NCBI GenBank assembly: GCA_963676445.1 | Contig: OY781100.1 | Span: 1,300,104 to 1,332,103 of the forward strand | From: Anaerovoracaceae bacterium | GTDB taxonomy: Bacteria; Bacillota; Clostridia; Peptostreptococcales; Anaerovoracaceae | Direction: 5' to 3' | Length of the DNA stretch: 32,000 bases | Part shown: in pieces, positions 1 through 32,000 of the stretch | Position numbering within the stretch: the stretch's first letter is position 1 | How the letters are laid out: each line of letters begins with the position of its first letter | Notes under the pieces: generated by a model | What the model was told of the DNA's origin: nothing | What the model saw: only the letters and a program-made list of their open reading frames with translations | Database searches by the model: none | Program-made: the position numbers and the translations under genes

Positions 1-49
1 ACTAACGTGCATAGAAGTGTATATAAATTTGATGATATAAGGAGCAGTT

Positions 50-346
50 ATGATGGCTATTACATTTAATCAAATTGGCAGCAAGTCGGACCTTCAGAAT
101 GCCAAACGATATGTGAATGCTTATCTGCGGTTATTCAACGAACCAGGAAACCTGAAATTTCTGTCATTTACCGGAATCCCTTTTAAGAGGGAGACCGTGG
201 AAGTATGGCTTCGCGACGCGGACGCTTCCGAAACCGAATATCATACCGCCATCGGCAAGAACGGTAAAATATGTGCGTTTTTACCTATAAATGACCCATG
301 CATGTGCGTTGGATCCCTTTTCGAACATAGTGGTAGATACAGCTGA
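50..346 (+). CDS. Hypothetical protein, possibly the 5' part of a host gene truncated at the element boundary
   Basis: ATG at 50 preceded by AAGGAG with a 5-nt spacer. The ORF runs 66 nt into the 3' end of the convergent gene 281..2917, so its last ~22 codons look like read-through into foreign DNA. No family recognised with confidence. Confidence 0.3.
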   Translation: MMAITFNQIGSKSDLQNAKRYVNAYLRLFNEPGNLKFLSFTGIPFKRETVEVWLRDADASETEYHTAIGKNGKICAFLPINDPCMCVGSLFEHSGRYS

Positions 347-2917
347 TTTGTTTGCAGTAACACGTGCATACGCTGCGTTATAGGGCGCAAGAGCTTTGAA
401 TGGGGAACTACCTTCTCTGCCGCTACCACTAATGAAAGTTTGTGTGCTATCATAATAAGCTACGAATCCCCAGACCTGCCCGCTCAAGCTATACATGTGA
501 TTTCCAGTCACCGCTATAAACTTAGAGCTTACATAATCCGAATCAGAAACTTCTGCACCGTTCGAAGTATCAATTCTGATATCAGCTTCTGTGTCAGCAG
601 AATTGAATAAGTTAACTACCGGAGGAGTCACTCCGGTATATGCGACAAAGGGATGTGCCACGTTACCTGTTTCTAACATAGTTGTAGTTGTCGTAGCCGT
701 CTGTACAGATGTACGAACATAAGCTGTATTTGATGGAGCAGTAGCTGTTAAAGGAGAATTTCCTTCAGCACCCGCAAGGTATTGAAAAGCTCCATCAAAG
801 AAGATCAGCCTACTCCATCCTCCGCCACTTACGATATAGTCTCCGGGCGTAGCTGCAATATAATCCGAACTATAATAGCCGTACTCTTCTTGCGCCCTGC
901 CATTATCGTTTCGAACAAAGTATCCAGATTCTGCCGTATTTGCATTAAATATATTTTCATACTCAGGCTCCTCTGGCTCTTCTCCAGTTCCACCATAGGG
1001 CTCGTATTCGGTCGCTTCACTGCCATGTTCCATCATTATTGTTTTAAGAAATTCTTTTTGGAAAGACACACGTGCTATACGAGCATAGTCGTTTGGAGCT
1101 TGCATAGTAAGCGGGCTGTCTCCTTCCACTCCATCCAAGAAGTTGTAATCCTTATCATAGTACGCTATTCTGGCATAGCCGCCTCCACTAACAGTGTAGT
1201 CGTTTCCCTCTATGACGGGCATGTGTGCTGAAGTGTAGTATCCCCCATCAGCAGTTTCTGCTCCAGTTTCTGTATTGACCCATATATTGGCCTTGACCAA
1301 TTTAGGATTCAGCATGTTTTTATGCAAATAGGAGTTTATGATGTTGTCCGTATAATAGAAGCGCTCGATTGCATATTGTTTAATCTGCTCCAAATGATCG
1401 GTGTCGTGGCTGGGTATATCCGGCCATGCCTCAAGATCTTTCTCGAATCTTTTATCACCAATGCTTCCCATGAACTCCTCAAATTCATTTATAATTCTTG
1501 ATGGATTTAAGGTTGTGTTTCTCAGCTCCATCCAGCGATCATAAATCTGCTGTGGATAATTAGCCCGCAGCCTTTCCCATAGCAATGAATTAGAACACAG
1601 GTACTCATCCATAAAGAGAAGCGCTGAAGAGTTGAACCCTTGTCCATCAAAAAACAATCCCCAGGTACTATCCATATCGTACATTGAAGGATACCACTTG
1701 GCTCCATCATACGTGATCATCAACAAGTTTTTGCCGAGACCATCATAGTGGCACATGGCAAGCGAAAAGAGATAATAATCTATGCAGGCTTCCAGATCAA
1801 AATGCTGACTAAATGTTGAAACAAAAGTTGCATCATTAGTATCGGTAACATGACTGATAGCCGCGTTAAAGCTCGCAAGTGTCTGCGGGTAGAGATCATC
1901 CGGAAATTCTAGTGACCAGTCAGTACCGTCTACTACAGCTGGTTCACTGAAGGCTCCTGCACCTGTGTGTGATTCTGCACATAAGATCGTATGGGTGGTT
2001 ATGTCGTCATCCAGATCAAACATCCAGCCATCCTTCGGAATATTCCAGGTGTATAAGCCTTGATACTCTCCATTTACATAGAGTTCAAATGGGTACCCAT
2101 CAATCGCACCGTAATTCGGAGAAGACATTATCAGCCGCGGGATATGCTCTCTGGAAGCTACCATCTCACCCCATAGCCTTGCGGAAACGATATTTCGCGC
2201 ATGAGAGTGGTCGATCCAGTTTGCCTTGAGACAGAATTTATTTTGCTTACCCCAATCATACATGTCCACCTTATACTTTTTATCAAGCGTTTCGTCTTCA
2301 TAGAGCTTTATCGTAAAGTTTTTCTTGGGATAAGCGATCGATGACGTACCTTGCCATTTGATTTTAAGTGCCCCCGAAAATGATCCGGTTCCGCTGACAT
2401 AAACAAAATCGGCAACCGCTTCCACTTCCTTTGTCGCAATTGAAATATCTCCCTCAAGATAGAGTTTTGGCAAGCTTTCTGAACTTTGCAATTCTCCGTC
2501 TGATTTTTGCATGATTTCTTCGTACATCCGGACGATTTCTTGATACTGATTTTCCGTTTCTGGTATTGCCGGGTCCGTTTCCACTCCGCCCCCGCTTCCA
2601 TATACCCGTACAACAGTGACATTTGTCGGGATATAGGCGCTGTCAGTACTTGAAAGCCAAACATACATCTCCATGTCTTTACGTGCTGCATGAGTCAATA
2701 CCTCATCTGGTACGTCACATATCCCGTTGCTGCCGACCGTCATAGGGACACTATGCATCGACCCTTCAATGATCTTTCCAAAATTCGCTGTTATGGTACC
2801 TGTGTATTCGTCCGGCAGCACAAAGCGGGCTTTGAGGTACCCCCGCGAGTTAGTTACCGGCTTTTCTGCATCTGTACGCTTTAACATCTGTCCTTTTACA
2901 CTAAATTCCAGTTGCAT
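281..2917 (-). CDS. CotH-like (atypical kinase fold) protein with phage-structural-type N-terminal module and three C-terminal beta-sandwich-like repeats
   Basis: 878-aa ORF with AAGGAG 7 nt upstream of ATG 2917. Residues ~195-525 carry CotH-family hallmarks as I recall them (KNFTIKLYED, ANWIDHSHARN, YVNGEYQGLYT, YDMDSTWG). The N-terminal ~110 aa (FSVKGQMLKRTD..VTNSRGYLKARFVLPDEYTG) resembles N-terminal modules of Firmicute phage minor structural/fibre proteins. Residues ~535-642, 655-762 and 768-878 are three homologous repeats (..Y.SGGG/SGQ..R(I/L)..(Y/F)D..F..G.EG.SP....AP.N.AY.R..). Confidence 0.7.
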   Translation of the reverse strand: MQLEFSVKGQMLKRTDAEKPVTNSRGYLKARFVLPDEYTGTITANFGKIIEGSMHSVPMTVGSNGICDVPDEVLTHAARKDMEMYVWLSSTDSAYIPTNVTVVRVYGSGGGVETDPAIPETENQYQEIVRMYEEIMQKSDGELQSSESLPKLYLEGDISIATKEVEAVADFVYVSGTGSFSGALKIKWQGTSSIAYPKKNFTIKLYEDETLDKKYKVDMYDWGKQNKFCLKANWIDHSHARNIVSARLWGEMVASREHIPRLIMSSPNYGAIDGYPFELYVNGEYQGLYTWNIPKDGWMFDLDDDITTHTILCAESHTGAGAFSEPAVVDGTDWSLEFPDDLYPQTLASFNAAISHVTDTNDATFVSTFSQHFDLEACIDYYLFSLAMCHYDGLGKNLLMITYDGAKWYPSMYDMDSTWGLFFDGQGFNSSALLFMDEYLCSNSLLWERLRANYPQQIYDRWMELRNTTLNPSRIINEFEEFMGSIGDKRFEKDLEAWPDIPSHDTDHLEQIKQYAIERFYYTDNIINSYLHKNMLNPKLVKANIWVNTETGAETADGGYYTSAHMPVIEGNDYTVSGGGYARIAYYDKDYNFLDGVEGDSPLTMQAPNDYARIARVSFQKEFLKTIMMEHGSEATEYEPYGGTGEEPEEPEYENIFNANTAESGYFVRNDNGRAQEEYGYYSSDYIAATPGDYIVSGGGWSRLIFFDGAFQYLAGAEGNSPLTATAPSNTAYVRTSVQTATTTTTMLETGNVAHPFVAYTGVTPPVVNLFNSADTEADIRIDTSNGAEVSDSDYVSSKFIAVTGNHMYSLSGQVWGFVAYYDSTQTFISGSGREGSSPFKALAPYNAAYARVTANKSAVSTTMFEKGSNAHAWVIYR

Positions 2918-3267
2918 ATTCTATCTCCTTCCTAAAAGTAAATTATGATGAGATTCGGGCTTACTCCAGAATCATCATCAGACTGGTGTAAATATAATCC
3001 TCCGGTAAATAGTCACTTTTACTTGACTTTTTTCCAGAATTGTTTTGCTTAATATAACGATTGTTATACGGCGTTTACAGATGTACGAAGTTCAACAAAA
3101 AATCATACATGAAGCCGTAAAATTATCCAGAAGTAAAGGCTATTTCAAAGGTACGCCTTGTTATGGTTTGTTCATGGTTTTCTGATTTATAAAGGAGAGA
3201 TTGTATATATTGCAGGTCTTTTCATCAGAAATTGTACCTTTGAACCATTCAATGAGCACATCGAGGT

Positions 3268-3609
3268 TTAGAAAGTTTTTATAACTGCCTTATATTCTAT
3301 AGATCCATAGAAATCAATTTGATAATTATTTTCTATTAAAAGTTTTAATAGAGTAGGGATCGCTTTGCTATAACGGAAATGCGCAGGATAGTGATTTGAA
3401 TACCATAGCCATGCATTTCCAACTAAACTAATCGCGCTATTTTCATTCTCAGGTATTGATTTTGGATAATGAATTGTGGGATTATATGCAAAATCCAGTC
3501 TTTCACCGGGAATACTTTTACTCTTGAGTATTTCAAGCATTTCAGGACAAATCGAAAATACCACTGTAAATCGTATTGGCCAACTCCCTCGGTATTCCAG
3601 CACACGCAC
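3268..3609 (-). CDS. Hypothetical protein (doubtful; may be non-coding or a gene remnant)
   Basis: 113-aa ORF with a GTG start and no convincing Shine-Dalgarno. It lies in an AT-rich spacer, with a TATAAT (minus strand) at 3637..3642. No family recognised. Confidence 0.3.
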   Translation of the reverse strand: MRVLEYRGSWPIRFTVVFSICPEMLEILKSKSIPGERLDFAYNPTIHYPKSIPENENSAISLVGNAWLWYSNHYPAHFRYSKAIPTLLKLLIENNYQIDFYGSIEYKAVIKTF

Positions 3610-3691
3610 TTGTAATGCGGTGAATTTCTAAAACCGATTATATGAAATTATGAATTCAATTGTTCCAGTGGGAAATGAAGACCTTACGCAG

Positions 3692-3721
3692 CAACCCCCG
3701 GTCAGCCGGGGGTTGTTTTAT
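3692..3721. terminator. Strong GC-rich hairpin, intrinsic-terminator-like (T-tract on the plus strand, A-tract on the other side)
   Basis: Perfect 10-bp stem CAACCCCCGG / CCGGGGGTTG (3692..3701 and 3706..3715) with loop TCAG, followed by TTTTAT on the plus strand. It lies about 30 nt downstream of the stop of the minus-strand gene 3744..3959, but the U-tract orientation fits plus-strand transcripts better. Confidence 0.6.
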
Positions 3722-3743
3722 GCCCATTAGAATTTCACTTGAT

Positions 3744-3959
3744 TTACTTATCATTCAATTTTTTGCACCGTTCCAAACGCTTTCCAAATATAACACCAAG
3801 ATTAAACGCTTTTAATATGACATCAAACAAGCCTGATTGCGGAAATTCCTGGGCTATTAGAATTAATTCGTCGTTAGCTTCCAAGGGATATTTTTGCAGT
3901 TCTAAAATTCTTACAAGTGATTCTTTATTTGTTATAGATAGTACAGAGTTCTTACTCAT
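3744..3959 (-). CDS. Small hypothetical protein (71 aa)
   Basis: Strong RBS (AAGGGGGGG, about 6-nt spacer) before ATG 3959, followed by the hairpin at 3692..3721. No family recognised. Confidence 0.6.
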   Translation of the reverse strand: MSKNSVLSITNKESLVRILELQKYPLEANDELILIAQEFPQSGLFDVILKAFNLGVIFGKRLERCKKLNDK

Positions 3960-4170
3960 ATTTAACCCCCCCTTAAATAAAAGCTCCCGGATCTTTATTG
4001 ATACGGTAATATAAATATCCTGCTACACAAGGGCTGTTTTTTTTGTAAAAAAATGTCGCATAATAAAAAATAATATAGAATAACATTGAATCTTAGGCGA
4101 ATCCGCATTTATATATCGAAATCCAGCTTACAATGCTTATATGTGACCTCTTTGCTTTAATACGACAATT

Positions 4171-4500
4171 TTACCCCTGCGGGGGTGTTGGTAAATTATT
4201 CAGTTTTTCAAGAAGCTCTTTAATTACACCGTTTCCTCCTAAATTGGTATATTGTTTAAACAGTTCCGCTACATTTTCCCTTTCGTAGATTGGCATTTGT
4301 CCTTTTTCCATATACTTATTATAAAGGTGGATGATTTCCGCTCTCAGTAGCGCCTGCACTCCCAGTTCGGTGGCGGCTTGCCTTGACTGCATTTTCTTGA
4401 ATTTAATAAATAACCTTGAAAAGATACTAAACAAAGCAGTCGCAGCAAGACCAAAGACCCATTCCAGCCAGTAACTCTGTATGTAAGACAATATTGGCAT
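4171..4500 (-). CDS. Membrane-anchored lysis-cassette protein (holin-accessory / holin-like), function uncertain
   Basis: 109 aa. N-terminal hydrophobic helix (WLEWVFGLAATALFSIFSRLFI), then a charged helical region ending ..YTNLGGNG..L..LP. It starts 4 nt after the holin stop. Topology and position are typical of accessory membrane proteins next to holins in Firmicute phages. Confidence 0.55.
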   Translation of the reverse strand: MPILSYIQSYWLEWVFGLAATALFSIFSRLFIKFKKMQSRQAATELGVQALLRAEIIHLYNKYMEKGQMPIYERENVAELFKQYTNLGGNGVIKELLEKLNNLPTPPQG

Positions 4501-4504
4501 AATT

Positions 4505-4717
4505 CTAATCCGAAATACCGGGAGTTGTCGGATTCACAACGATTCCAAGCCCAACAAGCAGATTTACCACCACGCCAATAACCTCACCCATTGTATCTTG
4601 TGATACAGGAGGTACAAACCCAAACATCCCAAGCATCTGATAAATAAACGCAACGACTGCAGTTGCAAAGCTTATAAGAAACGGCTTATTTTGTAATCTT
4701 GTCTTCCAGTCAATCAT
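4505..4717 (-). CDS. Small holin (phi-LC3 / Phage_holin_1-like)
   Basis: 70 aa with two hydrophobic segments (FLISFATAVVAFIYQMLGMFGF and VIGVVVNLLVGLGIVV). The N-terminal W..R..NK and C-terminal NPTTPGISD match my recollection of this holin family. RBS TAGGAGAAG. Directly downstream of the endolysin. Confidence 0.75.
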   Translation of the reverse strand: MIDWKTRLQNKPFLISFATAVVAFIYQMLGMFGFVPPVSQDTMGEVIGVVVNLLVGLGIVVNPTTPGISD

Positions 4718-4733
4718 ATCTCTTCTCCTATCT

Positions 4734-5477
4734 TTACTCTACTCCAAGCTTGTCCAACAGCTTCTTAATTACCCAAAACAAAGAGTTTTGCCCCGCTGTC
4801 AAGAGTTCCTTGTTATAAGACGACGTATCCTTTATGGGTATTGCTTCCAAAGTACGGCGATAAATATCTTTCTTTCCGTCAATTGGCTCTCTAACGGTAT
4901 AGTTACAAGCGAGTAATTTTTTAATTACCCACCAAACGGAACCATTATAGGCTTCGCTTAAGGCCGCAATCAGAGATTCCTTGTCATTGATGATTACAGC
5001 CGACGAGATCTCACCAGCCAGTTCCATTGCTTCTCTTACATGATTTGACTCCGGCTGTATATTTTCCAGATACGGTTGCGGATCAATGCTCACACCTCTC
5101 ACGATCAATTCAAAATGCAGATGTACCGCAACACTTAAAACCGATCTGTCAGAGGAGTTTCCCATTACCCCGAGAACGGCCGCAGCTTTCACCGGGGTAC
5201 CAACCGCCAGAGACGATCTGCGTTTCAGATGCTGATAAAGCGTTAGAAAGCCATCATGCTGTATTACGATCACCCACCCGCGGTATCTGTTCCAATAATT
5301 GCTTGTGACCTTACCTTTGGCTATCGCTAAAATTTTCGTTTCCGTCTTTGTCCAGTCCCTACCAAGATCGATGCCTTTATGATAGGTCGAGGCGCCTTTG
5401 ATTCCCGTATTTCTGGGGCCGAATTTCGAAGTGATCCGCAAAGGGCCGTCCACCGGCAAGCTGTTGAATTGGATCAT
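4734..5477 (-). CDS. M23/LytM-family peptidase endolysin with repeated C-terminal motif
   Basis: 247 aa. Carries the HxxxD (YHKGIDL) and HxH (VHLHFEL) zinc-site motifs of M23 peptidases in the first ~140 aa. The C-terminal ~100 aa contains two copies of an ..S(V/L)(W/F)WVIKKLL.. motif. RBS AGGGAGG, 6-nt spacer. Confidence 0.85.
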   Translation of the reverse strand: MIQFNSLPVDGPLRITSKFGPRNTGIKGASTYHKGIDLGRDWTKTETKILAIAKGKVTSNYWNRYRGWVIVIQHDGFLTLYQHLKRRSSLAVGTPVKAAAVLGVMGNSSDRSVLSVAVHLHFELIVRGVSIDPQPYLENIQPESNHVREAMELAGEISSAVIINDKESLIAALSEAYNGSVWWVIKKLLACNYTVREPIDGKKDIYRRTLEAIPIKDTSSYNKELLTAGQNSLFWVIKKLLDKLGVE

Positions 5478-5658
5478 GATATGCCTCCCTGATTGTGATT
5501 AAAGGGTATAAAAAAACAGCCTTGGTTGGCTGCGGTTCTATCTAAGCTTACACTTCATAGTATGTTTAGAAAAAGTGTTTTCAAGGTGAATACAATTACC
5601 CTTGAGTCTGATTAATTCTCTTATTATCATTGATTCCTATTTGAACTAATTTGACATC

Positions 5659-5763
5659 TTAATCAACACTAAGTTCAGTTTTGTACGGTTCTGGTACATT
5701 ATCAATCGTAATGCGCCCCATGTCCAACAAGAACTTGTATAATCTCAACAATCTTTCATCCAT
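5659..5763 (-). CDS. Unlisted 34-aa ORF, XkdX-position small tail-cluster protein (tentative)
   Basis: My own translation: ATG 5763 (3 nt after the stop of 5767..6078, with GGGGGTG upstream) gives MDERLLRLYKFLLDMGRITIDNVPEPYKTELSVD and stop TAA at 5661..5659. Its size and position after the fibre-assembly-like gene match the tiny XkdX-type genes of PBSX-like clusters. Similarity is not verifiable here. Confidence 0.4.
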   Translation of the reverse strand: MDERLLRLYKFLLDMGRITIDNVPEPYKTELSVD

Positions 5764-5766
5764 TTC

Positions 5767-6078
5767 TTACACCCCCAACTGCAAACTTGCAAGATCAGCG
5801 ACAAGCTGTTTCAGTTCTTCGATTTGCTGCTGTGGTGTTTTGGGTGCTTCTGTGCCGACTTCATACCATCCGCGATCAGCATCATATTCAAAGTCTCTTT
5901 CTTCTTCAATTACCCCCTCCGGTAGCGGATTTATTTCCTTATCTTCGAATACCGCTTCTTTAAGGATATTGCCTTCTTCGTCGTATTCAGCAGAATTAAT
6001 TTCAACTGGCTGTTTTTGAGAGTCCCATTCCCCAATATTGATAATCTCTCCATTCAAGATATAGCATTTCTTTATCAT
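5767..6078 (-). CDS. Small acidic tail-fibre-associated protein (assembly/chaperone-like)
   Basis: 103 aa from ATG 6078, which forms an ATGA overlap with the fibre stop. The ORF-track start at 6099 is also possible. C-terminal coiled segment QQQIEELKQLVADLASLQ. Positioned directly after a fibre gene. Confidence 0.55.
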   Translation of the reverse strand: MIKKCYILNGEIINIGEWDSQKQPVEINSAEYDEEGNILKEAVFEDKEINPLPEGVIEEERDFEYDADRGWYEVGTEAPKTPQQQIEELKQLVADLASLQLGV

Positions 6079-6902
6079 AATGAATTTACCGCCTTCCATC
6101 CTGTATTACCAGTTCCAGTTTGCTTAATATATTCCGTCGTATTCGTTCCACCATCGGTACGAAAATATGTCGTTCCAGGGAAGGCTGTTACGACGCCTTC
6201 CGGCGCGCCGGAACCATGAATTTTATCAATTCTCTTATATGTTGAATTGATTACATCATGCAATTGAAGTCTATAATCGTCATACATTCGAAGAACATAT
6301 ATTTCGGAATCATTTTTAACCAATTGCATAACTGCCGCGTTTCCACCACAACCATAACCCGCTTGATATATACTTCCAGAAAACAAACGCTTGGCGATAA
6401 ACGGAACATATACGGTTGTTGTATCAGATCCAATTACAAGCGAAGACGTTAAACTGCCGTTATCCATCGTTACCGATTCACGCCATGCAGTCCAGCCGCT
6501 TGAGGTTCCATTCGTATTTGTTCTAGTGAAAACACGAACGACAGATGTTATAGAAATAAACATTTGAGTTACAACCGTTTCAGCACTCCCTGTCGCTCCA
6601 TCCGTTGTACTTGCTACCCACGGAAATACCAAGAGACTCCCACCGCTGGTTATCGGTGCATTTGTAGTGCCGCTTGAAACGGAATAGAATCCCTCAGTCA
6701 AGATATTATTTAAGTCTCTGCCGTTCACACGTTCAGCATATAACATACTGCTGATTAAGTTGCTAGCTGTGTCAATCTCGTTCATGTGGCTCTTCAGTTC
6801 TTCATCTAGTATATCCCAGTTGGCATTTGTAACCGAAATATCCGGTGGACTATCCTCTAATTCCGATTTTATAAAGCCATAATTTATTGTTGTTGTCGCC
6901 AT
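6075..6902 (-). CDS. Tail fibre / receptor-binding protein with knob-like domain (cassette 2)
   Basis: 275 aa. The N-terminus (TINYGF....D....N.NWD.LD) is shared in pattern with the fibres at 9340..10398 and 22795..23829. DLNNILTEGFY...TNAP...GWTAW resembles pyocin-knob-type domains. The C-terminal G.P.G...A.PG..Y......Y.K.....GW motif is common at phage fibre tips. Confidence 0.7.
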   Translation of the reverse strand: MATTTINYGFIKSELEDSPPDISVTNANWDILDEELKSHMNEIDTASNLISSMLYAERVNGRDLNNILTEGFYSVSSGTTNAPITSGGSLLVFPWVASTTDGATGSAETVVTQMFISITSVVRVFTRTNTNGTSSGWTAWRESVTMDNGSLTSSLVIGSDTTTVYVPFIAKRLFSGSIYQAGYGCGGNAAVMQLVKNDSEIYVLRMYDDYRLQLHDVINSTYKRIDKIHGSGAPEGVVTAFPGTTYFRTDGGTNTTEYIKQTGTGNTGWKAVNSL

Positions 6903-6994
6903 ACCTCATCACTCTCCTTTAAATGATTTGTCAAGAAAAATTAAATCATAAAACTTCTTCAAATCTCACTATGTTCAAACTGACAAAACCTCTA

Positions 6995-7783
6995 TTAAAG
7001 CGCAATATAGTCATTGACAGCCTGCCAGTCATCCAAAGAAGCAACTACTGACCAATCGGTAAAATTGTCCCGAATATCCTGCCATGTTGCAAAATACTTG
7101 ATCACCCCTAATTTAATATGACTTGGAACAAGAGGTCCTAACGCCCTGGCAATATCGGTGTATCGGTAATTTTTCGTACTATCCGGGCTCAATACCTCCA
7201 CTCTTAAAAAACCATGTCCCAATTCAGGATTAAGCGATTCATCCGAACCAAAAAAAGTTATTATGCAATCACTACCGGAGATTGCATTAACAATGTTTTT
7301 AATCGTGGCTTCATTAATCTTACTCCCTTTCTGGTTGAGCGATACGAGATAGCTTTTTCTTTGTTCCAGGGTGCCCAGACCTTTCATGTTTAAAAATTTT
7401 TCAATTCTTATTATCGAATCATTTGAAGCGGAGACAATGAAATTATTCGATTTAATCTTCTCTACCTTGGAGTGCAAATCATCAATATTTGCATTTTCAA
7501 TATGAAAGATTTCCGCAAACTCTTTTGTCTCCGATATAAAATCCGGCACATAGGTTTTAAGTTCGGAAGTCTTTTCAGTTCTAATAATCATATCCAAATA
7601 AGTCTCATATAAGTCGCTAGAACTGTTTAGGATAGTGATTTCGCCGTCTTGACTCACAATCAGCGTCAATAAATAATTACCTGCCACACTTGGAGCCTCA
7701 TCAGGTCTAATCCATGTACCCTCTCCATTATTCTCCAAAGTGTAAGTTATTCCGTTTACGCTGTACTGAATGTAATCAATCAT
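6995..7783 (-). CDS. XkdU-like (DUF2313 / P2 gpI-like) baseplate protein with N-terminal extension (cassette 2)
   Basis: 262 aa with an ATGA overlap onto the upstream baseplate-J gene. The C-terminal half (..LGPLVPSHIKLGVIKY..TW..) parallels the KPAHL.Y.F.YT.W ends of the other two XkdU-like proteins in the window. The gene is markedly AT-rich (a sampled line is about 27% G+C). Confidence 0.6.
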   Translation of the reverse strand: MIDYIQYSVNGITYTLENNGEGTWIRPDEAPSVAGNYLLTLIVSQDGEITILNSSSDLYETYLDMIIRTEKTSELKTYVPDFISETKEFAEIFHIENANIDDLHSKVEKIKSNNFIVSASNDSIIRIEKFLNMKGLGTLEQRKSYLVSLNQKGSKINEATIKNIVNAISGSDCIITFFGSDESLNPELGHGFLRVEVLSPDSTKNYRYTDIARALGPLVPSHIKLGVIKYFATWQDIRDNFTDWSVVASLDDWQAVNDYIAL

Positions 7784-8820
7784 GGTGCCACCACCGTTAA
7801 TTCGATATCTGTTAATACAGGTATTTCATCCCCACTTAATAATATGTCATCCGTTCCAGAGTTCACTGTTAAGCTTCTAAGATCTGCTATAGAGGCACAA
7901 TCCAAAAGAGTGCTTCCGATTCTCATATAACTCACACTATTTTTTACATATGTAATTGATGCCAAATAATCCGCTACTGACTTTGCAGCATCGGTTGCTT
8001 CTGTGTATCCTTCAGCCAACGTGATATCTGCAGCTACCATTATGTTCTTCTGTGTGCCGCCTGTTACAGTAGCTTTACTTCCAATAGGCGCAGCCCCTTT
8101 TCCCAGCCCCGAAACGCCTGGATCTAGATATTCCTGAAATGCTGTTACTAAAGCTGCCTCTGCCGGTAAATACTGCCCATTGGTTATTGCAATTTTAACT
8201 GTATTCCCGCCATTCCAAAGAGGAAATACTTTTGCTGCTCCAATGCCTTTGAATGTGGCTGCCCATTCCAAATATTGAGCCACATTTCCCTCTTGCGAAG
8301 GATTAATTATATAAGCTCTAACGCGATCTCTTAAGGCATCATCCGTTTCTTCATCAGTTCCCGAGATAATAATATCCGCCAACAACGCAGTTACTCCGCT
8401 TACATTATCAATATTTTCAAGAGTACCGCTATAGGCGTTGCCAATCACACCTGGTTGCTCACATTCTGCACTATATACGTTCGTTGATAGGAATTGCTTA
8501 ATGATATAAGTTGTTTCACTCAACCCCCATCTCGTGCCGAGATTAACCGGAGCCGTTGTTTCGATTTTTCTCACTGCTCCAGTTGCGCTTTTTCGAGTTT
8601 TGCCGTAATCTGCAACCTTCTTATCCAGATAGACTCCAACAGCGGTATCCAAATAGAAAAGATCAGCATAATTGTTAAGATTAAAATATGTTTCTGCTAA
8701 TTTATATGCGCAGGGGGCAATGGCATCATAGATAATGCTGCCTTCCCGCTTATCGATATCGGAGTTCACCCTGCTTAGCATATCAGACAGGATGTTTTCA
8801 TAGGTCATTTCCTCAAACAT
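7780..8820 (-). CDS. Baseplate J-like protein (XkdT-like), second copy in module B
   Basis: 346 aa. Roughly 60% identical by eye over the first ~210 aa to the protein of 10951..11970 (MF..TYE..LSDMLSRV.SD.DKREGS.IYDA.APCAY.LA.TY.NLN...). RBS GGGGG before ATG 8820. Confidence 0.85.
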   Translation of the reverse strand: MFEEMTYENILSDMLSRVNSDIDKREGSIIYDAIAPCAYKLAETYFNLNNYADLFYLDTAVGVYLDKKVADYGKTRKSATGAVRKIETTAPVNLGTRWGLSETTYIIKQFLSTNVYSAECEQPGVIGNAYSGTLENIDNVSGVTALLADIIISGTDEETDDALRDRVRAYIINPSQEGNVAQYLEWAATFKGIGAAKVFPLWNGGNTVKIAITNGQYLPAEAALVTAFQEYLDPGVSGLGKGAAPIGSKATVTGGTQKNIMVAADITLAEGYTEATDAAKSVADYLASITYVKNSVSYMRIGSTLLDCASIADLRSLTVNSGTDDILLSGDEIPVLTDIELTVVAP

Positions 8821-8901
8821 AGTGATTACCCCCTTTTTGTATTAGGTATTCTTCTAATCAGCGGTTGTTTGGTTTATACTAACTTGTCGGCTTAGTCAAC
8901 A

Positions 8902-9327
8902 CTAAGCTGATTCTAACTCATTGATTTCTGTTCTCCATGCTTGTCGTTGTGTAATAACGTCAGCATATTCTTCTACTGTTGCCGACCCTTCAGCAATCTT
9001 TATAACTGCATAATCTGTTTCGGCAAGTTTCTGTTTTAATTCTTCAATACGAGAAGCATTTTCAATAACGGTTAATTCAGATCCCTTTTCTTCATCTGTT
9101 CTTTCTGTCTTTACTCCATCCACAAGCTTGTAGTTATAACATCCATTTTCATCTATCAAACCTTTTTCAAGATAGTTCCCTTGTGGATGAGTATATTTGG
9201 GGTCTTCTACACCTTCATCAATCTGCATCCAGCCTGTTAAGTCTTTCGGTGGATACATACCGCCTTCTATTGCAATAATTCTGCTCGCTGTATCCGTCTT
9301 TACATATACAATGTAATTGTCTTCCAT
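8902..9327 (-). CDS. Small tail-fibre-associated protein (assembly/chaperone-like), cassette 1
   Basis: 141 aa with RBS AAGGAGG, 12 nt after the fibre stop. Acidic, with a C-terminal coiled segment (RIEELKQKLAETDYAVIK..). Positioned like XkdW-type genes. Confidence 0.55.
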   Translation of the reverse strand: MEDNYIVYVKTDTASRIIAIEGGMYPPKDLTGWMQIDEGVEDPKYTHPQGNYLEKGLIDENGCYNYKLVDGVKTERTDEEKGSELTVIENASRIEELKQKLAETDYAVIKIAEGSATVEEYADVITQRQAWRTEINELESA

Positions 9328-9339
9328 ACCATTTCCTCC

Positions 9340-10398
9340 TTACAGTTCCGCTGATACAGCAAATACATTAATATTATCGTTACAGGCATAAGGTCTATAT
9401 TGAGTTACACCAGTAACAGTGAAAACAGCATTAAGTCCCGATGGTGTAACACTTACCCATGTTGTTGCCATAGAAGGTATATTGCCAAGTGAAAAATGTG
9501 GGTATTGGAGGACGCTAACAGTAGGTGTAGTTCTCATCTTAACTGGAAATCCAAATGATACCCAAATTCCTGTAGCGCTTTCAGCGAATCCAACACCAAT
9601 CTGCTTTACATCTATGATTTGATAATACCTCTGGCACAACGCCAACTGCTCACCGTAATCTACTGGAGGATCGTTGGCAAGGGTAGATACGGAGCCAAGT
9701 TCGAGTTTCCAGCGGTATATATCAATGTCAATGGAACTTTCCAGTGTATTCCCGCACAGTATTTCAACTCCGAAATTCGTGACATCAACAGCCGGAGTGA
9801 AAGTATACGTCACATACGATTCAATTCCAGGAGTAACTGCTGAAATTAAACCGCGACCGTTGCTACCACTAATGGAACTGTACATTGAATCACATGGTCT
9901 GAGTACTAGGGTTCCAGATCCCGCATTCATCTTGCAATGAAGCGTCAAAGTGTAGGTTTGTCCGGCCCGAAGCATCTTTTCTGTAAACTGTATTATTCTT
10001 TTATAGTTTGCTATTGTATTTGATGTAAAATTAATGAAACCATCAAATACTGTTACAGTGCCCAGCATTATTTTCCAGCGATCAATAGCCTGAGCCCATG
10101 TGACTGTTGAAATATAACTGTCCTGCATTTTCTGATTCACTAATGCGTTTACAAAATCCCAATTATGCAAGAGGTTTCCGTTTGGAGATGCTGTTTTGTC
10201 AAGCTTAGTGCTGACTAAGTCCTCAAGCGCACTATCCCCCGCTGCCCTGGCAGCAGCCTCTGACGTGATGGCATCTGCATTCGCCTTTAGTGCAGAATCA
10301 ATCAATTCATTGTCATTATTAAAGTCTTCTCGTTTTATGTAGTCGTTCCCAAGCCATTGGTTCAGCTCATAATTTATTGTTTTATTTGTGCTTGCCAT
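9340..10398 (-). CDS. Tail fibre / receptor-binding protein (cassette 1)
   Basis: 352 aa. Has the fibre-type N-terminus (INYELNQW...D.N.N...ID) followed by alanine-rich coiled coil. Also contains ..DRW.. and WKLELGSVSTL....Y..QLALCQRYY, a motif I recall as widespread in phage tail-fibre proteins. Confidence 0.75.
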   Translation of the reverse strand: MASTNKTINYELNQWLGNDYIKREDFNNDNELIDSALKANADAITSEAAARAAGDSALEDLVSTKLDKTASPNGNLLHNWDFVNALVNQKMQDSYISTVTWAQAIDRWKIMLGTVTVFDGFINFTSNTIANYKRIIQFTEKMLRAGQTYTLTLHCKMNAGSGTLVLRPCDSMYSSISGSNGRGLISAVTPGIESYVTYTFTPAVDVTNFGVEILCGNTLESSIDIDIYRWKLELGSVSTLANDPPVDYGEQLALCQRYYQIIDVKQIGVGFAESATGIWVSFGFPVKMRTTPTVSVLQYPHFSLGNIPSMATTWVSVTPSGLNAVFTVTGVTQYRPYACNDNINVFAVSAEL

Positions 10399-10949
10399 TA
10401 CGATACCTCCTTGTAAACTTCAAACTCATCCCATGTCAGGTTCATCGCATCCCATTGGCCGCAAGTTTTACCGTAACCTTCAAATTGATTCCAGGTAATC
10501 CAGGTGTATTCAAAGGTATATGTTAAATGCGCGGGTTTGATTTGCTCAATTGTTGAAATAAGATCACTCATGTTTTCCGGAATACCCAACATGCCAACGA
10601 ACTTGATGTTAAAACTATGATTAGGCGGCTCTTCCGTTACTTCAACTTTGCCTTTGGAATAGGCGGCGGCAGTCTCAACGATCATTTGTTTTGTCACCGT
10701 CCCGATCCCGATCGCCTTAGCCTTGATTCGCTCTCTTCTGAATGTGTCACTCTTAGATGTGATCACCGCAAGCCCGAATATTTTCTCATACCTGCTTAAT
10801 AAACTCGACGAAGTAGATGCAAAGCATTCGTTCATCATTTTGCCAAAATCATCATACAATTCGGTGGCCTCTTCATTTATTATGATCTGCAATTCTTCCA
10901 TTGTGGTATTGCCGTCATAAATTGGCGGCAATAAGTCAAGAAAATCCAT
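10398..10949 (-). CDS. XkdU-like (DUF2313 / P2 gpI-like) baseplate protein
   Basis: 183 aa. N-terminal LLPPIYD and C-terminal IEQIKPAHLTYTFEYTWITW, as in the XkdU/YmfQ family. Immediately follows baseplate J. Confidence 0.7.
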   Translation of the reverse strand: MDFLDLLPPIYDGNTTMEELQIIINEEATELYDDFGKMMNECFASTSSSLLSRYEKIFGLAVITSKSDTFRRERIKAKAIGIGTVTKQMIVETAAAYSKGKVEVTEEPPNHSFNIKFVGMLGIPENMSDLISTIEQIKPAHLTYTFEYTWITWNQFEGYGKTCGQWDAMNLTWDEFEVYKEVS

Positions 10950-10950
10950 G

Positions 10951-11970
10951 TCACTCAGCCTCCGTTAGTGATATCATTCCAACAACCGGGATATCGGTAT
11001 CTTCAATGGTGATATTGGCAGTTCCTCCGTTAATTCGCAGCATATCATAATCTTGAACACCTGCCGTATCCAGCAGTAAGCTTCCAACCCTCGCGTAGCT
11101 GATAGAATAAGTAACAAATACGGTGCTCTTAAGGTATTCTTCAACAGAAGCTATAAATTCCGCTTGTACAGCGTTAAAAGTCTGTGATCCATTCAATAAG
11201 ACATTTGCGGAAACATTGATCGTCAGGCCAGAAGGACTGTCCACCTTGACTTCCGCCCCGATGGGCCTAACTGTTTCAATATAAGGAGCTACCGTGTCAG
11301 GTAAAGTTTCGTCAATTGTCATATCGCTGTCAACCACAAGAACTTTAACGGTTCCTGCTCCTCTCCAAAGAGGGATCACCTTTGCTTTTCCAACTCCGGG
11401 TACATCAAGTGCCCATTCTCTATAATTATCGGCATTACCTGATGTGCTAGGGGCTTGCACCCTCATATAGAATCTCTCTCTCAGCTTGCCGTCTGTTTCC
11501 TTTTCGGTACCGGCCGTTATAATATCTGTTAGAACAGCCGATACTCCGTTTACATTGTCTATATTTTCAAGCGTACCGTTATAGCCGTTCCCTATATCTC
11601 CCGGCTGTTCACAAATCGCTCGGTAGACATTGGAAGAGATCAGTTCTGTAACCTTATAGGTGGTATCACTTAAACCCCATCTGGTTCCGATGCTTACAGC
11701 TCCATTTGTTTCAATTTGCCTTATGGCAAAAGTCGCCGCTTTTCTGGTGATTCCGTAATCAGCCACGACCCGGTCAAGATATTCGCCCACTGCCGTATCA
11801 CCAAATACAAGGTCAAGAAAATGATTGAGATTGTAATAGGTCTGAGCAAGCTCGTATGCGCAGGGAGCTAAAGCATCGTAGATCACACTTCCTTCTCTCT
11901 TGTCCACATCGGATTTAACACGACTGAGCATATCACTTAGCAATCCTTCATAAGTTTTATCCGCAAACAT
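10951..11970 (-). CDS. Baseplate J-like protein (XkdT-like), first copy in module B
   Basis: 339 aa. Size, position after the XkdS-like gene and conserved N-terminal region are typical of the Baseplate_J family. Paralogous to 7780..8820 and, more distantly, to 28076..29122. Confidence 0.85.
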   Translation of the reverse strand: MFADKTYEGLLSDMLSRVKSDVDKREGSVIYDALAPCAYELAQTYYNLNHFLDLVFGDTAVGEYLDRVVADYGITRKAATFAIRQIETNGAVSIGTRWGLSDTTYKVTELISSNVYRAICEQPGDIGNGYNGTLENIDNVNGVSAVLTDIITAGTEKETDGKLRERFYMRVQAPSTSGNADNYREWALDVPGVGKAKVIPLWRGAGTVKVLVVDSDMTIDETLPDTVAPYIETVRPIGAEVKVDSPSGLTINVSANVLLNGSQTFNAVQAEFIASVEEYLKSTVFVTYSISYARVGSLLLDTAGVQDYDMLRINGGTANITIEDTDIPVVGMISLTEAE

Positions 11971-12368
11971 CAGACATTCACCTCTTTTGTTATCGTAATT
12001 TCTCCGTAAATGCTGACAACCTCGAAGGTACAGCGCATCTGATCCCCTGTCACTTCATAATTAAAATTGTCTACACTCTCAATTCGGTCGTCCCGAAGCA
12101 AGCACTCCTGAATTCTTCTTTTCAATTCGACTTTTACATAAGCAGCGTCCTTACCGATCAGGCTGTCCAGCTCGATCCCATAAGAGAAGCTATAAATCTG
12201 ATATTCGTACTTTTCCGTATTAAGCACCTTATATATCGCCTGCTTTAATGCGTCCAGTCCGTCCACATAGCCCTGAATATTCGCCTCTTCCAGTTTATAG
12301 GTCCTGCTTGTACCGATGGTTTCATGAATCGTTATATCCTCTGGGATTAATGCCGCAGGTGTTGTCAT
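11970..12368 (-). CDS. XkdS-like (DUF2634, gp25/W-like) baseplate protein
   Basis: 132 aa. Sits between the XkdR-like and baseplate-J genes with overlapping stops/starts. Size and order match PBSX xkdS. Confidence 0.6.
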   Translation of the reverse strand: MTTPAALIPEDITIHETIGTSRTYKLEEANIQGYVDGLDALKQAIYKVLNTEKYEYQIYSFSYGIELDSLIGKDAAYVKVELKRRIQECLLRDDRIESVDNFNYEVTGDQMRCTFEVVSIYGEITITKEVNV

Positions 12369-12598
12369 TGGTTAATCACCTCCAGAATGTAGAATTGCTG
12401 CCCTCCATGATTTCGCAGCAATCTCACTTTTTGTCCATTGATTAGCGATGATTTCAGGTTTCCGATCACCAGTTCATCCGGCAAAACCAATTTGTCATTT
12501 ATTTTAATGCCGCCGCTTGTTACCGTGCCCGTCATTAAACAACAAAGCGCCGCCGTATTCAGGTAATTCTGTACGACGGTTTTAATTTCATTTATCAT
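12365..12598 (-). CDS. XkdR-like (DUF2577) small baseplate/spike-associated protein
   Basis: 77 aa with ATGA overlaps on both sides. Size and order match PBSX xkdR. Confidence 0.55.
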   Translation of the reverse strand: MINEIKTVVQNYLNTAALCCLMTGTVTSGGIKINDKLVLPDELVIGNLKSSLINGQKVRLLRNHGGQQFYILEVINQ

Positions 12599-13533
12599 AT
12601 TGAAACCTCCATACTCATGGTATGTACCGGCAGAAAATTATGCGTCACTGATTTTACGATTAAATCCCGACCTAGCTTGATATCATTAATCCGTGCGTAA
12701 AAACTTGTTCCCGCTCGAACGCTTGTATCGCCAAGGCAGTCAAGGCTCAGACTCTCAACCTCATGATTATACAATTCCAAAAGTTGATCCGCTAAGTCTT
12801 TTACCTTTGCAGAATTAGCATTATTATCCAGTTTCATATAGTTTTGCATTAAGCCATATCGAGAGATGGAATTACTATCCCTTACAATATAGGTATCATC
12901 TTTTCCACTGGTATCATTTCTGCTCACAAGCTTGATCTGATTATAGAATTTATCATCAATTGATTGTTCATAGCTGAACCCATATACCATACTTTCATCG
13001 CCCAGGACCAGACTCAACCTTAAATTTTTGAGGGTTCTAAGTGCTATCTTTCCGAATTCATCGCGCAATACATATTTTTCACTCAGATGATCCCAAGTCT
13101 CGTTGATTCCGGAATATATAATATCAAGCCAAGTCTTATCGTATTGCAAACTGGTAGTCAGTATGTAGCCGGAATCGTCAAGAACTCCGACTTTCAATCC
13201 CAATGTAGCACACATTTTTTTTACCAAAGTCGTTACCGTATTTTCTTTAACGAGAATCGTATCCTTGGTTTTACAATATCTTAATTGATCGTAGGCAGTC
13301 ACGTTGATTTCTTTCCCTTTTCCTCTTCCATGTTTGAATACAAAGCCATAAAAGATTTTTGTGCCTTCGAACTCAAAACTGACAGCACTGCCGTTTGTTA
13401 TAATAAGATCATCATTTACATAAGTAAATTCCAATTTGCTGCAGCCACCATTTAAACTATCTCTATAGGATACTTTTGTCACCAGCTCACTTATTTCATA
13501 ATACGTACCATCAACAATTACTAAAAATTTCAT
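12595..13533 (-). CDS. XkdQ-like baseplate hub protein (gpD-like)
   Basis: 312 aa. Follows the LysM protein, with RBS GGTGAAGGA. Size and order match xkdQ/yqbQ-type hub proteins. Confidence 0.7.
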   Translation of the reverse strand: MKFLVIVDGTYYEISELVTKVSYRDSLNGGCSKLEFTYVNDDLIITNGSAVSFEFEGTKIFYGFVFKHGRGKGKEINVTAYDQLRYCKTKDTILVKENTVTTLVKKMCATLGLKVGVLDDSGYILTTSLQYDKTWLDIIYSGINETWDHLSEKYVLRDEFGKIALRTLKNLRLSLVLGDESMVYGFSYEQSIDDKFYNQIKLVSRNDTSGKDDTYIVRDSNSISRYGLMQNYMKLDNNANSAKVKDLADQLLELYNHEVESLSLDCLGDTSVRAGTSFYARINDIKLGRDLIVKSVTHNFLPVHTMSMEVSI

Positions 13534-13544
13534 TCCTTCACCGC

Positions 13545-14213
13545 CTACTCAGGTATGGTCAAAACCTGACCAGGGTAAATCAGAGAAGGATTCTTGATTT
13601 TATCCTTATTTGCGTTGTATATTTTAGTATATTTAGATCCATTACCGTATTGTACCTTCGCAATCGCCCATAACGTATCCCCGCTCACAACCGTGTATGT
13701 TCCAGAGTTCTTGGGATTAGTCTCTTCAGTAGCAGCGTTAACTTCCGGAACAATATGCAGTACAGAATCCACTAAAGTCAGCTGCTGCTTTTTTCCGTAA
13801 GGCTTATATTCAAGCAGGGAAAGCGATACGTATTTATCACCCTCTTCTCCAGCCCGTTCCGTTATATCCAAGTCCTTAATCAGCACCAACGTATTAATGT
13901 CATCACCAATACCATTTGTAGCAATAAAACGGACCGGGGTAAGCTTCTTGCGCCATCTTTCGAATTTTTTCAAATAATAGTCTGCATCTTTAAATTGATT
14001 GGGCGTTTCCACATAGCGATAGGGTTTTTTAGGAAGTTCACAGTCGAATGAATACTCTTTTAATTCCATTCTAGTCGGAACTGCAATCTGATCCAGACCC
14101 AGCACTTCATATTTCTCCACCGAAAGAGAACTTTTCACTTTTATTTCATCCGGGTTAACAGGCAGCCGGTAGGTTCTGTTTTTATAATCGAAGAAGATCG
14201 CATAATTACTCAT
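13545..14213 (-). CDS. LysM-domain tail protein (XkdP-like)
   Basis: 222 aa from ATG 14213 (RBS GGAGAGGGGG). The ORF-track start at 14240 would overlap the tape-measure end. C-terminal LysM: YTVVSGDTLWAIAKVQYGNGSKYTKIYNANKDKIKNPSLIYPGQVLTIP. Confidence 0.85.
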   Translation of the reverse strand: MSNYAIFFDYKNRTYRLPVNPDEIKVKSSLSVEKYEVLGLDQIAVPTRMELKEYSFDCELPKKPYRYVETPNQFKDADYYLKKFERWRKKLTPVRFIATNGIGDDINTLVLIKDLDITERAGEEGDKYVSLSLLEYKPYGKKQQLTLVDSVLHIVPEVNAATEETNPKNSGTYTVVSGDTLWAIAKVQYGNGSKYTKIYNANKDKIKNPSLIYPGQVLTIPE

Positions 14214-14214
14214 C

Positions 14215-15936
14215 CTAAACCCCCTCTCCGGCAGTAGCAATCTGCTCCCTCAGAATTCTTTGAATTCGGCCTGCCACCTTATCCGCATCTGCCTCCTGAT
14301 GAATATCTCCAAATGACACTTGAATATTTGGCGCCACAGTAGCGGTGCTGAATTTATTGATGTAATCCCGTTCAGCAATATCACGCAGATACTGGATATC
14401 TTCTTCCGCCATGTCGACTGCAAGGTTTCCGTTCGCACCTGTCCCTTGAACTGAAATAGGATTATTGGGAGTGCCAAGGTCGTCTTTACTTGGAATTCCA
14501 GTAAAAGCAGTAGCATCAAACCCCTCAGTCATTCCGCCTAATTTATTATTCATGTTGGTATAATTATCGCTTCCCTTTTGAGCTCCTTTTTTATAAGCAT
14601 CAGAATAGCTTTTCAGTTCTTTGTATTCTTTCCCTTCTGTCTTGCCCTGATAGTAATCCAGGATTTTAATATCACTTCCAGTTATTTTATTTATTACGGA
14701 GACGACTTTATTAATGCCGTCAATAATGCCATTAAACAATCCGCTGATAAACTTATCAATCCACACTCCGATATTTGATATTGCCACAGGAATGTTTTCG
14801 AGCCAGGTGGTAAAGACACCGATCGCACCACCAACAAAACTAAAAATATCTTGTAATGAAACTCCAAGCTTCCCTAAGAGATTAATAACTATTACAATAA
14901 CTGCAACGATACAAATGATCGTCCAATTTGCTACGATAAAAGCAGCGGCAGCAGTCCATGCAGCAGTAGCGACAACCCATAAATTTGCAATCATTGCTGC
15001 AAGCAACACCCCGCCTATCGTTTCGAGAATAGGCGCTATATAGTCTAAGATGCCGACTATCCAATTCAATACATTGCCGACTGTATAAATTCCAGTTATA
15101 ATCACCGCCAGAAATTTTTGAAAGCCACCCGAATTAATAATCTTACTTACTCCTTCAATTACACCACCGAATGCTTGAAGTGCTGCATTCTTAATACGCT
15201 GCCAAATATCGTTAAAGGTCATAGGCATATTGAAAAATGCATCATTAATATTTGCTGATGCTGCAAACATCGATTTTTTGAGAATATCAGCTGTAAGCGT
15301 TCCTTGTTCTGCCATCTTTCTTAGACCATCTGCAGATTTGCCTGTAAAATCTTCCATGGCTTTCAACATCATTGGCGCAGTTGATGTAATCGTATCAAAG
15401 TCTCCTTCTTGAATCGTTCCCGATCCCATAGCCCCGATCACTTGATCCATTCCAGCCGACTGGGTTTTCGCATCTGTGCCACCCAGTTTCAAAGATTTTT
15501 GAGTTAATTCAGTAAAGGACAAAATTTCATTATTTGATCCAAAGGTATCCCCCGCAGCGGATGCAAGATCAGCAAAAGTATTGACCATATCGGAATAAGA
15601 GCTTCTGGATCTATTGGCAGCAGCAAATACATTATTCTGAAGCTCTGCCTGTGTCCCTAGTTCATTATTGACTGCCTTTAATCTCGTCTGTAAACGCACA
15701 TAATTATCAGCTATCTCCATTCCTCGTTTGACCTTTTCCATATCAAAAAATTTACCAAACCCGCCGAATGCCGATTTTGCTTGTTCTGCTGTGCTATTCA
15801 GTTTTCGATTAAATGTATCTACTTCGCCGTATGCTTTTTTAACCGTTGCCGCTGCTTTATCGGCAAATTTCGATACCGCTTCAAATGAACCGGAAGAGTT
15901 CCCCAGCAGCGTCAATGAAGCTGTCAATGTACTCAT
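14215..15936 (-). CDS. Tail tape-measure protein (XkdO-like), module B
   Basis: 574 aa from ATG 15936 (RBS GGGAGGAAAAGGTG). The track start GTG 16050 is an upstream extension in the same frame. It has helical N-terminal regions, a hydrophobic core of about 90 aa (FLAVIITGIY...INLLGKLGV), and lies between the chaperone and LysM genes. Confidence 0.85.
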   Translation of the reverse strand: MSTLTASLTLLGNSSGSFEAVSKFADKAAATVKKAYGEVDTFNRKLNSTAEQAKSAFGGFGKFFDMEKVKRGMEIADNYVRLQTRLKAVNNELGTQAELQNNVFAAANRSRSSYSDMVNTFADLASAAGDTFGSNNEILSFTELTQKSLKLGGTDAKTQSAGMDQVIGAMGSGTIQEGDFDTITSTAPMMLKAMEDFTGKSADGLRKMAEQGTLTADILKKSMFAASANINDAFFNMPMTFNDIWQRIKNAALQAFGGVIEGVSKIINSGGFQKFLAVIITGIYTVGNVLNWIVGILDYIAPILETIGGVLLAAMIANLWVVATAAWTAAAAFIVANWTIICIVAVIVIVINLLGKLGVSLQDIFSFVGGAIGVFTTWLENIPVAISNIGVWIDKFISGLFNGIIDGINKVVSVINKITGSDIKILDYYQGKTEGKEYKELKSYSDAYKKGAQKGSDNYTNMNNKLGGMTEGFDATAFTGIPSKDDLGTPNNPISVQGTGANGNLAVDMAEEDIQYLRDIAERDYINKFSTATVAPNIQVSFGDIHQEADADKVAGRIQRILREQIATAGEGV

Positions 15937-16133
15937 CACCTTTTCCTCCCTTTCTTCGGTATATTTTTCGGAGCATGCTTCTTTTCTTCCTCTACGCGTA
16001 TTATGATACTCCCGTAAATAAACGCTTTTTCCTCGTGGCTCATGGAGCACAGTTGAGAAGGAAGGATATGCAATTTTTGAAGGGCAAAGTGCGCAAGATT
16101 GAAATCCGCATCACCCTGCCTTATTCGTTTTTT
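15936..16133 (-). other. -1 frame extension of the tail assembly chaperone (predicted frameshift product, G/GT-type)
   Basis: My own translation: after a slip on A_AAA_AAC, the -1 frame is open for 63 codons (RIRQGDADFNLAHF...KNIPKKGRKR). It stops at TGA 15938..15936, overlapping the tape-measure ATG. Confidence 0.65.
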
Positions 16134-16525
16134 ACTTCATCAATGTCCTTGTTAATGTCCTTGTCAAGCCCGCTCAGCTCCTGAACCGCCTGCGCAAGAT
16201 TTGCAAACTCGCCGATCAGCAGCATGTTCTTGAGGGTCTCCGATTCCCCCAGACCATACTTATCCTGAAGCTTTGCATCGGAAAGGTCAGGCTCGACAAC
16301 GGCGCAAGCGGTCAATGCCTGGACATACTCCGTTCGATTAAAAGTCTCCACGCCCTTTTTGTCGGTCTTTGTAAATTTCTTGATCAGCTGTTCATTCTCT
16401 TTCTGAGTAATGGGCTTTATGATAAACGGAACCGGATTACCGCCTTCGCCTATAAAACGTTCCGAAACAATAACCTCTCTGTTTCCTAGTTGTACCGGAT
16501 TTAAAAATGCTTTTAATGAACTCAT
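16121..16525 (-). CDS. Tail assembly chaperone (XkdN-like), zero-frame product
   Basis: 134 aa between the tube and tape-measure genes. The sequence (MSSLKAFLNP....V.VSERF...G.P.PF.IK.IT..E...L) fits my recollection of the XkdN family. A slippery site lies at its 3' end. Confidence 0.7.
   Translation of the reverse strand: MSSLKAFLNPVQLGNREVIVSERFIGEGGNPVPFIIKPITQKENEQLIKKFTKTDKKGVETFNRTEYVQALTACAVVEPDLSDAKLQDKYGLGESETLKNMLLIGEFANLAQAVQELSGLDKDINKDIDEVKNE
16127..16133 (-). promoter_or_regulatory. Canonical -1 programmed ribosomal frameshift heptamer A_AAA_AAC
   Basis: The plus-strand gtttttt at 16127..16133 reads AAAAAAC on the minus strand. In the chaperone frame it reads GTA AAA AAC GAA TAA, which places the X_XXY_YYZ site one codon before the stop. 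Confidence 0.7.
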
Positions 16526-16578
16526 TCTCGTATACCTCCTGAGTTATGAATGAAAGAAAGGAGCACAAGGCTCCTTTC

Positions 16579-17055
16579 TTATCTGTAATTTTCCGGAAGC
16601 GTAAAGCTTTCCAATACGTTGATTCCGTCATAAGTAAAGTCCGTATCAAAGGTAATTGGATCATCGGAGCTGTCATCGAGCGTAGCAACAGGTATGGATG
16701 CAAAGATAACATTTGTCATTACGACTTCCTGTCTTCCGATGGTGGATTGCGTATCCTCGTTATACACCTGCAGCGTAATTCCCGTGTAACTGCCTTCTTT
16801 CAGATAAGCCAGTGCCTGTTTCAGCACTTCACTATTCATGAAATACATCGTCAAGCTGCCAGTTCCCTCGGCTCCCGTCACTTTATGCTGCGTCATCCGG
16901 CTGCCAAGCATTCTTTTTGCCGAGACTGTTAAATCCAGCTGCGCCTTTAAGCTAGAAACCTCAAAGAGTTCTCTGTTGGAGCCGTTGATTGTGATATAGG
17001 CCTTACCCTCATGAGAGGATATCGTATCCGCGATTCTTGTATAGTTATCTGACAT
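16579..17055 (-). CDS. Tail tube protein (XkdM-like)
   Basis: 158 aa, immediately downstream of the sheath gene. Size and sequence style (..GKAYITINGSNRELFEVSSLKAQLD..GTGSLTMY..) are typical of XkdM-type tube proteins. Confidence 0.75.
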   Translation of the reverse strand: MSDNYTRIADTISSHEGKAYITINGSNRELFEVSSLKAQLDLTVSAKRMLGSRMTQHKVTGAEGTGSLTMYFMNSEVLKQALAYLKEGSYTGITLQVYNEDTQSTIGRQEVVMTNVIFASIPVATLDDSSDDPITFDTDFTYDGINVLESFTLPENYR

Positions 17056-17070
17056 TGTTTTATCCCCCTT

Positions 17071-18117
17071 TTAAGATAAGTTCACTGTAATATAGATTTT
17101 TTCTACGCTGTCAACCGGCTGAACATAGCATTCAATCACGACAGCATCCGAATCAGTCCCCGCTGAAACTACAACATCATCCTCGGTAAAATTCTGAATA
17201 GCGGACAAATTTTGAAGCTCACTGAAATACTGCACCAAGGTTGCCCGCAGCAATGCTCTTCCGTCGGCGTTGTTGTTCGTTTTGCCAATGTAGTTTGATT
17301 CAAAAATTTCTACGATATCATTGTTGATACCGTCTACCGTTCTCATCACTCTGTTTTTCCTGAAAAGTTCGCCCTTGTCCACGGTATATGAAACCAGTGA
17401 GTTGATATCATACACAGCAGTTACATTCTGCGCGGAATCGACTTTAAAAATAAACTTTCCGGCCGATACGGCAGCTTCCATTTCGCTTTTGGTCATTCTT
17501 GGCGATACATCAATAGCATCGATGTATTTTTTTCCTGTATTCGACTGGTAAATTGCGGCTCCCGCAGTTACCCCGGCTACCCAGGCAGTGGTCTGGGCAT
17601 TGGACAGTACGGTTCCGTTAGAAAGCTTCACACCTTGCGTAACGTTGATCACACCTTCATAATCTCCGTCGTAATCTGCCATAACTGCCTGTATTTTACG
17701 TCCTTCCGTATCTCTCATCGCCGCGATCCAGGTTCTGATCGAGGACTGATTATCCGCATATGTTGCCGCGCCAAAAGGATAGCAAAGAGTATTAAATTCA
17801 ATTGTCTTTAACGCTTCCAATGCGTTGGAAAGCACCGTCGAAGTATGTTCGGAGCCCAGGTTATATACGATAACCGTTTTGGCCCCCTTTAGCGCCTGAT
17901 TGACCAGAAGTTTATCGCTATCCGCTGCTCCAACAGGATATTCACTCGCATCGGTTGCAGTAATGATATACATCTCTCCTGCCGCTCCGACCGACATCTC
18001 CTGCAGCAATGCGACAGTCCCTCTGTCACCGGGTGTAATTGACAGTGCTGCATTCGTAAGAAAGTTTATGTAAGCACCCGGTAATATTTTGTTTTGGCTG
18101 GTCCATGTTCCTCCCAT
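17071..18117 (-). CDS. Contractile tail sheath protein (compact form)
   Basis: 348 aa. The N-terminus MGGTWTSQNKILPGAYINF is a hallmark of Firmicute phage and tailocin sheath proteins. RBS GGAGG. Followed by the tube gene. Confidence 0.85.
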   Translation of the reverse strand: MGGTWTSQNKILPGAYINFLTNAALSITPGDRGTVALLQEMSVGAAGEMYIITATDASEYPVGAADSDKLLVNQALKGAKTVIVYNLGSEHTSTVLSNALEALKTIEFNTLCYPFGAATYADNQSSIRTWIAAMRDTEGRKIQAVMADYDGDYEGVINVTQGVKLSNGTVLSNAQTTAWVAGVTAGAAIYQSNTGKKYIDAIDVSPRMTKSEMEAAVSAGKFIFKVDSAQNVTAVYDINSLVSYTVDKGELFRKNRVMRTVDGINNDIVEIFESNYIGKTNNNADGRALLRATLVQYFSELQNLSAIQNFTEDDVVVSAGTDSDAVVIECYVQPVDSVEKIYITVNLS

Positions 18118-18135
18118 GATTAATCCTCCGTTTCA

Positions 18136-18552
18136 TTAAATATTGGTTGATGTTTCTGCTTGCTGCATATAAGTTATGTCTTCAGCTTTCATTTCTGAGT
18201 AGCTGATGTCAAAGGTTACATGCAGCACGTTTTCTGTGATTTGAGCATTTTTATTCCTGACCCGATACGCGCCTACCGCATTGAATGCCTTTAGTATCAT
18301 TTCCTGAACTCCGCAGCAATCTGCTCTGATTTCCGTTGTGGCTTTATCGCTGAAGTAGGCAAGGTCAAAGGATAATGTGCTCTGATATTTGGTATTCAGC
18401 TTTTTGCCGTATACCTGCTTGGTTATCATAATTAAAAAATAAGGCGCCGTGGAATCTGCAGGAGCACTCTCATCAAATACCTTGTAGCCGTCTGCTACGG
18501 GAAATAATGTGCTCAGCTTGTCCACGATCGCCTGTTTGACGTCGTTGATCAT
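18136..18552 (-). CDS. Tail completion / terminator-like protein (XkdJ position)
   Basis: 138 aa with RBS GAAGGTGA, directly upstream of the sheath gene. The assignment rests on position and size only. Confidence 0.45.
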   Translation of the reverse strand: MINDVKQAIVDKLSTLFPVADGYKVFDESAPADSTAPYFLIMITKQVYGKKLNTKYQSTLSFDLAYFSDKATTEIRADCCGVQEMILKAFNAVGAYRVRNKNAQITENVLHVTFDISYSEMKAEDITYMQQAETSTNI

Positions 18553-18694
18553 GTGTTATCACCTTCTTTACAAGTTCCGTTTAATACGAAACAACTTATG
18601 TCTAATCTAATGGCTAAGGATATGACATTCGAGGCGCCTCCTCATTAGCAACTAGTAACTATTATTCATCAATGTTTACTGCTGCTCTATCTAC

Positions 18695-19510
18695 TTAAAC
18701 ATTACGTAATTTTCGCAATTGCTCTTTCTCAGATTCAAATACTATTTTTCGGTCTTCCCCCAAAATCTCATCAATTTTGCTAAGTGATTCTATTAATTGG
18801 CCTAACTCAATAATGTTCAAACTTGCCAAATGATCTGACCCTGGTAACTGCTTATTTAATGTTATATGTCTTTCAATAATCTGAGCTCCTAGTGATTTTG
18901 CTACTAATGTAGGTAAGAATCCTTCTTCATGGCCGCTATAGCCGATTTTGTAATTAAAGTACTTTTCCTTCATAGTTACTATGTAGTTTAAATTCATTTC
19001 GCTGGTTTTACAGGGATAAGAGCTATTGCAATGAAGGATACCAACGAGATTATGAAGATTCTGAACAGCTTGAGATATTTCATACTCCGTGCTCATTCCG
19101 GTACTAATAATTACATCCATCCCATAAGAGTTCACTCGCTCTAGCAAATCGATATTAGTTATACAGGCACTAGGAATTTTAACGAACGGAATATCATATT
19201 GACCAATAAAGTTTAAACTATCGACATCCCAGACACTAGCGCTCCAAAGGATCGATTGTTCCTTACAAAACTTTTCTATTTCATCGTATTCCTTTTTCCC
19301 AAACTCAATCTTATGTCGGTAGTCAATATAGTCCATTCTTCCAAATATTGAATCCTTTTTAATATGCTTTTGGTCTTCTGGAACACACACTTCCGGACTC
19401 CGTTTTTGAAATTTAACAACATCAGCGCCGCATCGTTTAGCTTCATAAATTAATCTCTTAGCTATTTTCAAATCACCATTATGATTGATTCCTATTTCTG
19501 CTATAAACAT
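18695..19510 (-). CDS. NeuB-family (sialic/pseudaminic/legionaminic-acid-synthase-like) PEP-condensing enzyme lacking the SAF domain
   Basis: 271 aa. N-terminal FIAEIGINHNGDLKIAKRLIYEAKRCGADVVKFQKR is the classic NeuB/SpsE/PseI signature. The protein ends shortly after ..ERHITL...PGSDH.ASL.., with no room for the ~60-aa C-terminal SAF domain. It overlaps the upstream gene by 10 nt. Confidence 0.8.
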   Translation of the reverse strand: MFIAEIGINHNGDLKIAKRLIYEAKRCGADVVKFQKRSPEVCVPEDQKHIKKDSIFGRMDYIDYRHKIEFGKKEYDEIEKFCKEQSILWSASVWDVDSLNFIGQYDIPFVKIPSACITNIDLLERVNSYGMDVIISTGMSTEYEISQAVQNLHNLVGILHCNSSYPCKTSEMNLNYIVTMKEKYFNYKIGYSGHEEGFLPTLVAKSLGAQIIERHITLNKQLPGSDHLASLNIIELGQLIESLSKIDEILGEDRKIVFESEKEQLRKLRNV

Positions 19511-20172
19511 ACTCCTCTACTCTCCTTCTCGTACTTCCACTTGGCAAATTCATAATCTTCCTGAGTATCAACATCAATAGTCTCATCATTGGGAATAAGT
19601 AATGGCAAAAATCCATTCTTCAACATGTACCCATCCTCAAAGAACATATTTTTATGAAATATGTGAAAACAGTGTGCAGTCTGATAAAGTGGCTTAATCT
19701 CTTTTGTTGAAAGTCTTTTATAATCAATCTCATTTATAGCCTTTCCATTCTTTTCAATAATCCAGTTTTGTAAAAGCTTAACGCTGGTGGCATAATCGGC
19801 TTCGGATTGCTGAAATTGGTAGATAGCATTACAGATTGTTTCACGCTTCAAAAAAAGCAGGCAAGGGTTTAAGAACATCAAATGGGAATCTATGACCGTC
19901 TCTAAGTCACGAAAGATAAACGACAAAGGTCCTTCTGCTTCAACACTATCCTTGCTGCGCCAAATAATCTGTATATTCGAGTAACGTGCAGCAATTTCAC
20001 CAAGTTCAGTATCATAAATAAGAACATATCTATTGATATCTTCCGGCATACTATTAATTTTTTGACAAGCAATATCAAATAAACACGTCTCACCTATTGG
20101 TAAAATAAGTTTCCTTGGCAATCGCTCGCTTGTGAGTCTAGCAGGTAAAAACACTCCTATCTTCTTATTCAT
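19501..20172 (-). CDS. Cytidylyltransferase of the CMP-sugar synthetase / SpsF (CTP_transf_3) type
   Basis: 223 aa from ATG 20172, an 8-nt overlap with the radical-SAM stop. The track start at 20262 is an upstream extension. N-terminal IGVFLPARLTSERLPRKLILPIG matches the ARxGSxRLPxK loop of this family. Confidence 0.7.
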   Translation of the reverse strand: MNKKIGVFLPARLTSERLPRKLILPIGETCLFDIACQKINSMPEDINRYVLIYDTELGEIAARYSNIQIIWRSKDSVEAEGPLSFIFRDLETVIDSHLMFLNPCLLFLKRETICNAIYQFQQSEADYATSVKLLQNWIIEKNGKAINEIDYKRLSTKEIKPLYQTAHCFHIFHKNMFFEDGYMLKNGFLPLLIPNDETIDVDTQEDYEFAKWKYEKESRGVCL

Positions 20173-20983
20173 AACGAATACTATTCCTTCCCTGTGTATA
20201 TCTACCACCATTATGATTACAGTAATAGCACGGTGAGGCTTTATCATAAATACCCTTTTCACAATTATGCCGGAAAGTCGTTGCCTTTTGAGATTTTAAA
20301 ATATCTGTTAAAGAATTTTCATATAAATCCCCTATGATAAACGGTTTCTGTGTGTTGATGTCATTTCTGATATTGCAACAGGGGGAAACTGTCCCATCAT
20401 AATTGACTCCTACAAAATATGAGGGCTCTAAGCATTGACAATTCCTTTTTATCAAAGAATACTCCGGCAAGGTTCCCCCTCGGTCTGTAATCTTAGCTTT
20501 ATTATCTAGCCAGTCAACGAAATATAACATCTGTAAATCTCCTCGGTGAGCAAATATATATGGATATGCAATCTCATCAATGTCAGCACCCCAGGATTCT
20601 AATTGTTCGGCACACACTTCTACGCCCTTTTTGTCATAATCCATGATGGTTAATTCATTAATCAATAAGTTATCCAGCACTTCTATACACAAAAAATCGC
20701 CATTGGTATTGGTTATTAGTTTATTTCTTGGTAATATATGTTTAATCCGTTTCAATCTTTGCTTAAAAAGCTCTACATGCGAGAAAGGCTCATTGAATCT
20801 TGAAAAAGTTATTGCACCTTGATATTCATTTACTCGCAGTTCATATAGTAAAGATAATAAAATATCCTCTCCAAGTTCTATGTTCTCTTTTCTCCTATTC
20901 ACAAAACGGTTTGGGCACCAAAGACAAGTTCTATTACAATTTGAAAAAAGTTCGATTTCAATCAACCTTAAATTTTGTATCAT
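20165..20983 (-). CDS. Radical SAM enzyme with SPASM/twitch-like C-terminal cysteine motifs
   Basis: 272 aa. CNRTCLWC (CX3CX2C) at residues 16-23. C-terminal CX12GX4C (CLEPSYFVGVNYDGTVSPC) and CYYC. ATGA overlap with the upstream gene. Confidence 0.8.
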   Translation of the reverse strand: MIQNLRLIEIELFSNCNRTCLWCPNRFVNRRKENIELGEDILLSLLYELRVNEYQGAITFSRFNEPFSHVELFKQRLKRIKHILPRNKLITNTNGDFLCIEVLDNLLINELTIMDYDKKGVEVCAEQLESWGADIDEIAYPYIFAHRGDLQMLYFVDWLDNKAKITDRGGTLPEYSLIKRNCQCLEPSYFVGVNYDGTVSPCCNIRNDINTQKPFIIGDLYENSLTDILKSQKATTFRHNCEKGIYDKASPCYYCNHNGGRYTQGRNSIRYE

Positions 20984-21669
20984 AGCCTATTCACCGCCTT
21001 CCATTTAAAAAATGCCTCTTCCCCATTAACAAAATCAACGGGTTTTATCTGTCCATGATATTCAAATAATAGCCAGCTTAGATACATTGAATACCTAATT
21101 AAAATTTGATCTATTTCTGCAAGGTGATTTGTAGTAACATAGTATAATGATTTTCCAATTTTCTTAAAATCTGAAAAGCGATGTTTTGTTTTATAGAATC
21201 TTTTTATGTCGTTTTCTGGAAAAAATAGCTTCATGGCATATTGAGTTTTGAGCTCCTTTTGAGTAGCAAATCCTGTATTGATATCATCAATAATAACTGC
21301 CATAACCTTTCTGTTACTGTTAATGCTTTGGAGGGCATCATATCTATGCCCTCCTTCTTTTATTCGACCATCACGATAACAAATAAATGCCCAATACGTC
21401 CCGTTCTTTTCGATATCTTCTCCTAAAGATTTCAGAAACAAACCGGAGTTTATGAATCTATCATTATACACTTTGCTACGGTCTGTATAGTTACCACTAT
21501 ATCTCGGAAGAAGTTCTTTATAGTTGACATATTTCACTTCTGCTCGATAAGCTTTAATATATTCCAAAAGGTTCTCGAAGTATCCCAGATACAATTGAGT
21601 TACCTCCTGTACGGAGAAGTGTTCTTTCGTGAAATATTCTTGACCACAAATAGGATAAAGTTGTATCAT
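20980..21669 (-). CDS. Hypothetical protein with a possible ParB/Srx-like (ParBc) core
   Basis: 229 aa from ATG 21669 (RBS TAGGAGG). The track start at 21747 is an extension. The segment LKSLGEDIEKNGTYWAFICYRDGRIKEGGHRYDALQSINSNRKVMAVII aligns by eye to the ParB N-terminal pattern (..SI...G...P......I.DGHHR..A......). This is a weak call. Confidence 0.35.
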   Translation of the reverse strand: MIQLYPICGQEYFTKEHFSVQEVTQLYLGYFENLLEYIKAYRAEVKYVNYKELLPRYSGNYTDRSKVYNDRFINSGLFLKSLGEDIEKNGTYWAFICYRDGRIKEGGHRYDALQSINSNRKVMAVIIDDINTGFATQKELKTQYAMKLFFPENDIKRFYKTKHRFSDFKKIGKSLYYVTTNHLAEIDQILIRYSMYLSWLLFEYHGQIKPVDFVNGEEAFFKWKAVNRL

Positions 21670-21677
21670 AAAGCCTC

Positions 21678-21911
21678 CTATAAAATGATATTGCATTGGG
21701 AGCATTGACCCGAATCTTCTGGCATAATATAATGACATACAGGGCAATAAATTTTTCCATTCATCTCGGAATTAAGTATTGGATTTTCTGGAAGAGCAAT
21801 AATCTCTTCAAAGATATCGAAAGTATTTCCATACATTAATTCAGCGACTTCAAGTGACTCAGCAATGATTCGATTAACATACTCTCCATTTTTTTTTATT
21901 ATAACATTCAT
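21678..21911 (-). CDS. Small protein with C-terminal Cys4 zinc-ribbon-like motif
   Basis: 77 aa from ATG 21911 (RBS GGAGACAGG), 9 nt after the glycine-rich gene. C-terminus CPVCHYIMPEDSGQCSQCNIIL. The N-terminus (MNVIIKKNGEYVNRIIA) resembles those of small phage tail-cluster proteins. Confidence 0.6.
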   Translation of the reverse strand: MNVIIKKNGEYVNRIIAESLEVAELMYGNTFDIFEEIIALPENPILNSEMNGKIYCPVCHYIMPEDSGQCSQCNIIL

Positions 21912-21919
21912 CCTGTCTC

Positions 21920-22795
21920 CTATATATAATACCCAACGACAATAACACCTTGGCATCCATTACCACCTTTGGCTGAAACTCCGTTATAGAATCCCGAACC
22001 GCCACCCCCACCACCAGCTCCAAATTTGCTTCCATCGGAACCTTGATAAGCGGTCGTAGCACCCTCTCTTCCGGTCGGACCGTTTCCTCCAGTGCCTCCA
22101 CCACCAGCACCTCCCTTTCCTCCAGGATAAGGTATTGAATATTGCCCATCTGAATCAGAGTCACTTTCCCAGGCACCGCCCCCACCACCACCGCCACAAT
22201 AAACAGCACCAGTAAACGGATTAATACATGGAAAATAGTTTCCAAGCCCTCCAATTATATAGTGCCCATCAGAGGGTTCCATTAATCCATCTTCACCTTT
22301 GCCTCCTGTAATTCCACTTCCCCCATTTCCTCCTGCAGGATGTTGTCTTCCTTGATGTCCTCCACCACCTCCTCCCGTACCGCCTCTCGGTGCTCTATAT
22401 GATCGGGATCCTATATATTCATCTGGACTAGCCGAAGTAGGATTTCCTCTTCCTCCCAAAACAGAAACTGATCCTAAAGAGGTAGCCCCCCCATCAGTTC
22501 CGTAGTGCATATTCCCACCATAACCTGTTCTAGCTCCACCGATGCCTCCAGAACCTATAACAGCTGATAGAGTTTCACCTGACGTTACATTTATTCTATT
22601 AAACGAAGCATATCCGCCACCTCCACCAGGTCCTCCTGCATAAGTGCTGCCGCCACAACCGCCTCCTCCGCCGCCAACAAGGAATACATAAAGTTCACTC
22701 ACTCCGTATGGAACAGTAAATCTCCCTGAAGATGTAATTTCTACTGTCTTCAAAGCTTTAGTTCCGCCGCCGCCACATCGAATCATAGTAGTCAT
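21920..22795 (-). CDS. Glycine-rich (poly-G block) tail-associated protein
   Basis: 291 aa from ATG 22795 (TAATG overlap with the fibre stop, RBS GAGGGGGGA). The track start at 22855 is an extension. It has more than ten G-rich blocks (GGGGGGCGG, GGPGGGGG, GGTGGGGGG, CGGGGGGG, GGKGGAGGGGTGGNG...) separated by short beta-like segments, plus several Cys residues. Confidence 0.7.
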   Translation of the reverse strand: MTTMIRCGGGGTKALKTVEITSSGRFTVPYGVSELYVFLVGGGGGGCGGSTYAGGPGGGGGYASFNRINVTSGETLSAVIGSGGIGGARTGYGGNMHYGTDGGATSLGSVSVLGGRGNPTSASPDEYIGSRSYRAPRGGTGGGGGGHQGRQHPAGGNGGSGITGGKGEDGLMEPSDGHYIIGGLGNYFPCINPFTGAVYCGGGGGGGAWESDSDSDGQYSIPYPGGKGGAGGGGTGGNGPTGREGATTAYQGSDGSKFGAGGGGGGSGFYNGVSAKGGNGCQGVIVVGYYI

Positions 22796-23829
22796 TACGC
22801 ATCCCCCCTCACCGTGAATACTACAGGAATATTTATCGTAGGTTTTGTACCCCATGCTCTCAACGTTACAGAATTCGTGGTCTGAGAGTAGCCAATAATA
22901 TTAGCAGCTTGCAGCGCTTGTAGTTGCGCCTGCGTAATTGAAGTTGCAGGCGTCAGATCCTGGTTGCTGACAGCGGTAACACCCGGGACAATTACTGTAT
23001 ATATATAAGGTGCCGATGATCCTGACCATGACGACGACGATAATGTTACAGATACAGATTTGGATTTCGTGGCAACAGCTACTCCGTTTGCCTGTACCGT
23101 ACCAGTCCCTTTAGAGATTAGATTTAACGATACATTTGTGTCTCCACCTGAGGCCGAGATCGACGGAGCACTTCCTGTAACTGCATTTTTTACAGTAATC
23201 TCATTGACTGCCGATGATACAACCGATGAAGCTTTAATAAGTTCATTGCCATTAGCATCTGCAATATAGCCTCCACTGGCAATCTTGGGAGCGGTTAAAC
23301 TTTTATTTGAAAGAGTTTCCGATTTAGAAGCCTGCGACGCATCAGCACCTTGGCTTAACAATTGAAAATAGCTTTCATCATAGATAACCTGAATAATTTT
23401 TCCTGCCGTTATATCGCCGGTTAGCAAGGCGGTCGAGGTTTCACGAACTATATTTACAGCACCAAGCCCATTGACGTTCAGACTAGCCACAGTAGAGTTC
23501 GCAGTTGGGCATTTCACATAGAGCGGAACCCCTATAAGCTGAGAGTATGCTGTTATACCCTCAATAGTAATGGAATATGCATCGGTTGATCCCGAATCAA
23601 GCGCATAATAAATATGATGACTGTAGTCTGATTTATGTGCTTCAATTGATTCTGAATTTTCTATGTCTGCCTCTGCCCGCGCTACTGCCTCCGAGGCAAT
23701 CCCATCCGCATTAACTTTCAATACCTGATCGACCGTGTCAAAATTATCATTCAGATCTTCAATGTCAATCACATCTGTGGATTGCGGCTTATTTAAGTCA
23801 TAATTCGATGTAGTAAGCATAGTTATCAC
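22795..23829 (-). CDS. Tail fibre protein (module A, short fibre)
   Basis: 344 aa. Fibre-type N-terminus (SNYDLNKPQSTDVIDIEDLNDNFDTVD), then a coiled-coil-like alanine-rich stretch. ATGA overlap with the upstream XkdU-like gene. Confidence 0.7.
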   Translation of the reverse strand: MITMLTTSNYDLNKPQSTDVIDIEDLNDNFDTVDQVLKVNADGIASEAVARAEADIENSESIEAHKSDYSHHIYYALDSGSTDAYSITIEGITAYSQLIGVPLYVKCPTANSTVASLNVNGLGAVNIVRETSTALLTGDITAGKIIQVIYDESYFQLLSQGADASQASKSETLSNKSLTAPKIASGGYIADANGNELIKASSVVSSAVNEITVKNAVTGSAPSISASGGDTNVSLNLISKGTGTVQANGVAVATKSKSVSVTLSSSSWSGSSAPYIYTVIVPGVTAVSNQDLTPATSITQAQLQALQAANIIGYSQTTNSVTLRAWGTKPTINIPVVFTVRGDA

Positions 23830-24449
23830 TCTCCTTCATAAATTTTCAATGCTGCCCAAGTTTTATGTCCACTGTTTGCATCACCCCAGGTCATACTGTC
23901 TAAGGCACCCCAGGTTGTGTAGGTATACTTAAAACGATAAGCCAAATGCGCCGGTTTAATTTCCTCTATAGCGTTTATCAGTCCTGTCATATTCTGCGGT
24001 ATCCCTTTTATGCCTACAAACTGTACTACAAAGATGTACTCTTCCGGATATTCGAGTATATTTACCTCACCGCCGGAAAAGGCAACTGCCATATTTTGTA
24101 TCATACTAATCGTAGTCGTTCCAGCGCCCCTCATTTTCGCTTTTAAAATTTCTCTGCGAATTGCATAGGATTTTGTTTTATCCGTCGTCAGTCCGAATAC
24201 CTGCTCCAAGAGATCCAATCCCCATGTGGCGGAAGATACAAAGCACTGATTGATTAAGTCTGGAAGACCTCCTGCTAATTCCCCCGTGCTGTAACCTAAG
24301 GCTGTTTGTAGCTCAACTACCTCATTACTGTTTCGGTAATAGTCCGGCAAATATGACATAAGATCGGCATATGCCTCATCAGGGCCAGAAGCCTCCGGTT
24401 CAGGCCCATATGCAGCTGTTCCATATAAACTGTCTGCGTATTTTGACAT
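23826..24449 (-). CDS. XkdU-like (DUF2313 / P2 gpI-like) baseplate protein, module A
   Basis: 207 aa with RBS GAGGGGAGG. C-terminal IEEIKPAHLAYRFKYTYTTW closely parallels 10398..10949. Confidence 0.7.
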   Translation of the reverse strand: MSKYADSLYGTAAYGPEPEASGPDEAYADLMSYLPDYYRNSNEVVELQTALGYSTGELAGGLPDLINQCFVSSATWGLDLLEQVFGLTTDKTKSYAIRREILKAKMRGAGTTTISMIQNMAVAFSGGEVNILEYPEEYIFVVQFVGIKGIPQNMTGLINAIEEIKPAHLAYRFKYTYTTWGALDSMTWGDANSGHKTWAALKIYEGE

Positions 24450-24450
24450 A

Positions 24451-27400
24451 CTATGATCCTCCCCTCAACTGCCCCCAGGTCAGTGGACCTTTTGGCATAA
24501 AATCTTCCGCTTCTTTTCCATCAAGCATGTCCGCGTTTAAATTCGAAACGACAGTGGGTGATTCTACGATCAGAGGAGCAGTCCCGGCGGCAGCGGTAGA
24601 TTCCAGCTGTGTTCCTTGAATCATGGCAGGGAAAAGCGCATTTTGATACACGTCCCAATAATATAGATGATCATGATACATCATTTTATTAGGTATAGTC
24701 CAAACATTTTTCCCAGTCAGTTTCAAGTGGCTGATTGACTGCTTCTGTGTATTTGAGCTTTTAGCCAAATCCATATCATTGAAAGTGTTGCTTGTGGAAC
24801 AAGTCCGGAATGTAAAGCGGCGATTCCAAAAATTCCCGCTTTGACTGGTACTTCCACCAAATGTCTCGCCAGGCATGGAAAGGAAGTTCCCGCCGGACCA
24901 TCCTCTTAAAAATGCTTCCCTTTCAGTAATCCAAGTGTTAGGAGCCGCTCCGGTTGCGCGTTCCACTTTCATATAGATTCTATCATTGACTGAACTACAA
25001 AAAATCCATCCAGCATCCAGCTGGCAGTACCTTTCTGCAGACAATACATTGGCAGAATTCCAGTAGCTGTACCTATCCGTTTCTATCGTTTCTTCAGGCA
25101 CGCTATATCGCATTGCAGTAATAGTAAGACGCATCATGCAATCTGAACTTCTGACACCATTTTTGAGTGGAATTGCAACGATCGGCCTCTGACCAGTAAA
25201 CAACATCGTTTTGTTCATATCGCTGATACCGGCATCTGTCCAAGTCATACCGGCATCTGTTGAGACTTCGATTATGATTTGTGAAGCAGGAAGAAAGGCA
25301 GTACGATCCGCCCTCAATACATCAAATAGGGGTGCCGCCGTCTTTGTAATACCCCCTGTAACATATGCTGGTTCGCTTAACTTATCCGTCGATACACCGG
25401 TAATTGTACCGCTGTCATGCGTATGTATGCTTGGAGTAAAAGTATCAGGTTTGTTGCTCACACCGCTCCAAGGCACATTGTCTGCTGCCACCGCTGCGTT
25501 AACCTTGCCATCCTCATCTGTATCGTAGATCGACCGAAGCATATCTCCATATCCGGCATCAGACAGTTCTTGCTGTACAAAGGCTGTACTTGCCGCCTGT
25601 GTTGTATTTGTCCCGGAAGTTGCCGTCGGAACTGTCGGTATCCCGGTAAATGAAGGGGAAGCCAGGGAGGCTTTTGCTGCCAGTGCAGTATTTAAGACAT
25701 ACCCCTGATAGGCGCTTAGTGCTGTGCCATCTGCATGGGAGGATTGTGTTAATGCATTGATCGTCTTTACATGCCCATAATTTGCCGCAGTGCCAAACCC
25801 ATACGTACCGGATGTAGCCGCATGGGACTTTATCGCTTTTGCGTCCAGCTGTGTCTGTACGTTAGCTGTAACCCCGTCCATGTAGTTTAATTCCGAAGCG
25901 GTGGCATTCAGTCCTAAGTTTGTAAGTGCTCCTGAGGCCGTTGCAGCTCCGGTTCCACCATTCGTTACTGGTAATGCGCCGGTTGTGTTTCCAAGACCCA
26001 GTGCATTCCTTACGCCTGCGCCTGTCGTTTGGCCGGTGCCGCCCTCGGATATCGTCAGAGTTGGGTTACTTCCTGACGTTACAAGCCCTTTCGCGTTTAC
26101 GGTTACACTACCATAAGTACCTGCGGCTACCCCGCTGTCTGTCAAAGTAAGGCCAATTTCTGCATCTTCAGAACCGTCAAAAGATGTTTCTCCCGATGCA
26201 TCTCCGGTTACGCTGATCGTTCTGGCAGTTTTAAGTTTGACTGCCTCCTCCGCGGTATTTACAATCCCATCCTCATCTGTATCGTAGATCGACCGAAGCA
26301 TATCTCCATATCCGGCATCAGACAGTTCTTGCTGTACAAAGGCTGTACTTGCCGCCTGTGTTGTATTTGTCCCGGAAGTTGCCGTCGGAACTGTCGGTAT
26401 CCCGGTAAATGAAGGGGAAGCCAGGGAGGCTTTTGCTGCCAGTGCAGTATTTAAGACATACCCCTGATAGGCGCTTAGTGCTGTGCCATCTGCATGGGAG
26501 GATTGTGTTAATGCATTGATCGTCTTTACATGCCCATAATTTGCCGCAGTGCCAAGCCCATACGTACCGGATGTAGCCGCATGGGACTTTATCGCTTTTG
26601 CGTCCAGCTGTGTCTGTACGTTAGCTGTAACCCCGTCCATGTAGTTTAATTCCGAAGCGGTGGCATTCAGTCCTAAGTTTGTAAGTGCTCCTGAGGCCGT
26701 TGCAGCTCCGGTTCCACCATTCGTTACTGGTAATGCGCCGGTTGTGTTTCCAAGACCCAGTGCATTCCTTACGCCTGCGCCTGTCGTTTGGCCGGTGCCG
26801 CCCTCTGATATCGTCAGAGTTGGGTTACTTCCTGACGTTACAATCCCTTTAGCGTTTACTGATATGCTTCGGTAAGTACCGGCTGCTGCTCCGCTGTCTT
26901 CCAGTGCAATATCAATTGATGCATCCGCACTGCCGTCAAAGGATGCAGAACCGGTAGCATCTCCGTTTATGCTTATGGTCCGGGCCGCAGTCAATTTGGC
27001 GGCGCTTGCCACGCTCTTATCCGTATCTGCTATATTGTCGCAATTTCCCAGGCCTACTTGTGATTTTGTAATATTATGAGGATTTGAAGTATTATTGGTA
27101 TGGCTTGCCAGTGTGGATAAATTTGCTGTGATTTGAGCCTGTAGCTTGCCTATTGCAGACAATGTGGTATCCGTCGCGGCAATAGCGGTATCAGCTACTG
27201 TACTCAAACCAGTAAGTACAACCGTTCTTACCGTGGCCGCAAAATCTGATATCGTGGATGCGGTCTGCATGCCAGTATGGTTAGCCCTGTTCCGATCGGC
27301 AGAATGATAGTGCAGGCTTGTATCGGCTGATCCCGTCAGTAATCCGGCATTTGTGTCGGGTATGTTGTTGACTTCAGCTCCTGCCTCTATGCCGGTCAGT

Positions 27401-28074
27401 TTTGTTTTTTCTTCGCTCGTATAGTCCTCTGTACTTAAATCTTTACCCGTTACTTTGTCAACTTTGGCTGCAAGCTGAGTCGTCATTGTACCGGCAAAGT
27501 CGGAATCGTCATTCAAAGCACTCGCTATCTCTTGCAATGTATCCAATGCATCCGGAGCGGCGCCGACTACTTCTTCGATTCTGGCATCTGTCTCCCCTTT
27601 CGTATAGGTATCTTCCTTATCGGCTTTCAGGAGCAGCCTGGTTGCAACGGATATTTCATCCGCCTTGGCGGTCTCAACTGTAGTTACACGACTTTCTATG
27701 CTATTTAATTCTGTGTTATTACTCGCCTCATACGCATCAAGCTCATCCTGAGCGGCGGATACCGCGTCCTGAAGGGCGTTTATATCGCTCGCCTCGACAA
27801 TATCACCAGCGGTCTGATAAGTAATGTATATGGTATCCACGCCTGCATACACCTTGATGTAGGTCTTCCAGGAGGCCTCACTGTCAGTGGACAACGCAAA
27901 AGAAGTTATCTCATCTCCGGTATATTTGCTGCCGGTATAAACAGCTACCGAACTGCCCGTTACGTTGTCATGCTCCAGATATCCGGCATATACACCTTCT
28001 GTGACTGTCTGGATTTCTTCAATCACATAGACACTGCCATCCTCTTTTTTATTGAGTTTTCCCACAAATGCCAC
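24451..28074 (-). CDS. Giant tail fibre / receptor-binding protein with internal 253-aa tandem duplication
   Basis: About 1207 aa from GTG 28074 (GGAGG 6 nt upstream, 2 nt after the baseplate-J stop). ATG 28122 from the ORF track would overlap baseplate J by 47 nt. It has a coiled-coil N-terminal third, two 253-aa repeats and a distinct C-terminal ~330-aa domain. Confidence 0.8.
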   Translation of the reverse strand: MAFVGKLNKKEDGSVYVIEEIQTVTEGVYAGYLEHDNVTGSSVAVYTGSKYTGDEITSFALSTDSEASWKTYIKVYAGVDTIYITYQTAGDIVEASDINALQDAVSAAQDELDAYEASNNTELNSIESRVTTVETAKADEISVATRLLLKADKEDTYTKGETDARIEEVVGAAPDALDTLQEIASALNDDSDFAGTMTTQLAAKVDKVTGKDLSTEDYTSEEKTKLTGIEAGAEVNNIPDTNAGLLTGSADTSLHYHSADRNRANHTGMQTASTISDFAATVRTVVLTGLSTVADTAIAATDTTLSAIGKLQAQITANLSTLASHTNNTSNPHNITKSQVGLGNCDNIADTDKSVASAAKLTAARTISINGDATGSASFDGSADASIDIALEDSGAAAGTYRSISVNAKGIVTSGSNPTLTISEGGTGQTTGAGVRNALGLGNTTGALPVTNGGTGAATASGALTNLGLNATASELNYMDGVTANVQTQLDAKAIKSHAATSGTYGLGTAANYGHVKTINALTQSSHADGTALSAYQGYVLNTALAAKASLASPSFTGIPTVPTATSGTNTTQAASTAFVQQELSDAGYGDMLRSIYDTDEDGIVNTAEEAVKLKTARTISVTGDASGETSFDGSEDAEIGLTLTDSGVAAGTYGSVTVNAKGLVTSGSNPTLTISEGGTGQTTGAGVRNALGLGNTTGALPVTNGGTGAATASGALTNLGLNATASELNYMDGVTANVQTQLDAKAIKSHAATSGTYGFGTAANYGHVKTINALTQSSHADGTALSAYQGYVLNTALAAKASLASPSFTGIPTVPTATSGTNTTQAASTAFVQQELSDAGYGDMLRSIYDTDEDGKVNAAVAADNVPWSGVSNKPDTFTPSIHTHDSGTITGVSTDKLSEPAYVTGGITKTAAPLFDVLRADRTAFLPASQIIIEVSTDAGMTWTDAGISDMNKTMLFTGQRPIVAIPLKNGVRSSDCMMRLTITAMRYSVPEETIETDRYSYWNSANVLSAERYCQLDAGWIFCSSVNDRIYMKVERATGAAPNTWITEREAFLRGWSGGNFLSMPGETFGGSTSQSGNFWNRRFTFRTCSTSNTFNDMDLAKSSNTQKQSISHLKLTGKNVWTIPNKMMYHDHLYYWDVYQNALFPAMIQGTQLESTAAAGTAPLIVESPTVVSNLNADMLDGKEAEDFMPKGPLTWGQLRGGS
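25508..27025. repeat. Tandem direct repeat, 2 x 759 bp, inside the giant fibre gene
   Basis: 25508..26266 versus 26267..27025. The first ~576 nt of each unit (25508..26083 vs 26267..26842) differ at only 2 positions I could find (25797 a/g, 26047 g/t). The remaining ~180 nt are clearly homologous but much more diverged. The twin plus-strand shadow ORFs at 25901 and 26660 are offset by exactly 759. Confidence 0.95.
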
Positions 28075-28075
28075 A

Positions 28076-29122
28076 TCACACCTCCAGATCGACTGTGCCG
28101 AATACAGGTACTTCCTCGTCACCCAATCCGATATTGGACGTATCGCTATTTAGCCGCAAATCATCATAATCTAAAACCCCGTCTGTACCCAGCAAAAGGG
28201 TTCCTATTTTAGCTACGCTTATATAAGTTGCATCAAAGGCAATCTCTTTAAAATAATCCGTTATAAACTGAGTAAAGGTGTCCGTTACCGTCTGTAATAT
28301 ATACCCGGAGGCCAATGTAACAGAAGCGGTAATATCAATGTTCTTTGCTGTACCTGAAACAACCGTTACTGTGGCTCCTATCGGCCTCATTTCTTCAATA
28401 TATTTTTCTGTTGCAGTAACCAAGCTTTCCGCCACCGGCTGCTTATCGCTGTCCACAATAACAACTTTTACGGTACCGTTACCCTTCCAAAGTGGAAATA
28501 CTTTGGCTCCTCCTACGCCGTCCACCGCCAGAGCCCATTGTCTGTAGTTTGCTATGTTTCCCGATGTCGCCGGTTTTTGCAGATAATCATAAAGTCTTGC
28601 GATTAGTGCAGCGTCGGTTTCCTCATCCGCTCCCCCTGTTGCAGCCGCATTGGTTACTGACGTAAGCCCGTTTATCGTTATCACCTGATAAAGGATCGTT
28701 CCTGCATCGACATTATACTCATCACCGATCTCTGCTGCCGTTGCGCTTACCGAAACAGTACCCTCTGAAATGGTTACGGCCTTGTCGGTTTCAAATTGCA
28801 GACCATCCGAAGTTAAAAATACTTTACCTGCGGCGATTTGCGTATTATTTGCGCCTGTGAAGGTTAACATAGTCGTTGCCTTCGACCCCGATTTCCGCGT
28901 GATGCCGTACTCCGCACACCTCTTGTCAATATATTCTCCAGAAGTCTCATCAACATAGGCGATGGGAACAATCGCGTCAATGGCTTGATAATATTTCCAC
29001 ATTTCATAGGCCACAGCACTGATCATATCGTTTGTGTAGCTTCCTTCACTGGTATTGAGTTCACTGCTCAGTTGACTAATGATGTTATTTTTAATCATTT
29101 CTACCGTATAGTCCTCATACAT
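28076..29122 (-). CDS. Baseplate J-like protein (XkdT-like), module A
   Basis: 348 aa. Follows the XkdS-like gene with an 8-nt overlap. Shares the family pattern (..EGS...D...A.A.E.......ID......D...G..ID....EYGITRK...A...) with the two module-B copies but is much more distant from them. Confidence 0.85.
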   Translation of the reverse strand: MYEDYTVEMIKNNIISQLSSELNTSEGSYTNDMISAVAYEMWKYYQAIDAIVPIAYVDETSGEYIDKRCAEYGITRKSGSKATTMLTFTGANNTQIAAGKVFLTSDGLQFETDKAVTISEGTVSVSATAAEIGDEYNVDAGTILYQVITINGLTSVTNAAATGGADEETDAALIARLYDYLQKPATSGNIANYRQWALAVDGVGGAKVFPLWKGNGTVKVVIVDSDKQPVAESLVTATEKYIEEMRPIGATVTVVSGTAKNIDITASVTLASGYILQTVTDTFTQFITDYFKEIAFDATYISVAKIGTLLLGTDGVLDYDDLRLNSDTSNIGLGDEEVPVFGTVDLEV

Positions 29123-29537
29123 TCACTTCCACCTCCCCGTAAACTGTATTCAGCTTCGCATTCACGTTCAATATCCCGTCGGAGAAAGATATCGCCGTAT
29201 CAGAAACACTTGTAATATACGGGCAGACAAGCAGGCATTCCTCTACATAACGCGCTGCCTCCGACTGCTTTAACTCCTCTGAAAAAGGTTGTCCAATCAA
29301 TGAATCCACTTCATTTCCATAATCCCACGTATAGATTTCATGACGGAATCTGGGTGTATGAAGTGCCTTCCACGCCCATACAAGTACTGCTTCTTTCCCA
29401 GAAACAACAACTGGTGATCCGTTTTTATAGACCGGGATATTATTTTCAAAATCCCATTTTGCTTCTTTAAAAATGGAGAGTTCCATCCCATCCTCCGCCA
29501 CCTGCGGTTGAATGATCGGAAAAAGTGTCGCATTCAT
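29115..29537 (-). CDS. XkdS-like (DUF2634, gp25/W-like) baseplate protein, module A
   Basis: 140 aa from ATG 29537, an ATGA overlap with the upstream stop. The track start at 29555 is also possible. Order and size match xkdS. Confidence 0.6.
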   Translation of the reverse strand: MNATLFPIIQPQVAEDGMELSIFKEAKWDFENNIPVYKNGSPVVVSGKEAVLVWAWKALHTPRFRHEIYTWDYGNEVDSLIGQPFSEELKQSEAARYVEECLLVCPYITSVSDTAISFSDGILNVNAKLNTVYGEVEVNV

Positions 29538-29791
29538 ACGTCCACCACCTTGCAAATGATTATATATCGCTGCTCCTCTTCAATGGGAATCAGAAGCAAC
29601 GTTTCTCCTGCATTAAATTCATACAAACTGCTGTTTTTTAAAAGAGAATCTTTATCCTGAATGGTCTGAGAAACATTAACCGTTAATGGTGATGCAGTAA
29701 TGACCTCTCCCAACCGCATAAATGTCGGTATTTGTTTTTTTGCTTCTGTCCTTATGCCCCTTACCAGGGAAACGAAAGGATTATCTTCCAT
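29534..29791 (-). CDS. XkdR-like (DUF2577) small baseplate protein, module A
   Basis: 85 aa from ATG 29791 (AGGAG about 9 nt upstream). ATG 29809 (ATGA overlap) and 29797 are alternative starts. Order and size match xkdR. Confidence 0.55.
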   Translation of the reverse strand: MEDNPFVSLVRGIRTEAKKQIPTFMRLGEVITASPLTVNVSQTIQDKDSLLKNSSLYEFNAGETLLLIPIEEEQRYIIICKVVDV

Positions 29792-29805
29792 TCTCATCAC
29801 TCCTC

Positions 29806-30813
29806 TCATCCCGCTGTTTTCGAGCCGTTTGCGTTAACAAGCTTACCGGCGTCTTTTTCATCCATCAAGTTTTGAAAATTGAGAATCAGTTTATTATAAT
29901 ACTGGCCGTTTTTCCAGGTATGAACATCACCGTCGATATAAAAAAGGCCGTATAAACCTGTATATGGTTCTTGAACGACAACAGCGCCACCTGCCATATT
30001 TGCTGAATTTCCAAGGTTTTCAACGGTAATTTTCTGTAAAACACCATTGTCTTCCAGTATTTTGTTTGCCTCAGCCGTTGCATCCTCATTATCAGCCTGC
30101 CTCAGATAACTTTGCAAACGTCCATAAAGCGCAATCGATTCGCTGTTATTCGGCGTTCCAACCAGCTTGTCCTTTGAATTATAGATGCTGACTTGATTGA
30201 TCATATTTTCAATGCTTTCCGTTGTCGATGCCGACATAAGGTTGCTCCCCGCCGAGATGACCATCGTCTCGTAGGGGACGCCTTTTTCAATGACATCAAG
30301 TTCAAGACCACGAAATCGGATCTGGTATTTCTTCCCTGTGCTGTTTGAGGCTATCGTATAAGCAGTTTGAATCATACGGTAAAGATCAACGCCAATAAAG
30401 TTTCTGTTGACTTTTACCCCTGTTGCCGCCAGATTGCCCACTGTTATTCCAAAATCAGCGCAGATTAATTTTGTGATCGCTTCAGGTGTCCAATTCTTAA
30501 ATTTATATACGGCTTCATTTCTTTTTAAATAAATTCCATAGTCGAAACAGGTGATATTAGTCGTGCTGCTGTCTGTACTTTTATGACGGTTAAAGATCAC
30601 TCCGCTGAACAGGACACGATCCTCTTGTTTCAGCGTAACTCCGTTTCCGAGTTCACAGTTTACGACAGGAATGGTGCCATCGACAGGTGACGACAGGATT
30701 CCAAATTCCAAAGTCCTTGTACATTGCTGGTAATCACCTGAAAGCGTAATAGAAGGTACGAGCTGAGTAATGTCAGTTGTACCATTTTTACTTGTAATTG
30801 ACAGTGTTATCAT
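29806..30813 (-). CDS. XkdQ-like baseplate hub protein, module A
   Basis: 335 aa from ATG 30813 (AGGAG about 10 nt upstream). The track start GTG 30822 lies too close to that RBS. Follows the LysM protein. Confidence 0.7.
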   Translation of the reverse strand: MITLSITSKNGTTDITQLVPSITLSGDYQQCTRTLEFGILSSPVDGTIPVVNCELGNGVTLKQEDRVLFSGVIFNRHKSTDSSTTNITCFDYGIYLKRNEAVYKFKNWTPEAITKLICADFGITVGNLAATGVKVNRNFIGVDLYRMIQTAYTIASNSTGKKYQIRFRGLELDVIEKGVPYETMVISAGSNLMSASTTESIENMINQVSIYNSKDKLVGTPNNSESIALYGRLQSYLRQADNEDATAEANKILEDNGVLQKITVENLGNSANMAGGAVVVQEPYTGLYGLFYIDGDVHTWKNGQYYNKLILNFQNLMDEKDAGKLVNANGSKTAG

Positions 30814-30826
30814 AACGAGCACACTC

Positions 30827-31468
30827 CTATGTAAATAAACTTTTATCTGGAATTTTTACAACCTGTCCCGGATAGATAAGATTGGCATTTTTGATTCCGT
30901 TGTAATCTGCCAGCTTGGCGTATAAGGATGAATTGCCGTACATGTCACGACAAATAGCACTAAGCGTATCACCAGATTTTACAGTATAGGTTTTCGGTTT
31001 TGCTGATGCCGAATCGGTGCTTCTTGCATTGTTTTGTGTTCCTGTAGAAGGGCTCGTCACAGTTGCGAGCGTTCTGTATTTTCTCAGGGAAATGGTCGCA
31101 TACACATCCTTCGTTCCGTCCTTCTCACCATAGGAGATATCCTCGATCAGGACCGGCACATTCACCATCGTATCGGAGACGATGAAACGCAAAACTTTTC
31201 TTGCATCGCACCATGCCTCAAGGGCCTGAATGTATTTATATGGATCGGAATAAATGAGATTATGTACAAACGAATAATTTTGAGCGGGGAACATACAGTC
31301 AATTTTAAAAGAGCACAAGGTACCGTAACCGGCAAGATTTACATCTCCCAGTGTATGGATATTGATCGTCTCTATTTTAATGCCATGGGACACATTGAAA
31401 CTGCCCGGTGTGACAGGAAGAACAATTTCCGTGTTGTCAGCCGGATCTCTGAATATAAATTTACGCAA
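30827..31468 (-). CDS. LysM-domain tail protein (XkdP-like), module A
   Basis: 213 aa with a TTG start at 31468, supported by GGGAGGGG with a 6-nt spacer. C-terminal LysM: YTVKSGDTLSAICRDMYGNSSLYAKLADYNGIKNANLIYPGQVVKIP. Confidence 0.85.
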   Translation of the reverse strand: MRKFIFRDPADNTEIVLPVTPGSFNVSHGIKIETINIHTLGDVNLAGYGTLCSFKIDCMFPAQNYSFVHNLIYSDPYKYIQALEAWCDARKVLRFIVSDTMVNVPVLIEDISYGEKDGTKDVYATISLRKYRTLATVTSPSTGTQNNARSTDSASAKPKTYTVKSGDTLSAICRDMYGNSSLYAKLADYNGIKNANLIYPGQVVKIPDKSLFT

Positions 31469-31485
31469 ATTCGACCCCTCCCATC

Positions 31486-32000
31486 TTATGAAGCCATGAC
31501 CATACGGGCCTTCTCAATTTCACCGAACAATGCTCTTGCAATCTTATTGATATCCGCCTCTTCTCTTACAGTAAAATTATTTCCTGTAATGGTAACGCCC
31601 GACCCACTTCCGTAGCCGCGATTTTCACTTGCGGTAAGCACCCGCTCTCCTTCATGGAGCAGTGCGGGGAAATTGTTGTAAGGTACGTAGCCTAGGCCGT
31701 AAGCGTGTGCTTTAGACGACGATGTCAATTTGCCTGTTGAAGTATTTTCCTTATACGGAATGCTGTAACCTCCGTACGTTGGATAAAACTGAGCCATTGG
31801 ATTGTTCTGCACTGATGCCATTCCTTTGGTCAGTTCATTTTTTATCTCATATACATTTTCCCAGCCAGCTTTGGAAATTTCTGCTGACTTCTGCAAGTTT
31901 CCAATTAAAGCCTCATTCGAATCCTGTTCTATCTGTGCAGGCTCACTACCGGCATAAACATTTGTTGCAAAAGCTTCTGTAGCTTCAAGAAGTTCCTGCA
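31486..32000 (-). CDS. Tail tape-measure protein, C-terminal part (5' end outside the window), module A
   Basis: The frame stays open from the window edge (..QELLEATEAFATNVYAGSEPAQIEQD..) through the listed 136-aa ORF. The C-terminal ..HAYGLGYVPYNNFPALLHEGERVLTA.. motif is typical of tape-measure C-termini. It lies directly upstream of the LysM gene. Confidence 0.75.
   Translation of the reverse strand, partial: QELLEATEAFATNVYAGSEPAQIEQDSNEALIGNLQKSAEISKAGWENVYEIKNELTKGMASVQNNPMAQFYPTYGGYSIPYKENTSTGKLTSSSKAHAYGLGYVPYNNFPALLHEGERVLTASENRGYGSGSGVTITGNNFTVREEADINKIARALFGEIEKARMVMAS

Follow-up and report, generated by a model that had tools for sequence, protein, structure and literature searches.

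The 32,000-nucleotide stretch of DNA analysed here, which we call the window, carries on its minus strand a gene for an 878-aa protein in which a CotH kinase-fold domain lies between an N-terminal module with a helical neck and three C-terminal repeats. With slightly better than even confidence, we propose that this is an accessory protein of the tail-fibre or receptor-binding type, belonging to a PBSX/XkdK-like element with a contractile tail (a prophage or a tailocin of a Clostridia-like host) and carrying an active CotH enzyme to the cell surface. The features of the gene are the following:

281..2917, minus strand: CotH gene, an 878-aa ORF composed of N-module, helical neck, CotH kinase-fold domain and three repeats
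2924..2933, minus strand: ribosome-binding site aggaaGGAGA, read from the sequence, 6 nt 5' of the ATG (2915-2917)
2573..2917, minus strand: N-module, residues 1-~115, a separate beta-rich module modelled with low confidence as an Ig/FN3-like sandwich
2495..2554, minus strand: predicted alpha-helical neck, residues 122-141, QYQEIVRMYEEIMQ
1328..2470, minus strand: CotH kinase-fold core, residues 150-530, model pLDDT >90
1727..1744, minus strand: catalytic loop D392-G-L-G-K-N397, equivalent to B. subtilis CotH D228 / PKA D166 and N171
1670..1681, minus strand: Y413-D414-M-D416 motif, equivalent to B. cereus W245-D246-Y-D248
992..1324, minus strand: repeat 1, residues 532-642, modelled as a beta-sandwich, pLDDT ~80-90
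635..961, minus strand: repeat 2, residues 653-761
284..616, minus strand: repeat 3, residues 768-878

Both the coordinates of the ORF and its good ribosome-binding site, given in an earlier note on this DNA, were confirmed; the aGGAGa core of the site lies at 2924-2929. The GC content of the gene is 0.43-0.44, equal to that of the surrounding element, and a crude signal-peptide heuristic found no export signal in the protein. We ruled out that it is the variable protein of a diversity-generating retroelement (DGR), because no long direct repeat of the TR/VR type touching the gene was found in the window, Pfam gave no C-type-lectin match in the protein (the C-terminal part being searched at E<=10) and no reverse-transcriptase family was found among the window ORFs scanned. 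A spore-coat context, that is a cotB-cotG-cotH module, was also discarded, since the gene lies among phage tail and lysis genes and no real ORF of the window is rich in Ser, Lys and Arg as a CotB/CotG-like substrate would be.

The CotH-type motifs that the earlier note had seen in the central part were borne out by profile and by structure. Pfam PF08757 matches residues 186-519 (nt 1361-2362) with E=2.7e-30 and 106.4 bits, the cutoff being 23.8, and the profile is covered over positions 1-318 of 322. The best Foldseek matches of the AF2 core model were the B. cereus CotH structures 5jd9/5jda (E=1.5e-16, TM 0.79, target-normalised), with the PI3K and HipA kinase folds ranking next. Profile and structure searches thus both give the CotH fold. 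Searches of the PDB sequences by phmmer with the single protein or by a 23-sequence profile did not reach 5JD9, whose sequence was aligned to the core by profile and hhalign.

Regarding the active site, the catalytic, metal-binding and adenine-stacking roles of CotH residues were taken from PMC7821199 and PMC12189002. D414 aligns to B. subtilis D251 / PKA D184, the metal-binding Asp, and Y413 and F300 align, in the profile and hhalign alignments to 5JD9, to the adenine-stacking residues W245 and Y142 of B. cereus. Across 75 relatives no variation occurs at D392, N397, Y413, D414 or D416, and the position of F300 is aromatic in the family consensus. As far as these alignments tell, all the known catalytic and ATP-contact equivalents of CotH are present and the active site is intact, which answers the earlier proposal to look at the catalytic residues by Pfam search and structure prediction.

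The three C-terminal repeats show the skeleton SGGG..R..YYD..F..G.EG.SP...AP.N.AY.R, described before and recovered here in both pairwise and HMM alignments. Repeat against repeat, BLASTP gave E=3e-18, 6e-19 and 1e-19 at around 35% identity, against E>=0.2 for the control comparisons of the repeats with the N-terminal 530 aa, and a repeat HMM gave E-values of 1e-46 to 1e-51 per copy. The module was found in 964 representative protein clusters. All the nine clusters sampled match tail-fibre/neck-type PHROG families, and the enzymatic domain in them is a GDSL esterase in 5 cases and SASA in 1. The repeats of the window protein match phrog_11541 and phrog_19519; proteins with the repeat module match the tail-fibre PHROGs 4201, 38670, 18023 and 6782, and the cultured-phage proteins matched, one in Klebsiella phage S9a and one in Streptococcus phage Javan384, bear the annotation tail fibre. 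Pfam gave no match on residues 531-878 at E<=10. Going by these homologies, the module to which the repeats belong is typical of the tail-fibre/neck proteins of phages. The earlier note had suggested carbohydrate-binding-like beta-sandwiches, and repeat 1 is modelled as a beta-sandwich, the AF2 model covering repeat 1 and not repeats 2-3. The likeness to carbohydrate-binding folds is weak, however. Foldseek returned tail fibres, a neck-passage structure, CBM16 (2zey, 3oea) and the CBM-like domain of Amuc_1438, and the CBM-type matches had E~0.05-0.07 (probability 0.8-0.99).

The N-module is rare. Its model has a pLDDT of 59 and the fold search yields generic Ig/FN3 matches only. There was nothing at E<=10 in Pfam and nothing at E<=1 among cultured phages, and no paralogue was found among the tail proteins of the window. 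A family without an assigned function, phrog_19695, does match it (E=4e-8). The search for homologous proteins with the 126-aa N-terminal query gave no result, and the same search with the ORF described next returned only the query itself. This ORF, of 182 aa and standing alone in the IMG/VR viral contig L009, is the sole independent homologue; it lies in a tail-fibre cluster upstream of XhlA, holin and amidase, and shares 4 bp with the beginning of a 647-aa ORF. The helical neck is kept in all four homologues of the N-module. Alignment to BppU_N was not significant (hhalign probability 2%, E=0.024). The phage-structural character suggested for the N-terminus is thus weakly documented: it is a separate module with a homologue in a tail-fibre cluster, but the generic fold and the lack of detectable BppU_N homology do not make it a known fibre or minor-structural module.

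The CotH core had 2545 matches, in proteins of gut and rumen metagenomes. Where the relatives are phage-borne, they point to the tail. A relative with 53% identity (P0004) consists of BppU_N, CotH and 2 repeats, and its gene follows Baseplate_J, Wedge1 and Gly_rich_2 and precedes XhlA, holin and amidase, which is the tail-fibre slot of a contractile-tail prophage. Further relatives bear Phage_fiber_rpt, collagen, Big_2 or Laminin_G_3, and in the Lactobacillaceae phages R3.3 and JNU_P11 a large tail-module protein ends in CotH. The relatives surveyed in GTDB have cellular rather than phage neighbours. N-termini resembling signal peptides were found by the crude heuristic in 58 of the 76 chromosomal relatives, against 147 of 606 control ORFs and none of 40 viral proteins, in agreement with the earlier statement that some proteins with CotH domains are secreted or lie at the surface. 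As the chromosomal relatives mostly look exported and the phage ones never bear a signal, the clade appears, by this sequence criterion, to work outside the cytoplasm.

The location of the gene after the lysis genes is atypical and is the main oddity of this gene. The features upstream of it are:

4171..5477, minus strand: lysis cassette, by Pfam/PHROG matches
4734..5477, minus strand: M23 peptidase endolysin
4505..4717, minus strand: holin, Phage_holin_1
4171..4500, minus strand: membrane protein, phrog_4105
2918..4170, minus strand: low-GC (0.35) spacer of 1.25 kb between lysis cassette and CotH gene
3744..3959: 71-aa ORF inside the spacer, with a good ribosome-binding site, also called in the related strain L003
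~3690-3716: GC-rich hairpin inside the spacer

The order M23 peptidase, holin, phrog_4105 protein confirms that the gene lies downstream of the lysis cassette, as the earlier note had placed it. That note had also called this place odd for a structural protein, and we agree, because in 40 non-redundant viral loci the CotH gene follows tail genes and precedes holin/endolysin domains. In the window the gene does not lie between baseplate genes and lysis cassette, where a tail-fibre gene is expected; the baseplate genes of the window include a second Baseplate_J/gp48 pair at 6995..8820. Asked whether CotH genes recur at the ends of related prophages, we can point to the closest relative (L005, 59% identity), with the order holin, endolysin, 27-bp gap, CotH and a tRNA-Ala around 760 bp downstream, whereas those 40 loci place CotH before lysis. 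The gap of only 27 bp means that in L005 the gene belongs to the late operon. The spacer of the window matched nothing in Pfam, PHROG or Rfam, and regarding riboswitches or other known RNAs it was nowhere near the threshold of any Rfam family. Its promoter-like sites are weak (9/12), with a total of 21 against 14.4 +/- 3.0 in shuffled sequences, around 2 SD above the mean. No att-like repeat or tRNA was found in 2918-4170, where an att site would have left the gene in the host chromosome.

At the other end, the gene is bordered by a truncated gene:

50..346, plus strand: GNAT acetyltransferase gene, truncated after codon 76, by alignment with L003

Over bases 1-276 there is 100% identity with the 5' portion of an intact 167-aa gene in L003. 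We had considered the fragment as a duplicated copy of an att-like core and dropped this, because the alignment shows L003 to be a different, related strain with 700 bp that are missing from the window, one end of the deletion being 5 bp from the CotH stop codon. The CotH gene differs from that of L003 at 0.8 positions per kb, that is at only two, both synonymous, whereas the tail region shows 43-82 differences per kb or is replaced.

As to how an accessory fibre of this kind would work, the N-terminal beta-sandwich and the helical neck may serve as an adaptor that anchors the protein to the particle or oligomerises it, the CotH domain would fill the slot that SGNH/SASA esterase heads have in related fibres, and the three beta-sandwich repeats would bind the surface of the target cell, probably a glycan. 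Lacking an export signal, the protein would be synthesised in the cytoplasm towards the end of the cycle and leave at lysis. At the surface of the target cell the CotH domain might then carry out a modification of the phosphoryl-transfer type on an envelope component. Particle attachment, glycan binding, substrate and chemistry are the parts of this scheme that we infer, whereas the fold, the intact active site, the kinship of the modules, the tail-fibre slot of the relatives and the export-type N-termini of the chromosomal ones come from the analysis. More specifically, CotH borne on the particle or released at lysis could phosphorylate, or transfer phosphate on, a glycopolymer of the target-cell surface to which the triple repeat directs it, although we judge this version to have a low probability. 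The targeted glycan may contain a nonulosonic acid, because NeuB and cytidylyltransferase genes are embedded in the tail gene array of the window. Several things count against the fibre reading: the gene is outside the tail module, 1.25 kb past the lysis cassette and behind a spacer with its own ORF and hairpin, and the N-module has a low-confidence model and neither detectable homology to a characterised baseplate-docking domain nor a paralogue among the tail proteins of the window. Moreover, kinases require ATP, which is scarce outside cells, and there is no substrate candidate nearby, and this speaks against an enzyme on a fibre.

The protein could instead be a soluble factor freed at lysis and not part of the particle, whose repeats bind the glycans of neighbouring cells or of debris and whose CotH domain modifies them, for example masking or destroying receptors and so sparing the loss of progeny on dead cells. 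The place after the lysis genes, found in L005 too, the lack of a signal peptide in the 878 aa and of demonstrable docking homology in the N-module, and the chromosomal relatives, which are free exported proteins, would suit such a factor. Nevertheless, we think it rather unlikely, as N-module and neck occur inside the tail-fibre gene cluster of L009, and those relatives that begin with BppU_N, collagen or a fibre repeat sit in the tail module and are clearly of virion type. It is more doubtful still that the CotH domain is non-catalytic, a binding or scaffolding domain such as has been proposed for the fungal CotH invasins, in which case the protein would be a plain receptor-binding fibre. 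Mucorales CotH proteins, whose part in virulence has been treated in the literature, act as adhesins, the shortage of extracellular ATP would no longer matter, and the domain occupies a place that in fibres belongs to binding as well as enzymatic heads; but the complete set of catalytic and ATP-contact equivalents, together with the five residues that never vary across 75 diverse relatives, is unexpected for a pure binder.

The two other explanations separate the gene from the tail. As a moron or lysogenic-conversion gene, or a cytoplasmic kinase, it would have its own expression and phosphorylate host or phage proteins inside the cell, in takeover, exclusion or assembly control. Morons typically lie where this gene does, between the lysis genes and the end of the element; the 1.25-kb AT-rich spacer has promoter-like sites, the gene is nearly identical between the strains while the tail diverges or is replaced, and a role of viral CotH-domain proteins in host signalling has been a speculation of Roux et al. 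However, two thirds of the protein are fibre-type adaptor and surface-binding repeats, the chromosomal relatives of the clade are predominantly exported and not cytoplasmic, the gene of L005 is in a late operon, and in GC content only the spacer is deviant, not the gene, so that we consider this very unlikely. We give even less credence to an orphan remnant of another degraded phage with no functional tie to the element. The spacer, the differing divergence pattern and the strain-specific deletion that reaches the 3'-end of the gene might suggest it, but the ORF is intact over its 878 aa, both strain differences are synonymous, and the order of lysis genes and then CotH is also that of an independent relative, L005.

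The enzymes known from phage tail fibres that act on surface glycans are hydrolases, lyases and esterases, but we know of no role for a kinase fold that sits in the fibre position with its active site fully conserved. That one and the same CotH clade is Sec-exported in bacteria and fused to tail adaptors in phages, and so acts at the cell envelope, is a testable idea. Knowing the chemistry would have consequences for the host range of phages in Clostridia-rich microbiomes and for what secreted bacterial CotH proteins do. Should phosphorylation of a glycopolymer prove true, phage tails would have a new receptor-modifying class beside depolymerases and esterases, and the very large, mostly exported clade of bacterial CotH would have its first function.

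Among known systems, Bacillus CotH (B. subtilis; B. cereus 5JD9/5JDA) shares with the window protein the Pfam family, the atypical kinase fold and the active-site equivalents, at only around 15% identity. Bacillus CotH belongs to sporulation and has CotB/CotG-type substrates, whereas the window protein belongs to a phage tail element that encodes none nearby and has fibre-type modules added at both ends. Spore-coat CotH is intracellular, acting inside the mother cell, while the cellular members of the window clade look exported. CotH has been described as a distant relative of Fam20C, and the Fam20 secretory-pathway kinases are distant kinase folds that act outside the cytosol. No match to Fam20 was obtained by sequence or by fold, Foldseek listing PI3K and HipA after CotH, and the analogy is one of functional speculation only. 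Fam20B and POMK phosphorylate sugars.

The fibres or neck appendages with SGNH/GDSL or SASA esterases (PHROGs 11541, 19519, 27126, 4201 and 38670) have the same repeat of around 110 aa in 2-6 tandem copies by the enzymatic domain, and where they carry a carbohydrate esterase the window protein carries a kinase fold. BppU of the TP901-1 type has the same design of a small N-terminal beta domain, a helical neck and distal modules; BppU_N is genuine in P0004, whereas the N-module of the window shows no significant similarity to it.

Phage CotH-domain proteins of the gut virome have been noted by Benler 2021 (PMC8008677), in the Roux 2020 preprint (PC_00012) and as 'domain group 3' in a 2024 preprint on Bacteroides DGRs; three papers mention the CotH core as unstudied, and no more. 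They are catalogued in PHROGs 9391, 28731, 9915 and 27151 and in GenBank as 'CotH kinase protein [Caudoviricetes sp.]'. Therefore, the locus adds a member to a known kind, and the window protein is one more of an already catalogued, widespread and unstudied group. Like it, the virome proteins have the core inside a large modular protein with carbohydrate-binding-type or Ig-like domains. The published phage CotH proteins are targets of DGRs and terminate in a hypervariable C-type lectin, whereas the window protein is DGR-free, ends in the triple repeat, begins with a rare adaptor and is encoded after the lysis genes; the locus is thus a compact DGR-free example of CotH with clear module boundaries.

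The 878-aa ORF of the CotH gene has the good ribosome binding site that the earlier note described, aGGAGa, placed six bases 5' of the ATG. The layout of the protein and of the genes around it, all of them on the minus strand (tail modules A and B, lysis genes and CotH gene), is as follows.

281..2917, minus strand: CotH gene, ORF of 878 aa
first ~115 residues: N-module, a separate beta-rich unit
residues 122-141: neck, a predicted helix after the N-module
residues 186-519: CotH domain (Pfam, E=2.7e-30; score 106 bits, cutoff 23.8)
residues 532-642: repeat 1, copy of a ~110-aa unit
residues 653-761: repeat 2, copy of the same unit
residues 768-878: repeat 3, copy of the same unit
between CotH gene and lysis genes: spacer of 1.25 kb, low GC
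4171-5477, minus strand: lysis genes after module A (M23 endolysin, holin, phrog_4105)
6075..6902, minus strand: fibre gene of module A
module A, minus strand: XkdK/PBSX-like contractile-tail module with tail terminator (18552), sheath, tube, tape measure, two Baseplate_J/gp48 pairs and fibre
21920 to beyond 32000, minus strand: XkdK/PBSX-like contractile-tail module B

Both the central CotH region and the three C-terminal repeats, which had been proposed from the sequence alone, turned out to be real. The repeats form the C-terminal third of the protein and matched each other in pairwise BLASTP with E-values from 1e-19 to 3e-18 and around 35% identity, whereas the rest of the CotH protein, taken as control, gave E-values of at least 0.2.

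The earlier note had left the CotH fold and its catalytic residues to profile and structure searches, and these recovered both. In an AlphaFold2 model built from 75 relatives the core (residues 150-530) had pLDDT >90 throughout, and its best structural matches were B. cereus CotH 5JD9/5JDA (E=1.5e-16, target-normalised TM 0.79, 15% identity), with the PI3K and HipA kinase folds next and far behind. From the CotH protein, sequence searches by themselves failed to find 5JD9, and therefore its chain sequence was retrieved with a B. subtilis bait. This bait has Asp at 228 and 251, which agrees with the publication, and only the PDB sequence was used as evidence in the comparison. In the profile alignment D392-x4-N397 corresponded to 'DGFVHN' of 5JD9, which is B. 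subtilis D228 and the equivalent of PKA D166 and N171; Y413-D414-M-D416 corresponded to 'WDYD', which is B. subtilis D251 and the equivalent of PKA D184; and Y413 and F300 corresponded to W245 and Y142 of B. cereus CotH. The B. subtilis mutants D228Q and D251A are inactive (PMC7821199), and W245 and Y142 of the B. cereus protein stack on adenine (PMC12189002). Since these equivalents are present and the 75-sequence alignment shows no variation at D392, N397, Y413, D414 and D416, the active site is intact.

Regarding the repeats, residues 531-878 served as query in an exhaustive HMMER search, and the module turned up in 964 representative clusters, typically in proteins of 500-1500 aa with 2-6 tandem copies. 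All nine sampled members matched phrog_11541 and most of them also matched further PHROG families of tail-fibre, neck or virion-structural proteins; five carried a GDSL/SGNH esterase domain and one a SASA sialate-O-acetylesterase. In Foldseek the modelled repeat 1 resembled GDSL tail proteins, the Enterococcus phage EFP01 tail fibre, the lactococcal neck-passage structure and the crAss001 tail fibre, with weak matches (E~0.05) to CBM16 and the CBM-like domain of a glycopeptidase. Thus the repeat module is a standard, putatively surface-binding unit of phage fibres, normally found beside a glycan-modifying enzyme, and in the 878-aa protein CotH fills the enzyme slot. One group of viral contigs (L058-L063, L067 and L078) encodes proteins of ~1650 aa in which CotH is the very last C-terminal domain; in L058, L060-L063 and L078 a ~870-aa ORF with the repeat module comes directly after, so there CotH and repeats are separate polypeptides.

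The N-terminus is a distinct beta-rich module, and the phage-structural character that the earlier note gave it is the weakest part of that description. Pfam gave nothing for the N-module up to E<=10, and tblastn against 50,697 phage records gave no match at E<=1; two word-index searches with N-module sequences returned only the queries themselves, and only phrog_19695 (function unknown) matched it, at E=4e-8. BppU_N was not significant (hhalign probability 2%), no paralogue was found among the tail proteins of the window, and the low-confidence model (pLDDT 59) matched generic FN3/Ig domains only. The informative homologue, 36% identical, is a free-standing 182-aa ORF of IMG/VR contig L009, downstream of a 381-aa ORF, overlapping the start of a 647-aa ORF by 4 bp and upstream of XhlA-like, holin and amidase genes. 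This gene order places it inside a tail-fibre cluster, and the N-module is plausibly an adaptor.

The search with the full-length protein gave 2545 matches. Among the nearest relatives, P0002/P0003 (59% identity) have the same N-module, CotH and one repeat; P0004 (53% identity) has BppU_N, CotH and two repeats; and P0005 has a different N-terminus, CotH and one repeat. The P0004 gene occupies a classical fibre slot, with Baseplate_J, Wedge1 and Gly_rich_2 before it and XhlA, holin and amidase after it, and in the Lactobacillaceae phages R3.3 and JNU_P11 a large tail-module protein, encoded ahead of holin and lysin, has the CotH domain at its end. We surveyed three ORFs on each side of 40 non-redundant IMG/VR CotH loci. 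Upstream were Prophage_tail (10), NlpC/P60 (4), BppU_N (3), YQBQ (2) and collagen (2), and downstream holins (9), PG_binding_1 (4), and also Amidase_2, CHAP, GH25, LysM and integrases. Therefore, the usual place of CotH is the last tail position ahead of lysis. The position beyond the lysis genes, which the earlier note found odd, is accordingly atypical, although it recurs in the closest relative, contig L005, where the order is holin, glucosaminidase endolysin, a 27-bp gap and the CotH gene. About 760 bp downstream of the latter lies a tRNA-Ala(GGC) gene (3898-3970), likely a prophage integration site, with host-like LysM/GH18 and DnaJ genes beyond. This recurrence speaks for the N-module subfamily as the gene that closes the late operon, and against a host gene; the spacer of the window may be a later insertion.

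CotH relatives in GTDB genomes were at most 45% identical, mostly from gut and rumen Clostridia MAGs, and had ordinary cellular gene neighbours. By a crude heuristic, signal-peptide-like N-termini were present in 58 of 76 of them, against 147 of 606 control ORFs and none of 40 viral proteins. Bacteria thus seem to export the same CotH core that phages fuse to tail adaptors, and this suggests that the clade acts at the cell envelope.

The best-supported reading, held with moderate confidence, is an accessory fibre-type protein that the triple repeat would take to the surface of the target cell, where the CotH domain would be delivered as an active enzyme; for any model of an extracellular kinase the chief problem is the supply of ATP. 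A soluble factor set free at lysis is rather unlikely, and a non-catalytic binding role of CotH is somewhat more so because the invariant active site speaks against it. A cytoplasmic moron kinase has only a small chance of being right, since the fibre modules speak against it, as do the exported relatives, and we would give an orphan remnant slightly less than that. The protein does not define a new kind. Phage CotH-domain proteins, 'currently unstudied' according to Benler 2021 (PMC8008677), are already recorded: the viral DGR target family PC_00012 (Roux 2020), the Bacteroides DGR 'group 3' proteins (2024 preprint), several PHROG families and GenBank entries 'CotH kinase protein [Caudoviricetes sp.]'. 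What is new here is the domain combination and the unusual gene position.

In L003, the locus of a related strain, the CotH protein is identical (over 2637 bp the gene differs at two sites, both synonymous), and divergence in and beyond the M23 gene is 43-82 differences per kb. The fibre region does not align, and the unaligned segments, 5673-6746 (3' part of the fibre gene and a small downstream ORF) and 9285-10194, have flanks 94-99% identical and are a typical receptor-binding cassette swap, whereas the CotH gene is nearly identical. L003 has an intact GNAT acetyltransferase gene 428 bp downstream of the CotH gene. A 700-bp deletion in the window (window 1-346; L003 12638-13618) removes the 3' half of that gene and the spacer between the two genes, comes to within 5 bp of the stop codon of CotH and leaves a truncated 98-aa GNAT ORF in convergent overlap with the CotH 3' end. 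Further downstream, L003 13777-22637 holds at least six small ORFs for Nif11-type leader peptides and an IS element that carries an rve integrase; the locus is probably one for a ribosomal natural product or a bacteriocin.

Within the 1.25-kb spacer of the window, a 71-aa ORF (3744..3959, minus strand) with a strong RBS is conserved in L003, and downstream of it lies a GC-rich hairpin (~3690-3716) with a terminator score for the opposite strand only; Pfam, PHROG and Rfam gave no match for 3690-3959. The CotH gene is linked to no tRNA, att-like repeat, DGR repeat or Rfam element, and no head, portal or terminase genes lie within the 32 kb window. The tail modules, in tandem (4171-18552 and 21920-32000), may represent a tailocin-like array, or else a prophage with head genes beyond the window; the single lysis cassette comes after module A, the second of the two in reading direction. 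The sheath is closest to Clostridium tetani phage sheaths (37-41% identity). Module A has two successive Baseplate_J and Mu_gp48-like pairs (6995-8820 and 10398-11970, minus strand), each with putative fibre genes of its own behind it, and the two pairs might allow more than one type of fibre to dock. In module B, the gene of the 1223-aa tail fibre contains a 300-nt direct repeat, 96% identical, at 25478-25777 and 26237-26536 (spacing 759 nt). Between the modules, a low-GC block (0.34-0.36) of sugar-nucleotide genes at 18695-21747 (minus strand) encodes a NeuB-family nonulosonic/sialic-acid synthase (E=2e-68), a SPASM/radical-SAM protein and, by weak matches, cytidylyltransferase-like and transketolase-like ORFs. 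Among the phages of the collection NeuB is very rare (3 records only), and the block may be linked to glycosylation of the fibre or to a host surface glycan.

Follow-up and report, generated by a model that had tools for sequence, protein, structure and literature searches.

The window analysed here (32,000 nt of the forward strand of Anaerovoracaceae bacterium GCA_963676445.1, contig OY781100.1, positions 1,300,104-1,332,103) probably covers most of a chromosomal, headless, double R-type tailocin locus of about 35 kb in an Anaerovoracaceae-like Clostridium, and this locus is quite likely the Gram-positive counterpart of the tandem R-tailocin clusters with shared lysis genes. Judged by gene content, it carries two complete sets of contractile-tail genes, far diverged from each other and arranged one behind the other on a single strand. 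Pfam scans of the window place module A (32000-21678), an insert (21669-18695), module B (18552-5659) and the lysis genes on the minus strand, confirming the two tail series that an earlier note had read there. Module B is a complete contractile tail set; of module A, the window contains the distal half of one tail and ends within the gene for its tape measure protein (TMP). One regulator block stands before A, as seen in a sister strain, and one M23/holin block follows B. The earlier inference that tandem tailocin clusters with one lysis cassette have a Firmicute equivalent here survived every test run. The tandem headless layout, previously described only in Pseudomonas, would on this reading extend to Clostridia.

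Table 1. Features of the window, in the direction of transcription
Feature	Coordinates	Strand	Evidence
A tape measure protein, C-terminal 170 aa, gene runs off window	31489-32000	-	97.6% identity to residues 355-524 of 524-aa TMP, sister locus L001
A LysM tube-tail protein (XkdP / CD1367-like)	30827-31468	-	PF01476 2.2e-12
A baseplate hub (YqbQ/XkdQ), hub domain only	29806-30822	-	PF24032 6.6e-56
A spike-like protein (DUF2577 / XkdR)	29534-29809	-	PF10844 7.9e-9
A sheath initiator (XkdS / gp25-like)	29115-29555	-	PF10934 1.9e-31
A baseplate J (triplex Tri2)	28076-29122	-	PF04865 4.5e-71; diffocin CD1371 E 8.3e-62
A long tail fibre, 1207-1223 aa	24451-28122	-	PHROG tail-fibre families
A Gp48/XkdU-like protein (triplex Tri1, fibre adaptor)	23826-24449	-	PF10076 1.3e-29
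A second fibre-like protein, 344 aa	22795-23829	-	phrog_4900 tail protein, 1.7e-7
A glycine-rich fibre or fibre-assembly protein	21920-22855	-	PF21722 1e-10; phrog_863 tail fibre assembly
Small conserved ORF, 92 aa	21678-21956	-	40%-identity homologue, equivalent position, L068
Insert gene 1, ParB/sulfiredoxin-fold protein, 229 aa	20980-21669	-	alignment, AF2, Foldseek
Insert gene 2, radical SAM/SPASM protein	20165-20983	-	PF13186 1.1e-11
Insert gene 3, cytidylyltransferase-like (PseF/KdsB-like)	19501-20262	-	PF02348 2.8e-5; TIGR03584 7e-10, under cut-off
Insert gene 4, NeuB-family nonulosonic acid synthase-like, without SAF domain	18695-19510	-	PF03102 2.3e-68
A/insert-B junction, 142 nt	18553-18694	-	RBS and mini-ORF only
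B tail terminator / collar	18136-18552	-	PF20765 7.8e-20
B tail sheath, 348 aa	17071-18117	-	PF04984, PF17482, PF22671
B tail tube	16579-17055	-	PF09393 1.2e-36
B tail assembly chaperone (XkdN-like)	16121-16525	-	PF08890 9.9e-34
B tape measure protein	14215-16050	-	PF20155 3.8e-40
B LysM tube-tail protein	13545-14240	-	PF01476 5.9e-13
B baseplate hub (YqbQ)	12595-13533	-	PF24032 1.7e-96
B spike-like protein, 77 aa	12365-12598	-	weak PF10844, 0.0045; position conserved in all B-type loci
B sheath initiator	11970-12368	-	PF10934 1.4e-32
B specificity set 1	8902-11970	-	Pfam, PHROG
B specificity set 2	5659-8820	-	Pfam
Terminator-like hairpin and T7, between B and M23 gene	5516-5533	-	terminator scan
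M23 peptidase	4734-5477	-	PF01551 8.4e-19
Holin (Phage_holin_1)	4505-4717	-	PF04531 1.4e-14
109-aa membrane protein	4171-4500	-	phrog_4105 (cassette-level evidence)

Judged by protein matches, A is of the diffocin type and B belongs to a separate lineage. The A sheath, baseplate J and hub match CD1363, CD1371 and CD1368 of the Clostridioides difficile diffocin (E 1.8e-86, 8e-62 and 1e-55), and the B proteins match diffocin proteins more weakly or not at all (B sheath, 1.9e-34 against CD1363). The B sheath matches PDB 3hxl at E 1e-79. Orthologues of A and B share 22-38% protein identity, so the earlier note was right that the pair is not a recent duplication. Like the diffocin (CD1362-CD1374; PDB 8v3t and related), the locus is headless and Gram-positive, and A has in common with it the collar, a 353-aa sheath, tube, TMP, LysM tube-tail protein, hub, spike, sheath initiator, Tri2 (J) and Tri1 (Gp48-like). 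However, the diffocin is a single module as published, whereas A shares its locus with a second tail that comes from a different lineage. The diffocin hub also has a C-terminal transglycosylase/endopeptidase domain that the A and B hubs lack, both being without the hydrolase domain by which diffocin crosses peptidoglycan (the A hub aligns with residues 2-322 of the 581-aa hub-hydrolase CD1368, E 1.2e-55); the A TMP has 524 aa against at least 817 aa in CD1366, and the fibres differ. The gene order XkdK-M-N-O-P-Q-R-S-T-U-V is shared with PBSX-like prophages and XkdK-type Firmicute myophage tails. PBSX packages DNA and retains genes for terminase, portal and capsid; the present locus has no such genes.

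The same gene order in A and B, as first read, holds for the general series but not for the A fibre gene, which is placed between J and Gp48. In A, the TMP part in the window (31489-32000) has no Pfam match, the LysM protein has an identical copy on ERZ21831104, and no family was found for the 92-aa ORF. The long fibre is 98.6% identical over residues 17-576 to a 607-aa protein of the sister strain, carries a second copy (internal repeat) at residues 601-829, and over residues 860-1223 has no match among the sister-strain fibre proteins compared; its C-terminal domain is, on this comparison, strain-specific. The 344-aa fibre-like protein has a homologue of 66% identity after the second B-type set in locus L068.

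For B, the genes listed in the earlier inventory stand; to these are added the collar, sheath, tube and chaperone at its start and a second set of J, Gp48, fibre and chaperone. The TMP has 573 aa from the ATG at 15936, as called in the sister strain, or 611 aa from the GTG at 16050. Set 1 includes baseplate J (11970-10951), Gp48 (10949-10398), fibre (10398-9340) and a chaperone-like protein (9327-8902); at the nucleotide level, its fibre tip (9285-10194) is unmatched in the sister strain. Set 2 includes baseplate J (8820-7780), a Gp48-like protein (7783-6995), fibre (6902-6075) and ORFs of 110 aa (6099-5767) and 34 aa (5763-5659). With two such sets in B, the locus has three specificity sets. 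The two B baseplate J proteins are 55-75% identical over the first 160 aa and 23-45% over the remainder, and that of L053 is a chimera with a B-type N-half and an A-type C-half; the swap point of the specificity sets lies inside baseplate J, at about residues 160-200.

The region upstream of A was viewed in the sister strain, which is 99% identical over window positions 26063-32000, differs in the fibre and insert regions, and repeats the A-insert-B layout with two J sets. By this route, the upstream extension suggested earlier showed that A has a separate set of collar, sheath, tube, chaperone and TMP genes, directly 5' of the distal half. Further 5' are Ad1-like and head-completion-like relics, then regulators (a divergent Xre-type repressor, a Cro-like HTH protein, a phrog_1558 protein and a sigma-r4-like protein), and then DinB/SRAP chromosomal genes; no terminase, portal or capsid gene was found in these 6 kb upstream of A. 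The regulator block of the window species is a composite of one set that elsewhere precedes single-B loci (HTHrep, HTH64, U_131; L053, L059) and another that precedes A-first loci (U_87b, U_61, sig141; L055). Between the window strain and the sister strain, dN/dS comes to 0.14 in A and 0.12 in B, both B triplex sets included, and both modules are under purifying selection. The ORFs are intact in both; decayed or frameshifted genes in one module had been named earlier as contrary evidence.

Rather than a prophage junction, the insert is a sugar cassette associated with fibres. In its first gene product the EGxHR motif is invariant, and the model (AF2 pLDDT 79) gave Foldseek matches to ParB-N/Srx that span some 90 residues, the best having an E-value of 2e-3 and none reaching 0.001. 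The second gene has rSAM maturase-like NCBIfam matches under cut-off, and the fourth matches TIGR03569 (1e-68) under the equivalog cut-off. No integrase or lysis remnant, the signs of simple adjacency proposed earlier, was found between A and B in the window, in Clostridium aminobutyricum or in Anaerovorax odorimutans. The junction before B holds an RBS (18643-18637) and a 4-codon mini-ORF (ATG TCA TAT CCT TAG, 18628-18614), with no promoter or terminator within 18553-18694. It is homologous to the distal leader of L053, L059 and L060 and reads as the distal remnant of a B-type leader whose promoter part is lost, so B could be poorly expressed.

Read-through from A across the insert into B, as proposed earlier, agrees with the absence of any terminator-like site on the minus strand over 17333-22900, junction included, but a terminator-like hairpin stands ahead of the lysis genes. 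Given this hairpin and the hairpin/T-run between modules in L058 and L060, simple read-through would not suffice, and one has to suppose either antitermination or promoters inside the locus. The M23/holin/109-aa cassette downstream of B (5477-4171) is, as noted before, the only one; the same holin and 109-aa protein close the B-then-A locus L060, and all three genes together close L068. A small ORF and then CotH lie 3' of the lysis genes.

The comparison with related genomes recovered the double layout in other species and in both orders. At least five more genomes or contigs at species level have it, C. aminobutyricum DSM 2634, A. odorimutans DSM 5092 and L003 among them. The order is A then B in L055/L058, B then A in L057, and B, A, holin in L059/L060. 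L059/L060 and L055 lie at one and the same place in the chromosome, next to Pth-Mfd-PrsA; here related genomes have the modules in opposite orders, and regulators still come first and lysis last, as in every locus with visible ends. In L059/L060, both modules are preceded by a copy of one leader (sigmaA-like promoter, hairpin/T-run and conserved distal part). In prophages this leader stands before the scaffold gene, whereas here it is fused straight to tail genes, which looks like a deletion scar. Between the modules, A. odorimutans has an 876-aa DUF5050 protein and C. aminobutyricum a 941-aa protein and a Laminin_G_3 protein.

The sister-strain upstream region, the lack of integrase or lysis remnants, the intact ORFs with low dN/dS and the recurrence of the layout together argue against the earlier alternatives of a piggy-backed tail set and of fused, decayed prophages. 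Two independent defective prophages or tailocins lying head to tail by chance, with their own signals and one perhaps silent or decaying, are an unlikely explanation, to which the different lineages of A and B, the two-set regulator block, the leader or hairpin kept by the second module in L058 and L060, and the complete prophages that account for roughly half of those B-type loci whose upstream sequence is long enough (the other half being headless) would lend some weight. Against it, no tandem locus inspected has an integrase, second repressor or second lysis cassette between modules, neither module shows decay, the inverted order keeps its frame of regulators and lysis, and the leader promoter part before B is lost in the window.

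More improbable is a PBSX-like defective phage or active myophage with alternative tails and host ranges, its head and packaging genes lying elsewhere or just outside. The Ad1 relic of A (phrog_40, 3.9e-14), the weak head-completion-like match, and the terminase, portal, scaffold and capsid genes directly 5' of close B-type relatives in other genera fit such a phage, but the flanks (regulators and DinB/SRAP on one side, small ORF and CotH on the other), the Pth-Mfd-PrsA neighbours of L055 and L059 and the apparent deletion scar at the leader do not. Scarcely likely at all are extracellular contractile injection systems delivering protein cargo (PVC/Afp-like) in place of pore-forming bacteriocins, in one or both modules: the large non-fibre ORFs between modules in A. 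odorimutans and C. aminobutyricum could be read this way, but no AAA+ ATPase or Afp-type gene appeared in the Pfam scans, and all structural genes are of the phage XkdK/diffocin type, with a TMP and release by holin/endolysin.

As a double tailocin, the locus could be switched on when stress lifts the repressor and the early operon produces the late activator(s); the late transcript would then cross A, the sugar cassette and B into the lysis genes. Two kinds of particle would form next to each other, structurally orthogonal and presumably without cross-assembly because their parts share so little identity. The B core may mount either of its two triplex (J and Gp48) and fibre sets, which would give up to three killing specificities from the locus, and holin and M23 endolysin would lyse the producer, freeing particles that kill related strains. 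The comparative loci suggest that whole tail modules and cassettes of J C-terminus, Gp48 and fibre have been stacked and swapped within a fixed frame from regulator to lysis.

Among known systems, those closest to the locus are tandem tailocin clusters in Pseudomonas of the rhizosphere: Rp1-Rp4, the double R-tailocin of P. chlororaphis, which has one lysis cassette in common, and the R/F pyocins (PMC4684702; PMC12090994). A review regarded tandem clusters as a trait of Gram-negative rhizosphere bacteria (PMC12090994). The present locus resembles them in having two divergent tailocins of different ancestry with one regulator region and one lysis cassette, and more than one fibre set in one tailocin (PMC4684702; PMC12090994). 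In contrast, its host is a Gram-positive anaerobe, its ancestry is XkdK/diffocin-type instead of P2- or Mu-like, the lysis genes are those of an M23 peptidase and a Phage_holin_1 holin, module order is inverted between related genomes, and the extra specificity sets bring their own baseplate J and Gp48, not fibres only. Several receptor-binding sets per tail core, with a broader killing spectrum, are also found in kosakonicin and P. chlororaphis R-tailocin 2 (PMC6629978, PMC12090994), whereas here each set brings its own triplex proteins and the swap falls within baseplate J.

Pfam scans found two contractile-tail modules in series on the minus strand, which carries all relevant genes of the window, having a shared gene order as the earlier note had described. 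That description was right; it had overlooked that B has its own sheath, tube and collar genes and two successive baseplate J, Gp48 and fibre sets (B1 and B2). The contractile tail set (sheath, tube, tape measure protein or TMP, baseplate and fibres) is complete for B wholly within the window, and for A when its distal half in the window is joined to the proximal half in a 99%-identical sister locus. Both modules are, as judged from their coding sequences, maintained: all ORFs of both are intact, and dN/dS between the window and the sister strain was 0.14 for the A genes and 0.12 for the B genes, including both B J/Gp48 sets.

Features of the window and of the comparison loci (L-numbers) with their coordinates
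Feature	Locus	Coordinates	Content
Module A	window	32000-21678	TMP (C-terminal 170 aa), LysM, YqbQ/XkdQ hub, DUF2577/XkdR spike-like, sheath initiator, baseplate J, 1207-1223 aa fibre, Gp48/XkdU-like, 344-aa fibre-like, glycine-rich protein, 92-aa ORF
Stretch 99% identical to sister contig	window	26063-32000
A baseplate J (A_J)	window	28076-29122
A fibre	window	24451-28122
Insert	window	21669-18695	229-aa protein, radical-SAM/SPASM, cytidylyltransferase-like, NeuB-like synthase
Leader remnant before B	window	18643-18614	RBS and mini-ORF only
Module B	window	18552-5659	core: tail terminator/collar, sheath, tube, XkdN-like chaperone, TMP, LysM, hub, 77-aa spike-like, sheath initiator; distal part: two baseplate J + Gp48 + fibre + small ORF(s) sets
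Set B1 (B1_J)	window	11970-8902 (10951-11970)
Set B2 (B2_J)	window	8820-5659 (7780-8820)
34-aa ORF	window	5763-5659
Promoter-like site	window	5726-5698	within the 34-aa ORF
Terminator-like hairpin and T7	window	5516-5533 (-)	between last B gene and M23 peptidase gene
Lysis block	window	5477-4171	M23 peptidase, Phage_holin_1 holin, 109-aa membrane protein
AT-rich stretch	window	2918-4170	downstream of lysis genes
71-aa ORF	window	3959-3744 (-)
GC-rich hairpin	window	~3716-3690
CotH-kinase-domain protein	window	281-2917	878 aa
Similarity to sister strain lost, fibre tips	window	9285-10194; 24482-26063
Similarity to sister strain lost, insert region	window	18593-22788
Regulator blocks	L001; L053; L055	2269-4651; 7162-9219; 6472-7940
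B-type/A-type J (L053_J)	L053	16259-17275
Sugar cassette	L068	10001-12994	with A_344 and A_92 homologues
Sugar cassette, IMG/VR contig	L061	5105-8837
Leader before tail genes	L053; L059; L060	9243-9500; 8992-9566 (two copies); 8094-8432
Leader distal half, ~100 nt upstream of scaffold genes	L008; L019; L024; L029	4916; 6631; 6474; 6560
Protein between tail modules	L039; L054	4757-7387; 6284-9109
Mfd, LysM and hub genes in pieces	L059	1644-5086; 13799-15430

The upstream context of module A was taken from the sister strain and not from the window's own contig. The LysM protein of A is encoded identically on the 3.6-Mb contig ERZ21831104:ctg97500l (locus L001), which continues past A with the insert, B and two J sets; exact-protein look-ups of the window B sheath and of one further window protein (P0241) found none on record. 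Upstream of the A TMP, L001 has genes for a chaperone, a tube protein, a 353-aa sheath, a collar, a 198-aa protein with a weak head-completion match and a 98-aa protein matching head-tail adaptor Ad1 (phrog_40). These are followed further upstream by a terminator, an early operon (a Cro-like HTH, a phrog_1558 protein, two small Cys-rich proteins and a 141-aa sigma-70 region-4-like protein), a divergent Xre-type repressor, and chromosomal SRAP and DinB. The extension proposed earlier thus gives A its own collar, sheath, tube and chaperone, with no terminase, portal or capsid. By the TMP-length rule, TMPs of about 524 aa (A) and 573 aa (B) would predict particles of roughly 80 nm and 86 nm, possibly as two length classes.

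Several other readings of the locus were weighed. A recent duplication of one module, which the earlier note had discounted, is ruled out by the 22-38% identity between A and B orthologues. In a PBSX-like defective prophage, head and packaging genes are part of the element, whereas terminase, portal, capsid and replication genes are all missing at this locus, which is bounded by regulators and DinB/SRAP upstream in L001 and by CotH downstream in the window; the Ad1-like and head-completion-like relics are the only head-type remains, and the related loci L055 and L059 likewise have no capsid, portal, terminase or replication genes. Marks of an extracellular contractile injection system (Afp/PVC-like), namely an AAA+ ATPase, Afp-type sheath/tube sets or cargo toxins, were absent from Pfam scans of all window ORFs. 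A prophage junction at the insert is ruled out as well, the insert being a fibre-linked cassette that is also found between fibres and lysis genes (L068 and IMG/VR phages). By gene content, the locus is a headless element of ~35 kb with one regulator block and one lysis block, both its own regulators (repressor, Cro-like HTH, sigma-r4-like protein) and its lysis genes (M23, holin, 109-aa protein) being present.

The four insert genes, of low GC (0.34-0.36), recur as a unit in three settings. In L068, another tailocin locus, they stand between the second fibre set and the M23/holin genes, which they directly precede. In IMG/VR phage contigs (92-125 kb) they come after tail-fibre genes; in L061, the one looked at in detail, endolysin genes begin ~4 kb further downstream. 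The third setting is the sister strain, with a diverged version, replaced together with the Gly-rich gene relative to the window. From this recurrence by fibre genes, the insert is taken to be a fibre-linked accessory cassette and not a prophage seam. The first insert protein has an invariant EGxHR motif and a core that may be ParB/sulfiredoxin-like (predicted model pLDDT 79; marginal Foldseek match, best E-value 2e-3), and the NeuB-like, PseF-like and rSAM/SPASM proteins are all below equivalog cut-offs; the NeuB-like gene was rare in the phage database search. The candidate roles are two, to glycosylate the fibres or to modify the surface of the producer.

The two modules differ in ancestry. 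The A sheath has a full-length match in the diffocin sheath CD1363 (E 1.8e-86) and A_J one in CD1371 (E 8.3e-62), and the A hub (338 aa) aligned with CD1368 at residues 2-322 alone, corresponding to the hub domain (E 1.2e-55); the A sheath, J (Tri2) and hub are orthologous to these diffocin proteins. The diffocin hub-hydrolase has a C-terminal lytic transglycosylase/endopeptidase domain (PMC11329794), which the A hub lacks; the B hub has 312 aa and no solved relative was found for it in the structure search. The B sheath is nearest to DSY3957 and Lin1278 (against CD1363, E 1.9e-34), and its identity to sequenced phages in the phage database search does not exceed 41%. The best solved relatives of the window modules are diffocin, DSY3957 and Lin1278. 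Fifty genome loci with a B-type sheath (L002-L051) were collected, and the 40 species-level loci having at least 6 kb upstream of the sheath were classified. Complete prophages, in which terS, terL, portal, scaffold and capsid genes lie directly upstream, account for about 18 (representatives of these head-gene clusters were confirmed by Pfam), and about 20 are headless, with regulators adjoining the collar gene. On this division in roughly equal halves, B is a second, independently domesticated tail lineage. The headless loci have a small sigma-r4-like gene 1-2.5 kb upstream and belong to genomes under the labels Mobilitalea, Anaerotaenia, Sedimentibacter, Lachnoclostridium and other Clostridia; they suggest a tailocin family that is widespread and as yet undescribed. 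When metagenomes were scanned with the A sheath, most relatives had 33% identity, four closer matches (60-67%) lay on short or truncated contigs, and there were no additional tandem loci.

The regulator block of L001 is a composite of two sets when compared with those of L053 and L055. The HTH repressor, Cro-like HTH and phrog_1558 protein are those that stand before single B-type modules, and the small proteins U_87b and U_61 together with the sigma-r4-like protein are those before A-first loci; it looks as if the A unit had been inserted between the regulators of B and its structural genes. The phrog_1558 protein (U_131) had no match to an HMM of the sigma-like proteins from other headless B-type loci, nor in Pfam and NCBIfam searches.

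The baseplate triplex of diffocin consists of two J (Tri2) copies and one Gp48-like protein (Tri1), which holds the fibre (PMC11329794). B1_J and B2_J are 50% identical overall, with 55-75% identity in the first ~160 residues and 23-45% beyond. The J protein of L053, a single B-type module behind a repressor/HTH/phrog_1558 set like that of the window species, has an N-half 65-95% identical to B1_J and a C-half 57-70% identical to the window A_J, and is followed by A-type fibre and Gp48 homologues; the window A_J and the A_J of L055 have the same N-half/C-half pattern. Baseplate J proteins are, on these alignments, chimeric, with a B-type N-half and an A-type C-half in L053_J, and the identity patterns indicate that the N-half (~160-200 aa) follows the tail core and the C-half the Tri1(Gp48)/fibre cassette. 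We infer that the B core could mount either of its two sets.

Nucleotide similarity between the window and the sister strain is lost in three places only, namely the fibre tips, the Gly-rich gene and the insert, and a breakdown so confined would be the pattern expected of receptor-binding diversification. The A fibre has an internal duplication: its residues 601-829 are ~81% identical to residues 338-560 of a 607-aa sister fibre, a stretch that has a counterpart at residues 354-576 of the window fibre too. Its C-terminal domain (~360 aa) had no match among the sister-strain fibre proteins compared, and at this position the sister strain has overlapping 607-aa and 181-aa ORFs.

The comparison of related genomes, also suggested in the earlier note, showed that the tandem layout recurs and that the order of the modules varies. 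In C. aminobutyricum DSM 2634, the first-module J, Gp48 and fibre genes run directly into the collar and sheath of a B-type module, with an amidase at the end, and A. odorimutans DSM 5092 has the same layout; 9 of the 10 ORFs from its first-module sheath initiator to the B collar were scanned, and no lysis or integrase family was found. The upstream modules of both are farther from window A (J 37%, Gp48 27-43% identity), and the likeness to the window seen in them covers the tandem two-module layout, and not two J sets or the sugar cassette. Large non-fibre proteins lie between the tail modules in the two species, an 876-aa DUF5050 beta-propeller protein in A. odorimutans (L039) and a 941-aa protein in C. 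aminobutyricum (L054). In L055 and L058, the repressor, U_87b, U_61 and the sigma-r4-like sig141 are followed by A and this by B, which has two J sets. L059 and L060, at the same chromosomal site as L055 (Pth-Mfd-PrsA), begin with an HTH repressor and the phrog_1558 protein, followed in turn by B with its two J sets, by A, and by the holin and 109-aa protein. Additionally, L057 has B followed by A, and L003 a Gp48-like gene upstream of the B collar. Every locus whose start is visible opens with regulators, and every one whose end is visible closes with lysis genes. The split Mfd, LysM and hub genes of L059 (contig ERZ21878172:ctg8689l) are probably long-read assembly frameshifts and not true decay.

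A conserved leader precedes the tail genes in L053, L059 and L060. It has an A-tract and a near-consensus sigmaA-like promoter (TTTACA, 17 nt, TAATAT or TAGTAT), a hairpin and T-run ~55 nt downstream (a structure described by eye), a conserved distal part (CTCCGAAAYGAGGTTAAACT...GCTCAGCGCTGAG) with small hairpins and, at its end, a strong RBS and a 4-codon mini-ORF (MTYP/MTYT/MSYP). L059/L060 have two copies before B and a further one after it, ahead of A, which is direct evidence from sequence that both modules would answer to one signal in that genome. RNAalifold on eight leader copies gave a 3-bp helix only, with one compensatory CG/GC pair, and neither the window nor the leader-bearing loci had a match to an Rfam family. 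The distal part is also found upstream of the scaffold gene in full B-type prophages, so that a deletion of the genes from scaffold to head-tail connector seems to have left the tailocin leader and mini-ORF as its scar.

L001 and L055 have a related promoter and hairpin unit before A, and a motif search found no shared promoter linking the L001 pre-A and window pre-B regions. The 142-nt window junction before B keeps a leader remnant, with neither a recognisable promoter nor a terminator, and no terminator was found in the A-B stretch of the window; B would therefore have to be read from upstream. The terminator-like hairpin before the M23 gene would require antitermination of some form or a separate lysis promoter. 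For co-regulation of both modules and their dependence on the single lysis cassette speak the missing A-B terminator and the leader repeated in L059/L060; the hairpin before M23 and the lack of a recognisable promoter before B in the window speak against it. A promoter-like site lies within the 34-aa ORF, for which searches gave no confirmation of an XkdX identity. In having a promoter and then a terminator beside a small regulator gene, the leader resembles lambda Q/pR'/tR', to which it may be likened by analogy.

The window/sister locus has two divergent modules, adjacent and on one strand, flanked by a single regulator block and a single lysis cassette. Gene content supports its reading as a Gram-positive double R-tailocin with stacked specificity cassettes, and this headless layout, with its single blocks of regulators and of lysis genes, favours the Firmicute counterpart of tandem tailocin clusters put forward in the earlier note. 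Pseudomonas is known to have tandem R-tailocins that differ in ancestry and have a single lysis cassette (PMC4684702); the architecture is alike and the descent different, without homology to the P2/Mu-like Rp/R-pyocins here. According to reviews, a genome as a rule has one tailocin and a tailocin one fibre, and multi-tailocin, multi-fibre clusters have recently been called a trait of Gram-negative rhizosphere bacteria (PMC12090994). Diffocin has been described as the sole well-documented Gram-positive R-type (PMC10538166), and full-text literature searches found no case of a tandem Gram-positive tailocin. The same tandem solution, with shared regulation and shared lysis, would have arisen independently in anaerobic Gram-positives, where the diverged modules probably avoid cross-assembly.

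A more extended model, a 'tailocin rack', is proposed only tentatively and as a whole seems rather unlikely. Regulators and lysis genes would form a fixed chromosomal frame in Anaerovoracaceae, inside which whole contractile-tail modules of two lineages would be stacked and reordered, as would plug-in cassettes (J C-half, Tri1, fibres and the nonulosonic-acid-type sugar cassette). A repeated leader, derived from the pre-scaffold leader of the ancestral phage, would drive each module from a near-consensus sigmaA promoter with an intrinsic terminator ~55 nt on. With a terminator so placed after the promoter, processive antitermination of the lambda-Q kind is implied, by which transcription from one signal would pass internal terminators over 30+ kb and reach the lysis genes. 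The role of the sugar cassette would be either glycosylation of the fibres or, for self-immunity, a change to the receptor of the producer itself.

C. aminobutyricum DSM 2634 and A. odorimutans DSM 5092 are cultured carriers of a tandem two-module locus. The loci also offer a natural map of core/cassette recombination points, with a breakpoint inside baseplate J, useful for the engineering of diffocin-like antibacterials, as well as a leader for late genes that is a candidate new element, and the sugar cassette linked to fibres. The AT-rich stretch that follows the lysis genes has a 71-aa ORF with a strong RBS and a GC-rich hairpin, and beyond it lies the gene for the CotH-kinase-domain protein.

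Follow-up and report, generated by a model that had tools for sequence, protein, structure and literature searches.

Two complete phage-tail gene sets lie back to back without head genes, and the second of them is in the window, by which we mean the whole 32,000-nucleotide stretch analysed here. The gene map places all window genes on the minus strand, and this second set, module B, runs from position 18552 down to about 4171. We consider it probable that module B is a complete head-less R-type tailocin gene set and that it follows module A as the other half of a twin cluster of tailocins. The evidence consists of directly observed features, namely gene content, homology, the fold of the cap protein, the lack of head genes, synteny, purifying selection and a conserved frameshift site. 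To judge from these, module B most likely makes DNA-free killing particles (tailocins).

Gene content of module B

In coding direction, module B comprises the following features.

18136..18552, minus strand: tail terminator (collar), first gene of module B, 138 aa (Pfam Phage_tail_terminator_8, E = 8e-20)
17071..18117, minus strand: compact tail sheath, 348 aa (Pfam Gp18_domIII_N, Phage_sheath_1, Phage_sheath_1C)
16579..17055, minus strand: tail tube, 158 aa (Pfam DUF2001, E = 1e-36)
16121..16525, minus strand: XkdN-type tail assembly chaperone, 134 aa (Pfam Phage_TAC_5, E = 1e-33)
15937..16133, minus strand: slippery heptamer A_AAA_AAC (16133-16127) and 64-codon -1 extension (sequence inspection)
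14215..15936, minus strand: tape measure, 573 aa (Pfam TMP_3, E = 4e-40)
13545..14213, minus strand: LysM protein, 222 aa, in the gene position of the diffocin tube tail CD1367 (Pfam LysM)
12595..13533, minus strand: baseplate hub, YQBQ/XkdQ-like, 312 aa (Pfam YQBQ, E = 2e-97)
12365..12598, minus strand: small spike-position protein, 77 aa (weak DUF2577 match; position conserved in all relatives)
11970..12368, minus strand: sheath initiator, 132 aa (Pfam Sheath_initiator, E = 1e-32)
10951..11970, minus strand: baseplate wedge, Baseplate_J/Tri2, 339 aa (Pfam, E = 1e-56; diffocin TRI-2 CD1371, E = 8.5e-45)
10398..10949, minus strand: Mu gp48-like wedge in the Tri1 position, 183 aa (Pfam Phage_Mu_Gp48, E = 4e-26)
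8902..10398, minus strand: strain-variable fibre, 352 aa, and its 141-aa partner (the latter matching phrog_24451)
5767..8820, minus strand: second wedge and fibre cassette with Baseplate_J (346 aa), gp48-like protein (262 aa), fibre (275 aa) and a 110-aa protein (Pfam)
4171..5477, minus strand: lysis cassette of M23 peptidase, holin and a 109-aa protein matching phrog_4105 (Pfam Peptidase_M23, Phage_holin_1)
4734-5477, minus strand: M23 peptidase, 247 aa (Pfam Peptidase_M23)
4505-4717, minus strand: holin, 70 aa (Pfam Phage_holin_1)

A reading of this DNA from its letters and open reading frames, made earlier and called here the sequence-only reading, had proposed that module B is head-less and begins at a terminator-like gene, that one 138-aa structural gene precedes the sheath with non-structural enzymes beyond it, and that the order runs from sheath, tube and a chaperone with a frameshift through tape measure, LysM and Xkd-like proteins to fibres and lysis genes. 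Pfam places the terminator first, with no head genes between the modules, and agrees with this order; Pfam and NCBIfam together agree on the region 5' of the sheath. Capsid, portal, protease, terminase and connector families gave zero matches among the window ORFs in Pfam searches. When the fold of an AF2 model of the terminator (pLDDT 86) is compared with the PDB, the diffocin collar 8v3t_L ranks first (E = 4e-7, TM 0.66), ahead of lambda gpU, the monocin cap and the pyocin R2 collar. The sheath matches DSY3957 (1e-79) and diffocin CD1363 (2e-34) in the PDB, the former being the nearer, and the hub has no hydrolase domain by Pfam and zero sequence matches in the PDB. The positional role of CD1367 that we apply to the LysM protein comes from PMC10996793.

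The chaperone ORF ends on the heptamer in the correct frame, and the 64-codon ORF in the -1 frame stops exactly at the tape-measure ATG at 15936, a start set from the reading frames and the 573-aa homologue in locus L054. The predicted frameshift product has 196 aa. Since the heptamer is kept in 51 of 51 homologues spanning 33-99% amino-acid identity, the predicted -1 site is genuine on this evidence. Module B is also under purifying selection, with dN/dS of 0.00-0.26 at dS of up to 0.7 and every ORF at full length; dN/dS is 0.016 for the sheath (against L054 and L052), the tube is 100% identical in amino acids to that of four other contigs while dS reaches 0.42, and the LysM protein is 100% identical to its L054 counterpart.

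The distal part is more variable. No blastn match to the 8902..10398 fibre region was found in strains that are otherwise 94-98% identical. The second Baseplate_J shares 50% identity with the first, mostly in the N-terminal part of the alignment, and paired wedge/fibre cassettes also occur in L014, L042 and L052-L055. The endolysin gene is preceded by a hairpin (5533-5516) and a promoter-like site (5726-5698), which may make the lysis genes a transcription unit of their own. The flank 3' of the lysis genes was viewed as far as the CotH gene; a CotH-family protein is encoded in or beside the cluster.

Complete prophage relatives and the missing head genes

The sheath is 348 aa long, against 354 aa in diffocin, 446 aa in DSY3957 and 460 aa in Lin1278. 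It has no counterpart of the inserted domain of about 90 residues in the latter two, which are PBSX-type sheaths and about 100 residues longer; the sequence-only reading was correct in calling the sheath shorter than that type. Its use of the compact sheath as a sign of a tailocin does not hold: among 45 related loci whose sheath is 345-350 aa long, 14 are complete prophages, in which genes for terminase, portal, scaffold and capsid come directly 5' of the terminator. Complete phages thus use B-type tails too, and killing is not a specialisation of the tail as such. In Clostridia, complete B-type myovirus prophages (such as L022, from an uncultured member of the Eubacteriales) resemble module B from terminator to fibres at 54-76% amino-acid identity and share the 348-aa sheath. 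Unlike module B, these prophages have a small and a large terminase gene, an SPP1-type portal, a Mu F-like protein, and scaffold, capsid and head-tail joining genes directly 5' of the terminator. Three small genes, encoding proteins of 112 aa, 111 aa and 136 aa (the last HK97 gp10-like), lie between capsid and terminator in these complete relatives, and module B has none of them. In the sheath, the nearest isolated phages reach only 41% identity.

Head modules were clearly lost in the module B lineage, complete prophage relatives exist, and some standalone B-type clusters keep a remnant of a 189-aa scaffold protein before the terminator. All three observations would suit a decaying prophage remnant that makes nothing useful. 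We regard this as very unlikely, as the module B ORFs are intact and of the same lengths as in relatives, dN/dS is low, the frameshift heptamer is kept and the head-less layout is maintained across several genera. Similarly improbable is that module B (or module A) tails receive heads in trans from a prophage elsewhere and become infectious or transducing virions. The module B terminator does belong to a complete-phage family (41-54% identity), and module A retains a head-tail adaptor Ad1-like gene (98 aa, phrog_40), but module B starts exactly at the terminator without the three small genes, and no head genes lie within the cluster in relatives, or in the 12 kb upstream of it in the near-identical contig ctg97500l.

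An R-type locus should have a complete contractile set, no genes for heads, packaging or DNA replication, and chromosomal regulators and lysis genes without an integrase. Module B has sheath, tube, tape measure, baseplate, fibres and cap. No capsid, portal, terminase or DNA replication genes occur in the window, and the whole cluster is seen head-less in near-identical and related genomes. The lysis genes are in the window; regulators and a housekeeping flank are found in ctg97500l, a 3.6-Mb reference contig (loci L001, L054 and L058) that is 94-99% identical to the window in conserved parts.

Module A, the accessory cassette and the fused cluster

On the coding strand, ctg97500l has housekeeping genes, a divergently transcribed XRE-type repressor, a cro-like gene, small genes, a 141-aa sigma-like activator, a promoter-like site with a leader hairpin, module A as a diffocin-type tail with fibres, an optional NeuB/radical SAM cassette, module B, the second wedge and fibre cassette and, last, the M23 endolysin and holin. 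The corresponding features of the window upstream of module B are given below.

21920..32000, minus strand: distal part of module A, diffocin-type (Pfam)
18695..21956, minus strand: low-GC accessory cassette, GC 0.345 (Pfam, NCBIfam)
20165-20983, minus strand: radical SAM/SPASM enzyme (Pfam, NCBIfam)
19501-20262, minus strand: cytidylyltransferase (Pfam, NCBIfam)
18695-19510, minus strand: NeuB-family synthase (Pfam, NCBIfam)

Within the window, module A includes the end of its tape measure, LysM, hub, spike, sheath initiator and Baseplate_J genes, followed by a 1223-aa fibre, a gp48-like protein, a 344-aa fibre and a Gly-rich protein. Its sheath matches diffocin CD1363 over the full length (E = 1.8e-86), its Baseplate_J matches diffocin TRI-2 (8e-62) and its hub matches the CD1368 hub domain (1e-55), in an alignment limited to CD1368 residues 2-322. 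By these matches module A is a clear diffocin homologue. The sheaths of modules A and B are 31% identical and their tubes match weakly (24-31% where detected); on this comparison module B is a lineage separate from module A.

The region 5' of module A lies outside the window, and relatives indicate that module A would begin without head genes. In ctg97500l and in SRR6824423_71 it has none and starts right after the block of repressor, cro-like and sigma-like genes. The 12 kb further 5' in ctg97500l hold only housekeeping genes (NDK, pantoate ligase, spore photoproduct lyase, DinB and SRAP), and no integrase was found in that cluster or those 12 kb. The sequence-only reading had offered two roles for module B, a bacteriocin or tails that dock to heads of "module A's phage". 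The head-less, diffocin-related R-type layout is upheld by the TRI-2 match and the collar fold; the docking partner falls away, as module A is head-less in relatives and adjoins housekeeping genes.

The accessory cassette is lodged at the fibre end of module A. Besides the three enzymes it encodes proteins of 255 aa and 92 aa, both without family matches, and then meets the Gly-rich end of the module A fibre region. Homologous cassettes occur in L054 and in the large viral contigs L061-L064, where they are placed between tail fibre and lysis genes, and the A-B junction has no cassette in four other genomes. What had been read as a sugar operon between the modules is, on this distribution, a phage-borne, strain-variable cassette and not an unrelated host operon.

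At least eight further genomes or contigs from Anaerovoracaceae and related bacteria also carry the A-to-B tandem. Head-less tandems are present in L052, L053, L057 and the isolate Anoxybacterium hadale CP042469, and more distant forms in L003, Clostridium aminobutyricum DSM 2634 and Anaerovorax odorimutans DSM 5092. The window, L001/L054, L052, L053, L057 and L059 share two tail modules, one regulatory block and lysis genes, with neither regulators nor lysis genes between the modules; for the window this rests on the gene map and gaps, the regulatory block being seen in related loci. Right before the terminator, standalone B-type clusters have regulators of their own, either an ImmA/HTH pair with a sigma-like gene or an HTH gene with a 180-aa gene; the tandem copies lack these. 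Between strains, conservation 5' of the module B start codon extends over only 14-41 nt, and a sigma-70 consensus scan of 18553-18694 found no sigma-70-like promoter and no terminator-like site, although a promoter of the sigma-like factor could escape it. As module B lacks regulators of its own, conserved upstream sequence and recognisable promoter or terminator signals before it, we infer that modules A and B are co-transcribed.

Comparison with known particles and proposed function

Diffocin of Clostridioides difficile (CD1362-CD1374; PDB 8V3T, 8V3W) is a head-less R-type particle from another member of the Peptostreptococcales (PMC10996793). The gene order of collar, sheath, tube, chaperone, tape measure, tube tail, hub, spike, sheath initiator, Tri2, Tri1 and fibres is shared. 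Module B is more distant from diffocin than module A is, matching it in sheath and wedge by sequence and in collar by fold. The 581-aa diffocin hub CD1368 carries a C-terminal lytic transglycosylase and endopeptidase domain with which diffocin crosses the Gram-positive wall (PMC10996793), whereas the hubs here, of 338 aa (module A) and 312 aa (module B), lack this hydrolase domain; the tape measures have 524 and 573 aa against 817 aa in diffocin. Unlike diffocin, two tail modules are fused in one cluster.

Fused multi-tailocin clusters are known from Pseudomonas, as R and F pyocins and Rp2/Rp3/Rp4 combinations (PMC4684702), and are built alike, with a single regulatory block ahead of two tail modules and with lysis genes at the end. 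They belong to another phylum and derive from other phage ancestries, with the holin before the tail genes, spanins and PrtN/PrtR regulation, in contrast to the sigma-like activator and the distal M23 endolysin and holin seen here. We found no description of a twin-tailocin layout for any Gram-positive, including anaerobes, in the literature searched. Monocin, which the sequence-only reading had named as a comparator for sheath and tube, is an F-type particle (PMC11830787).

PBSX-type defective prophages of Bacillus (XkdK/M/N/O/P/Q/R/S/T/U) have the same tail families in the order XkdN, LysM XkdP-like, XkdQ-like and Baseplate_J XkdT-like. In PBSX itself, the genes for terminase, portal and capsid are retained and DNA is packaged; head and packaging genes are absent here, and we rejected this class. 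The marker genes of extracellular contractile injection systems of the Afp/PVC type are likewise missing, as Pfam gave zero matches to AAA+ ATPase, toxin and effector families among the window ORFs.

We infer that particles are formed and are bactericidal. Derepression would switch on the activator, and a single long late transcript would run from module A through into module B. The two tail sets would assemble apart; their sheaths are 31% identical and their tubes match only weakly. Each tail would be built on a hub, spike, LysM baseplate core and wedge belonging to its own set, have its length fixed by its own tape measure and be capped by its terminator (collar). Holin and endolysin would release the particles, whose variable fibres would bind related strains, and contraction would kill without DNA delivery. 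That both hubs lack a peptidoglycan hydrolase domain counts against killing. Together with the unexplained enzyme cassette and the CotH-family protein, it fits particles that are not bacteriocins and instead deliver a payload as an extracellular contractile injection system or have lysis-linked roles. We hold this to be unlikely, given the absence of ATPase, toxin and effector families and the resemblance to phage tails and diffocin in gene order, in the frameshift of the chaperone, in the lysis cassette and in fibres that vary between strains.

Extending the tailocin reading, one inducible Anaerovoracaceae operon might yield two structurally orthogonal contractile killing particles with three target specificities, by way of the two module B wedge/fibre cassettes. 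The NeuB, cytidylyltransferase and radical SAM cassette might tune specificity or self-immunity through a nonulosonic-acid-type sugar placed on the fibres or the producer surface. We put this extension forward as a rather doubtful proposal. The fibre-linked enzymes are in any case a separate lead on phage-tail-associated sugar chemistry.

To our knowledge, few Gram-positive tail-like bacteriocins have been studied, chiefly diffocin and monocin, with efagins added by a recent preprint. Diffocin is under engineering as a precision antibacterial, and the modules described here offer natural scaffolds with shorter tape measures and hubs free of the hydrolase domain. They also provide a test case for how two related tails in one cell avoid cross-assembly, with a cultured host, Anoxybacterium hadale, on hand. 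The cluster joins a diffocin-type module to another tail lineage that was domesticated independently, both under a single regulatory block, in a twin layout that is conserved over several anaerobe genera while its fibre regions are exchanged between strains.

Gene order of module B and its flanks

All long ORFs of modules A and B, the two tail gene sets that lie in series in the window, are on the minus strand and closely packed.

Features of the window, in order of transcription
32000 to ~21920, minus strand: distal part of module A, in the order tape-measure end, LysM, YQBQ hub, small spike-position protein, sheath initiator, Baseplate_J, 1223-aa fibre, Mu gp48-like, 344-aa fibre, Gly-rich protein
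21956-18695, minus strand: low-GC block (enzyme cassette) with 92-aa and 255-aa proteins, radical SAM/SPASM, cytidylyltransferase, NeuB-family synthase
18136-18552, minus strand: module B terminator, the first gene, 138 aa
After the terminator: 348-aa sheath, tube, XkdN-type chaperone
14215-15936, minus strand: module B tape measure
After the tape measure: LysM, hub, 77-aa protein, sheath initiator, Baseplate_J, gp48-like, fibre and its 141-aa partner
Distal end of module B: second Baseplate_J, gp48-like and fibre set, then M23 peptidase, holin, 109-aa protein

The block at 21956-18695 has a GC content of 0.345, versus 0.42-0.45 in its flanks; its NeuB-family synthase lacks the usual C-terminal part, its 92-aa and 255-aa proteins gave no match, and 142 nt separate the cassette from module B. 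No ORF of the window matched any family of capsid, portal, protease, terminase or connector proteins. The sequence-only reading described the genes correctly at the coordinates it gave. A gene for an 878-aa CotH-family protein with repeated C-terminal segments (281-2917) lies 3' of the lysis cassette, from which it is separated by an AT-rich gap and a strong hairpin (~3690-3716).

A frameshift in the chaperone gene had also been proposed, and is borne out. The ORF ends in GTA AAA AAC GAA TAA, and the slippery heptamer A_AAA_AAC (16133-16127) is in the right register for a -1 slip. A stretch of 64 codons is open in the -1 frame, and its stop falls exactly at the ATG of the tape measure, which gives a predicted frameshift product of 196 aa. 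The heptamer was found at the same place in 51 of the 51 chaperone homologues compared, down to 33% identity, while the adjacent codons vary.

The 138-aa terminator was modelled from 45 homologues (pLDDT 86, pTM 0.77). The best match of this model among solved structures was the collar of diffocin, the R-type tailocin of Clostridioides difficile (8v3t_L; E 4e-7, TM 0.66), followed by lambda gpU, the monocin cap and the pyocin R2 collar. PDB sequence searches with the terminators of both modules did not recover the diffocin collar, which was found by fold comparison alone. Module B thus starts at the cap protein of a finished tail.

All module B ORFs are equal in length to those of relatives. 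Measured against two further tandem loci (L054 and L052), the sheath has a dN/dS of 0.016 at a dS of 0.24, and the tube one of 0.000 at a dS of up to 0.42; the chaperone stands at ~0.03 and the wedge proteins at 0.09-0.26. Module B is under strong purifying selection, which counts against a decaying remnant.

Search for head genes upstream of module A and across related loci

The order of genes upstream of module A was read in ERZ21831104 ctg97500l, a 3.6-Mb metagenome contig (overlapping loci L058, L001 and L054), in place of the window's own flanks. This contig was reached by an exact-sequence look-up of the module A LysM protein; such look-ups of the module B sheath, the holin and the CotH protein gave no record. 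The contig matches the window at 99% identity over 26063-32000 and at 94-97% in the core of module B; DinB homologues place its host in Anaerovoracaceae.

Order of genes in ctg97500l
First: housekeeping genes (NDK, pantoate ligase, spore photoproduct lyase, M20 peptidase, old-yellow-enzyme-type reductase, DinB, SRAP)
Second: divergent XRE-type repressor, cro-like gene, small genes
Third: 141-aa sigma-like regulator (phrog_36; weak Sigma70_r4_2)
Fourth: 98-aa head-tail adaptor Ad1-like protein and a 198-aa protein
Fifth: terminator, 353-aa sheath and the rest of module A
Sixth and seventh: homologous enzyme cassette, then module B

No capsid, portal, terminase or integrase gene was found in these three loci. 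It had been suggested that module B might instead build tails that dock to heads encoded by the phage of module A. Since module A of ctg97500l is also head-less, this alternative is without a basis in the genomes examined.

A scan of one genome per species yielded 50 loci with a B-type sheath, that is, one of the tail lineage of module B; in 45 of them the sheath is 345-351 aa long and 59-84% identical. Window proteins and head proteins were mapped onto the ORFs of these loci, with head-less calls for distant loci based on BLAST with one head set and a Pfam tally of the 25 commonest families. Fourteen loci are complete prophages. In L022, a Pfam check placed small and large terminase, SPP1-type portal, Mu F-like, scaffold, capsid and HK97 gp10-like genes immediately upstream of the terminator. 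Head genes were not found in the 8-10 kb upstream in at least 21 loci; in 11 of these an ImmA-type peptidase, an HTH repressor and a 148-aa sigma-like gene adjoin the terminator, and the remainder adjoin housekeeping genes or a replication gene. An apparent BLAST "scaffold" match in L013 was rejected, as it is a flagellin beside housekeeping genes.

The B-type module directly follows the fibre genes of another tail module in three loci (L003, Clostridium aminobutyricum DSM 2634 and Anaerovorax odorimutans DSM 5092), and exact look-up gave further A-to-B tandems in L052, L053, L054, L057 and the isolate Anoxybacterium hadale (CP042469). In L060, module B stands alone, accompanied by an HTH gene of its own and a 180-aa gene. 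From these gene contexts we conclude that head-less B-type tails have been retained repeatedly, either next to regulators of their own or in fusion with a diffocin-type module that precedes them. The compact sheath, which the sequence-only reading took as a hint of a tailocin, was rejected as a tailocin mark: the 14 complete prophages carry a sheath of the same size, making it a trait of the lineage.

In the standalone head-less clusters L011 (8936-9505) and L043 (8772-9341), the sigma-like gene and the terminator are separated by a 189-aa gene of the Phage_scaffold family, which looks like a vestige of a deleted head module. In L056 (ERZ21873832 ctg9780l, 17697-18614; 4.6-Mb genome), where the module A sheath is 75% identical, the gp48-like gene is directly followed by a gene for an rve-family transposase, encoded on the opposite strand. 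No module B was found in the ~3.4 kb of this locus beyond the transposase gene, and fibre genes and a CHAP-domain protein precede the module.

Lineages, fibres and the enzyme cassette

The module A sheath aligns end to end with CD1363 of diffocin (E 1.8e-86), its Baseplate_J protein matches TRI-2 CD1371 (8e-62), and its hub matches the hub-hydrolase CD1368 over residues 2-322 only (1e-55); by these matches module A is assigned to the diffocin type. The module B sheath is 31% identical to that of module A and closest to DSY3957 (1e-79), without the inserted domain of the latter. The module B wedge protein matches TRI-2 at 8.5e-45, and a PDB sequence search with the module B hub gave no match. 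Compared in this way, module B is placed in a lineage distinct from that of module A. The tape measures are 524 aa long in module A and 573 aa in module B. The diffocin parts list (PMC10996793) corresponds one-to-one with each module except at the hub: the diffocin hub bears a C-terminal hydrolase domain, whereas this peptidoglycan hydrolase domain of CD1368 is absent from the hubs of both module B (12595-13533) and module A (29806-30822). Neither tail module was seen to encode another domain that degrades the wall; LysM domains were all that was found.

Module B contains two consecutive wedge and fibre cassettes (5767-8820 and 8902-11970), and the doubling recurs in L014, L042 and L052-L055. 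Its two Baseplate_J proteins are 50% identical overall, mostly in the N-terminal part of the alignment, and divergent beyond, and BLAST found no similarity between its two gp48-like proteins. The doubled cassettes suggest alternative receptor-binding sets on one tail. The 1223-aa fibre gene of module A (24451-28122) carries a direct duplication: 300-nt copies at 25478-25777 and 26237-26536 are 96% identical and start 759 nt apart. This duplication is missing from the near-identical strain, whose homologous region has gene calls of 607 aa and 181 aa.

The "sugar operon" of the sequence-only reading is the low-GC enzyme cassette. Enzyme cassettes lie at 18695-21956 in the window, 3876-8373 in L054 and 4441-8837 in L061, and are absent from four other A-B tandems. 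The cassette proteins of the window and ctg97500l are 24-44% identical, versus 95-99% in the flanks. IMG/VR viral contigs of 92-125 kb carry this gene set as well, with tail or tail-fibre genes on one side of it and endolysins on the other; it is fullest on L061 (two paralogues of the 255-aa protein, radical SAM/SPASM, cytidylyltransferase, small protein, cupin and NeuB). The cassette is therefore phage-associated and is joined to the fibre end of module A. The 255-aa protein had no match in Pfam, NCBIfam or PHROGs, and its single-sequence AlphaFold model had a pLDDT of 32. We found no literature report of NeuB and radical SAM cassettes beside tail fibres.

Probable expression and relation to known tailocins

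L001 (4657-4770) and L057 (2616-2730) have a promoter-like TTGTCA-N17-TAATAT in common, placed after the sigma-like gene and ahead of the first gene of module A. The hairpin with a T-run downstream of it may act as a leader terminator that is controlled by antitermination or by an activator. A second late promoter before module B was considered and rejected, as the motif has no copy in the window at up to 3 mismatches and the L001 intergenic region has no 8-mer in common with 18553-18694. A consensus scan of 18553-18694 found no promoter-like or terminator-like site, strains have only 14-41 nt in common upstream of the module B terminator, corresponding to the ribosome-binding region, and no tandem has regulator or lysis genes between A and B. 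From this we infer that module B would be transcribed by read-through from module A; both modules would share one set of regulators and one set of distal lysis genes. In the 289 nt ahead of the endolysin gene (5478-5766), the coding strand has a hairpin that resembles a terminator (5533-5516) and a site that resembles a promoter (5726-5698), so the lysis genes may form a separate transcription unit.

According to one report (PMC10538166), R-type tailocins are common among solvent-producing clostridia, where the elements keep their head genes and sit at separate sites. Diffocin is a single cluster in C. difficile; the cluster described here is a putative twin tailocin cluster. As we found neither a fused twin cluster described in a Gram-positive nor tail-like particles described in Anaerovoracaceae in the literature, we judge the cluster to be a new variant of a kind that is already known.

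Follow-up and report, generated by a model that had tools for sequence, protein, structure and literature searches.

In Bacteroides thetaiotaomicron, mannose-6-phosphate (Man-6-P) and phosphoenolpyruvate (PEP) are converted through Kdn-9-P and Kdn to CMP-Kdn by the Kdn-9-P synthase BT1714, a Kdn-9-P phosphatase, and a CMP-Kdn synthetase; the pathway is also found in Prymnesium parvum (PMC6200933). In Acinetobacter baumannii, the prophage-encoded EpaA and EpaB retailor a nonulosonic acid via host transferases, which alters the surface polysaccharide (PMC12053666). We characterized a five-gene cassette located in a 32,000-nucleotide stretch of an Anaerovoracaceae genome (contig OY781100.1; the whole stretch is referred to here as the window). 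Like the CMP-Kdn pathway, the cassette combines a NeuB-family synthase with a CTP-dependent synthetase, and many of its relatives add a small HAD phosphatase and a mannose-6-P-isomerase cupin. Unlike that pathway, the window's version lacks the phosphatase and the isomerase, all cassettes add a BtrN-type radical S-adenosylmethionine (rSAM) enzyme and a ParB/Srx-fold protein, and the genes are borne by phages or tail elements. The cassette shares with EpaA/EpaB its phage-carried enzymes, including a CTP_transf_3 domain; however, EpaA/EpaB act on an existing host sugar with oxidoreductases (i.e., dehydrogenase and aldo-keto-reductase domains) and have no NeuB-type synthase, rSAM enzyme, or ParB-like protein. 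No description of the five-gene composition was found in the literature. We propose, with a probability of roughly 55% for the reading as a whole, that the cassette is mobile cargo of phages and phage-tail particles from anaerobic Bacillota and that it makes and CMP-activates, without oxygen, a tailored 3-deoxy-2-ulosonic (sialic-acid- or Kdn-like) sugar linked to receptor recognition.

The cassette runs on the minus strand from 21911 to 18695 as five co-directional, overlapping genes (Table 1); the open reading frame (ORF) list and direct reading confirmed this arrangement and the junction lengths given in the preliminary description. It starts 9 nt beyond the glycine-rich gene, which stops at 21920. 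The first two genes are separated by an 8-nt gap with a ribosome-binding site, and the following junctions are an ATGA overlap (ParB-like/rSAM), an 8-nt overlap (rSAM/cytidylyltransferase), and a 10-nt overlap (cytidylyltransferase/NeuB-type synthase), after which a 142-nt spacer leads to the tail-terminator gene (18552). No terminator interrupts the coupling of the cassette to the tail genes, no convincing promoter of its own was detected, and translation of the cassette appears to be coupled to that of the late tail operon. A 255-aa ORF with a TTG start was considered for the ParB-like gene and rejected as an over-extension, since homologs begin with MIQLYPI. The G+C content of the cassette (0.345) is lower than that of the glycine-rich gene (0.487), the upstream tail module (0.453), and the downstream module (0.422); the contrast described earlier is therefore real, but the flanks lie at 42 to 51% rather than about 55%. 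Profile searches (Pfam and NCBIfam) bore out the absence of glycosyltransferase, dehydratase, aminotransferase, and epimerase genes from the window's cassette.

TABLE 1 Coordinates in the window of the cassette genes and adjoining features, with predicted products
Feature	Position	Strand	Remarks
Cys4 protein gene	21678..21911	-	77 aa; CPVC...CSQC; first cassette gene
ParB/Srx-fold gene	20980..21669	-	229 aa; cluster 'c3'
BtrN-type radical-SAM dehydrogenase gene	20165..20983	-	272 aa; CX3CX2C + SPASM/twitch
Cytidylyltransferase gene	19501..20172	-	223 aa; CMP-ulosonate synthetase type (PseF/KdsB/NeuA relatives)
SAF-less NeuB-type synthase gene	18695..19510	-	271 aa; PEP-dependent ulosonic-acid synthase
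Glycine-rich tail-fiber gene	21920..22855	-	311 aa; Gly_rich_2
Strain-variable segment	18594..22765	.	glycine-rich fiber body + cassette; bounds from blastn vs L097, L099
Tail-terminator gene	18136..18552	-	opens second tail module; downstream edge of slot

The genes around the cassette encode sheath, tube, XkdN-like chaperone, tape measure, LysM, YqbQ, sheath initiator, baseplate J, Gp48, and fiber proteins, with an M23 peptidase and a holin at the lysis end. The preliminary description rightly placed the cassette between two tail modules; these are complete, distinct, both contractile (paralogs 22 to 38% identical), and arranged in tandem with shared regulators and lysis genes, and a third baseplate-J/Gp48/fiber set follows them. 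The tail-terminator gene (Pfam Phage_tail_terminator_8, E 7.8e-20) occupies the same position in the related strains L095 to L097. No capsid, portal, or terminase gene was detected in the window or in 5.8 kb of sister-genome sequence upstream of the module. The surroundings are a tailocin-like locus of tandem contractile tails without a head, rather than two prophages around host DNA. As in R-type tailocins and PBSX-like defective prophages, tail and lysis genes are present and head genes are missing. The R- and F-type pyocin genes, which lie next to each other, exemplify tandem tail clusters; unlike in that pair, both modules of the window are contractile. The third baseplate-J/Gp48/fiber set and the sugar-nucleotide cassette at the module junction distinguish the locus from tailocins and PBSX-like prophages. 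An anaerobic host lineage is indicated by the tube-protein cluster, which includes Anoxybacterium hadale (class Clostridia).

In blastn comparisons of the window with L097 and L099, homology was lost between 18593 and 22766, and the L097 breakpoint at 22766 falls inside the glycine-rich gene. The flanks are 95 to 99% identical between the window and the sister genome, whereas the slot in L097 holds a 5.3-kb alternative allele whose proteins are only 24 to 44% identical to those of the window. In L095 and L096, the cassette is absent and one tail module directly follows the other. What is exchanged is the glycine-rich fiber gene together with the cassette. The product of this fiber gene matches Gly_rich_2 (E 1e-10) and phrog_863 (tail category), and it weakly matches the Pam3 tail fiber 7yfw, aligned at both termini. 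The low G+C content, the divergent alleles within near-identical flanks, and the two cassette-less strains support the horizontal acquisition suggested earlier. A cassette of deviant G+C content between two tail modules might also be host DNA of an ordinary kind, for capsule or flagellin glycosylation, that became caught between two independent prophages, the scenario that the preliminary description had named as its own refutation. It is contradicted by the absence of att-like repeats, tRNA genes, and integrase genes, by the direct adjacency of the modules in strains lacking the cassette, by the membership of both modules in one head-less locus with common regulators and lysis genes, and by the near-exclusive occurrence of close homologs on viral contigs at the fiber/lysis junction. 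We disfavor this explanation as the least credible of those considered.

The last two cassette genes encode the enzymes expected for ulosonic-acid synthesis and activation. The NeuB-type synthase matches Pfam NeuB (E 2.3e-68; positions 1 to 240 of 241), and its best PDB match is the 290-aa 6ncs (E 6.6e-38), which likewise lacks an SAF domain. Residues K33, Q35, K111, S114, S136, S192, H194, and H215 align with K53, Q55, K129, S132, S154, S213, H215, and H236 of Neisseria meningitidis NeuB, and the metal and PEP ligands are conserved in the SAF-less synthase. The 35 members of this family in the loci are all 207 to 296 aa long. The cytidylyltransferase matches CTP_transf_3 over its N-terminal part only (25.1 bits; cut-off, 22.6), the NCBIfam PseF model over residues 8 to 215 (E 4.5e-10), KdsB models, and, weakly, PDB entry 6oew (E 0.005). 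In its family, the N-terminal P-A/G-R-x-x-S-x-R-x-x-x-K motif is nearly invariant and a C-terminal DVDT motif is present (D-I-D-T in one member). The protein is predicted to be a CMP-ulosonate-synthetase-like, CTP-dependent cytidylyltransferase. The synthase falls under the NCBIfam NeuB and PseI equivalog cut-offs, and because the scores of both enzymes lie far under such cut-offs, the compounds they act on may not be among the known nonulosonic acids. We know of no defined substrate for 6ncs or 6oew, the best solved-structure matches of the two enzymes, which are structural-genomics entries; they are chromosomal, whereas the cassette is phage borne.

The rSAM enzyme matches Pfam SPASM (E 1.1e-11), and its family alignment contains invariant C16/C20/C23, C184/C202/C203/C252/C255, and R168-G-G. 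Its family profile matches BtrN (4m7t) over the full length (E 7e-34), and its AlphaFold2 (AF2) model (pLDDT, 90.9) best matches BtrN in Foldseek (E 1.4e-15; TM, 0.65/0.71), followed by EpeE, SpeY, and viperin. The preliminary gene calls and fold guesses were upheld by profile or structure searches, with this assignment refined to a probable BtrN-type "twitch" dehydrogenase that would work on small carbohydrate-like molecules and carry one auxiliary [4Fe-4S] site in its SPASM/twitch domain. The likeness to the twitch dehydrogenases BtrN (butirosin) and SpeY (spectinomycin) covers full-length sequence and structure, the CX3CX2C motif, four auxiliary-cluster cysteines, and an Arg-Gly-Gly segment aligning with the BtrN substrate-site arginine, although identity with BtrN is only 25%. 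By analogy, the enzyme is expected to oxidize a secondary alcohol of a small, carbohydrate-like molecule to the ketone, using neither oxygen nor NAD. In contrast to BtrN and SpeY, it has no aminoglycoside biosynthesis genes nearby; its partners are ulosonic-acid enzymes. It had been suggested that the rSAM enzyme matures neighboring tail proteins; in such a scheme, it and its ParB-like partner would act like RiPP or anSME maturases on the Cys4 protein or on a tail protein, and the sugar genes would be cargo with no connection to them. SPASM-domain rSAM enzymes are typically peptide maturases, the peptide epimerase EpeE/YydG is the second-best structural match, and a small Cys-rich ORF heads the operon in the closest relatives. 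However, the BtrN match is full length and far better (7e-34 versus 1e-3; Foldseek, 1e-15 versus 9e-7), there is one auxiliary cluster, as in BtrN, the rSAM gene keeps a fixed order with the cytidylyltransferase and NeuB genes in 33 loci where the small ORF is mostly absent, and genes for a sugar-phosphate isomerase and a phosphatase are found in relatives. Peptide maturation is therefore improbable. The Cys4 protein, with a C-terminal zinc-ribbon-like motif, had no match in Pfam, NCBIfam, PHROG, or PADLOC; it is limited to the closest relatives, with homologs (34 to 41% identical) at the same position in L094, L001, and L097.

The ParB-like protein is predicted to adopt a ParB/Srx fold. In its family, G90 and G106-x-H108-R109 are invariant and E105 is kept in at least 90% of sequences; the family profile matches ParB 4umk (E 0.005) and, weakly, SerK/SbnI. 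Foldseek searches with its AF2 model (pLDDT, 78.7; pTM, 0.80) retrieved pNOB8 ParB-N (probability, 0.97) and dozens of viral ParB/Sulfiredoxin proteins (probability, 1.00 over about 88 residues). Among 1.84 billion proteins, the family accounts for 316 representative clusters, and the gene occurs in 32 of 40 loci, always immediately preceding the rSAM gene and often duplicated along with it. ParB-like proteins participate in DNA modification systems (DndB and DpdB), and the fold match to ParB would suit nucleic-acid hypermodification, as previously hypothesized; in such a scheme, a ParB-like DNA-binding protein, the rSAM enzyme, and the CMP-sugar would together decorate DNA. Against this, the model shows no match to a helix-turn-helix domain beyond the approximately 90-residue core, only tail and lysis genes make up the locus, which, with no capsid, portal, or terminase gene in the window or in the 5.8 kb upstream in the sister genome, would package no DNA, and the cassettes of phages lie among late fiber/lysis genes rather than in the replication region. 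Hypermodification is disfavored and very improbable.

Cassette loci were found mostly on IMG/VR contigs and on six MAG contigs from 185,579 species representatives, one of which ends too early to reach NeuB. The rSAM, cytidylyltransferase, and NeuB genes occur together in 33 fetched loci, in the conserved order ParB-like gene, rSAM (one to three ORFs of the rSAM cluster), cytidylyltransferase, optional HAD and/or cupin gene, and NeuB. The cassette usually follows tail-fiber genes and precedes the lysis genes: of 10 upstream genes sampled, 5 match tail-category PHROGs (mostly tail fiber), and holin or endolysin genes lie downstream. Upstream fiber types vary widely (glycine-rich, collagen-like, and others), and some contigs carry T4-like neck and sheath-stabilizer genes. 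No glycosyltransferase recurred among 133 neighboring gene clusters. The accessory cupin (PF01050 MannoseP_isomer, E 3.7e-14) and HAD-like DxDGT proteins (weak Pfam matches, below cut-off) were counted by motif in about 24 and 15 of 40 loci, respectively, and point to a Kdn-type route in many relatives.

In the proposed pathway, the NeuB-type enzyme would condense PEP with an aldose, which the cupin and phosphatase of relatives suggest is probably Man-6-P or a related sugar phosphate; the window's minimal cassette would use host enzymes for the isomerase and phosphatase steps. The cytidylyltransferase would convert the ulosonic acid to its CMP ester, and the rSAM enzyme would abstract a hydrogen beside a hydroxyl to turn a secondary alcohol into a ketone, with its auxiliary cluster taking up the electron. 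The ParB/Srx protein, whose gene invariably accompanies the rSAM gene and is duplicated along with it, may be a nucleotide-dependent partner of the rSAM enzyme; perhaps it has kinase activity, as the serine kinases of ParB/Srx fold do, or it holds the cytidine-nucleotide substrate. Given the coupling to the late tail operon and the exchange with the glycine-rich fiber gene, the sugar most likely ends up on a glycoconjugate relevant to adsorption, either the fiber tip of the particle or a receptor glycan of the producer. The preliminary interpretation is partly supported overall, with its idea of a CMP-activated acidic sugar for fibers, particle, or host surface still the best explanation. Several points weigh against this explanation: a keto-ulosonic acid without a follow-up aminotransferase or reductase is chemically unusual, the isomerase and phosphatase are missing from the window's cassette, the synthase and cytidylyltransferase score far under the equivalog cut-offs, no glycosyltransferase was found in the cassette or recurs among its neighbors, and, because phage cargo in general tends to collect in the fiber-to-lysis interval, a location there may not by itself reflect a functional link.

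The two acceptors define sub-cases of this explanation. In the first, the sugar is put on the glycine-rich fiber tip or another tail protein during assembly, changing binding or stability, by a host enzyme or by an unrecognized transferase, for which the ParB/Srx-like protein is a possible candidate. Predicted co-transcription with tail genes, constant placement beside fiber genes across unrelated phage types, unit exchange with the fiber gene, and occurrence in apparently lytic T4-like contexts are consistent with such decoration. The lack of a recognized transferase fold fits it poorly, the ParB/Srx protein tracks the rSAM enzyme rather than the CMP-sugar genes, and the widely differing fiber types make a single acceptor unlikely; we regard it as a tentative possibility.

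The second sub-case, which we hold equally tentatively, places the acceptor on the cell: the CMP-sugar and host transferases would alter the receptor glycan seen by the co-inherited fiber tip, protecting the producer and sparing released particles loss on producer cells and debris. Candidate receptor glycans are the S-layer, wall polysaccharide, and flagellin glycan. The absence of a cassette-encoded transferase, the exchange of fiber gene and cassette as one unit, and the precedent of EpaA/EpaB, prophage genes retailoring a capsule nonulosonic acid via host transferases (PMC12053666), argue for self-protection. However, coupling inside the late tail operon without a detected promoter implies expression only in cells near lysis, which fits poorly with protecting surviving kin, and lysogen immunity would be irrelevant in the T4-like contexts if those phages are virulent, as we assume. 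Because the cassette is exchanged with the fiber-tip gene between near-identical strains, it probably affects how particles meet cell surfaces. If self-protection is its role, the cassette and the fiber gene would function much as a specificity-immunity pair does.

The window is transcribed from the minus strand nearly throughout, and the five-gene cassette lies in a slot between the fibers of a first tail module and the tail terminator of a second. The gene junctions were as first described from the sequence alone: the cassette starts 9 nt past the stop codon of a glycine-rich tail gene, its genes are joined in turn by a gap of 8 nt that contains a ribosome-binding site and by three overlaps (ATGA, 8 nt, and 10 nt), and a 142-nt spacer separates its end from the next gene. 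The second gene appears in the mechanical open reading frame (ORF) list as a 255-aa ORF with a TTG start; because homologs begin at an internal methionine (MIQLYPI...), 229 aa is the better call. The match of the 255-aa ORF to the Pfam family DXP_synthase_N (E = 0.0075, below the cutoff) was dismissed as chance. The G+C content of the cassette is 34.5%, versus 48.7% in the glycine-rich gene, 45.3% in the upstream tail genes, and 42.2% in the downstream tail genes; the compositional contrast reported in the preliminary description is thus real, but the flanks, at 42.2 to 48.7%, do not have the G+C content of about 55% stated there. We found no intrinsic terminator after the cassette on its own strand and no convincing promoter before its first gene, and promoter-like matches in the AT-rich stretch were near the shuffled expectation (24 versus 17.2 ± 4.5).

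Genes of the cassette and gene order of the surrounding tail locus
Feature	Coordinates	Strand	Length or content
Small Cys4 protein	21911-21678	-	77 aa, ends CPVC...CSQC
ParB/Srx-fold protein	21669-20980	-	229 aa
Radical-SAM enzyme	20983-20165	-	272 aa
Cytidylyltransferase	20172-19501	-	223 aa
NeuB-type synthase	19510-18695	-	271 aa
First module (distal half of a PBSX-like contractile tail module)		-	LysM, YqbQ, DUF2577, sheath initiator, baseplate J, 1223-aa fiber, Gp48, 344-aa fiber, glycine-rich protein
Second module (complete, after the cassette)			Tail terminator, sheath, tube, XkdN-like chaperone, tape measure, LysM, YqbQ, sheath initiator, baseplate J, Gp48, fibers
After the second module			Third baseplate-J/Gp48/fiber set
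Lysis end			M23 peptidase, 70-aa holin-like protein, 109-aa membrane protein; then CotH-family gene

Viral contigs and a genome set with a single representative of each species were searched for the radical-SAM family, which yielded 42 viral and 50 genomic loci. Mining these neighborhoods, as the preliminary description had proposed, established that the core gene set recurs and is phage associated: homologs of the radical-SAM enzyme, the cytidylyltransferase, and the NeuB-type synthase occur together in 33 fetched loci, in this order in nearly all of them (the exceptions being L070 and the group of L071, L072, and L083), and the radical-SAM proteins of these loci share 32 to 62% identity with that of the window. 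Linked NeuB or cytidylyltransferase genes were not seen with distant radical-SAM relatives (19 to 30% identity; mainly Actinomycetota and Myxococcota). When all ORFs were clustered, the ParB-like family was present in 32 of the 40 close loci, nearly always directly upstream of the radical-SAM gene and often duplicated along with it (e.g., two copies of each in L061 and L080). Only 6 of 185,579 species-representative genomes carry a close copy; all six are contigs of metagenome-assembled genomes, with phage-like neighbors wherever the flank is long enough. Ten genes immediately upstream of the cassette were sampled from distinct loci; half of them match tail-category PHROGs, mostly tail fiber, and the remainder include one endolysin match and one minor head protein match. 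Holins and endolysins are found among the downstream genes. Within 5 kb of the cassette (133 gene clusters), the recurrent Pfam families are baseplate J, T4 gp15-like sheath stabilizer, Gly_rich_2, and lysis and DNA-ligase families; no glycosyltransferase family is among the 25 most frequent of the 81 families found there. Two different cassette copies (L063 and L080) lie near the ends of one 203,584-bp viral contig (IMGVR_UViG_3300033747_000022), which could represent either a circularly permuted assembly or a jumbo phage whose two cassettes are paralogs; their radical-SAM proteins are 39% and 36% identical to that of the window, and the L080 copy is the one with the doubled ParB-like and radical-SAM genes.

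The NeuB-type synthase matches Pfam PF03102 over profile positions 1 to 240 of 241 (230.7 bits; cutoff, 22.1; E = 2.3e-68). Its residues H194, H215, K33, K111, S114, S136, and S192 align with ligands of Neisseria meningitidis NeuB, in which H215 and H236 form the metal-binding pair and K53, K129, S132, S154, and S213 bind phosphoenolpyruvate (PEP). In canonical NeuB, PseI, and LegI, the SAF (antifreeze-like) domain completes the sugar pocket. No match to a C-terminal SAF domain was found in the window protein, which stops after the barrel; all 35 of its relatives are similarly short (207 to 296 aa), and its best solved relative is the SAF-less 290-aa protein 6ncs (E = 6.6e-38). A score above an NCBIfam equivalog cutoff was taken to imply the same substrate, and the synthase fell below this level for both NeuB (231.8 versus 399.65) and PseI (164.9 versus 340.25); its predicted product should therefore not be named Neu5Ac or Pse. 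The cytidylyltransferase matches Pfam CTP_transf_3 at its N terminus only (25.1; cutoff, 22.6), and its residues 8 to 215 align with the PseF model (E = 4.5e-10) and also with KdsB models. The family carries an N-terminal CTP-binding motif (P-A/G-R-x-x-S-x-R-x-x-x-K), in which R12, S15, R17, and K21 never vary and at least 90% of the sequences keep P10 and P19, together with a C-terminal DVDT. Equivalog-level identity was not reached for PseF (39.5 bits versus 205.7), and the KdsB models were likewise far below their cutoffs. The protein is predicted to be a CMP-ulosonate-synthetase-like enzyme (i.e., of the NeuA, KdsB, or PseF type).

In many relatives of the cassette, the cytidylyltransferase gene is separated from the NeuB gene by either or both of two small genes. 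The first encodes a cupin of about 110 aa that matches the C-terminal family of mannose-6-phosphate isomerase (PF01050; E = 3.7e-14), and the second encodes a HAD-type protein of about 100 aa with a DxDGT motif, for which Pfam matches were weak and under the curated cutoffs. By motif count, the HAD gene occurs in about 24 and the cupin gene in about 15 of 40 loci. A phosphorylated Kdn route from mannose-6-phosphate and PEP through Kdn-9-phosphate and Kdn to CMP-Kdn has been described for Bacteroides thetaiotaomicron and Prymnesium (PMC6200933). The HAD and cupin proteins would correspond to the extra activities of this route, whereas the window holds the synthase and synthetase only; both accessory genes are absent from the window cassette and from its closest relative (L094/L052) but present in the allelic cassette of a sister strain (L097). 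In one group of viral contigs (L074 to L079), a 232-aa protein with no Pfam match (cluster c10; e.g., L074:11770-12468) takes the place of HAD and cupin, and two radical-SAM paralogs are present; this group looks like a different tailoring branch.

The radical-SAM enzyme combines a CX3CX2C motif with a SPASM-type domain, and eight of its cysteines are invariant, three belonging to the SAM cluster (C16, C20, and C23) and the other five to the auxiliary region (C184, C202/C203, C252, and C255). A family profile (23 members) matched BtrN, the radical-SAM dehydrogenase of butirosin biosynthesis, over its whole length (residues 6 to 257; E = 7e-34), with the peptide epimerase YydG second at about 1e-3; in the profile alignment, four of the five auxiliary-region cysteines coincide with ligands of the BtrN auxiliary [4Fe-4S] cluster, and an invariant Arg-Gly-Gly segment aligns with the substrate-site arginine of BtrN. 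The structural model (pLDDT, 90.9) likewise gave BtrN as the best Foldseek match (E = 1.4e-15; TM, 0.65/0.71; 244 columns), followed by EpeE, the twitch dehydrogenase SpeY, and viperins. Unlike BtrN, which acts on 2-deoxy-scyllo-inosamine in an aminoglycoside cluster, the cassette enzyme has ulosonic-acid enzymes and tail genes as neighbors. Its mode of action is probably that of BtrN, yet it is not a butirosin enzyme. The alternative that it matures a peptide or a neighboring tail protein is disfavored because the enzyme resembles BtrN, because its gene stays with sugar genes, and because the small ORF is usually absent. This small Cys4 protein has three close homologs and no other match; a RiPP interpretation of it was abandoned, since the ORF is missing from most cassettes.

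The ParB/Srx-fold protein has no match in Pfam, NCBIfam, or PHROGs; of the families anticipated in the preliminary description, NeuB and CTP_transf_3 were found above their cutoffs and a SPASM-type domain was recognized, but Pfam ParBc was not matched. A k-mer-seeded search recovered just 4 and then 8 relatives, and an exhaustive HMM search recovered 316 representative clusters among 1.84 billion proteins. Residues G90, G106, H108, and R109 are invariant in the family (E105 is kept in at least 90% of the sequences) and form the Gly...(D/E)-G-x-H-R nucleotide-binding motif of the ParB/Srx fold. The family profile matched ParB 4umk (E = 0.005); weak matches were SerK and SbnI, which are serine kinases with the ParB/Srx fold. 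Foldseek searches with the structural model (pLDDT, 78.7; pTM, 0.80) identified the N-domain of pNOB8 ParB (5k5d; probability, 0.97) and, in BFVD, dozens of viral proteins annotated as ParB/Sulfiredoxin (probability, 1.00). All of the ParB matches are confined to a core of about 88 to 90 residues; the rest of the protein has no recognized relative, and the model is alpha/beta in its C-terminal half. We did not find the helix-turn-helix domain with which true partition ParB binds DNA, and the protein does not belong to the partition proteins.

Other assemblies contain the window's tube and LysM proteins unchanged, which allowed the loci to be compared directly; exact lookups of its NeuB-type and radical-SAM proteins found no contig. 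A 3.6-Mb sister contig is 99% identical to window positions 26063 to 32000, and there the first module opens with a tail terminator, sheath, tube, chaperone, and tape measure of its own. An Xre-type repressor, small ORFs, and a sigma-70 region-4-like protein come before it, and host genes (SRAP and a Y-family polymerase) lie further out. Neither the window nor the 5.8 kb upstream of the first module in this 99%-identical genome contains a capsid, portal, or terminase gene. With tail and lysis genes, no head genes, and regulators and lysis functions at opposite ends, the locus is, by its gene content, a tandem arrangement of head-less contractile tails of the tailocin/PBSX kind. Its first and second modules do not stem from a recent duplication, since their paralogs are only 22 to 38% identical. 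This context also disfavors nucleic acid hypermodification, an earlier suggestion for the cassette, because no DNA is packaged by the locus and the genes around the cassette are late ones. The host belongs among strict anaerobes, given that Anoxybacterium hadale (Clostridia, Anaerovoracaceae) is represented in the tube-protein cluster.

Several features of this locus were observed in passing. A double or triple tailocin-like arrangement with one lysis end in common, as seen in this Clostridia anaerobe (window positions 4171 to 32000, L099:1-10000 of the sister genome, and the cassette-free strains L095 and L096), seems worth a study of its own. A 759-nt tandem duplication lies within the 1223-aa fiber gene (24451-28122), with 96% identity between 25478-25777 and 26237-26536; fiber length differs among strains, since the sister genome has 607-aa and 181-aa genes there instead. 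In a comparison of 7780-8820 with 10951-11970, the baseplate-J proteins of the second module and the third set are 50% identical to each other and 33 to 38% identical to that of the first module, which suggests that the third set was derived from the second-module lineage; it is perhaps a source of alternative fibers for one tail. Next to the lysis end lies a CotH-kinase-family protein of 878 aa (281-2917) that carries long repeats at its C terminus and is at least 90% identical in sister strains, and the stretch between it and the lysis genes (3000-4100) has a G+C content of 32 to 37% and short unsupported ORFs with no family matches.

The slot was observed in four states. Besides the five-gene cassette of the window, L097 contains a different glycine-rich gene and two ParB-like genes around a small Cys4 gene, followed by radical-SAM, cytidylyltransferase, HAD, cupin, and NeuB genes; the remaining two states lack a cassette: L096 has a beta-helix fiber, a glycine-rich protein of 401 aa, and three very short ORFs, and L095 has a 311-aa protein directly followed by the tail terminator gene. 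Nucleotide identity (blastn) between the window and L097/L099 is 95 to 99% as far as position 22766 and again from position 18593, with none between. The exchanged unit (4.2 kb in the window and 5.3 kb in L097) thus comprises the body of the glycine-rich fiber gene together with the cassette. Proteins of the two alleles are 24 to 44% identical, and each allele has a G+C content of about 35%. In L094, a more distant relative, the same block of fiber gene, glycine-rich gene, and cassette ends the last fiber set, directly before the M23 peptidase and holin genes. The preliminary description had allowed for host glycan DNA trapped between two prophages, with att sites or integrase remnants at its edges. 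Direct repeats, tRNA genes, and integrase remnants are all absent at the flanks of the segment, and the slot belongs to one head-less tandem tail locus, which argues against such an island. The glycine-rich protein resembles the tail fiber of cyanophage Pam3 at both termini (E = 0.016, with low-complexity bias), and we infer that it is a receptor-binding tip. A stretch of about 1.1 kb in L096 (7387-8504) holds only ORFs of 30 to 51 aa without similarity to cassette proteins and could be a decayed remnant or other small cargo.

Phage-borne sugar-nucleotide genes and the retailoring of nonulosonic acids by prophages are already known. No description of the present gene combination was found in the literature, and we found no precedent for a BtrN-type radical-SAM enzyme and a ParB/Srx-fold protein fixed to a SAF-less NeuB and a cytidylyltransferase or for the linkage of such a set to fiber genes. 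The NeuB-like, cytidylyltransferase-like, ParB-like, and small proteins belong to no PHROGs family, and the radical-SAM enzyme has only a marginal match there, to a radical-SAM entry; PADLOC returned only a marginal viperin match, again for the radical-SAM enzyme; and blastn against 50,697 GenBank phage records gave nothing beyond a 137-nt chance-level match. The chemistry of the cassette is likely new.

Homology assigns to the cassette a PEP-dependent synthase of the aldol type, an activating enzyme that uses CTP, and a BtrN-like radical dehydrogenase that needs neither oxygen nor NAD. Their joint product would be a CMP-activated 3-deoxy-2-ulosonic acid of the Kdn type with one secondary alcohol oxidized, and where a cassette lacks isomerase and phosphatase genes, these activities would come from the host. 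Strict adjacency and co-duplication point to the ParB/Srx protein as a putative nucleotide-dependent partner of the radical-SAM enzyme, serving either as a kinase or as a holder of a cytidine-nucleotide substrate. A role during particle production, either in tip decoration or in masking receptors on the dying producer, is favored by the tight coupling of the cassette to the late tail operon, by its position beside fiber genes in unrelated phage types, and by its occurrence on contigs with T4-like neck and sheath-stabilizer genes; decoration of the particle, with the sugar placed on the fiber tip, is a possibility that we raise tentatively. The product might instead alter the surface glycan of the producer through host transferases, an idea of comparably low confidence that is favored by the lack of any transferase in the cassette and by the EpaA/EpaB precedent (PMC12053666). 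To the most specific form of the decoration reading, in which the ParB/Srx protein and the BtrN-type enzyme would perform a new two-enzyme step making a keto- or phospho-ulosonic acid from a Kdn-like sugar and the CMP-product would be attached to the co-inherited glycine-rich fiber tip, we assign a probability of only about 0.15. If true, a receptor-binding protein of a phage or tailocin would for the first time be seen to carry nonulosonic-type glycosylation, the transferase possibly having a new fold, and the fiber and cassette would form an exchangeable specificity module.

Phage-carried sugar genes that alter surface glycans decide which cells are infected or killed and are relevant to phage therapy, engineered tailocins, and serotyping. 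The natural strains with two alleles or none at the slot are ready-made controls and make the system directly testable. The cassette would represent a compact route by which an activated acidic sugar is made without oxygen, and it travels with receptor-binding genes in many phages of anaerobes. If its product decorates the particle, it would add a new layer of host-range determination; if it remodels the producer surface, it would act as an immunity-like partner of the fiber. Either way, the cassette would extend BtrN-type radical enzymes to a new class of substrates and give the ParB/Srx fold an enzymatic function in sugar metabolism.
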